A DNA stretch of 28,149 nucleotides from Campylobacterales bacterium (GTDB lineage Bacteria > Campylobacterota > Campylobacteria > Campylobacterales > Sulfurovaceae), in contig JAFGWQ010000178.1 of assembly GCA_016937075.1 (NCBI GenBank), positions 1-28,149 of the forward strand. The letters are read 5' to 3'. The position numbers were made by a program, and so were the translations under genes. The notes beneath the pieces are model-generated. The model was not told where the DNA came from and made no database searches. It worked only from the letters and a program-made list of their open reading frames with translations. Below are positions 1 to 28,149 of the stretch, in pieces. The stretch's first letter is position 1. The number at the start of each line of letters is the position of its first letter.

Positions 1-213
1 TGTCTCAAAATAATTAAGATACTCTATAAAAAGAAGTATTCCCGCACTGTCAAATTCACTCACACCAGAAACATCCCAAATGATTTTTTTATCATATGGT
101 ATACCATGCAACACGTTTTCTATGTCCCGTATAGTTTGAAGAGTCCAATGATCTTTGGAAACTAGCTTGATATGGTCACGGTGTGCTTCTAAAATAAGGT
201 ATTTTTCATTCAT
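1..213 (-). CDS. 5' part (71 codons, runs off the window edge) of a STAS-domain protein, most likely an MlaE-family ABC permease with N-terminal STAS domain
   Basis: Not in the ORF track; translated by hand from ATG at 213: MNEKYLILEAHRDHIKLVSKDHWTLQTIRDIENVLHGIPYDKKIIWDVSGVSEFDSAGILLFIEYLNYFET. WDVSGVSEFDSAGILL matches the STAS D-x-S-x-V-x-x-x-DSAG pattern. Confidence 0.7.
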   Translation of the reverse strand, partial: MNEKYLILEAHRDHIKLVSKDHWTLQTIRDIENVLHGIPYDKKIIWDVSGVSEFDSAGILLFIEYLNYFET

Positions 214-219
214 ATTCTG

Positions 220-225
220 ATTATA
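220..225 (-). promoter_or_regulatory. sigma70-type -10 box (TATAAT) for the STAS/MlaE-like gene
   Basis: Minus strand reads TTAAGTTTAA-TATAAT-CAGAAT-ATG; perfect hexamer 6 nt before the start codon. Confidence 0.5.
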
Positions 226-227
226 TT

Positions 228-245
228 AAACTTAATATTAAGTTT
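228..245. promoter_or_regulatory. Perfect 18-bp palindrome, candidate transcription-factor operator in the divergent promoter region
   Basis: AAACTTAATATTAAGTTT equals its own reverse complement; the regulator is not identified. Confidence 0.45.
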
Positions 246-298
246 GGATGTAATAATCAATTGTAATTAAAAAAAATTCAAAAGCAATTCCCGCCAGA

Positions 299-307
299 TG
301 ATATAAT
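299..307 (+). promoter_or_regulatory. Extended -10 promoter (TGnTATAAT) for chaB
   Basis: TGATATAAT at 299-307, a second TATAAT at 308-313, and RBS AAGGAG ahead of ATG 358. Confidence 0.6.
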
Positions 308-357
308 TATAATAGCCTTTAGGCTAATGTTTTGAATTTATATTAAGGAGTTACATC

Positions 358-585
358 ATGCCGTACAAAACAAACGATGATCTACCAAAAAATGTTACCA
401 ATGTCCTCCCCGGTCATGCACAGGATATTTACCGAGAGGCATTCAATAGTGCTTGGCATCAGTATTCAGACCCAAAAAAACGCCAAGGTGACGATTCGTT
501 AGAAGAGACGGCACATAAAGTGGCATGGGCTGCTGTAAAGCACAAATACGAAAAAGTAGATGATAGATGGGTAGCAAAAAGATAA
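358..585 (+). CDS. chaB: ChaB family protein (putative cation transport regulator)
   Basis: MPY...LP..V...LP.HAQDIYREAFNSAW...EETAHKVAWAAVKHKYEK...W matches the ChaB consensus; good RBS. Confidence 0.93.
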   Translation: MPYKTNDDLPKNVTNVLPGHAQDIYREAFNSAWHQYSDPKKRQGDDSLEETAHKVAWAAVKHKYEKVDDRWVAKR

Positions 586-589
586 TTAT

Positions 590-964
590 TTACAGAGCTC
601 TTAGTACATGCTCTGATTTTACGTTTATCAATAGTCGTCTTGGTTTTAAAATGAAACTATAGAAAATAAGATACAAAGCTAGCCCTATGACATTCATCAA
701 TCCAAACATAATTAGCAGCGTGCCGATATTGAAATGTTTTTTTTCTGCGATAAAATGTTCTTTGGCGTGTCGAGATATTTGGTAATCGTTTTTATAAAAC
801 ATCATTTCTATTTTTTTTATCATTTCATCTTCGGAAAGCCCAGAAGATTTAACCTTTAGAATATAACTTTCAAAAAGCTCCAAAGCTTCACGATAATTTT
901 TTTTGTCCCAAAAATATATCACAATACCGATAGGTAAAATAAATATCATAATCACAGTAGTCAT
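590..964 (-). CDS. Hypothetical membrane protein
   Basis: N-terminal TM segment plus a C-terminal hydrophobic hairpin; ATGA overlap with the upstream gene stop at 961-964. Confidence 0.7.
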   Translation of the reverse strand: MTTVIMIFILPIGIVIYFWDKKNYREALELFESYILKVKSSGLSEDEMIKKIEMMFYKNDYQISRHAKEHFIAEKKHFNIGTLLIMFGLMNVIGLALYLIFYSFILKPRRLLINVKSEHVLRAL

Positions 965-1464
965 TGATCGTAAAGCTCCCCAAAATGTTCTTTGTATATC
1001 AAAAAAAGCCTCACATCAAATTCAAGCTGATGATATGAAGGTTCGATATGGACACATAGCTTGTAAAACGCTTTGTCATGCTCTTTTTCTTTTAGGTGTG
1101 CCAGCTCGTGAGCAACTATCATACGCAAAAATTGTTCTGGTGATTTTTTAAAAAGATGTGATATACGGATCTCGTTTTTGGCCTTGAGTTTTCCCCCTTG
1201 CACACGAGAGACAAAAGTATGCATCCCAAGTGCTGATTTGAGATCTCGTATCTTGGTATCATAAAGCACTTTGGCGATCGGCGAAGAGCTTTTTATGTAA
1301 ATATTTTTTATCTCTGTTACATACTCATAAAGACTTTTATCCGTAGTGTATGAATGAATTTTTGGGTATTTAGAAAGTATGTATTCGCCTAGCTTGTTTT
1401 GATCAATTAATGCTTGTACCTGAGATTTTATCTGAACATTGTAACCATCTATATATTTTAGCAT
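961..1464 (-). CDS. YgjP/DUF45-like M48-family zinc metalloprotein
   Basis: IVAHELAHLKEKEHDKAFYKLC (HExxH) and HTFVSRVQGGKLKAKNEIRI resemble YgjP. Confidence 0.85.
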   Translation of the reverse strand: MLKYIDGYNVQIKSQVQALIDQNKLGEYILSKYPKIHSYTTDKSLYEYVTEIKNIYIKSSSPIAKVLYDTKIRDLKSALGMHTFVSRVQGGKLKAKNEIRISHLFKKSPEQFLRMIVAHELAHLKEKEHDKAFYKLCVHIEPSYHQLEFDVRLFLIYKEHFGELYDQ

Positions 1465-1499
1465 ATGTAATTATATCTATTTTTATACATATCTAACGA

Positions 1500-2621
1500 T
1501 TAGAATGTTTTCTTTAATCGCAAATAATAACGATGCTCAAAACTGCCAAACTCACTTTGATTATCTCCTATATAAAGCAAAGCACCCAAAGAGATAGTAG
1601 TTTCATCATCCAAGCTATAAACAAGGACAGGTGATACGAACAGGCTGCTATCATCCAAATTAAATATCATGCTGGCTGACCCTTGGAGCATCAAATTAAA
1701 ATCATAGCTCAATGATGTTCCTATATAATCCGAAGACAAAAACCGATTGCCAGATAGTGTAGAGTTTTGTGTACTTAGAATTTCTGAAGGCAGATAAGTC
1801 TGCGAGGCATGAAGCCACTCTAGCGCTGCAGTGACCCCGTTTTGAAACCCATAATCCACACCAAAAATACCTTCAAAGAATGATTTATCCAATATTTTGT
1901 CTTTGAAATACCCTCCTTCGCTCCTCCACTCAATGCCTGTATCAAAGAGATCGCCCTCGATCTCATAACCTATCATCTGTGCATCATTACTATGTAGAAA
2001 ATCCAATGCGATGTCTGCAAAGCCTACAAAACCCTTTAACCTGCCTGCGTATTTGTAGCTTTTATCACTCCTCTGACTGACCACTCCCATTATCTCGGTG
2101 GTTTTATTTGGTGAATAAATATACGAAAGCGCATAGGCTCCAAAAATCTGGTCAGGTTCAAGTGCCAATGGATTGCGTGGATTGAAAAGATCAGTTGGGG
2201 TCCATATGCGCCCCACTCCCATGGTGATTTTTTGAAGACCAAAGACAACCCGATGTGTTTCATCATTGTAACCGATATTCAAGCGATGAATACGGCCAAA
2301 CAATTCTCCTCCATCATAATTATGAGAATGGGTCTCTATGCCAAACGGGGTGTCTGCTTTGATCGTGCGCGAAAAGAGATACTCATCGCTTTGTAGATAC
2401 TCTTTTCCATAATAATTATCAATATCTCCTATGAAATTGATATACCAATTTTCTTCTTTTAGTGTATAATCCAGCCTCAACCTGTTGTAGTTGTAAAAAA
2501 TTCTTTCATCTGAAGTATAGGGGACTGCCGAGAGTGTAAAATTGGTATTTTCAATGCTATATTCATTTTCAAATGCCCATGCGCCGATGGTAAGAATAAA
2601 TAATATTTTAACGATCTTCAA
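1500..2621 (-). CDS. Putative outer-membrane beta-barrel protein associated with the ABC module
   Basis: Signal peptide, alternating beta-strand pattern, WGxGR-like GVGRIWTPTDLFNP motif, C-terminal Phe (RLKKTF). Confidence 0.65.
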   Translation of the reverse strand: MKIVKILFILTIGAWAFENEYSIENTNFTLSAVPYTSDERIFYNYNRLRLDYTLKEENWYINFIGDIDNYYGKEYLQSDEYLFSRTIKADTPFGIETHSHNYDGGELFGRIHRLNIGYNDETHRVVFGLQKITMGVGRIWTPTDLFNPRNPLALEPDQIFGAYALSYIYSPNKTTEIMGVVSQRSDKSYKYAGRLKGFVGFADIALDFLHSNDAQMIGYEIEGDLFDTGIEWRSEGGYFKDKILDKSFFEGIFGVDYGFQNGVTAALEWLHASQTYLPSEILSTQNSTLSGNRFLSSDYIGTSLSYDFNLMLQGSASMIFNLDDSSLFVSPVLVYSLDDETTISLGALLYIGDNQSEFGSFEHRYYLRLKKTF

Positions 2622-3279
2622 TGACTGCTCCGTCTTCTAAGACAATGATCCGTTTTGATTGCTCCAATACATATCTATCATGAGAAGCGAAGATCACGGT
2701 AACGTGCTCTTTTTCATTGAGAGAGCGGAGCATTTTCATGAGCCTTTCGCCATTTTTTGAATCCAGATTGGCTGTGGGCTCGTCTGCCAATATCAACTTT
2801 GGCCTAGAAGCTACTGCTCGTGCAACTGCTACGCGTTGTTGTTGTCCGCCACTGATCTGTCCTGGTAATTTATCTAAAATATCTTCTATCTGCAATATAC
2901 CTGAGAGCTCATCTATACGCTTGTTAATCTTGGCTTCGTCATAACGAAGAAGTTTCATGATAAAACCTATATTTTCTCTCACAGTAAGTACAGAGATGAG
3001 ATTATATGCCTGAAAGACAAATCCGATATGTCGCAACCTGTAATCAGCCATCTGTTTGTCGCTAAGTGCGGTTAGCTCCAATTCGTCAATGAATACGCTC
3101 CCGCTTGTCGGCCTTTCTAGCCCCCCTATAATATTCAATAAAGTGGTCTTTCCTGAACCGGATTCGCCGCTTAGTGTAGTAAACTCACCATCTTCGAAAG
3201 TTAGATTGATATCCACAAGAGCTTTGACTTCTTTTAGTGAATTTGGAAAGAAAATTTTAGAAATGTGGGTTAGTTTCAT
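2608..3279 (-). CDS. ABC transporter ATP-binding protein (LolD/MacB-like)
   Basis: Walker A GESGSGKTT, signature ISGGQQQR, Walker B LILADEPT, SHD switch. Start reassigned to ATG 3279 (ATGA overlap with permease stop, AAGGA RBS). Confidence 0.93.
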   Translation of the reverse strand: MKLTHISKIFFPNSLKEVKALVDINLTFEDGEFTTLSGESGSGKTTLLNIIGGLERPTSGSVFIDELELTALSDKQMADYRLRHIGFVFQAYNLISVLTVRENIGFIMKLLRYDEAKINKRIDELSGILQIEDILDKLPGQISGGQQQRVAVARAVASRPKLILADEPTANLDSKNGERLMKMLRSLNEKEHVTVIFASHDRYVLEQSKRIIVLEDGAVIEDR

Positions 3280-4505
3280 AACATTTTTCCTTGTATTATT
3301 TCTATGGGCTTGATCTTTTTGAGTACATGTAGCGGCCAAAGAATAGAAAGAGAAGTAGCAAAAAAAACCGAAGCAAAAGCTTGAAAAAAGTAATGATAAC
3401 GGATATCGGCATACAAAATAGCATTTAACCCAAAACTCTCCAGCCCGGCTTGGTAATACCGCAAGTCAATTCCACTTGATGCAGTGTACACCAAAAAACC
3501 CAATCCTAAAATGGCACCTATTATATATCCGGCTATTGCCATAATAAAAGCTTCGCTGATAACTTGATATCGTATATTTTTATATGGGGTTCCAATAGCC
3601 ATCATTATACTAAATTCTCTCATCCGCTCCAAAATAGACATTAATATGACGCCAAATATGCCAAGTGCCGCAACGGCGAAAACAATAGCATAACTTAGCC
3701 AATTAAAAATATCCATCATGTCACGCATTTCTATCAATAGAGGATAAAGTTCATCCCATCGCAGCACATCTAGTGTGCTAAATTTTTTTTGAAGCATTGA
3801 TTGGATGCTATTGACTTGAGATTTATCTTTGATACGAAGTGCGATTTGTGTAGCGCTGTTTGGCAAAGCAAGAAATTGCTCCATCGTTTCTATAGAAACA
3901 AAAACAGACCCTTCATCCACTGCTAAATTTCCACTCTTAATAATACCGCTTATACGAAAAGAGATCGCATTGATTTCACCGCTCGCATCTTGGGCTGTAA
4001 ACACAAGACGATTGCCTGTAGTTACTTTTAGTTTTTCTGCAAGCTTGAAGCCAATTAACGCTTCTTGTTTTTTTGGGCCAAAATCAAACTTTCCTTGAAA
4101 CAAAAAAGTATCGAAATCCCCAAATCTTCTCTCATCTTCCAGCCTCACGCCTTTCAAGGTAGCTCCTAGTGATTTATGCGCTGTGGCAACCAATCCTTCC
4201 CCGGAAAGTCGAATGGCATATGCATCAATCTCTTTGGATTGATGAAGATATGCTTTTATGGCTCTTGGATCATCTATGTGATAATCTATAGTTTTTTCTA
4301 AACGATATTGTTTGGCATAAAGCGAGATTTCTCCGGAATCACTCCTGATAGAGGTGTTTATCATATGTGATACCATTCCATCATACAATCCTTGCAAAAA
4401 AAGCAGGCCGCTTAAGCTCAAAGCTATCATCATGATCACCATTAATGTACGAGTCTTACGTCTAATTAAACTTTTCCATGCTAGATCAAATGCTATTTTA
4501 TACAT
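3276..4505 (-). CDS. ABC permease, FtsX/LolE/MacB family
   Basis: TM1, large periplasmic domain, 3 TMs; SILERMREFSIMMAIG motif. Confidence 0.9.
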   Translation of the reverse strand: MYKIAFDLAWKSLIRRKTRTLMVIMMIALSLSGLLFLQGLYDGMVSHMINTSIRSDSGEISLYAKQYRLEKTIDYHIDDPRAIKAYLHQSKEIDAYAIRLSGEGLVATAHKSLGATLKGVRLEDERRFGDFDTFLFQGKFDFGPKKQEALIGFKLAEKLKVTTGNRLVFTAQDASGEINAISFRISGIIKSGNLAVDEGSVFVSIETMEQFLALPNSATQIALRIKDKSQVNSIQSMLQKKFSTLDVLRWDELYPLLIEMRDMMDIFNWLSYAIVFAVAALGIFGVILMSILERMREFSIMMAIGTPYKNIRYQVISEAFIMAIAGYIIGAILGLGFLVYTASSGIDLRYYQAGLESFGLNAILYADIRYHYFFQAFASVFFATSLSILWPLHVLKKIKPIEIIQGKML

Positions 4506-5718
4506 AACGCATCGCCTCTGTGACGCTGAGTTTATTGATCTTGTAGATAGGATAGAACATAGAAGAAATATTTAATATGAAAATACTCAGAGCATTCCAA
4601 ATGATCGTAAAAGTATCAAAATGCGTAGGGATAGTATCGCTTATGATACCATACTCTTTGTAGGTCTCGGCCAATCCTGAGATTGTAATTGGATATATCT
4701 CGAGATAATACGTAATCACTGCTCCGACAATTGCACCAAAAGAGACACTTAGCAATGCAATGATCAATAATTCATTAAACAGCAAAACCCTTATATCTTT
4801 TGGCGTAAACCCTAATGCTCTTAAAAGTCCTATTTGACGTACACGTGCATAAATATTGACATAATTAAATATCATGATCACAAAAAAGATCACTACAAAA
4901 AAAACAGAGATCGAGATATATCCAAATAGTGAATCAACTTGTATCAATTGCACTAGATCAAACAAGAGAGTTTTCCAACTTAGTGCTTCATAATTTTGCG
5001 GCAAATCGTTGTTAAGAGTTTCAACATAGTGATCTGCTGCCTTATTGTCTATAAAACTGACAACAAAATAACTTGCCTTATTTTCACTCATCATGACACT
5101 ATCTAAGTAAGTCTTATTGACAAAAGCAGAGCTGGAATCAAAATCAAAAAGCCCGGTTTTAAAGATCCCTTTGACTTTGAAAAGATCAGCCGCAGTAGAA
5201 TAATCAAGCGAAGAGCTGATCATAGCGATCTCATCTCCGACATCTATAGAAAGACGCTTGGCAAGATCGCTGCCTATATAAATAGCCCTAGTATCATTAT
5301 CCTCAAGATATGAGCCTTTAACCAAAGAGCTTTTCAGATGACTAAAACTGCTTTCACGTGATGGAATTATACCGGTTATCATAGAGCCTACAGTCTTTTC
5401 TTTTTGAGAGAGCAATGCATAGGTTTCAAATCTAGGCGAAAAATTTGAAACAAAAGGTTTTTGGTTTAAAAATGTTTCGATTTGCCCGGCATCTTCAATG
5501 AGATGGTCATAATCTGATTCTTCTTGGTATCCTTTAGCATTGATGTGTGCATATCCTGTATATATTTCCACAGAGCTCTTGATCATCTGTTCATGCGAAC
5601 CATTAGTAAAAGCTACATAAACTATAAAAAAAGCTGTTGCAAACATACTAAGCAAAAAAATAGTCAAAGTACGGCTCTTTGAAGCTAGTATATTTTTAAT
5701 TGCAAGGCTGTAAAGCAT
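4498..5718 (-). CDS. ABC permease, FtsX/LolE/MacB family (second subunit)
   Basis: Same topology; YARVRQIGLLRALG motif; overlaps the downstream permease by 8 nt. Confidence 0.9.
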   Translation of the reverse strand: MLYSLAIKNILASKSRTLTIFLLSMFATAFFIVYVAFTNGSHEQMIKSSVEIYTGYAHINAKGYQEESDYDHLIEDAGQIETFLNQKPFVSNFSPRFETYALLSQKEKTVGSMITGIIPSRESSFSHLKSSLVKGSYLEDNDTRAIYIGSDLAKRLSIDVGDEIAMISSSLDYSTAADLFKVKGIFKTGLFDFDSSSAFVNKTYLDSVMMSENKASYFVVSFIDNKAADHYVETLNNDLPQNYEALSWKTLLFDLVQLIQVDSLFGYISISVFFVVIFFVIMIFNYVNIYARVRQIGLLRALGFTPKDIRVLLFNELLIIALLSVSFGAIVGAVITYYLEIYPITISGLAETYKEYGIISDTIPTHFDTFTIIWNALSIFILNISSMFYPIYKINKLSVTEAMRYV

Positions 5719-5729
5719 CGGCTTTTGCC

Positions 5730-6464
5730 CTAGTTTGAATAACGCTTTAGCGCATTTTTACTAAAGTAAGAAGCATCGATGGGAGTGTCATAATTAACCT
5801 TTTCAAAAATGATCTTTGTAGAATTTTTCTTTTTTTCTGCATCAAGCGGTTTGAGTTCCATTATCATAGGAAGATTATGAGACCCGTGACGCTGTATGTT
5901 GCTAAAAGTCATTATACGTACTTTTTGCATCTGGTCATCATAATAAATCTCTTTTGTTGGCACTTTGTTAGATATATCAACATCGACAATAATCTTCCCC
6001 CATACAACCGCGGCATTTGGTTTAGGCAAAAGTTCTATAGTAGCACTCGAAGCTGTTTTAGAAATAAGTCTGGCATTGTAATCCTTGATCATCGAACTTT
6101 CTTTTACCATGTCGTCATTAGTAAAGTCACTACCCATCCAACTTTGAAGCATCATAGACGGAGGAATCTTGATAGTGCGTTCAATTTTGGGGACATATTG
6201 CCACATTTGAGTATCTAATTTTAAAAATGTTATACCTCTATCTTTTTTAGGATAAAGTATCTTTATGAAGCTTTTCGTATCGCCTTGCGACCAGCTTTCC
6301 ATTTCAATGGTTCTCTCACCTCGTTGGCCGGTGACGATCATGCGCATTTTGGCATACATAAAATCACCGCGCAAATTGTCTTCAACGGCCTTGATAATAT
6401 CATCAGCCTCGCTTCCGTAAAGAAATGACGAAAGAATAATTATAAAAGACAGCAAATATCTCAT
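5730..6464 (-). CDS. LolA-like outer membrane lipoprotein-sorting protein
   Basis: Signal peptide from ATG 6464 (MRYLLSFIIILSSFLYG); KDRGITFLK..WQYVPKIERTIKIPPSMMLQSWMGSDFTNDD is typical of the family. Confidence 0.85.
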   Translation of the reverse strand: MRYLLSFIIILSSFLYGSEADDIIKAVEDNLRGDFMYAKMRMIVTGQRGERTIEMESWSQGDTKSFIKILYPKKDRGITFLKLDTQMWQYVPKIERTIKIPPSMMLQSWMGSDFTNDDMVKESSMIKDYNARLISKTASSATIELLPKPNAAVVWGKIIVDVDISNKVPTKEIYYDDQMQKVRIMTFSNIQRHGSHNLPMIMELKPLDAEKKKNSTKIIFEKVNYDTPIDASYFSKNALKRYSN

Positions 6465-6496
6465 ATATCGGCCTTTTTTTATTGTTATCTTTGCAT

Positions 6497-6685
6497 TTAT
6501 TTTATCTGGCAACCGGTATTGATACCGAAAATCGAATAAAGAGGACACCATCCCATCAAGGCAGTGCCAAGCGGGATCAAACCAATAGCTCCAAACCAAC
6601 TATTGTTCATAACACCCCAAAATATAATAACCGCTCCGAGAACCAATCGTATTATTTTGTCAACTTTTCCAATATTACACATCAT
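6497..6685 (-). CDS. DUF2892 / YgaP-like small membrane protein
   Basis: CNIGKVDKIIRLVLG...GWCPLYSIFGINT signature; AAGGA RBS. Confidence 0.9.
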   Translation of the reverse strand: MMCNIGKVDKIIRLVLGAVIIFWGVMNNSWFGAIGLIPLGTALMGWCPLYSIFGINTGCQIK

Positions 6686-6762
6686 AATAAATCCTTTTTG
6701 TGTTTATTTATAAAGATATTATGACATAAATAAATAGATTATCTGCGATCTATGTTCAAAAA

Positions 6763-8148
6763 TTATTTTTCTCCTAAATAATTCCTGATCTCCTCGGCTA
6801 TCTTTTCTGCTTTAGTGCCTAAGACTATCTGGATAGACTTATTATCCGGCTTGATAACACCGCTCGCCCCAAGTGCCATAAATGCTGCATTGTCAATGCG
6901 ACTGCTATCTTTTAGTGTCATTCTTAGCCTCGTGATACAAGCATTTGTCTCCACAATATTTTCTCGCCCGCCAAGTGCTTCTATAAAAGCTATAGCATTT
7001 GAATTTTTGCTATTTGATTGACTATTGTCAGATACGTTGTCACTAAACAATTGTGGTTTCAAATAGCCCAACAAGACATAAGAAAGTACAAAATAAAGTA
7101 ACGCAAAACCGGCTCCAAGCGGAAGTATGAGAAGCGGATTTTGAGCTAATTTATAGTTAATAACATAGTCAATAAGCCCTGCTGAAAAACCGAAACCGGC
7201 GTGTATATCAAGCAGTTGCGCCGAGGCAAGAGCTAGTCCTGTCAATAATGCATGCAGCACAAAAAGCACAGGTGCTGCAAAGATAAACAAAAATTCAAGC
7301 GGTTCTGTGATCCCTGTTAAAAAAGATGTAAATGCCACACCGGCCAGGATTGCCCCTGCTCTTTTTCGGTATTCTTGCGTAGTTCGCAAATAGATTGCTA
7401 AAGCCATAGCGGGAAGCCCAAACATCATAACGACATAAAATCCAGACATGTAAACTCCGGCACTTTTATCTCCTGCAAAAAACCGATGTAAATCTCCATT
7501 GGCTATGGTCACAACCCCATCTTTCGTATAGGTGTAATCTCCAAGTTGAAACCAAAAAACACTGTTAAGGATATGATGAAGTCCTAGTGGAATAAGCAAG
7601 CGATTGAGTGTGCCATAAATAAAAGTCCCTATAGCGTCAAGCCCAATAATGGCGTGTGAAAATACATCTATGCCGCCTTGCGCAAAATGCCAAAAATACC
7701 CTGCAAGCATTCCAATGATAATCGCACAGATCGTTGTGACGATCGGCACAAATCTTTTGCCTCCGAAAAAGCCTAAGAATTCGGGTAATTTAATATCATA
7801 AAAGCGATTATACAAAAGTCCGGCAATGACCCCCATGATGATACCGACAAAAACTCCCATTTTTAAATTTTCATCGATTCCTAAATATACTGCTTTGGCT
7901 ACCAAAACTCCAAGAGCACCGGACAAGGCTGCTGTGCCGTCATTATTTTTTGCCAATCCATATGCTATACCTATACCAAACAATAGATCTAGATTACCAA
8001 AGATACTCTCCCCGGCGGTTTTCATTATATTGGCTGTCACACCGTCGAATATATCTCCAAAACCAAGCCGTAGAAGCAACGCAGCTACCGGTAAAACTGC
8101 GATCGGCGTCATTAGAGCCTTACCGATACGTTGTAAAAAATTAAACAT
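6763..8148 (-). CDS. nagE: PTS N-acetylglucosamine-type EIICB component (no EIIA domain)
   Basis: MFNFLQRIGKALMTPIAVLP start, GLHHILNS, FLTGITEPLEF in EIIC; EIIB phospho-Cys motif NACITRLR. Confidence 0.88.
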   Translation of the reverse strand: MFNFLQRIGKALMTPIAVLPVAALLLRLGFGDIFDGVTANIMKTAGESIFGNLDLLFGIGIAYGLAKNNDGTAALSGALGVLVAKAVYLGIDENLKMGVFVGIIMGVIAGLLYNRFYDIKLPEFLGFFGGKRFVPIVTTICAIIIGMLAGYFWHFAQGGIDVFSHAIIGLDAIGTFIYGTLNRLLIPLGLHHILNSVFWFQLGDYTYTKDGVVTIANGDLHRFFAGDKSAGVYMSGFYVVMMFGLPAMALAIYLRTTQEYRKRAGAILAGVAFTSFLTGITEPLEFLFIFAAPVLFVLHALLTGLALASAQLLDIHAGFGFSAGLIDYVINYKLAQNPLLILPLGAGFALLYFVLSYVLLGYLKPQLFSDNVSDNSQSNSKNSNAIAFIEALGGRENIVETNACITRLRMTLKDSSRIDNAAFMALGASGVIKPDNKSIQIVLGTKAEKIAEEIRNYLGEK

Positions 8149-9958
8149 CTCTTATCCTTGCTTTTATAGTGGGTATCATGGCTGGTGTTACTCCGAGTGT
8201 ATCTATCCCTATTTGCACCAATTTCTCTATAGCATCACAATTACTAGCTATTTCTCCGCAGGTACTTACAGGTTTTGTAGCTCTATCTTGTATATATCTA
8301 ATGGCATCATAGAGTACACTTGAATGCGGGTCTATACTCAGCGTTGCATGGGTTCTGTCTATTGCAAACAGATATTGAGTGAGATCATTCGTACCTATGG
8401 AATAAAAGTCGACGACTTTATTGAACTCTTCTATCAAAAACAACACCGAAGGAACTTCTACCATGATACCGAACAATACGCCATCCAGGGACACGGAATG
8501 CTTGGACGCTAGCGCATGGGCTACACCTTTGGCATAGTTGAACTCTTCAACGGTTGCTACCATAGGGAACATGATCTTAAGTTCTCCATTTTGCTTGGCT
8601 TTCAAAATGGCTAATAGTTGTTCTTCCATTAATTCCAAGTGTGTTTCAAAAAGACGTATGCCTCGTACTCCAAGGAACGGGTTTGTTTCGCGCGGAAGCG
8701 TCAAATATGGCAGATTTTTATCTCCTCCCACATCCAAAGTACGTACAGTTACCTCATCAAAAAGAGAAAATATAGATTTATAAGCCTCAACCTGCTTATC
8801 AAATGTCGGCTTAGTTTCGCGAAATAAAAACTCAGTCCTAAGCAACCCAACACCCTCGCATCCAGCTTCTTTGGCTTCCATGGCGGAATCAACATCAGTG
8901 ATATTTGCCAATACTTTAATATGTTTACCGCTTTTAGTGATAGCCGGTTCAAATCTTTTTTCATTTACCGATGTGGAGTTTGATAGTTCAGCAGATATGG
9001 CATTATTTGCACTATCCAAATCACTTTTTGTAGGAACTGTTACCAGCAAACCTTGTGAAGCGTCTAATATCATAACACTATCTACAGGTTTCAAAGAATC
9101 TATGTCCAAACTAATAGCAGGTATCTTATAACTTCTAAGCAGCAATGCAGCATGAGCTCTTGGAGGCAGTTCTCTTACGATTACACCTTGAATATTCTCT
9201 TTTATTAGAGTCGGTATATCGCTAGGAAGCAATTCATCAGCAATTAACAAAAATGGGGTCTTTGGAAATGCTAGCGATTTTGCGCCTTTCGTAAGTTTGG
9301 CAACTCTTCTTTGGATGTCTTGATAATCTGCGATTTTGGCTTGATTGGCAGTATCTTTTAAAGATGTTATAGCTTCATCTATACTTGTTATGAACTCTTG
9401 ATGTGAAGCATGCGGGAGTGATTCCAATATAGCTTTTTGGGCTATAAATATATCATTATCCTTGGCTAACGATTCAAGCTCTTCTGTGGCAAGTTTGTAT
9501 GCCTTCTCAAAAGAGATGCCAGATTCTTCATTATGAGAATTTCGTGCTTCATAAAAATACGGCATGCCGACAGCTATACCAGTTGATACACTAACACCTT
9601 GCAACGCGGAGCCTTCATAATTTGTTTTTTGTAAGTCTTGTGTCAATTCCAAGTTTGCCTCTTCGGCACACAAAGTCAACAAAAAATCCTGTAATGCTTT
9701 TATGGCTTCTGGTGAATCTTTACCGCTAGCTTTTAGGGTTACATGATCTCCATTTTGCAACCCTAGAGCCAACACTGCATTCATATTTTTAACATCTACT
9801 TGTTTGCCGCCTGCGCTCAACATAATTTGACAAGAATATTTTTTGGCAATGCCTGCCATAATAGCGCTAGGTCTTAAATGTACACCGTGAGGTGCATTTA
9901 ATCTTATGACAATGTGATGAGTTTTTGTAAATAGTTTAAATATTGACTTCATAGGCAA
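8141..9958 (-). CDS. Multiphosphoryl transfer protein: HPr fused to Enzyme I (PEP-protein phosphotransferase)
   Basis: HPr motif GVHLRPS; EI motifs GVSVSTGIAVG, AHAALLLRS (phospho-His), GLLRTEFLF, RTLDVGGDK, NPFLGVRGIR, SIGTNDLTQY, CGE. Start is TTG 9958 or ATG 9952. Confidence 0.9.
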   Translation of the reverse strand: MPMKSIFKLFTKTHHIVIRLNAPHGVHLRPSAIMAGIAKKYSCQIMLSAGGKQVDVKNMNAVLALGLQNGDHVTLKASGKDSPEAIKALQDFLLTLCAEEANLELTQDLQKTNYEGSALQGVSVSTGIAVGMPYFYEARNSHNEESGISFEKAYKLATEELESLAKDNDIFIAQKAILESLPHASHQEFITSIDEAITSLKDTANQAKIADYQDIQRRVAKLTKGAKSLAFPKTPFLLIADELLPSDIPTLIKENIQGVIVRELPPRAHAALLLRSYKIPAISLDIDSLKPVDSVMILDASQGLLVTVPTKSDLDSANNAISAELSNSTSVNEKRFEPAITKSGKHIKVLANITDVDSAMEAKEAGCEGVGLLRTEFLFRETKPTFDKQVEAYKSIFSLFDEVTVRTLDVGGDKNLPYLTLPRETNPFLGVRGIRLFETHLELMEEQLLAILKAKQNGELKIMFPMVATVEEFNYAKGVAHALASKHSVSLDGVLFGIMVEVPSVLFLIEEFNKVVDFYSIGTNDLTQYLFAIDRTHATLSIDPHSSVLYDAIRYIQDRATKPVSTCGEIASNCDAIEKLVQIGIDTLGVTPAMIPTIKARIRDV

Positions 9959-9999
9959 CTTTGTATATAGAGATAGGTGAGATTATACCAAAAAAGCTA

Positions 10000-10890
10000 T
10001 TATTTGATAATGCGTGAAATTATGCCTTTGTTGTCGTTTATATTCATGATATTATCCGGATTTGTCATTGATGCAAGGATGCTTACATAACGGCTTGCAT
10101 TTGCTTTGTCAGGCACTATCCATGCAAATTTTTTGCCTGAATCTTCGATATCCCGGACAATCTGATTGATCGCATTTTCATCGGGTGAATCTATTTCATT
10201 CGAGCCCAAAGAGACCAATACCAGATCGGGCTTTAATTGATCTATCAAAAATACTAGATTTTGCTCCGCCCAATATTGGGAAATAGAATCATCTTTATAT
10301 TTCGATATAAGATCGACATGGTGCTTTGCAAACAGCTTTTTATATCTCTTATGCGCTTTATTGACTGTATCATCGCCTATAAGAAGCACCTTGTATCGTT
10401 TTTTTGTATTTTTGGCTATTTTTTTTGCGCTGTTTGCCCTAACAGAGGGCTTACTATCCATATGCAGCGCTTGAGCGTAAAAAGAACTGTTTTGATATTT
10501 TTTCAGCACTTTCATAAAATAGTCATTATTGCTTATCCTGCCGTTATAACAATTGATAGCGGCGTAACTGTAGCCGTGCTTGTTGATACATCGCTTTAAT
10601 ATTCTGCTGCCGACATAAATGTTGATCTGGGGGTCAAAGAGATCATCCCTGCTGATATTCTGCCTTCTTAATTCAGGCATATGCACGGTATTTATCTGCA
10701 TGATCCCGATATCTTGGGTACCGTTTTTATTGTTGCCGACAGCCATAGGATTCAACGAAGATTCAGTCTTTGCTATTGCATACAGCAATGCCGGATTGAT
10801 TCCAAATTTGCGTCCCGCATCATCGAACAACCCGTCATAATTTGCCGCCAAAAAAGTAAACGATATCGCCAATACTGCCAAAAACCTCAT
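10000..10890 (-). CDS. Secretion-system-type lytic transglycosylase (SLT domain) fused to a degenerate SGNH/GDSL-fold domain
   Basis: Signal peptide from ATG 10890 (ATGA overlap with pilD stop, GGAG RBS); AIAKTESS catalytic Glu, GIMQIN, AINCYN; C-terminal VLLIGDD and PDLVLVSLGSNE blocks. Confidence 0.85.
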   Translation of the reverse strand: MRFLAVLAISFTFLAANYDGLFDDAGRKFGINPALLYAIAKTESSLNPMAVGNNKNGTQDIGIMQINTVHMPELRRQNISRDDLFDPQINIYVGSRILKRCINKHGYSYAAINCYNGRISNNDYFMKVLKKYQNSSFYAQALHMDSKPSVRANSAKKIAKNTKKRYKVLLIGDDTVNKAHKRYKKLFAKHHVDLISKYKDDSISQYWAEQNLVFLIDQLKPDLVLVSLGSNEIDSPDENAINQIVRDIEDSGKKFAWIVPDKANASRYVSILASMTNPDNIMNINDNKGIISRIIK

Positions 10891-11618
10891 AACAACTCCG
10901 ACATTCTCCAAAACAACCCTGCATATTCATCAGCCATATAGACCGCAAAAACCCCGAGAAACAAAAAAGGCACGAACGGGACCTGCCTGTTTTGGTGGCG
11001 GGTAAAATACACAAAAGGGATAGCTATCAATGCTGCCGCAAAAAGTGCAACGATCGCCGGCTTGATACCCAAAATAGCTGCCATGGCGCCTCCAATGATT
11101 ATATCTCCTTCTCCCATTGCCTCTTTTTTTGTCGCAAAAGAGACATAAAAACGAAGCATTGACATCCCGCCCATGAACAAAAGGGCATTTTGAAAGGTTA
11201 CTAGGGGGCTATCTGCAAAAAAAGAGGCGCTTAGCAGCGTCAAACTGACGCTGTCATGGATCTCATGATGATGATAATCCATTACCGATAATGCCAAAAA
11301 CAGCGAGAAAACAACACCGAGCCACAAAGAGTGCAGGCTATATCCGCTCTTTAAAAATACAGATACAAAAATAACCATAGTTGCCAACTCCACCAAAGGA
11401 TACTGAATGGATACAGGCTCATTGCAGCATGCGCTTTTGCCCCTTAGGAGCAGCCATGAAACTACAGGTATATTATGATACCACGCTATAGGCGTTTTGC
11501 ACGATTGGCATGAAGACCTTGGGCTAATGATAGACAAGCCCAAAGGCACACGATAGATAACAACATTTAAAAATGAACCTACAAACAGGCCAAAAAGCGA
11601 AACTATGATAAATTCCAT
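10887..11618 (-). CDS. pilD: Prepilin peptidase / N-methyltransferase (A24 family)
   Basis: GSFLNVVIYRVP, Cys motifs CQSC and ACC, catalytic Asp in VMDY and MGEGD, VPFVPFL. Confidence 0.93.
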   Translation of the reverse strand: MEFIIVSLFGLFVGSFLNVVIYRVPLGLSIISPRSSCQSCKTPIAWYHNIPVVSWLLLRGKSACCNEPVSIQYPLVELATMVIFVSVFLKSGYSLHSLWLGVVFSLFLALSVMDYHHHEIHDSVSLTLLSASFFADSPLVTFQNALLFMGGMSMLRFYVSFATKKEAMGEGDIIIGGAMAAILGIKPAIVALFAAALIAIPFVYFTRHQNRQVPFVPFLFLGVFAVYMADEYAGLFWRMSELL

Positions 11619-11627
11619 TTTAATCCT

Positions 11628-12695
11628 TCATTGTGATATTTGCTGCATGAACTCGATGGGGTTATTGGAGTGCTTCAAAGCATTTTGCATCGTGATCATC
11701 TTGTTTTGATAATATTTCGCCATCTCTCTTATCTGCGTTTGCATCCCTGTCGTCGCATAATTGAGCTCCATTTGGGAATATATCTGGTGAACCTTGTCAG
11801 TACGGATAAGGTTTGCTATGGCGTTATTATTGATCATTATCTCAGAGATCGCCAAACGGCCTCCGTCTATTTTGGGCACAAGCACCTGAGAAATCACAGC
11901 AACCAGTGAGATCGCAAGCTGCGCTCTTATCTGGTCTTGCTCATCTCCGCTAAAAACATCGATTATACGGTTGATAGTCCCCGGTGCAGAATTGGTATGA
12001 AGCGTCGCGAAGACCATATGCCCGGTTTCAGCAGCCGTCAAGGCAGCCGATATCGTCTCTTTGTCTCTCATCTCTCCAATCAATATCACATCCGGATCTT
12101 GACGCAAAGAGTACTTCAGCGCCGTTGCAAAAGAAACCGTATCGCTGCCGACTTCTCTAAATGTAAAAACTGATTTTTTTCTGCCGTGTACAAACTCTAT
12201 AGGGTCTTCTATGGTGATGATATGCTTGCTTTCTGTTGTGTTGATCTCATTGAGCATGGCAGCAAGCGTGGTCGACTTGCCGCTTCCGGTAGGCCCGGTT
12301 ACGAGTATGAGCCCTTTACCTCTTTTGACCAATTCCTTGTATATTGTCGGGGCGCCCAACTCATCAAGTGACGGAACATATGACGGAACTACCCTGAAGG
12401 CTGCTGCTATATTTCCAAAACTCCTGCAATAATTCACACGAAAACGTCCGACATCTTTGATGTCGATAGCAAAATCGAGCTCACCGCTCTCTTCGAAAAC
12501 CTTTTTCTGTTTACCGGTAATAATGGAATAACAAAGTTTTTGTACCGTATCGGCATCCAATTCCATCACATCTAGAGCTTTAAGCTCGCCGTCTATGCGT
12601 ATGAGAGGTTCATACCCCACTACAAGATGCAGATCCGATGACCCGCAAGCGATCAAAGCCTTCAATAATGTCTTTATATCTATTTCATAATTCAT
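11628..12695 (-). CDS. pilT: Type IV pilus retraction ATPase PilT
   Basis: SDLHL, GPTGSGKSTT, TIEDPIEF, LRQDPDVILIGEMRD, TLHTNSA, AIANLIR (AIRNLIRE motif). Start reassigned to ATG 12695. Confidence 0.92.
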   Translation of the reverse strand: MNYEIDIKTLLKALIACGSSDLHLVVGYEPLIRIDGELKALDVMELDADTVQKLCYSIITGKQKKVFEESGELDFAIDIKDVGRFRVNYCRSFGNIAAAFRVVPSYVPSLDELGAPTIYKELVKRGKGLILVTGPTGSGKSTTLAAMLNEINTTESKHIITIEDPIEFVHGRKKSVFTFREVGSDTVSFATALKYSLRQDPDVILIGEMRDKETISAALTAAETGHMVFATLHTNSAPGTINRIIDVFSGDEQDQIRAQLAISLVAVISQVLVPKIDGGRLAISEIMINNNAIANLIRTDKVHQIYSQMELNYATTGMQTQIREMAKYYQNKMITMQNALKHSNNPIEFMQQISQ

Positions 12696-12718
12696 AATTA
12701 TCCCACCCATATTTATTT

Positions 12719-13804
12719 TTACCCGCCGGTAGCAGACCACAATGAAACCATACCTAGTATCAAACTCGCAGCTACTACTCCCACGACAAGCCCTATCAAC
12801 AAGGTCATGATGGGCGTTATCGCCTGCTCAAGGATAAATATCCTCTGGTTTGTCTCTTCTTCGTAAATATTCATAAGCTGCACGAGAGCATCTTCTAGGT
12901 TTCCGCTCTCCTCGCCTGCTTGGAGGATATCCGCATATATCAACGGTACAAATTTCGCCTCTTGAAACGGCACGGAGAAATTGCCTCCCGAGATGATGAC
13001 CTCCTTGACATTTTCCAGCACTTTTTTAAAGGGCATTAGATTGATACCCTCCATTGAGATCTCCAAGCTCTCCACCAAGCCCACTCCGCTTCCTATGAGC
13101 TTGGACATCGTATTTGAAAAATTTGTCAGAGCGCTATAGAGCATTATCGAGCCGACAAGAGGCGTGTATATCAATACATAATCCAGATAATAACGCACCT
13201 GCTTGGATGCTTTGTATATCACTATCAAACTGACAAATACAGCGGCACTGTACGTTGCTATATTTTTCCAATTATCCAAGAGGTATGTGGATATATCCAG
13301 CACCATTTGTGTCAATGCCGGCAGCTCGGCTCCCATCGAGGACAAAAATCCTGAAAATGCAGGAATAACCTTGATAGCCATAAAAAAGACAACCCCCACA
13401 GCAAACAGCAATGTCACTATCGGCATCGTCATGGCTCCCCTGATCTTGCGTTTGAACTTGGCTTTTTTTTCAAGGTTATGATGGACTTCTTTGAAAATTT
13501 CAGGCAAATTACCGCTTTTTTCTCCTGCGCCTATCATGGAAAGTGTCATTTTGTCGAAAAACACCGGATAATAACGCCCGATCTTTGAAAAATCGTTACC
13601 CTGCTCTATGAGCGCAACCGCATCTTTGAGCAATAGCTTGATATTGCCCCGCGATGAGCGCTGGATCATCTTGACCGCTTTGAGTACCGGGACACCCGCC
13701 CCCATCAATATCCCCATGAGCCTAAAAAAATTATTTTTTTGTTTTTGCGGGACTTTGCGGATATGGTTCCTATAAAAATGTTCTGCGCCTTTTGCTTTCA
13801 TCAC
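12719..13804 (-). CDS. pilC: Type IV pilus / T2SS inner-membrane platform protein (PilC/GspF)
   Basis: Two T2SSF repeats (GAGEKSGNL, AGEESGNL) and three TMs. Start GTG 13804 or ATG 13801 behind a GAGG RBS, just after the pilB stop. Confidence 0.9.
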   Translation of the reverse strand: MMKAKGAEHFYRNHIRKVPQKQKNNFFRLMGILMGAGVPVLKAVKMIQRSSRGNIKLLLKDAVALIEQGNDFSKIGRYYPVFFDKMTLSMIGAGEKSGNLPEIFKEVHHNLEKKAKFKRKIRGAMTMPIVTLLFAVGVVFFMAIKVIPAFSGFLSSMGAELPALTQMVLDISTYLLDNWKNIATYSAAVFVSLIVIYKASKQVRYYLDYVLIYTPLVGSIMLYSALTNFSNTMSKLIGSGVGLVESLEISMEGINLMPFKKVLENVKEVIISGGNFSVPFQEAKFVPLIYADILQAGEESGNLEDALVQLMNIYEEETNQRIFILEQAITPIMTLLIGLVVGVVAASLILGMVSLWSATGG

Positions 13805-13811
13805 TGCCTCT

Positions 13812-15611
13812 CTAATCAGCCACAACTTTTCTGAGTTCATCGACAGATGTGATGCCCTCGAGGACTTTTGCCCTGGTTTCCATATAAATGGTTGACATCC
13901 CCAGCTCGGAAACTGCATAGGATTTGATCTCTATGTCGCTCCTGCGTTCATTGATCATTCTTTGTATATGCGCATCGATTATCAAGAGTTCATATACGCC
14001 GATCCGCGAGGCGTATCCGGTGTTGTTGCACTTAAAACACCCTTTGTGGCGGTATATCGTTTGAGGCTCATCCAATTTGAGCAGCGACATATCAGCCTGT
14101 GAAGTTTCATACGCCTCTTTGCAGTGCGGGCACAAAACACGCACCAGCCTTTGAGCCAAAACAGCAGCGACTGAAGAAGAGACCAAAAACGGCTCTATCC
14201 CCATATCTACAAGCCTCGTCACAGAACTTGGGGCGTCATTAGTATGGATGGTAGAATAGACCAAATGCCCCGTCAATGAAGCTCTGAGCGCGATCTCTGC
14301 CGTCTCTTTGTCGCGGATCTCGCCTATCATGATCACATCAGGGTCTTGGCGCAATATAGTCCTGAGCGCATCCGCAAATGAGACCTTGTATGGGTCTATT
14401 TGGACTTGATTGACCCCGGATATTTTCGCCTCTACCGGGTCTTCTACGGTCGTGATGTTGATCTCGTCGGATTTGATCTCTTCTATGGCCGCTTGCAAAG
14501 TGGTCGATTTACCGCTCCCGGTAGGCCCAGAGACCAAGATTATCCCGTGCGGTTTTTTGATGACTTTCCTCCATTTTTCCAGCAGCTCTCCGCTCATGCC
14601 TAAACTGCTGAGCTTTATCGTCACATCCTGTCCGCCAAGACGTCTTAATACGATCTTTTCTCCGTAAATGACAGGCATGACCGAGACGCGAAACGGTACA
14701 TCTTTTCTCTCTTGCGCTTCATCTAAGTATGTGTACACCATTTCGCTGCTGTGCGTATCTGATTTTTCTTCTGCATCATTGCTTGCTGATTGTTTATTTT
14801 GAGAATTAAAAGAGGAAAAAAAATTTGCTGCTTTCAGGGATGTGTTCGTGTCTTCCTCGGCTTTTTCATTGTACGAATAGACCAAAGCGCCGTCTTGCGT
14901 ATCTCTTTTTTCGGCGATATTAAGGTTGGAGATCAGCTTGATGCGAGAACTGAAAGAAGGAAAAAAATTCTTGCCATATTCACCGAAAACCTGTAAAACC
15001 CCGTTAAACCTCATCCGTATCCTGAAATTGTGTTTTTGCGGTTCTATATGGATATCTGATGCTCCTATAGAAATGCATTTCCTTATCACTTCTTCGGCGA
15101 ACTTGATTGCCCTAATATTCTCAGGGATCTTTGCTAAGTCCTTATCGCTGCTTAGGGAAAAGTTTCTTCTCATCTCCATGCCGTTTTGCAGCACATCCGA
15201 CATCCGGGCAAACGCTTCGCGATCAACCGCTATCTTCTCTATCTCTCGTCCTAACTCGCTTGAAAGCTCTTCCCATGTCGCTGCAAATACCGGCGAATCG
15301 AAATATATTCTGGCATTTGCCTCATCGACGATATCTGCGATCACACGGTATTTCTCAAACAACTCATCTGTTATTACCGTATATTCGGAAACAAAAACCG
15401 CTTCATTGGCTTCTTTGGCTTCAAACTTTTGAGCCAAAAAAGCTGCCATGAACTCTTTGGATGCGATACCGTTTTTGTAGATGATATCCCACATGGGAAT
15501 TTTGCTTGATGTCTGTTCTTTGATGATGGAGGCACGGCCTTTGTTGTTGATGACGCCTGATTGCTCCAATTCTCTTAGGAGTGTCGCTTCAAAGTCTCTT
15601 ATATTTCTCAT
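13812..15611 (-). CDS. pilB: Type IV pilus extension ATPase (PilB/GspE family)
   Basis: ASDIHIEP, GPTGSGKSTT, TVEDPVE, LRQDPDVIMIGEIRD, STIHTND, Zn tetracysteine CPHC...CFKC. Confidence 0.93.
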   Translation of the reverse strand: MRNIRDFEATLLRELEQSGVINNKGRASIIKEQTSSKIPMWDIIYKNGIASKEFMAAFLAQKFEAKEANEAVFVSEYTVITDELFEKYRVIADIVDEANARIYFDSPVFAATWEELSSELGREIEKIAVDREAFARMSDVLQNGMEMRRNFSLSSDKDLAKIPENIRAIKFAEEVIRKCISIGASDIHIEPQKHNFRIRMRFNGVLQVFGEYGKNFFPSFSSRIKLISNLNIAEKRDTQDGALVYSYNEKAEEDTNTSLKAANFFSSFNSQNKQSASNDAEEKSDTHSSEMVYTYLDEAQERKDVPFRVSVMPVIYGEKIVLRRLGGQDVTIKLSSLGMSGELLEKWRKVIKKPHGIILVSGPTGSGKSTTLQAAIEEIKSDEINITTVEDPVEAKISGVNQVQIDPYKVSFADALRTILRQDPDVIMIGEIRDKETAEIALRASLTGHLVYSTIHTNDAPSSVTRLVDMGIEPFLVSSSVAAVLAQRLVRVLCPHCKEAYETSQADMSLLKLDEPQTIYRHKGCFKCNNTGYASRIGVYELLIIDAHIQRMINERRSDIEIKSYAVSELGMSTIYMETRAKVLEGITSVDELRKVVAD

Positions 15612-15626
15612 TTTTCTTCTTTTTGA

Positions 15627-16928
15627 TTATTGTATGATCACATTCTGGTTTGGCAAGAACATCATCGAGCGGCTGTCCAACAACTCCCATGCGCCTGCTT
15701 TTTTCTGCATGATAACCACCTGCTTTTCTCCCGCAGTAATATAAAAAGGGTTTGCGGCATCATCTGTATTTCTATCATGCGTAACGACTGTCTGTGTATT
15801 TGTGCTTATGCGTATATCTTTTATAAAAGTCGTTATGCCAAGCTGAGTGCCTTCGGCGCTATCGTGAAAATCATACGCGGTGTTATTGATAGTAAGCGTA
15901 TCATTCGCAGCTGTTGCCAGGTCTATATCAAATGCATATTTGACCGCCCCCGCATGCCACCCTGTCGTGCTTTGCATGGCATCTGACAAACTAAATCCGC
16001 TTGCATATGTCAAAAACGGTTTATACGCTATATCAGTCCCGCCGCAATCTGCATTAATAGTATTTTTTTCTATGCAATTTGACGTAGTATTTGGTACATA
16101 ATAAAGCATCGGAGAGTAGATGATGACCCTCACAGCAGTGATATCGGCACTGTTTTCAAGCACGAGATCTATAGATAGCGATCTTGGCATAAAATTATTT
16201 TTCGCATACTCCACGCCGATATCATCCGCATATAGCGCTTTGACGGATTTTGTATCGGTTGCAAATTCATTAAATTCAGGTTTGAGATGCGGTATCGCCG
16301 CGCTTGTTTGCTTATCGCTTCCGTACGATATCAGTTTCACATACGGTGTCGGCGGAGTAGTATCCGCGATATTGAGTTCGTAAACTGCCTCGATGGGCGT
16401 ATTCCACCCGTCTTTGAGTGTTTTATTTAAATTGCTGCTTGCGGCGAGATAGGAGTCATGGAATCCTACATACAAAGCGCCGTGTTTGCCGTCAATTACA
16501 CTCATGCCCTCTGCGGGGTCGATATACTTGCCTGACACCGTTGTGTTGTCCGTCAGAAACGGCATCGGCACTTTGAATGTATTTGCAACACTATAGAGAT
16601 CTGCTATACGGTATTTGCCGAGTGTCTTTGCTTCTCCTGACGCGCCGGTATTAATAAAATAGTTTGCATTTTCACGATCAAGCATAAAATGCAGGTTCGG
16701 CGGCAGCGTTCCGAAATCATTCAAAAAGCCGCTCAAGTCTCCGCTGCTCTCTTGTGCTATAATCCCGTCTTTGATATTTTGCATTGTTTTTACCGTTAGC
16801 TGTTTGGCCTGTATGTTTCCTGCATCCTTAAGCCCGCTGAGCACCAATGTCGAAAGCATCCCTATGATCGCAATGACTATCAATAACTCTATGAGTGTAA
16901 ACGCCTTTCTTGCTGCTGTAAACATCAT
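15627..16928 (-). CDS. Large type IV pilin-like protein (GspG-like core plus ~200-aa C-terminal domain)
   Basis: Class III signal RKA|FTLIELLIVIAIIG; NDFGTLP, DGWNTPI, LISYGSDK motifs; one Cys pair. Confidence 0.85.
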   Translation of the reverse strand: MMFTAARKAFTLIELLIVIAIIGMLSTLVLSGLKDAGNIQAKQLTVKTMQNIKDGIIAQESSGDLSGFLNDFGTLPPNLHFMLDRENANYFINTGASGEAKTLGKYRIADLYSVANTFKVPMPFLTDNTTVSGKYIDPAEGMSVIDGKHGALYVGFHDSYLAASSNLNKTLKDGWNTPIEAVYELNIADTTPPTPYVKLISYGSDKQTSAAIPHLKPEFNEFATDTKSVKALYADDIGVEYAKNNFMPRSLSIDLVLENSADITAVRVIIYSPMLYYVPNTTSNCIEKNTINADCGGTDIAYKPFLTYASGFSLSDAMQSTTGWHAGAVKYAFDIDLATAANDTLTINNTAYDFHDSAEGTQLGITTFIKDIRISTNTQTVVTHDRNTDDAANPFYITAGEKQVVIMQKKAGAWELLDSRSMMFLPNQNVIIQ

Positions 16929-17944
16929 CTATCCTCATTGTAAAAAAAACTACTCAACCCATTATCAAAAAGGTACAAAACCGAATCATCGTAGCCTTGC
17001 GCAGTATAATCTATATCGAGCGTAGCGACACTCGTATCTCTCCTTCTATCAGGCCCGAACGATACTATGCGCGCGTATTTGGCCCTGAGAGTTCCTGCGC
17101 CGGATACTCCTGCGAGTGCGTCCGATGTAGGTATCTGTATCTCATACGGGGTACCATACGGGTCGAGTACCGTCGGGGCATTGAGCATGGTTGAGCTTTT
17201 TACGCCGTAGATTTCTTTGCGGTTTCTTGCATTTTCGTACAAACTGTTCATAGTGCCGTCGAATACGGGGGTATATACCGGGTAAAGTTCGGCATTTGCT
17301 TTGGCTGCGTCCCATGCGGTATCGATATCCCAAAGCGTAGATGCACCGTCAAACTTATACAGCTCGATATCCTGCTGCGCTACAAAATAGAGATTGCCCG
17401 TTTCGGCTTCGCCGCCACCCAAAGCTTTGAGGCTTGAAGGCTTGAGATAGCCGTTGCCTGCTATATATCCACCCTTCCATCCGCCCTTATCGGGATTAAG
17501 CTTTTCTTTGATGATGTCTATGAGCACCTGCTTGCGCTGCGTTCCTGTGCCGTTATCCCCCTCGCTTGTGGCATCCACTCTCAAATCTGCGGCATTGGTA
17601 TAATGGCGGTCTATGAATGAGATCATATTTCTGCATACATCGCTTGTGGCTGCATTGTTATAATTCACCGCGCCGATACCGCCTGTAACGTCAAAGCATT
17701 TCTCGAAACCGTATGTCAGCAATGACACATTATCAGGCGCAAATCCCACATCCCCGTAAAACTCCAAAGCGCCTTTTTTGATCATCTTCATTTGAGATTC
17801 ATTGAACTGTTCTTGTGCTGCCTCTTTGGTGTTGCTCAATCTCGGGGCAACTATAGCAACCAAAAAACCCATGATAACTATGACGATCAACACCTCGATT
17901 AGCGTAAACGCGCTGCGGTTTTTTGTCACTCTGCAAGTTTTCAT
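16925..17944 (-). CDS. Large type IV pilin-like protein, GspG-like
   Basis: RSA|FTLIEVLIVIVIMGFLVAIVAPRL; FYGDVG, GWKGGYI, DPYGTPY, IVSFGPDR...DD motifs. Confidence 0.87.
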   Translation of the reverse strand: MKTCRVTKNRSAFTLIEVLIVIVIMGFLVAIVAPRLSNTKEAAQEQFNESQMKMIKKGALEFYGDVGFAPDNVSLLTYGFEKCFDVTGGIGAVNYNNAATSDVCRNMISFIDRHYTNAADLRVDATSEGDNGTGTQRKQVLIDIIKEKLNPDKGGWKGGYIAGNGYLKPSSLKALGGGEAETGNLYFVAQQDIELYKFDGASTLWDIDTAWDAAKANAELYPVYTPVFDGTMNSLYENARNRKEIYGVKSSTMLNAPTVLDPYGTPYEIQIPTSDALAGVSGAGTLRAKYARIVSFGPDRRRDTSVATLDIDYTAQGYDDSVLYLFDNGLSSFFYNEDR

Positions 17945-18285
17945 ATTAGTTTCTTGACAAGTTGAATATATTTTGGGTCTATTTTGATCTTGTTGCCGGC
18001 GCCAAAATCCATCTTGATATCTTTGAGATAACCTGTCTTTTTGATAGCATCAAACACTAAAAACGCTTGCGTAGCAGTATAGCTCAATCTATATCCGGCT
18101 ATTTTCACAGTCGCTTTCTCATCCCCTCTTGCCAATGACAGAAATATACTCTTCGCATCCCTGTCAAACTCCATATCCTCTATCTTGCCCATCTCGGCGG
18201 GGATCTGCATATTTACCAAAGGCAAAATGTATGTCTGGCTGCTAAACACCTTTTGTGTCAATTTTTTTAGTTTTGTGTATATCAT
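17941..18285 (-). CDS. Hypothetical basic protein within the pilus operon
   Basis: AAGGA RBS and ATGA overlap with the downstream pilin; no family recognised. Confidence 0.75.
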   Translation of the reverse strand: MIYTKLKKLTQKVFSSQTYILPLVNMQIPAEMGKIEDMEFDRDAKSIFLSLARGDEKATVKIAGYRLSYTATQAFLVFDAIKKTGYLKDIKMDFGAGNKIKIDPKYIQLVKKLI

Positions 18286-18294
18286 CTGTATTCC

Positions 18295-19485
18295 TTATTT
18301 TCGTAATTTGAGTATCGGCATCGTTTCTATGCTTTTTGGGGCCGCTTCTTGCAGAGGCTCATCAAAAGTTTTTAGATTAACGACGCAACCCCCCTGTCCG
18401 GTATTGTCCAATTGATTTGAGATCATAAGCTTGAGGTCATCAGGCTTGGTAGATGCCGCCAACACCTCATCCATATCCGCCGCACCATCAAGGTAAAGCT
18501 TCATAAGCGCCTGGTCAAAACTCTGCATGCCGTATATGCTTCCTTGAGCGATGGCATCGGTGATCTCGCTATCCATATTGTCTTTTATGAGCTGTTTGAT
18601 ACGCTCGCTTGCTACCATGATCTCTATAGCAACACATCTGCCGCCTTTTTTGTTTTTGATGAGCCTTTGTGCCAATATCCCTTGCAAAACAGAAGCCAGC
18701 GTAAGGCGGATACGGTTTTGCTCGAACATCGGGAAGATCCCTATGATCCTGTCTATGGTCTCTTTGGCATCCAAGGTATGGAGCGTGGAAAGCACCAGAT
18801 GCCCTGAATTTGCGGCATGCAAAGCTATCTCGACTGTTTGTGCATCCCTCATCTCTCCGACCAGGATGATATCGGGGTCTTCCCTGAGGGCGGATTTGAG
18901 TGCGTTATGGAAACTATACGTATGCTCGCCGACATTTCGCTGCTCGATGATGGATACCTTGTCGTTATGCACGAACTCTATCGGGTCTTCTATAGTGATG
19001 ATATGCCTTTTTTTGGCAGAATTGATAGCATCGATGATGGCTGCCAATGTCGTAGATTTACCGCTTCCGGTAGTCCCCGTGACCAGCACCAAACCGCGCT
19101 CAAAATTTGCAAACTGTTCAACACTCTTTGGCAAACCAAGTTCCTGCAGCGTCGCGATTCGTGTCGGAATGATACGAAAAACCGCCCCGTATCCGCCCAA
19201 ATGCCAAAAAAAGTTAAAACGGAACCGTTTTTTGCTTTTGTTTGTATAGTATCCGTCAAGCTCTTTTTCATCATGCAGTTTTTTCTGTTGCTCGGGAGAT
19301 AATATCTCAAGCATAGTAGCTTTAAAAAATGCCTTATCCAACACCTCTTTGCCGATCACTTCTATATCGCCATTGATCCTGGCCCTGGCTGGGGTATCTG
19401 TTTTGATATGCAAGTCACTTCCGCCCTTTTCCACCATGATATCGAGCAGCTTGTCAAGTTTTGTTTTCATGTTGTCGTACTGCAT
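18295..19485 (-). CDS. pilU: Second retraction ATPase, PilU-like
   Basis: GSDLHI, GTTGSGKSTT, LREDPDIILVGEMRD, STLHT, GMQSFDQAL; AIRNLIRE motif degenerate (RIKQLIKD); C-terminal extension. Confidence 0.78.
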   Translation of the reverse strand: MQYDNMKTKLDKLLDIMVEKGGSDLHIKTDTPARARINGDIEVIGKEVLDKAFFKATMLEILSPEQQKKLHDEKELDGYYTNKSKKRFRFNFFWHLGGYGAVFRIIPTRIATLQELGLPKSVEQFANFERGLVLVTGTTGSGKSTTLAAIIDAINSAKKRHIITIEDPIEFVHNDKVSIIEQRNVGEHTYSFHNALKSALREDPDIILVGEMRDAQTVEIALHAANSGHLVLSTLHTLDAKETIDRIIGIFPMFEQNRIRLTLASVLQGILAQRLIKNKKGGRCVAIEIMVASERIKQLIKDNMDSEITDAIAQGSIYGMQSFDQALMKLYLDGAADMDEVLAASTKPDDLKLMISNQLDNTGQGGCVVNLKTFDEPLQEAAPKSIETMPILKLRK

Positions 19486-19491
19486 CAGGCC

Positions 19492-21162
19492 TCACTTCCC
19501 GATATACGGCTTTTGGCCGTTATGCCTGGATGATTCCGCGCTCTCAGGGTCATAGCAAAAAGTATCCTTGTATGTGAGGTTATCTTGCAGTTCATTGCGG
19601 ATATCCTGGCGCACTTTATTTTCTTTTGGATTATTCGGATCTATGATAGTAGGCGTCAAGACCATGATTAGCTCCCTTCTTGATTTGTCATTTGCTGTTT
19701 TTTTGAATATCGTGCCAAACACAGGGATATCGCCCAAAACAGGCACCTTGCTCTCATTAATTGAATTTTGCTCCCTGATCATCCCGCCCAAGACTATGCC
19801 CTTTTTATCGGTAGTGCTCAAAAGCGATTTGATGGTATATTTGGATATGCCGTCTATTGTATAAGATTGCGTACCCCCCGTGGCGATCGGTATGACTATG
19901 GTTTGCGTTTTGCCGCTGAGAGATGATATCTCGGCATCTATCTTGAGCAGTATCTCGTTATTTTCATTAATAAACGGGGTTATGCCAAACTGTGTACCGA
20001 GTTGTTTCTTTTCATATATCGGCGTAGGCGGGATAACCACGCTTCCCCCCTCATTTGTCGTAACCGAACCTTTCTCTATGCCTGTGACCACATATCTCTC
20101 TTCTGTCAGGTCCAGCTTGGAAGATATCCTGTTTAATGTCAGCAATACAGGCGAAGATATGGAAGTCGCCTTGCCGTTGTGTTTGGCTATATCTATATTT
20201 GCCTGTATATTAGAACTGAGAAACATATAGCTTATATTGCCTATGCTTCCCGTACTGCTAAGCACCTTGCCCAAAGCAGACGATTTGGAATCTTTGATGA
20301 TAAAATCAAAGAACGAATGGTAATTATCCCCCAATGTCATCTCTATGATCTCCGCTTGGATCAATACTTGTTTCATAGGCCGGTCTATCTTCTTGAGCAG
20401 TTTTTTCGCCTCTGCTATCAGCTCAGGTTTGGACGAAGAGAGAAAAACCATATTTTCATTGAAATAAGGCACGATATAGAGTACATCACGCGGTATATTG
20501 CTGTTTTGCAGCGCCGTATCAGAGCTTGCAGCAGGTGTATTTGCGCTGCTTGTAGCTGCAGTGCTTGTGCTTGCCGTACTCGCAGAACTGCCGCTGTTGT
20601 TTGCACCCTCGATACCCGGAGCCACGCTCGCACCTTCAGTGGAGGTAGCAGCTTTCATTGGCTGTATGGAGAGATCTGGTGTCATATTCACCAGGTTGCT
20701 GTATGCGAGATTTTTGCTGCTCGAATTGATCACTGCGCGCCCGGGCATCATATCCACCAAAAAATTGATAGCATCACTCAAAGCCGTATATTTGACCGTC
20801 ACTTGCGCCGTATTGAGCGTACCGCCATAATAATTGCTTTCCAAAAACTCCTGCTTGGAAGTGAATGTGACAATGTTATTGTTTTGAACATATGTAAGGC
20901 CGGATTGTTCTGCGACCATATCGAGCAAACCCTTCATGTTTCCATTTTGCATATGCACAGATAACGGTATCTCTTGGTATTTTGGGTGCACATTAAAATT
21001 GAGCCTATACTCATTGCCGAGATAGCCGAGCAGGTTTTGGACGGATATCTTGTCGAAATTGACATACTCTATCTCTATTTTGCTCAGCTCTTTTGCATTG
21101 ATACTGCTTGTTGCCAGAGCTATTGCCAGCCATATCCCGATTGCGATCTTTTTAAATATCAT
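19492..21162 (-). CDS. pilQ: Secretin (PilQ/GspD family)
   Basis: QVLIQAEIIE, SSPVLLTLN, GITPFIN, VLGGMI, KVPVLGDIPVFGTIF, ELIMVLTPTII. Start reassigned to ATG 21162 behind a GGAGGAG RBS. Confidence 0.88.
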   Translation of the reverse strand: MIFKKIAIGIWLAIALATSSINAKELSKIEIEYVNFDKISVQNLLGYLGNEYRLNFNVHPKYQEIPLSVHMQNGNMKGLLDMVAEQSGLTYVQNNNIVTFTSKQEFLESNYYGGTLNTAQVTVKYTALSDAINFLVDMMPGRAVINSSSKNLAYSNLVNMTPDLSIQPMKAATSTEGASVAPGIEGANNSGSSASTASTSTAATSSANTPAASSDTALQNSNIPRDVLYIVPYFNENMVFLSSSKPELIAEAKKLLKKIDRPMKQVLIQAEIIEMTLGDNYHSFFDFIIKDSKSSALGKVLSSTGSIGNISYMFLSSNIQANIDIAKHNGKATSISSPVLLTLNRISSKLDLTEERYVVTGIEKGSVTTNEGGSVVIPPTPIYEKKQLGTQFGITPFINENNEILLKIDAEISSLSGKTQTIVIPIATGGTQSYTIDGISKYTIKSLLSTTDKKGIVLGGMIREQNSINESKVPVLGDIPVFGTIFKKTANDKSRRELIMVLTPTIIDPNNPKENKVRQDIRNELQDNLTYKDTFCYDPESAESSRHNGQKPYIGK

Positions 21163-21514
21163 AGCGAACAGCTCCTCCGTTGTTGATTGATAATAATACA
21201 TAGCCGTGTTCTATTTTGATGACCTTTATGGAGGTCTTGATATCCGATGTATCTACATACACACTCTCTCCTTCACAGACATACAAAAGCCCCTTTTCCT
21301 GAATATCGAGCAGCGCTTTGTGTATCCCGTCTTTATACATGATACCCTTGACCTTGATATCGGCCTGCCTGTTCGTGCTTGTCGGCGTCAAGTAATACTT
21401 GCCTGTTTTTTGGATATACCTGTCGCTTACCGCGAACGGGTCTCTTTGGACATTCCATTTCGCCGCTTCTATCAGCGTCGATAAAGCGGCCAATACTATC
21501 ATCGCTTTTTTCAT
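21152..21514 (-). CDS. PilP/GspC-HR-like alignment subunit (no lipobox Cys)
   Basis: Signal peptide, RDPF motif, VKGIMY..ALL..V.EGE..VIKIEHGYVLL beta pattern; lies between pilO-like and the secretin. Confidence 0.65.
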   Translation of the reverse strand: MKKAMIVLAALSTLIEAAKWNVQRDPFAVSDRYIQKTGKYYLTPTSTNRQADIKVKGIMYKDGIHKALLDIQEKGLLYVCEGESVYVDTSDIKTSIKVIKIEHGYVLLSINNGGAVRYDI

Positions 21515-22053
21515 AGGGTCAGCACCCCTATTTGGATCTTTGTTTTGACCAGCATTTTGTTGTTTTCGATAAAGATCTTATACTCCACGATCTTGACATC
21601 CGCATACATAGAATACACATGGTCATAAAAATTCATCAAGCCCGCATAAGAACCGTTCACGGTCAATTCCATAATGTTTTGCTTTGTATCCATTTTGTAC
21701 TCATATATATCAAATTTGTACAAATTCAATTTCCCTATCACGGCTATGGCGATATCATCACTGTTTTTATAGATGACTTCGCCGAACTTATCGACTTTTT
21801 CTTTGAGTTTGCTCTCTTCATGAACCAGCGATATCTTTTCTTGTTTGAGCTTTCTGATATCCTTTGCCAATCTATCCTCTTTGAGCATGGTTATATTCTG
21901 TTCCACATCCGATATCTTTTTGATGGCCGGCGCCATGTTTTTGTTGTAGAGATAATAGATAAACACTGCACCGATTATTACCTGTACGCCTATAATGAGA
22001 TATTGATTTTGCAATAGTGCCAGCGCACGGCGTTTTAACTCATCACTGTTCAT
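21511..22053 (-). CDS. PilO/GspM-like alignment subunit
   Basis: Single TM, coiled coil, ferredoxin-like C-terminus (LTVNGSYAGLMNFYDHV); synteny. Confidence 0.7.
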   Translation of the reverse strand: MNSDELKRRALALLQNQYLIIGVQVIIGAVFIYYLYNKNMAPAIKKISDVEQNITMLKEDRLAKDIRKLKQEKISLVHEESKLKEKVDKFGEVIYKNSDDIAIAVIGKLNLYKFDIYEYKMDTKQNIMELTVNGSYAGLMNFYDHVYSMYADVKIVEYKIFIENNKMLVKTKIQIGVLTL

Positions 22054-24053
22054 AATATCTCCAAAACAAACTCATTATTAAAATTGCTCTCCAATAGTTT
22101 TTGCCGGTCATTTGTATCGGCCCTATTGGACTCTTCGAGCCTTGAGGGCTCATCCTTGGCAGAGTCTCTGTCATTCAAAGGAAGCGTGCGGGTTTTGTTT
22201 TGCGGGTACTCGAACAATTCCCTCATTGACCCTTGCGCATTAGGCGCGCCGTTTGATGCCGCGAGTTGATAGGTGGTCCTCTGGCTTTTATCCGCTGCTG
22301 GCATCTTGTTTTTCCCTTTGTTGTCCGTCAGGCTCTTTAAAAATACTTTTTTGCCCTGCAATGAAAGCGCACGTATATACTTTAGCAGCGAAGATTCGTA
22401 TATACATCGTCCAGATACGGTGATAACGGTATTTGTATCCGTATTTGCTACCGGCGCTTTTTTTTCTATATTGGTCAAAACCATATCGTCAGGCAACCCG
22501 TTGGCTATCATATGCAGTGACTTCGCCTCTTGGGATACCTTTTTTGCATCTATGAGGTTTTGCATATTTGCTACCTTACTATTAAGTGCCGCTATGTTTG
22601 ATTTGATCCTTTTATTGGCTGCTTCCAGTCTCTTTTTTTGCTCATTTTTCTCCGTCACGTGCTGATGCTCTTTGATGATGTTATCCAGCTTGTATTCCAG
22701 ATACCACTGCCCCGCATAAGTCAGCCCGGCTATCGCTGCGATCACAAAAAACGGCAGTACAGAAGTGTTCTTGTGAAGCTGCTCATATGAACTCAGATGT
22801 TTGCTGACTCCCAAGCGAATCGCTTTGAAGTTGATCTTGAACAGCTCGTGGTACGCTATGCTTACGACCGTTACGTAGCTATTATCCAGGCTGATATCCC
22901 TCTCTAAACGGCTGATACAGTTAGGCAGGTCTTTGTTGTAGTTGTATGTCCTTATATGCACCCCGCCTGCCAAAAACTCTATTTTCATCTTTTTATAAAA
23001 ATCACCGCCGCCGCTCAGGACTGTTTCGGGCGCATTTGCAGCCAGTGCCATGAGCGCTTCATAGTCATAATGCAGGTTAAACTGCTGATAATCAAAGCTT
23101 CCATCTTCGTTTTGATACATCGTATAAGCATTTGCCCCTATAACATGTATGCGAAAATGCGACGCGTTATCATCAGTGTACGACGACGAAAACAGTGATG
23201 ACTTCACAGAGTGGAACTTCTTGATGGAGATATCCGACGCATCCATATAACTCTCTATGCGGTCATACGCCTCTTTTTCGCAGATAGAGACAAGCTTATG
23301 CATCCTATCCTTCTCTCCTGTCCTAAACGGAGATATGGTCGCATACACATCGCTCATGCCGTATCCGGAGATAGCTTCTATCTCTTTGTTGATAGCGCTG
23401 TTTAACATGGTTTCATCTTTGAAACGGCTGCTTTGTATGCTCACTTTATAAAAATCACAGTAAGCATCTTGGATGATAACTATCTGGCTCGGAAGCGCAT
23501 ATATAGTCTCATATGATACTATGGTGATGACGTTTTCTGGCGATTCATACCACGTATGGTCCATTTCCGCCTCTACGCCGGTGATCCGTTTGTGTACTAT
23601 GTGCAGCTCATCATACGTGTAGCTTTTGAGATATTTGATATCCAAAAACACCCCCTGCTTGGAGACTATTGACACCGTGACCACGTCACTGAGCATTTCG
23701 ATCACGAAAATCGATCTGGGAAACAGCGATGTGATGACATTATCCACCGCTTCGAGGAAGCTTAGCCTCATCTTTTTGACCTGGCTTATGACGGTGGCGG
23801 ATTGCTCTACGAAAATATCGTTGACATCAAGGGTGTATTTCGCCGCAGCAGGCTCTTTGACGCTCAGAAGCTCTATGATCTTCTCTTTACGCTTATTGCT
23901 CCTGCTAAATAGGCTGCCGAAACTCCATTGCAGTTTATCGCCGACTGTATTTTTGCCGGGTTCTTTGGTATTGAAAAATTTGACCATGTTCACAGCATCT
24001 TTTTTATCTTTGCCAAAGAGCCGGACAAGCTTCTGTTTGATCCGTTTCATCAT
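22050..24053 (-). CDS. Fused PilM-PilN (GspL-like architecture) protein
   Basis: Actin-like cytoplasmic part with VLSGGG motif, one TM (VLPFFVIAAIAGLTYAGQWYL), coiled coil, PilN-like IANGLPDDMVLTNI...ITVSGR. Confidence 0.7.
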   Translation of the reverse strand: MMKRIKQKLVRLFGKDKKDAVNMVKFFNTKEPGKNTVGDKLQWSFGSLFSRSNKRKEKIIELLSVKEPAAAKYTLDVNDIFVEQSATVISQVKKMRLSFLEAVDNVITSLFPRSIFVIEMLSDVVTVSIVSKQGVFLDIKYLKSYTYDELHIVHKRITGVEAEMDHTWYESPENVITIVSYETIYALPSQIVIIQDAYCDFYKVSIQSSRFKDETMLNSAINKEIEAISGYGMSDVYATISPFRTGEKDRMHKLVSICEKEAYDRIESYMDASDISIKKFHSVKSSLFSSSYTDDNASHFRIHVIGANAYTMYQNEDGSFDYQQFNLHYDYEALMALAANAPETVLSGGGDFYKKMKIEFLAGGVHIRTYNYNKDLPNCISRLERDISLDNSYVTVVSIAYHELFKINFKAIRLGVSKHLSSYEQLHKNTSVLPFFVIAAIAGLTYAGQWYLEYKLDNIIKEHQHVTEKNEQKKRLEAANKRIKSNIAALNSKVANMQNLIDAKKVSQEAKSLHMIANGLPDDMVLTNIEKKAPVANTDTNTVITVSGRCIYESSLLKYIRALSLQGKKVFLKSLTDNKGKNKMPAADKSQRTTYQLAASNGAPNAQGSMRELFEYPQNKTRTLPLNDRDSAKDEPSRLEESNRADTNDRQKLLESNFNNEFVLEIL

Positions 24054-24595
24054 AAATGCGACAACACCTCATCTTCGCTGACTTCGCCTACGAACCTGGC
24101 TTTGATCTCCATTGTCTTGGTATCCACCAGATAGCTTACCGGAAATGCGGTCGGCTCAAAGATATCATAATACCCTTCAGGGATCCTCGATACGGCATAC
24201 TCTATGCCGTGAAGGCTCGCAAAATCCCTTACCTTCGACGGATCTGCGGCTATATACCCGATGACGCTCAGCTTGTCGTTTTTATCGAGTTTATTGAGAG
24301 TATCTATGCTCTTTATGCAATGGCTGCACCGCAAGGCAAAAAACTCGAACAATACATACGGCTTGGCATCAACCTGCTTTTTTATCTCTTTCGAATCGCC
24401 AATGTAAGCCGATATATCTATGGAATTCAATGCATTGCCGCTATTTTGCGATGCATTCTCATCATGCCCGCAATGCACGCAAGGCTGCTGTGCCGGGATC
24501 GCTGCCCATACGGCTATCACGACTCCGAGCATGCTGAGCAGCAGTACCATTCTTTTAGTTTTATCCTGCATTGCCTCTTTGATCTTTTGTACCAT
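24050..24595 (-). CDS. Membrane-anchored thioredoxin-fold protein (TlpA/ResA-like)
   Basis: FFALRCSHC active-site motif, cis-Pro loop FPVSYLVD, N-terminal TM; additional CVHC motif near the N-terminus. Confidence 0.8.
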   Translation of the reverse strand: MVQKIKEAMQDKTKRMVLLLSMLGVVIAVWAAIPAQQPCVHCGHDENASQNSGNALNSIDISAYIGDSKEIKKQVDAKPYVLFEFFALRCSHCIKSIDTLNKLDKNDKLSVIGYIAADPSKVRDFASLHGIEYAVSRIPEGYYDIFEPTAFPVSYLVDTKTMEIKARFVGEVSEDEVLSHL

Positions 24596-25768
24596 TTATG
24601 CTCCTTTAGCTTCTTGGGCGGTATCTTCGCACCCTTTTAGCTTGCATACCAAAGCGTACCAATCCTCAAGCGCAAGATAGATGAGCTTATCGGCCTTCGT
24701 ATGCTCTATGCCTGCTTTGGTCTCCAAGGCATATGCAAGCTGATGCGCCATATACGGGTTTTTTTGCTCCAGTATCGCCATATATTTTGCAGATTTTTGT
24801 ATATCGCCGGATAGTGCGGCGCATATACTCATAGCTCTTAGAAGGTCATCGCTTGGCTTTAGCGCATAAGAGCGCTCATATGCTTCCAATGCAGGCGCAA
24901 ATGCCCCTATCCGCTGCAAACCTGCCCCTTTGATCTCCAATGTACGCCCGTCATGCTTGGCGATATTTTCTATATGCTTCATAGCTTCGAGCAAAGCGTT
25001 GTGTTTGACATACAATTCTGCCGCTGTTCTGTTTGCCCCGTCATGATTTGACCGGATGCTTACTATTTTTTGGGCTGTGCGCAAGGCTTTCATATCATAG
25101 CCCTCTTTTTGGTAGCGTGCCATGAGCTTTTCGAGCTGCGCTATATCGTTCGTTACCTTATACTCATTTGCTATCTCTTTGGCTGCGGGCTTTTTGGCCA
25201 ATTTTTCATATGCCTGCGCCAATGGTGCTAGGAGTTCATCGCCTTCATACTGCCCGCTTGCTTTGATATGCGCATAGTAGCCGTACGCGTCGTCATATTT
25301 GCCTGTTTTATACATATTAACGGCCAAAAGCCTGTAATATTTGATCTGCGGCCCGTCATGATGAATGAGCGAAAGAGCCTCGCCGGCGCTTTTGGTATAA
25401 TCTTTGAGCATATGGTCCACAAGCGCCACGGCATATCCCGCTTCAAAATCATCGGGGTTGAGCTCATAAGCCCTGGCATAGTACTTTCTCGCATTTGCCA
25501 TATCCCCTTTGTGGCGATACAAAGCTGCTATGCTGTGCAGGCTTCGATCATCCTTGTCATAGAGCGCTACGGCTTCTTGGTACAATTTCAGCGCTTCGTC
25601 ATTTTTGCCTCCCGCGTATGCATTGTATGCATTGAGGGCAGTTTCTTGAAATACCCTTACTTTGTTCTGTTCGGTCTCGTAGGCATAATATCTGTATCCT
25701 ATCCATGCGGCAATTCCCGCCATGACGATAGGAATCAAAGCAATAATTATTTTGGTCTGTATAGTCAT
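24596..25768 (-). CDS. Membrane-anchored tetratricopeptide repeat protein
   Basis: N-terminal TM followed by repeated TPR-like units (ALKLYQEAVAL, ARKYYARAYELNP, ALEAYERSYALKP). Confidence 0.82.
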   Translation of the reverse strand: MTIQTKIIIALIPIVMAGIAAWIGYRYYAYETEQNKVRVFQETALNAYNAYAGGKNDEALKLYQEAVALYDKDDRSLHSIAALYRHKGDMANARKYYARAYELNPDDFEAGYAVALVDHMLKDYTKSAGEALSLIHHDGPQIKYYRLLAVNMYKTGKYDDAYGYYAHIKASGQYEGDELLAPLAQAYEKLAKKPAAKEIANEYKVTNDIAQLEKLMARYQKEGYDMKALRTAQKIVSIRSNHDGANRTAAELYVKHNALLEAMKHIENIAKHDGRTLEIKGAGLQRIGAFAPALEAYERSYALKPSDDLLRAMSICAALSGDIQKSAKYMAILEQKNPYMAHQLAYALETKAGIEHTKADKLIYLALEDWYALVCKLKGCEDTAQEAKGA

Positions 25769-25810
25769 CTCTTTTTATCCGTTTTTGTTATTTTCGTGAT
25801 CCACAAACAC

Positions 25811-25835
25811 CGTCATTCTCACGAAGACTGAAATC
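25811..25835 (+). repeat. Degenerate CGTC-type REP / dRS3-like palindrome
   Basis: CGTCATTCTCACGAAGACTGAAATC aligns colinearly with the copy at 27513-27539. Confidence 0.55.
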
Positions 25836-25871
25836 GGCTTGTGTGTTATCCATGATCTCATCGGTTCTCAC

Positions 25872-25907
25872 CGCTCAATACCCGCAAAGGGGAAAGGGTA
25901 TTGAACG
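25872..25907 (-). other. 12-bp stem-loop in the pilin-TPR intergenic region
   Basis: Minus strand CGTTCAATACCC-12 nt-GGGTATTGAGCG (one G-U pair). Confidence 0.7.
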
Positions 25908-25948
25908 CTGTTAACCTTTGTTTATCTATTTTGTTATATAATTAAATC

Positions 25949-25974
25949 GTCGCCGGGGATCGCTCCCCGGCGGC
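25949..25974 (-). other. GC-rich stem-loop with a GNRA tetraloop
   Basis: Minus strand CGCCGGGGA-GCGA-TCCCCGGCG, perfect 9-bp stem followed by only a weak U tract. Confidence 0.75.
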
Positions 25975-25981
25975 TATGCGT

Positions 25982-26015
25982 AAAAGGGAGGAGGCAAACC
26001 GCTTTGCCGAATCCC
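25982..26015 (-). terminator. Rho-independent terminator directly after the pilin stop codon
   Basis: Minus strand GGGA-TTC-GGCAAA-GCGG-TTTGCC-TCC-TCCC-TTTT. Confidence 0.7.
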
Positions 26016-26017
26016 AA

Positions 26018-27070
26018 TTATTTAAGAGAGATACCTACAGCATCAGAGCTTGCTCCCCAAGTATGTCCTTCAGGGCAAGATGTCGTAAAGTCAGTAACTT
26101 TTTGCGCACCGAAATACTCATAACCGCTCGCAGGAGTACGTCCGACTATCTCTAATGTGCCGTCATCTTTTTCATTTAGCGCAACAGCATGCAATGTATC
26201 TTCACCCATTCTGTCCATTGTAGCTGCAAGTCTCGGCACGACTATTACGTAGTTGCCCCAACTGAAATTGTCAGCATTTTGAAGTTGTCCAGGGCAAGTA
26301 CCTGCTTCATCCAATATACCGCTTTGTACCATTTCTCCGTCTTTACCTACACCGAGCAAGATACGGCCGATATTTTTACCTTCGTGCATAAATGCAAATG
26401 TACCGCCAACTTGTGCATTTTCAGAAGTAGCATCTTTTGGATCAACCGGAGTAGCACTTCTTGTAGCAACATTGCCGGCTACGGTAACAGTATCGCCTTT
26501 GGCATATGCCGGAACAGCAGCATTAGTAGCAGCACCCATACCTGCCATCAATACTTTAAGGTCAACAGCTACAGGCTGTCTTGTACCTCTTTCTTTAATG
26601 TTTGTACTGCCGCCTGCTTGTTGTTCGCCAAGAAGAACATTATTAACTTGTGCGAGCATTTTAACTGCGCCCATACCCATACCTCTAAGCTCTTTTGCTT
26701 CATCAGCGTTTAGTGTATAAACTTGCGGTTTGAATCTCTCTGCAAACTCGGCAGACAAGAACTCAGGCCCGTTCGTTTTATCTTCATCTGACGCAGCAGG
26801 GACAGCAGCAGTGGTACCGTTAGCATCAGTTGCAACGACCATGTTGGTCAATCCGGCAGGAAGTTTACTGTCAAGCGCATAAGCTGAATTTATAATCTTT
26901 CTTAGTCTCTCTTGGTTGGTATCGCACGCAGTATCTACGCCTTTATCCACTATACCTGCCAATTTCGGCGCTACCATAGCTACCAAAAAGCCCATGATCA
27001 CTAATACAACCAAGATTTCGATGAGCGTGAACGCACCTCTAGCCCCTGTTTTCTTTTGGTTTTTCACCAT
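26018..27070 (-). CDS. Candidate major type IV pilin, 350 aa (337 aa mature)
   Basis: Strong RBS AAGGAG before ATG 27070; RGA|FTLIEILVVLVIMGFLVAMVAPKL class III signal; first gene of the cluster with its own terminator; A/T-ending Ala/Thr/Val codons unlike the neighbouring genes. Confidence 0.85.
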   Translation of the reverse strand: MVKNQKKTGARGAFTLIEILVVLVIMGFLVAMVAPKLAGIVDKGVDTACDTNQERLRKIINSAYALDSKLPAGLTNMVVATDANGTTAAVPAASDEDKTNGPEFLSAEFAERFKPQVYTLNADEAKELRGMGMGAVKMLAQVNNVLLGEQQAGGSTNIKERGTRQPVAVDLKVLMAGMGAATNAAVPAYAKGDTVTVAGNVATRSATPVDPKDATSENAQVGGTFAFMHEGKNIGRILLGVGKDGEMVQSGILDEAGTCPGQLQNADNFSWGNYVIVVPRLAATMDRMGEDTLHAVALNEKDDGTLEIVGRTPASGYEYFGAQKVTDFTTSCPEGHTWGASSDAVGISLK

Positions 27071-27143
27071 AAGATCTCCTTTTTTGAAATATTTTATCCA
27101 TACGGTTATGATACTGATTATCACAACCGCAGAAGCGAACTTT

Positions 27144-27160
27144 AGTATAAGCAAACTTAA
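27144..27160 (-). promoter_or_regulatory. Possible sigma70 -10 box (TATACT) for the pilin gene
   Basis: Minus strand TTAAGTTTGCT-TATACT with very AT-rich upstream sequence; similar context to the -10 at 220-225. Confidence 0.3.
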
Positions 27161-27282
27161 ACTTAGATAAATAATTTGAAAATAATTATCAATATTAGAT
27201 TTTTTATTTTAAAGTATGAGGATAAATATTATAATTTGATAATATTTGTTTATATTAATATTAGTTTAATTGGTGACACTCT

Positions 27283-27308
27283 CGTCATCCTCGCAAAGGC
27301 AGGGACCA
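27283..27308 (+). repeat. CGTC-type REP / dRS3-like palindrome
   Basis: CGTCATCCTCGCAAAGGCAGGGACCA, imperfect hairpin behind a CGTC tag. Confidence 0.65.
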
Positions 27309-27325
27309 GCTTTTTTAAAAGATGT

Positions 27326-27340
27326 CATAATCGCATCATT
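27326..27340 (+). repeat. 15-nt direct repeat, copy 1
   Basis: CATAATCGCATCATT, identical to 27559-27573. Confidence 0.85.
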
Positions 27341-27437
27341 GTGAAAAGCTTTAAGCAAAAGTGAAACATACTTCACTCAGTAAAGGATTATTGCAATTTG
27401 ATCATTATTTGCCGAAGTACTTATGACAATTTTTGCG

Positions 27438-27481
27438 CTACTTTTTCTCTTGTGCTTACACTCTCTGTGAGAAAAAAGTAG
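27438..27481. repeat. Inverted repeat (12-bp stem, 1-nt bulge)
   Basis: CTACTTTTTCTC ... GAGAAAAAAGTAG. Confidence 0.6.
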
Positions 27482-27512
27482 TGAAGTAAAAACAAAGTTT
27501 AACTATATGATG

Positions 27513-27539
27513 TGGATCCCCGCCTTCGCGGGAATGACA
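27513..27539 (-). repeat. CGTC-type REP / dRS3-like palindrome (best-conserved copy)
   Basis: Minus strand TGTCATTCCCGCGAAGGCGGGGATCCA = ATTCCC-N8-GGGGAT, one mismatch from the dRS3 core ATTCCC-N8-GGGAAT. Confidence 0.8.
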
Positions 27540-27558
27540 AAATTATTTTAAATCCTGC

Positions 27559-27573
27559 CATAATCGCATCATT
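27559..27573 (+). repeat. 15-nt direct repeat, copy 2
   Basis: CATAATCGCATCATT, identical to 27326-27340. Confidence 0.85.
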
Positions 27574-27586
27574 TTAATAATGAGGT

Positions 27587-27647
27587 GTAAGGTGGGTTCA
27601 CTAACCTATCGTTTTATTATACCGGTGCGTTCACCAACGCACTATGC
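27587..27647. repeat. Inverted pair of GTAG-type REP-like hairpins (REPIN-like doublet), possibly also the terminator of the TPR gene
   Basis: GTAAGGTGGGTT-CACT-AACCTATC on plus; GCATAGTGCGTT-GGTG-AACGCACC on minus (7-bp perfect stem at 27625-27642). Confidence 0.5.
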
Positions 27648-27663
27648 GGATATTTTTACAACT

Positions 27664-28056
27664 TTAATCTTGCAGTATTCCGTTGTCTTTAAGCATTTCA
27701 AGAAGTTCACAATCGCCAAGCGCACATGCTTTTCTAGCATCAATTGACGCATTTTTATAATCGCCGGAACGTGAATATGAAACTCCTCTATTGATAATAG
27801 CTCCAAGACAATTTGGTTGTTTGGCAATAGCCGAGGAGTAATCTCTTATTGCTGATTTATAATCTTTCCTCTCATAATAAATAAGTCCTCTATTATTATA
27901 AGCCGAACAACCGTTTGGGTTTACAGAAATAGCTTTTGTATACAACTCTATTGCTTTACCAAAATTTCCATTTGCATATTGAGCATCACCCTGTTTGAGA
28001 TAATTTTCACCGTAAGCAAAAATGCCCAAAAGAAGAATCAAAAATAATTTTTTCAT
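27664..28056 (-). CDS. Small exported TPR protein
   Basis: GAAGGAG RBS before ATG 28056, signal peptide MKKLFLILLLGIFAYG, TPR units (AYNNRGLIYYERKDYKSAIRDYSSAI), C-terminal KACALGDC. Confidence 0.88.
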   Translation of the reverse strand: MKKLFLILLLGIFAYGENYLKQGDAQYANGNFGKAIELYTKAISVNPNGCSAYNNRGLIYYERKDYKSAIRDYSSAIAKQPNCLGAIINRGVSYSRSGDYKNASIDARKACALGDCELLEMLKDNGILQD

Positions 28057-28149
28057 GCTTACTCCTTCGTATAATAAATTACCAACCAAAATACTAAAAT
28101 ATGGTTGGGTTCATTAAAGACTCATAGTTTTCACAAAAGCTAACAGCAA

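Follow-up and report, generated by a model that had tools for sequence, protein, structure and literature searches.

The Pih pilus was named by Aklujkar et al. in 2012 from Pelobacter (Syntrophotalea) carbinolicus, where it is encoded by Pcar_0863-0877, and its genes take their letters from Msh (PMC3543383). That report already pointed to unusually large pilins, a fused PihI protein, a retraction ATPase (PihM) and an Msh-like gene order, in which the fused PihI is followed by PihJ, PihK, the secretin PihL, PihM, PihE and PihG (PMC3543383). PihA was described as a small major pilin without a PilD motif, PihH as a putative peptidase, and PihF as a PpiC isomerase (PMC3543383). The Pih class is rare and has never been studied experimentally; indeed, it is known only from genome annotation.

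The window analysed here, a stretch of 28,149 nucleotides from a freshwater Campylobacterales bacterium, carries on its minus strand a 17-kb operon (27070 to 10000) in which Pfam and NCBIfam gene calls place all core T4P parts (Table 1). The initial annotation had recognised in this cluster PilB- and PilT-type motors, three very large prepilins, and dedicated thioredoxin, TPR, transglycosylase and peptidase genes, all of which are confirmed by the present matches.

Table 1. Genes of the pilus operon, listed in the direction of transcription.
Feature	Length (aa)	Position	Strand	Evidence or remark
PihD-like giant prepilin	350 (337 mature)	26018..27070	-	N_methyl motif; candidate major subunit
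TPR protein, inner-membrane-anchored	390	24596..25768	-	TPR Pfam matches, N-terminal hydrophobic helix
Thioredoxin-like protein, membrane-anchored	181	24050..24595	-	Two CxxC motifs, cysteines 39/42 and 90/93
PilM-PilN fusion, PihI-like	667	22050..24053	-	Profile comparison with Pih-like counterparts
PilO/PihJ-like bitopic protein	180	21511..22053	-	Position, size, N-terminal membrane helix
PihK-like small periplasmic protein	120	21152..21514	-	Profile match to counterparts in Pih-like loci
Secretin	569	19492..21201	-	Pfam Secretin E 2e-32
PilT-family ATPase, directly 3' of secretin, PihM position	396	18295..19485	-	TIGR01420 432 bits
Conserved protein	114	17941..18285	-	Always just upstream of two giant pilins
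Giant prepilin with GspG-like core	339 (327 mature)	16925..17944	-	N_methyl motif
Giant prepilin	433 (424 mature)	15627..16928	-	N_methyl motif
Extension ATPase, PilB/PihE-type	599	13812..15611	-	T2SSE E 3e-115
Platform, PilC/PihG-type	399	12719..13918	-	T2SSF E 3e-47
Second PilT-family ATPase	370	11628..12740	-	TIGR01420 447 bits
PilD-type prepilin peptidase, N-terminal A24_N domain	243	10887..11618	-	PF06750 E 7e-34, PF01478 E 2e-11
Lytic transglycosylase, last operon gene	303	10000..10911	-	SLT E 2e-22, IagB-like E 1e-30

The core proteins fit neither a canonical T2SS nor a canonical T4aP, as had been proposed. NCBIfam scores failed the curated cut-offs for GspE (459 bits versus 630), GspF (190 versus 424), GspD (123 versus 351), PilB (430 versus 676), PilQ (98 versus 284) and MshL (104 versus 250). 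In trees of PilB, PilC and the secretin, the window sequences lie outside the references used for the T2SS (three GspE, two GspF and one GspD), for MSH (MshE, MshG and MshL of Colwellia, identified via the MshL model and synteny) and for the canonical T4aP. The ATPase and platform are likewise outside the clades of the other ATPases and platforms drawn from 60 Campylobacterales genomes. Instead, the window clades with Pih-like loci, with SH-aLRT supports of 100 (PilB), 99 (PilC) and 98 (secretin), where the Pih-like references are a Desulfonatronum locus and the loci L111 and L112 (metagenome loci included) and not Pelobacter's own sequences. All three were assigned as Pih-like from their gene order and from the homology of their first pilin to the PihD type; in L112 alone, the downstream presence of a PpiC isomerase and a small GspG-like protein added to this. 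In the clade-mate loci the genes run in a shared order, from the large pilin(s) through the PilM-N fusion, PilO-like protein, small protein, secretin, PilT and PilB to PilC. The core proteins are nevertheless very divergent from those of the Pih-like loci, with identities of 23-29% for PilC and the secretin and 40-44% for PilB; the family stands on long stem branches, of 1.5-1.9 substitutions per site, and its PilB clade joins the T4aP and Firmicute PilBs with weak support (82).

Given this clade, the match of the first pilin to PihD (see below) and the naming of the class in 2012 (PMC3543383), the system is therefore, on sequence grounds, a divergent Campylobacterota variant of the named, uncharacterised Pih class, and not an undescribed subtype as the initial annotation had suggested. 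That suggestion falls by half, since the family had been described before, large pilins included, while the two gene sets overlap only in part.

The N-terminal half of the PilB-type ATPase is family-specific, and the protein has about 38 full-length relatives, after which the scores drop steeply. Both PilT paralogues pass the TIGR01420 cut-off of 319 bits. The 396-aa paralogue forms its own clade with the orthologues of the family and an unlinked Sulfurovum copy (support 100), while the 370-aa protein groups with the third PilT of the genome (contig C136) and another Sulfurovum copy (support 100), making it a paralogue of the host-type PilT; it was found in the related locus L009 and is absent from L010, L012 and L013. 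Neither groups with the PilU reference or contains the AIRNLIRE motif, and the PilU label given earlier is not supported.

The 667-aa protein has no Pfam match of its own; however, the profile of its family aligns with that of the related-locus counterparts (hhalign 97.7%, E 2e-12), and these in turn match Thermus PilM (2YCH; E 2e-6) and Pfam PilN. A language-model search also directs it to PilM/PilN clusters, and its earlier designation as an M-N fusion is supported transitively by these profile matches. The 120-aa protein, previously called a non-lipoprotein PilP, does carry a signal peptide without a lipobox cysteine and is thus predicted not to be a lipoprotein, though its homology reaches the same-position, PihK-like proteins of Pih-like loci (hhalign 95.8%, E 8e-9). 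The 180-aa protein is placed weakly, both against Pih-like PilO proteins (hhalign 31%, E 5e-4) and by BLAST against Colwellia MshJ (E 0.006). Among the accessory genes, the TPR protein has orthologues at the equal position in L012, L013 and L114, and the thioredoxin-like protein, conserved in L009, L010, L012 and L013, shows weak matches to DsbE and to TrbB, an F-pilin assembly thiol-disulfide isomerase (E 5e-7). The 114-aa protein has orthologues in all six related loci; it yielded no Pfam or NCBIfam match and no hydrophobic segment, and an atlas search was uninformative. Finally, the transglycosylase gene overlaps that of the peptidase by 25 bases.

All three prepilins carry the cleavage motif A/FTLIE (the slash marks the cleavage site) behind leaders of 13, 12 and 9 residues, in operon order, and the mature proteins are two to three times the normal pilin size. 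An alanine at position -1, as seen here, is unusual. The first pilin has full-length relatives of 300-410 aa in about 100 clusters and is the most widely conserved of the three. Its AF2 model (pLDDT 91) comprises a pilin core and a large beta-rich insert, for which no match was found in the PDB, and the best AFDB match of the model is PihD (Q3A689; E 2.5e-21, with 32% identity over 314 aligned residues). In contrast, relatives of the 339-aa pilin make up only 36 clusters among 5.8 billion. This protein, with an invariant Cys83/Cys104 pair and a DDSV motif, was modelled with a pLDDT of 81, and the PDB structures closest to it in fold are EpsG (Z 5.8) and PulG (Z 5.4). The T2SS-like character that the initial annotation had assigned to the giant subunits, two of them with GspG motifs, is retained as a weak GspG-like core in this one pilin alone. 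In every related locus an orthologue of the 433-aa pilin, 421-426 aa long, adjoins the 339-aa pilin. None of the usual four core minor pilins is present in the locus; a fourth prepilin gene (216 aa) stands alone on contig C82, elsewhere in the genome.

Among the three, the PihD-like 337-residue pilin is the likeliest candidate for the bulk subunit of the filament, as suggested by its own AGGAG ribosome-binding site, a hairpin 3' of the stop codon, a host-like GC3 of 0.33, its wide conservation, and the Gly14/Pro22 residues of helix alpha-1. A contrary point is that, in Pelobacter, PihD-type proteins are annotated as minor pilins and the small PihA as the major pilin (PMC3543383). The 327- and 424-residue pilins, which always occur side by side, more likely constitute a priming or tip module along with the 114-aa protein. 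Tentatively, and with somewhat more doubt than confidence, we propose that the PihD-like protein is the bulk subunit of a retractile pilus; the Pih class as a whole would then represent a distinct, widely scattered T4F branch of giant subunits. If this is true, the protein would far exceed every known major type IV pilin in size, at approximately 1.6 times the length of Myxococcus PilA and over twice that of the other solved T4aP major pilins (208 aa and 111-161 aa, respectively; PMC11046646), and its beta-rich head of approximately 250 residues is unmatched by any solved structure.

By analogy with T4aP, the PilD-type peptidase would cleave the three prepilins between Ala and Phe and presumably methylate them, and the double-CxxC, membrane-anchored thioredoxin-like protein may set their disulfides. 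The pilins would then be polymerised by the PilB-type ATPase on the PilC platform, with the PilM-PilN fusion and the PilO-like and PihK-like proteins linking motor and secretin, while the transglycosylase would open the cell wall for the machine and the PilT paralogues would depolymerise the fibre. The function of such a filament would most likely be surface attachment and pulling.

The operon is a compositional island. Its GC content is 44.3%, versus 37.4% for the genome, and its GC3 is about 0.5 (0.43-0.56), versus 0.31-0.38 in flanking genes; the host-like first pilin is the exception, and the SLT gene is intermediate (0.43). The locus is carried by only two of 401 genomes sampled across the phylum, and a search of three congeneric genomes did not find it. 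Such abrupt jumps in composition at both ends, in a fragmented assembly that is 74% complete, might be produced if foreign DNA had been joined onto a Campylobacterales contig during assembly or binning. This explanation is extremely improbable: both sides of the island carry host-like sequence, and word depth is even, at about 5-7, across flank and operon. Furthermore, in the Logan assembly, made independently from run X1 (probably the sample of origin), a single contig of even depth crosses the SLT/PTS junction; this 3.7-kb contig bridges positions 8200-11382 with two differences. The nearest relatives of every operon gene are from Campylobacterota MAGs with identical gene order, and synteny is kept in six related Campylobacterota loci. 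The locus was absent from the RNA runs of the same study. It seems probable that the island was acquired horizontally and encodes a self-contained, retractile T4P of the Pih class.

Two other functions may be weighed against this retractile pilus. Giant GspG-like proteins might make up a short pseudopilus in the periplasm and drive substrates out by way of the secretin, in the manner of a T2SS, with which the locus shares its compactness and a secretin; its small number of pilins and lack of PilY1 also favour this reading. The GspE, GspF and GspD models do give the ATPase, platform and secretin slightly higher scores than the PilB, PilQ and MshL models, and the best solved folds of the 339-aa pilin are pseudopilins of this kind, EpsG and PulG. 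However, these scores are all far below the curated cut-offs, the trees set the family apart from the few T2SS references, and the operon encodes one or two PilT retraction ATPases. Its base is a PilM-N fusion, and no Pfam or NCBIfam matches to GspC, GspL, GspM or the GspH-I-J-K set were obtained in the window. A secretion machine is very unlikely. A competence pilus for DNA uptake, functionally equivalent to the Campylobacter Cts system or to T4aP-driven transformation, we consider unlikely too, by a slightly smaller measure. The phylum has naturally transformable members, and retractile T4P-like machines with few pilins, such as this PilT-bearing one, often serve this purpose. Yet no ComEA, ComEC or DprA gene is present in the window, the locus is a rare accessory island as opposed to a conserved trait, and giant decorated pilins suggest adhesion over DNA binding. 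The other Campylobacterales ATPases also fall in other clades, in a reference set that contains no bona fide Cts sequences.

Among the better-known filaments, MSH resembles the locus in having the series I(M-N)-J-K-L ahead of an extension ATPase and a platform, and in its dedicated TPR protein. It differs, beyond the MshL score and the trees, in that PilT here takes the place of the ExeA-like MshM, with no ExeA-like gene, no small MshA-D pilins and no MshQ in the window. The T4aP likeness resides in the PilT-family ATPases, the PilD-type peptidase, the short pilin leaders and Glu5; in contrast to T4aP, PilM and PilN are fused, all genes occupy one locus, and the cluster is devoid of a FimU-PilVWX minor-pilin set and PilY1. 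Type IVb pili of the CofB/TcpB type are initiated by a single large minor pilin. The proposed priming or tip module, in which a few very large pilins would accompany one major pilin, recalls this arrangement by analogy only: the window leaders are short, the peptidase is PilD-type, the PilT/PilB-type motors are unrelated to those of Bfp/Tcp, and fold matches are weak (9IUF, Z 5.3).

The comparison with Pih itself is the closest, albeit incomplete. The window is without PihF, PihB, PihA and PihH, and tblastn with the L112 counterparts of these proteins matched neither the window nor the rest of the 74%-complete genome. In their place the window carries a PilD-type (A24) peptidase, together with SLT, and adds the TPR, thioredoxin-like and 114-aa proteins and a second PilT, while its two family-specific giant pilins stand between PilT and PilB. 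On the other hand, the first gene of the operon encodes a large prepilin of the PihD type that bears the motif recognised by PilD, several oversized pilins bear a PilD-type motif, and the core order from PihI to PihG is the same save for three extra genes between PilT and PilB, with the PilM-N fusion and PihK identified by profiles and PihJ weakly.

The minus strand carries all of the long reading frames of the window, and those from 27070 to 10000 form a single, tightly packed operon, the genes of which were identified with Pfam and NCBIfam (see the table below). The same cleavage site, Ala↓Phe-Thr-Leu-Ile-Glu, is common to all three prepilins, with leaders of 13, 12 and 9 residues, and the mature proteins of 337, 327 and 424 residues match exactly the giant sizes (327-424 aa) given in the initial annotation. 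The 120-aa protein, which occupies the PilP position, possesses a signal peptide without a lipobox cysteine and is, as had been proposed, not a lipoprotein, while the thioredoxin, TPR protein, transglycosylase and peptidase ascribed to the cluster were all recovered by Pfam/NCBIfam. The gene content, the prepilin sizes and the features of the 120-aa protein hence confirm the gene cluster as it was originally observed, and the motor, platform, alignment complex, secretin and retraction ATPases of the pilus machine have been identified. The thioredoxin-like protein combines a membrane anchor with two CxxC motifs, and the 114-aa protein returned no informative match in Pfam, NCBIfam or atlas searches. 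In the transglycosylase, the SLT match covers residues 28-124 only, and its C-terminal 170 residues, which have no confident family, exhibit a weak WecG-like match (E 0.005).

Gene content of the pilus operon, in order of transcription
Feature	Coordinates	Strand	Identification
Prepilin (first pilin), operon gene 1	26018-27070	minus	Pfam/NCBIfam
TPR protein, then thioredoxin-like protein		minus	Pfam/NCBIfam
667-aa, 180-aa and 120-aa proteins, in this order, between thioredoxin-like protein and secretin		minus	
Secretin, then PilT-family ATPase		minus	Pfam/NCBIfam
114-aa protein, then prepilins of 339 aa and 433 aa		minus	
PilB/GspE-type ATPase, then PilC/GspF platform		minus	Pfam/NCBIfam
Second PilT-family ATPase, then A24 prepilin peptidase with N-terminal A24_N domain		minus	Pfam/NCBIfam
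SLT lytic transglycosylase, last operon gene	10000-10911	minus	Pfam/NCBIfam

Profile comparison was needed for the 667-aa and 180-aa proteins, because BLAST against their Pih-like and MSH counterparts produced no usable alignment. For the 667-aa protein, Pfam returned no match, a word-indexed search retrieved only three relatives, and its family profile, built from eight orthologues, found no match among PDB sequences. This profile aligns over ~390 columns with that of the counterpart in related loci (hhalign 97.7%, E 2e-12), which in turn matches Thermus PilM (2YCH, E 2e-6), and the counterpart proteins carry Pfam PilN at their C-terminus. Through these counterparts, the PilM-PilN fusion that had been proposed gains transitive support. 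Profile comparison shows homology between the 120-aa protein and the small protein that occupies its position in related loci (95.8%, E 8e-9), and the 180-aa protein appears PilO-like by position and topology, with weak profile support.

Both small ATPases exceed the curated PilT-family cut-off, at 432 and 447 bits versus 319. The cluster had been read as encoding PilT and PilU; two PilT-family ATPases are indeed present, but the PilU label was rejected, since neither protein groups with the PilU reference in the tree and the AIRNLIRE motif is absent from both. In that tree, the ATPase following the secretin forms its own clade with orthologues from the window's family of loci, and the one following PilC is a paralogue of host-type PilT. 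Two related Campylobacterota loci (L012, from a Sulfurovum MAG, and L013) have no PilT within the cluster; in the case of L012, the matching PilT type is encoded elsewhere in the genome. The window's own genome possesses a third PilT-family gene on another contig (C136, 11760-12833), which is unlinked to pilus genes and, among the paralogues, stands nearest to the 370-aa PilT of the cluster. A paper on Geobacter pilT has no bearing on the present system.

A Colwellia MAG and further genomes supplied the reference sequences for the trees; these were identified by curated models and synteny: the GspE references (three genomes) and the T4aP PilB reference scored above curated cut-offs, the MshE reference was recognised by its E-G-F-pilins-MshQ context, and the MshL reference was above cut-off in an I-J-K-L-M-N context. 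In the PilB, PilC and secretin trees, which are quick-search trees with SH-aLRT as the only support measure, the window's family is monophyletic (100 each) and groups with Pih-like loci, recognised by gene order and PihD-type pilin homology, with values of 100 (PilB), 99 (PilC) and 98 (secretin). The resulting clade leaves out the T2SS, MSH and T4aP references as well as the other Campylobacterales systems; in the PilB tree it joins, weakly (82), T4aP and Firmicute PilBs. The view that the machine fits neither T2SS nor T4aP is thus upheld, as all three trees place the family outside both reference sets. The accompanying claim of an undescribed subtype was only partly right: the class has never been characterised and is absent from the usual type IV filament classification vocabulary (PMC6668835), but it had already been noticed and named Pih (PMC3543383). 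Among other Campylobacterales (loci L062-L088), most of the sampled genomes have two to four PilB/GspE-type ATPases, and the platforms adjoining ATPases of ~550-615 aa group with the Colwellia MshG reference (91), which hints that MSH-like pili are common in this order.

The full gene order was also found in Campylobacterota MAGs, one of them a Sulfurovum MAG, and on a 2.65-Mb contig. The gene cluster is rare: of 401 genomes sampled in the phylum (the window's genome counted), two contain a full-length match to the 339-aa pilin, three genomes sampled from the window's genus contain none, and a full-length PilB orthologue was present in none of 60 Campylobacterales genomes sampled. On the 2.65-Mb contig (ctg9557c; locus L009/L114), the operon contains two extra genes, one (10658-13249) encoding an 863-aa protein without a Pfam match ahead of the PilM-N fusion, the other (17726-18286), which follows the secretin, an SH3_3 protein. 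Desulfonatronum (SMP76760.1) and several metagenome contigs encode relatives of the first pilin, and a PihD-like pilin is encoded by five of 301 sampled genomes in the phylum of a Desulfobacterales MAG. The Pih-like gene order comprises large pilin(s), a PilM-N fusion (or PilM and PilN), PilO, a small protein, secretin, PilT, PilB and PilC; in two of these loci a PpiC-type isomerase follows the core, and in L112 so does a small GspG-like protein without the PilD motif.

The operon is a compositional island, with a GC content of 44.3% against 37.4% for the genome, and GC3 values of 0.43-0.56 for its genes from 10000 to 25768 against 0.31-0.38 for the flanking PTS and Lol-like genes. The sole exception is the first pilin gene, the host-like GC3 of which (0.33) fits either selection for host-preferred codons, associated with high expression, or replacement of the pilin gene after arrival of the island, which would give it a separate history. 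An assembly artefact was rejected, because a contig of the independent Logan assembly of run X1, which is probably the source sample, spans the junction between SLT and PTS at even depth. The island ends carry neither a tRNA gene nor direct repeats, no integrase family was matched among the window genes scanned, and the locus was found in none of the RNA runs. The cluster of a related locus (L010, MAG SpSt-1228) is also a GC outlier, at 50% versus 39% in its flank, whereas in L009/L114 and L013 cluster GC matches the surroundings, a pattern that would fit repeated transfer among Campylobacterota.

The first pilin gene is bordered by REP-like palindromes and by a 35-nt direct repeat (25490-26154 and 27485-28149). 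In these two regions Logan contigs reach a word depth of >1000, versus ~5 elsewhere, and the elements must accordingly be present in many copies in the sample, perhaps in more than one organism. A hot-spring metagenome (run X2) contains near-identical pieces of window positions 8200-14200 (the end of the stretch with PTS, SLT, peptidase, PilT, PilC and PilB) and almost nothing of 14850-24800 (pilin, secretin and PilM-N half); since contigs show presence and not absence, coverage may explain this.

An exhaustive search with the first pilin yielded full-length relatives, 300-410 aa in size, that fall into ~100 clusters (50% identity), and the AlphaFold2 model derived from their alignment is very confident (pLDDT 91, pTM 0.87), revealing a long N-terminal helix and a large beta-rich body. 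No solved structure in the PDB was matched by Foldseek, and exhaustive structural alignment (VIA-align) retrieved only pilins (PilJ, EpsG and PulG), at Z <=4 over ~80-100 residues; we read the model as a pilin core bearing an insert of ~250 residues without a solved counterpart. The family of the 339-aa pilin is far smaller (36 clusters among 5.8 billion), and its model (pLDDT 81) most resembles two major pseudopilins of T2SS, EpsG (Z 5.8) and PulG (Z 5.4), which lends modest support to the 'GspG motifs' reported for two prepilins, in the case of the 339-aa pilin only. Comparison of this family with PihA-like and PihB-like proteins (hhalign) aligned the N-terminal helix alone, and the 339-aa and 433-aa pilins therefore stay family-specific. 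At position 16942, six codons ahead of the termination codon of the gene for the 339-aa pilin, one higher-depth Logan contig from the source-like run lacks 2 bases, probably representing a related strain with a different C-terminus of this pilin.

We favour the PihD-like first pilin as the bulk, fibre-forming subunit, because its gene heads the operon, has a ribosome-binding site of its own and is followed, beyond the stop codon, by a hairpin (found by eye and with a repeat finder, and missed by a consensus terminator scan), because its codon usage is host-like, because its conservation is wider than that of the other two pilins, and because Gly14 and Pro22 lie in a helix near-identical to that of the 339-aa pilin. 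In the Pelobacter annotation the PihD type was called 'minor', on size alone (PMC3543383). Solved T4aP pilins measure 111-161 residues, and Myxococcus PilA 208 (PMC11046646); if the first pilin does build the fibre, the PihD-like pilin would exceed in size every major type IV pilin known. A fourth prepilin gene (216 aa; MSKQNKA↓FTLLE...), which stands alone, is located after metabolic genes at the end of another contig of the genome (C82, 7789-8439), and could serve the pilus of the window or another, unassembled machine.

Type IV filament classes have been defined almost wholly from Proteobacteria and Firmicutes. Approximately a tenth of detected type IV filament systems stay 'generic' (PMC6668835). 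The locus and its relatives provide a concrete, self-contained example that unites giant pilins with a fused PilM-N base and with built-in retraction, and this giant-pilin system, named once and never studied, recurs in at least two phyla. This leads to the questions as to how a secretin and a PilB/PilC/PilT motor can cope with subunits as large as 35-45 kDa, and what sulfur-cycling bacteria would gain from such a thick, decorated fibre on the surfaces of minerals or hosts. Both are testable, since carriers that should be culturable include Desulfonatronum, Syntrophotalea carbinolica and possibly a Sulfurimonas sp.

The Pih pilus was described in the Pelobacter carbinolicus genome paper, without experiment on the pilus, as pihD-O-P-Q-I-J-K-L-M-E-G-F-B-A-H, with PihI tabled as 'ATPase and membrane protein' and PihM as retraction ATPase (PMC3543383); no further paper using the term was found in the literature searched. 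In contrast to the Pih of Pelobacter, the window is devoid of PihF, PihB, PihA and PihH and possesses a standard PilD-type peptidase. Its additional genes encode a TPR protein, a thioredoxin-like protein, a second PilT and the SLT; the 114-aa protein and two giant pilins specific to the family are likewise additions, inserted between PilT and PilB.

Follow-up and report, generated by a model that had tools for sequence, protein, structure and literature searches.

A PihD-family type IV pilin of exceptional size heads a Pih-type pilus locus in a Campylobacterales bacterium and is probably its major subunit

The gene at 26018..27070 (reverse strand, stop codon included) of the window, that is the whole 28,149-nucleotide stretch of DNA analysed here (contig JAFGWQ010000178.1, assembly GCA_016937075.1), encodes a true type IV pilin, a member of the PihD family. 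In the loci read here, this family always heads a rare MSH/T2SS-like, PilT-equipped pilus gene cluster, which we call Pih-type, and we put the probability that the head pilin is the main, filament-forming subunit of the Pih-type pilus at about 0.6. A sequence-only reading of the same DNA had proposed an exceptionally large major pilin; that it is a pilin and exceptionally large holds, and the major role is the best reading of its position, its hairpin and its codon usage.

A large prepilin with a canonical N-terminus

The open reading frame, the profile matches and the homologs agree on a prepilin of 350 residues. Its basic leader of 13 residues, MVKNQKKTGARGA (27032..27070, reverse strand), runs into FTLIE, with prepilin-peptidase cleavage predicted between Ala13 and Phe14 in a signal of the class III type (KKTGARGA/FTLIEILVVLVIMGFLVAMVAP). 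In the family alignment of 149 homologs, position −1 is Gly in 110 and Ala in 34, +1 is Phe in 96% and +5 is Glu in 98%; the mature length of 337 residues (35.2 kDa, pI 4.8, both computed) follows from this pattern. Both the Pfam N_methyl model (22.6 bits, cut-off 21.2) and TIGR02532 (20.8 bits, cut-off 16.3) pass. The long α1 helix (residues 14–67, 26870..27031, reverse strand; helical over 16–67 in the AlphaFold model) carries mature Phe1, Glu5, Gly14 and Pro22, and the corresponding precursor residues F14, E18, G27 and P35 are conserved in 96–99% of the homologs (G27 99%, P35 97%). The Gly14 and Pro22 of a major T4a pilin are thus present (G27, P35). The mature length lies outside the range of the major T4a pilins in KEGG K02650, 337 residues vs 42–297 (1,955 sequences, mean 141; PMC11046646), and the exceptional size read from the window alone is borne out by ORF, signal and family alignment.

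Among pseudopilin models TIGR01710 (GspG) matches residues 14–68 only (E = 1.8e-9, 37.7 bits against a cut-off of 88.85) and PF08334 is absent at E-values up to 10, so that the head pilin has no full-length GspG match. In all three pilins of the locus the N-terminal helix is the only part that the GspG models recognize; their globular parts match neither Pfam T2SSG nor any other Pfam family at E-values up to 10.

The PihD family and its spread

Homologs form about 100 sequence clusters of 283–422 residues that align over their full length (81 full-length matches in a first search, 102 representative clusters at E ≤ 1e-10 in a second) and come from Campylobacterota, Thermodesulfobacteriota and Bacillota. 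The check on homolog length and variability that had been proposed from sequence is answered by this range and by a gap-rich stretch at residues 136–230. The best AFDB cluster match found by Foldseek is Q3A689, ‘minor pilin PihD’ (E = 8e-23, 28% identity over residues 2–333; TM-score 0.66 by query and 0.58 by match). A pattern scan of genome contigs caught the N-terminal helix, returned GspG-like pilins from many phyla and was uninformative for the family.

The Pih pilus is known from the genome annotation of Pelobacter (Syntrophotalea) carbinolicus, where pihD heads the gene table, PihD (Pcar_0863) is called a minor pilin and PihA, which has no signal motif, is proposed as the major one (Aklujkar et al., 2012; PMC3543383). 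In the literature searched, the names ‘PihD’ and ‘Pih pilus’ occur in that paper only, there is no experimental study of any Pih pilus, and a Sulfurovum transcriptome paper mentions, of relevance, MshL and CpaE only. The annotation of PihD as minor and of PihA as major is counted against our reading. It belongs to the principal alternative, in which the head pilin is a minor pilin of low abundance, be it a tip adhesin or a priming subunit, and the bulk of the filament is made of a 339-residue prepilin of the same locus, of a PihA-like protein or of a small pilin encoded elsewhere; we consider this possible but rather unlikely. The Pelobacter annotation gives PihD, PihP and PihQ alike as large minor pilins (Aklujkar et al., 2012). 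The window, judged by gene content, has no PihF/B/A/H-like block after pilC, in which it differs from the Pelobacter locus and which speaks against this alternative.

None of 200 other genomes of the order has the family, one of 400 other genomes of the phylum does, and it was found only alongside Pih-type machinery. Ordinary small pilins of the order occur in all 60 other genomes searched, including those without a Pih-type locus, and are therefore part of another system; this universality stands against a small pilin as the bulk of the Pih-type filament. Since the PihD family occurs only with this machinery and the small pilins are independent of it, the distribution argues for the head pilin as major subunit. 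Two observations pull towards a small pilin elsewhere: one genome with a Pih-type locus (G369) encodes a pilin of about 160 residues on a separate contig, and the source genome is 74% complete, which we also count against the major role.

The head pilin opens a complete assembly and retraction locus

Behind the head pilin, all on the reverse strand, lie a TPR protein of 390 residues (24596..25768), which is the conserved second gene in Campylobacterota loci, and a membrane-anchored thioredoxin-fold protein of 181 residues with a CSHC motif (24050..24595; TrbB/DsbE/ResA-like), likewise conserved in them. The rest of the locus (10000..24053, reverse strand) encodes, in gene order, proteins of 667, 180 and 120 residues, a secretin, a PilT-family ATPase, a 114-residue protein, prepilins of 339 and 433 residues, a PilB/GspE-like ATPase, PilC, a second PilT-family ATPase, a prepilin peptidase and an SLT transglycosylase. 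The peptidase combines A24_N_bact and Peptidase_A24 and shares the locus with a T2SSE ATPase and a T2SSF platform protein. The features by which a PihD-family locus is recognized are all found here: a pilin as first gene, MshI/J/K/L-like genes, PilT-like and PilB-like ATPases, and PilC.

The correspondence with Pelobacter extends from PihD (Pcar_0863) itself, which is of similar size (395 residues), has a PilD-type signal, stands first in its locus and shares the predicted fold, to the accompanying I/J/K-like proteins, secretin, PilT-like and PilB-like ATPases, PilC and further large pilins. Unlike the Pelobacter locus, those of Campylobacterota add the TPR and CXXC thioredoxin-fold proteins immediately behind the pilin, as well as a second PilT and the A24 prepilin peptidase.

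The head pilin is the first gene in eight of eight loci (the window, L007, L008/L009, L105, L106, L107, L110 and G369), so that the first position noted in the window alone is shared by all the loci read. Within the operon the remaining pilin genes overlap adjacent ones, and the other large pilins vary widely between loci in number and in size (296–702 residues), in the manner of minor-pilin sets; a minor role for the head pilin fits poorly with both. The 339-residue prepilin (16925–17944) points the other way, having an almost identical α1N with Glu5, Gly14 and Pro22, and is counted against our reading.

Several features of the locus recall type II secretion and raise the question whether the head pilin instead builds, as its major subunit, a short pseudopilus in the periplasm, working as a T2SS-like piston or a DNA-uptake machine with no long thick pilus. 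Its N-terminal helix matches GspG best (TIGR01710, above), the assembly ATPase scores higher with GspE than with PilB (459 vs 429 bits), and the secretin scores higher with GspD (123 bits) than with MshL (104) or PilQ (98), all of these scores being below the family cut-offs. We nevertheless hold this very unlikely. The two retraction ATPases of the PilT/PilU family score 432 and 447 bits, both above the cut-off of 319, related loci have an ATPase with an MshEN domain and an MSH-like gene order, and neither GspC, L and M genes nor a T2SSG domain were detected in the locus. To our knowledge, classical T2SSs are without retraction ATPases of this kind.

A ribosome-binding site and a conserved 3′ hairpin

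A Shine-Dalgarno sequence, AGGAG, lies 5 nt 5′ of the ATG (27076..27080, reverse strand), in agreement with the strong ribosome-binding site described from the sequence. Folding places a GC-rich hairpin of 9 bp 46 nt 3′ of the stop codon (25951..25972, reverse strand), a candidate terminator, attenuator or mRNA stabilizer; the 96-nt stretch that contains it folds at −35.4 kcal/mol (z = −3.2). The hairpin tail, GAUUUAAUUAUAU, is an imperfect U-tract with no clean U-run, and a terminator scanner called no terminator at 25951–25972. Of the gene's ‘own terminator’, as it had been read, the strong hairpin stands and the assignment as a terminator is weakened.

In all eight loci the head pilin is followed by a gap of 75–250 nt with a hairpin far stronger than in shuffled sequences (z = −2.2 to −8.7). 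Place and hairpin set the gene apart from the rest of the locus, which is why we take them as evidence for the major subunit and against a minor pilin. Upstream of the gene, no σ54 promoter (TGG-N9-TGCW) was found, the nearest look-alike being one base off, and σ70-like matches occur at chance level only.

Codon usage

With 15 ribosomal protein genes as the reference set, the head pilin has a CAI of 0.645, the 90th percentile of 995 ORFs of the genome, and a GC3 of 0.33. The 15 machinery genes (10000–25768) have GC3 values of 0.43–0.55 and CAI values of 0.36–0.46, at the 0–3.5th percentile, and the other two pilins reach a CAI of 0.44–0.45. The codon contrast claimed from the window is therefore real, and a codon adaptation well ahead of every other gene in the locus is not what a low-abundance subunit would be expected to have.

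GC3 of the head pilin is also below that of its neighbours in four of five other loci. The difference is marked in L107 (0.33 vs 0.46–0.57, with higher T3), runs in the same GC3 and T3 direction but more weakly in L007, L106 and L008, and is absent from the Bacillota locus L105. CAI was also computed for a second genome, G369: against 41 background genes the head pilin ranks only at the 29th percentile, though its value is still the second highest among the pilus genes. The high CAI in the window's genome and the lower GC3 in four of five loci favour the major subunit; the weak signal in G369 and its absence from L105 are counted against it. The pilus locus is compositionally foreign to its genome and looks horizontally acquired, and a mosaic origin at the border of a foreign island is another possible source of the head pilin's low GC3 in the window. 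No RNA run was among the public runs listed as containing the sequence. Three metatranscriptomes from the same study contained short pieces of less than 90% identity over ATPase motifs, from other organisms, and were uninformative on expression.

A pilin core with large insertions

AlphaFold models of the head pilin have pLDDT values of 90–93 (90.2 for the model with helix 16–67). Alignment of the full model with VIA-align was swamped by the long helix and became informative after residues 40–350 were folded alone. With this domain model, pilins and pseudopilins make up 17 of the 19 PDB chains at Z ≥ 2, led by PilJ (3.9), EpsG (3.7) and PulG (3.6), with no Z above 3.9; about 80 residues align with the PDB pilins, scattered across residues 1–300 of the domain model. 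Foldseek against the PDB returned nothing at E ≤ 0.001 with either the full or the domain model, and a structure search of the ESM Atlas returned the family's own cluster only; across Pfam, Foldseek, VIA-align and the ESM Atlas no recognizable module was found in the head pilin. By confident prediction, the globular part of 285 residues is a pilin core with its strands distributed over the length of the chain and with large β-rich insertions of no known fold. The AlphaFold and Foldseek check suggested beforehand yielded a confident pilin-core model, with PihD as the best AFDB cluster match.

That the core matches extend over residues 1–300 suggests insertions, not an appended module, and this bears on the minor-pilin alternative. 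Known pilins of this size are minor pilins: TcpB of Vibrio cholerae, CofB of ETEC, GspK, and PilB and PilC of Streptococcus sanguinis all belong to a class of more than 300 residues and share with the head pilin the pilin N-terminus. In these proteins the extra mass sits in a module added at the C-terminus or in a separate insertion of recognizable fold, and their genes lie inside or late in the operon. In the head pilin, unlike these, the predicted core strands run from one end of the chain to the other, the extra mass appears to lie within the pilin fold, and the gene heads the locus; TcpB itself appeared in Foldseek as a chance-level match (E = 1.5).

Conservation within the globular part is uneven. 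The middle (residues 136–230, 26381..26665, reverse strand) is rich in indels and in Ala, Thr, Gly and Val, and encloses a conserved island at 161–180; the variable Ala/Thr-rich middle described earlier is confirmed except for this island. The conserved C-terminal block of that description resolves in the family alignment into two, residues 231–290 (GRI..G, LDEAGTCPG, WGNY and PRL.AT; 26201..26380, reverse strand; R236, Y274, P279, R280 and L281 near-invariant) and residues 326–340 (TTSCPEGHTWG; 26051..26095, reverse strand). Across phyla the globular domain is conserved, and certain Arg, Tyr and Glu residues hardly vary. Conservation of this kind is uncommon in major pilins and would suit a dedicated role in binding or catalysis; near-invariant polar residues are what a functional module of a minor pilin would be expected to show, and the cross-phylum conservation is counted against our reading.

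A candidate Cys3-His site

Cys49 (mature residue 36, on α1C; 26924..26926), Cys259 (26294–26296), Cys332 (26075–26077) and His336 (26063–26065; all on the reverse strand) occur together as C-C-C-H in 67 of the 149 homologs, while about 56 lack all three cysteines. In one Bacillota member the set reads C-C-C-C, Cys replacing the His ligand, and Cys-less paralogs have D/S/S/Y. Because the three cysteines co-occur with the histidine and the replacement is of this kind, the four residues probably bind a metal ion. The head pilin appears to have no C-terminal disulphide-bonded D-region, its three cysteines including one on α1C and co-occurring with His336; where pilins usually have a D-region disulphide, the putative site would fasten the C-terminal lobe to the helix. 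GspG binds Ca2+, and the head pilin would resemble it in being stabilized by a metal and not by a disulphide.

Two other assignments were rejected. Haem attachment, considered in view of a CcmH/CycH-like match of the TPR protein and of the ResA/DsbE-like protein, is not supported by any CXXCH motif, and the TPR match is below the cut-off; a cupredoxin-like site, considered for its C-x3-H spacing, disagrees with the Cys3-His ligand set and has no fold match.

The Cys3-His pattern in a highly conserved domain, with thioredoxin-fold and TPR proteins encoded alongside, would also suit a protein that never polymerizes, in which the prepilin signal only tethers or exports a protein of the periplasm or cell surface that has an enzymatic or metal-handling domain. 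We find this scarcely credible: the filament-assembly residues Glu5, Gly14 and Pro22 are near-invariant, the gene always accompanies a full set of assembly and retraction genes, and the domain matches no enzyme fold.

A bacterial N-glycosylation sequon, D-A-N-G-T, is present in a variable loop (residues 82–86, 26813..26827, reverse strand), and an STT3/PglB-type gene lies on contig C68 of the genome.

Discussion

Taking the head pilin as the major subunit, we envisage that the prepilin inserts into the inner membrane, that the locus-encoded A24 peptidase would cut it between Ala13 and Phe14, and that the PilB/PilC motor would polymerize it through α1 with Glu5, Gly14 and Pro22. The 114-residue protein and the prepilins of 339 and 433 residues, whose genes overlap inside the operon, may form a priming or tip complex. 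The filament would leave through the locus secretin and be retracted by the two PilT-family ATPases. By a crude volume estimate it would be about 8–10 nm wide, a tight fit in the secretin channel and in that respect a point for the short pseudopilus.

The largest pilin in a solved pilus is Myxococcus xanthus PilA, with 208 mature residues (PMC11046646). The head pilin resembles it in the canonical α1 with Pro22, in an enlarged globular domain that carries the extra size and in presumed retraction by PilT, and differs in its length (337 vs 208 residues), in a sequence similarity confined to the N-terminal helix, and in having the Cys3-His pattern instead of disulphides. GspG, PulG and EpsG have the most similar N-terminal helix, with EpsG and PulG among the best core matches, but the head pilin is about 2.5 times larger, has no T2SSG domain and comes with PilT ATPases in its locus.

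A bolder proposal, which we think quite unlikely to hold in full, is that the PihD family provides the repeating subunit of a new class of thick (about 8–10 nm) retractile pili, in which a Cys3-His or Cys4 metal centre in each subunit ties the outer lobe to the core helix and is matured, in microaerophilic Campylobacterota, by the downstream TlpA/CcmG-like thiol reductase and CycH-like TPR chaperone. Such a pilus would carry one metal ion per subunit, structural or possibly redox-active or sulphur- or metal-binding, in anaerobes that cycle sulphur and metals. The Cys3-His site joining core helix and globular domain would, if real, be a new way to stabilize or functionalize a pilin.

Should the head pilin prove to be minor, it would be one more uncharacterized large pilin, of modest significance. 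If the PihD family does form the filament, it would hold the largest major type IV pilin known (337 residues here, up to about 420 in relatives) and would widen the known range of pilus width, stiffness and secretin passage, and the one annotation that the family has so far, ‘minor pilin PihD’, would stand corrected. It would also define the Pih-type pilus as a system of patchy distribution and apparently horizontal transfer among sulphur- and metal-cycling Campylobacterota, Thermodesulfobacteriota and Bacillota.

A PihD-family pilin of exceptional size

The open reading frame at 26018–27070 (reverse strand, 350 codons open) is preceded by a Shine–Dalgarno sequence, AGGAG (27076–27080, reverse strand), 5 nt 5′ of its ATG. 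Its product, the head pilin, begins with MVKNQKKTGARGA and, after the cleavage point, FTLIEILVVLVIMGFLVAMVAP, and scores above the cut-offs of both Pfam N_methyl and TIGR02532. In an alignment of 149 homologues the residue preceding Phe1 is Gly in 110 and Ala in 34, and mature Phe1, Glu5, Gly14 and Pro22 are conserved at 96–99%; the alignment around Phe1 places the cut after Ala13, which gives a computed mature protein of 337 aa, 35.2 kDa and acidic pI (4.8). The sequence-only reading had proposed an exceptionally large pilin of this same mature size behind a strong ribosome-binding site, and on each point our analysis agrees: the protein is confirmed as a real, exceptionally large pilin, and it belongs to the PihD family. 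Mature lengths of 1,955 major pilins assigned to K02650 span 42–297 aa (mean 141), and among the pilins of solved pili the maximum is 208 aa (Treuner-Lange et al., 2024, PMC11046646).

One sequence search returned 81 full-length relatives (198–422 aa, 27–56% identity) and an exhaustive HMMER search 102 representative clusters at E ≤ 1e-10. Campylobacterales MAGs and Desulfothermobacter acidiphilus (Bacillota) supply the named members, and the ESM Atlas clusters are mostly Thermodesulfobacteriota. The AlphaFold models are of high confidence, with pLDDT 90.2 at full length and 93.4 for residues 40–350 folded alone. Foldseek gives no match in the PDB; comparison of the domain model with 48,161 PDB chains gives Z ≥ 2 for only 19, of which 17 are pilins or pseudopilins (PilJ, EpsG, PulG, PilA1 and PilV among them), and the roughly 80 residues that align are scattered over model residues 1–300. 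The model thus hints at a pilin core broken by large beta-rich insertions without a solved relative, weakly so because Z is at most 3.9.

A bacterial N-glycosylation sequon, D-A-N-G-T (26813–26827, residues 82–86), lies in a loop of variable sequence. Across the family, sequons exceed expectation 1.6-fold (78 observed vs 50 expected) and concentrate in such loops, and the genome encodes an STT3/PglB-type oligosaccharyltransferase (contig C68:5590–6708); the head pilin may be N-glycosylated.

The pilus locus

From 27070 down to 10000 every gene lies on the reverse strand, in one pilus locus. Its order is head pilin, TPR protein, membrane-anchored thioredoxin-fold protein with a CSHC motif, proteins of 667, 180 and 120 aa (no family matched), secretin, PilT-family ATPase, 114-aa protein, 339-aa prepilin, 433-aa prepilin, PilB/GspE-like ATPase, PilC, second PilT-family ATPase, A24 prepilin peptidase and SLT transglycosylase. 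For the PilB/GspE-like ATPase and the secretin, T2SS and T4P models score about equally and under every equivalog cut-off; both PilT-family proteins exceed theirs. Contigs of a DNA run, X1, carry a 2-base deletion at 16942, in the 3′-terminal part of the 339-aa pilin gene, at a depth of 27/33 vs about 5 for the window's own strain; a relative of higher abundance may have a copy with a frameshift or a different end.

The ‘Pih’ pilus received its name in an annotation of the P. carbinolicus and P. propionicus genomes, with the gene order pihD-O-P-Q-I-J-K-L(secretin)-M(PilT)-E-G-F-B-A-H (Aklujkar et al., 2012, PMC3543383); the literature searched holds no further mention of the system. The window shares the Pelobacter core in slightly different order, but shows no PihF/B/A/H-like block 3′ of pilC and has in addition genes for the TPR and thioredoxin-fold proteins, a second PilT, PilD and SLT. 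Genes for Fur-family regulators, an EAL protein and metal/iron transport (TonB/ExbBD, a TonB-dependent receptor, P-type ATPases, hemP) immediately precede the head pilin in two Campylobacterota relatives (L007, 348–9653; L110, 1445–9927), and regulation of the pilus by iron or metal is possible.

Major or minor subunit

Our best reading, unproven and with a probability of about 0.6, is that the head pilin is the major subunit. The first position on which the sequence-only reading relied recurs in all eight loci compared (30–75% G+C, at least three phyla), and in all eight a 75–250-nt spacer with a hairpin follows the PihD-family gene. A lead gene with a spacer hairpin is the classical layout for major-subunit genes of pilus operons. 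The hairpins far exceed shuffled controls in strength (z −2.2 to −8.7; seven of eight beat all 60 shuffles), and their sequence itself is not conserved among the eight loci. pihD also heads the Pelobacter gene table (PMC3543383). In the window, the 249-nt gap between stop codon and next gene holds two strong stem-loops, one of them a 9-bp GC hairpin (25951–25972, reverse strand). Of the terminator ascribed to the gene, the strong stem-loops stand, but this hairpin has an imperfect U-tract and was not among the calls of the terminator scan. On the 5′ side, the word AATGATGCGATTATG occurs twice in a long AT-rich leader (27290–27580, reverse strand), each copy preceding a GC-rich palindromic segment.

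Codon usage was compared within the genome (assembly of 1.18 Mb, 74% complete, 37% G+C), with 15 ribosomal protein genes as CAI reference and percentiles taken among 995 ORFs. The machinery genes (10000–25768) have GC3 of 0.43–0.55 and CAI in the lowest 0–3.5%, whereas the head pilin has GC3 of 0.33 and CAI of 0.645 (90th percentile), its GC3 lying with that of the genes on both sides of the locus (590–9958 and 27664–28089) at 0.22–0.38. The previously noted contrast between pilin and neighbours is therefore real; translational selection on a highly expressed gene and mosaic origin are both possible causes. We found the family in none of 200 other genomes of the order, same genus included, and in one of 400 other genomes of the phylum; the machinery block looks like a horizontally acquired island, and by composition the locus is foreign to its genome but the head pilin gene is not foreign-looking. 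Codon usage counts in favour of a major head pilin, strongly in the window; among relatives the contrast is clear in L107 (head pilin GC3 0.33 vs 0.46–0.57 in every neighbour, host flanks included), slight in L007, L106 and L008, and not seen in L105 (Bacillota).

The other prepilin genes of these loci also speak for a major head pilin: they overlap their neighbours, and their products vary in number and size (296–702 aa), as minor-pilin sets would. Against it, PihD was annotated as a minor pilin, and PihA, which lacks the motif, proposed as major (PMC3543383). In the second carrier genome, G369, the head pilin reaches only the 29th CAI percentile within a small group of background genes, though second-best of the pilus genes; the alpha-1N of the 339-aa pilin is equally canonical; and the globular domain is conserved across phyla (E124, R236, Y274 and R280 near-invariant), which is not typical of major pilins. 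Again in favour of a major head pilin, all 60 of the order's other genomes that were searched have a 150–180-aa pilin family seen in G369, although almost every one lacks the Pih-type locus; this family so belongs to another, universal system, probably the competence pseudopilus. It was not found in the window's genome, probably owing to the 74% completeness of the assembly. The one additional prepilin detected there is a 216-aa GspH/FimT-like protein (contig C82:7795–8445; 1495–2145 of stretch L002), whose gene adjoins ATP-citrate lyase genes.

Two further stretches carry large prepilins. L109 (6190–13888) has four prepilin genes in tandem (376, 342, 375 and 697 aa) with long spacers, split by a PIN/MazE toxin–antitoxin pair and with no machinery genes in view; it may be a pilin-variant array. 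The locus end of the 70%-GC relative (L111, 9105–14158) comprises a 702-aa giant prepilin with GspG-like motifs (GWRGGYV, DAWGRPL, STGPDGED), a SpoIID-domain protein and an A24 prepilin peptidase.

A putative metal site and filament size

Cys49, Cys259, Cys332 and His336 co-occur: 67 of the 149 homologues carry C-C-C-H, about 56 lack every one of these cysteines (D/S/S/Y in most, internal paralogues included), and Desulfothermobacter plus two further homologues show C-C-C-C, where Cys replaces His in a way typical of metal ligands. The cysteines are odd in number and one sits on alpha-1C, a pattern that does not match the D-region disulfide usual in pilins, and from the covariation we infer a putative tetrahedral metal site. 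Several loci hold a second, internal PihD-family paralogue of about 323–325 aa with D/S/S/Y at the four positions (L008, 14251–15228; L110, 12539–13510; G369, contig C33:16573–17544); the window has none.

TPR and CXXC thioredoxin-fold proteins follow the pilin in all Campylobacterota loci with Cys-bearing pilins (window, 24050–25768; L007, 11229–13396; L008, 11235–13800; L107, 9307–10955; and G369). The thioredoxin-fold protein is membrane-anchored (CSHC, CPHC, CGFC or CRYC), and the TPR protein has a weak CcmH/CycH-type match, under cut-off. Both are absent from L105 (the Bacillota locus) and L106, loci of strict anaerobes, and do not occur in the 70%-GC locus; no CXXC protein was seen within the part read of Cys-less L110. 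In this small sample, such neighbours would fit a need for reduced thiols in a more oxidising periplasm. The 339- and 433-aa pilins have one cysteine pair each, and these could equally be the target of the thioredoxin-fold protein.

A volume estimate (285-residue globular part, 8.5–10.5 Å rise, 75–100% packing) gives a filament width of 7–9 nm. For the 208-aa pilin the identical estimate yields 5.5–6.2 nm vs a measured width of about 7 nm, and because it falls short there, 8–10 nm is a fair guess for a filament of the head pilin. Interest in the finding is moderate and would grow with confirmation of the metal site or of the thick filament.
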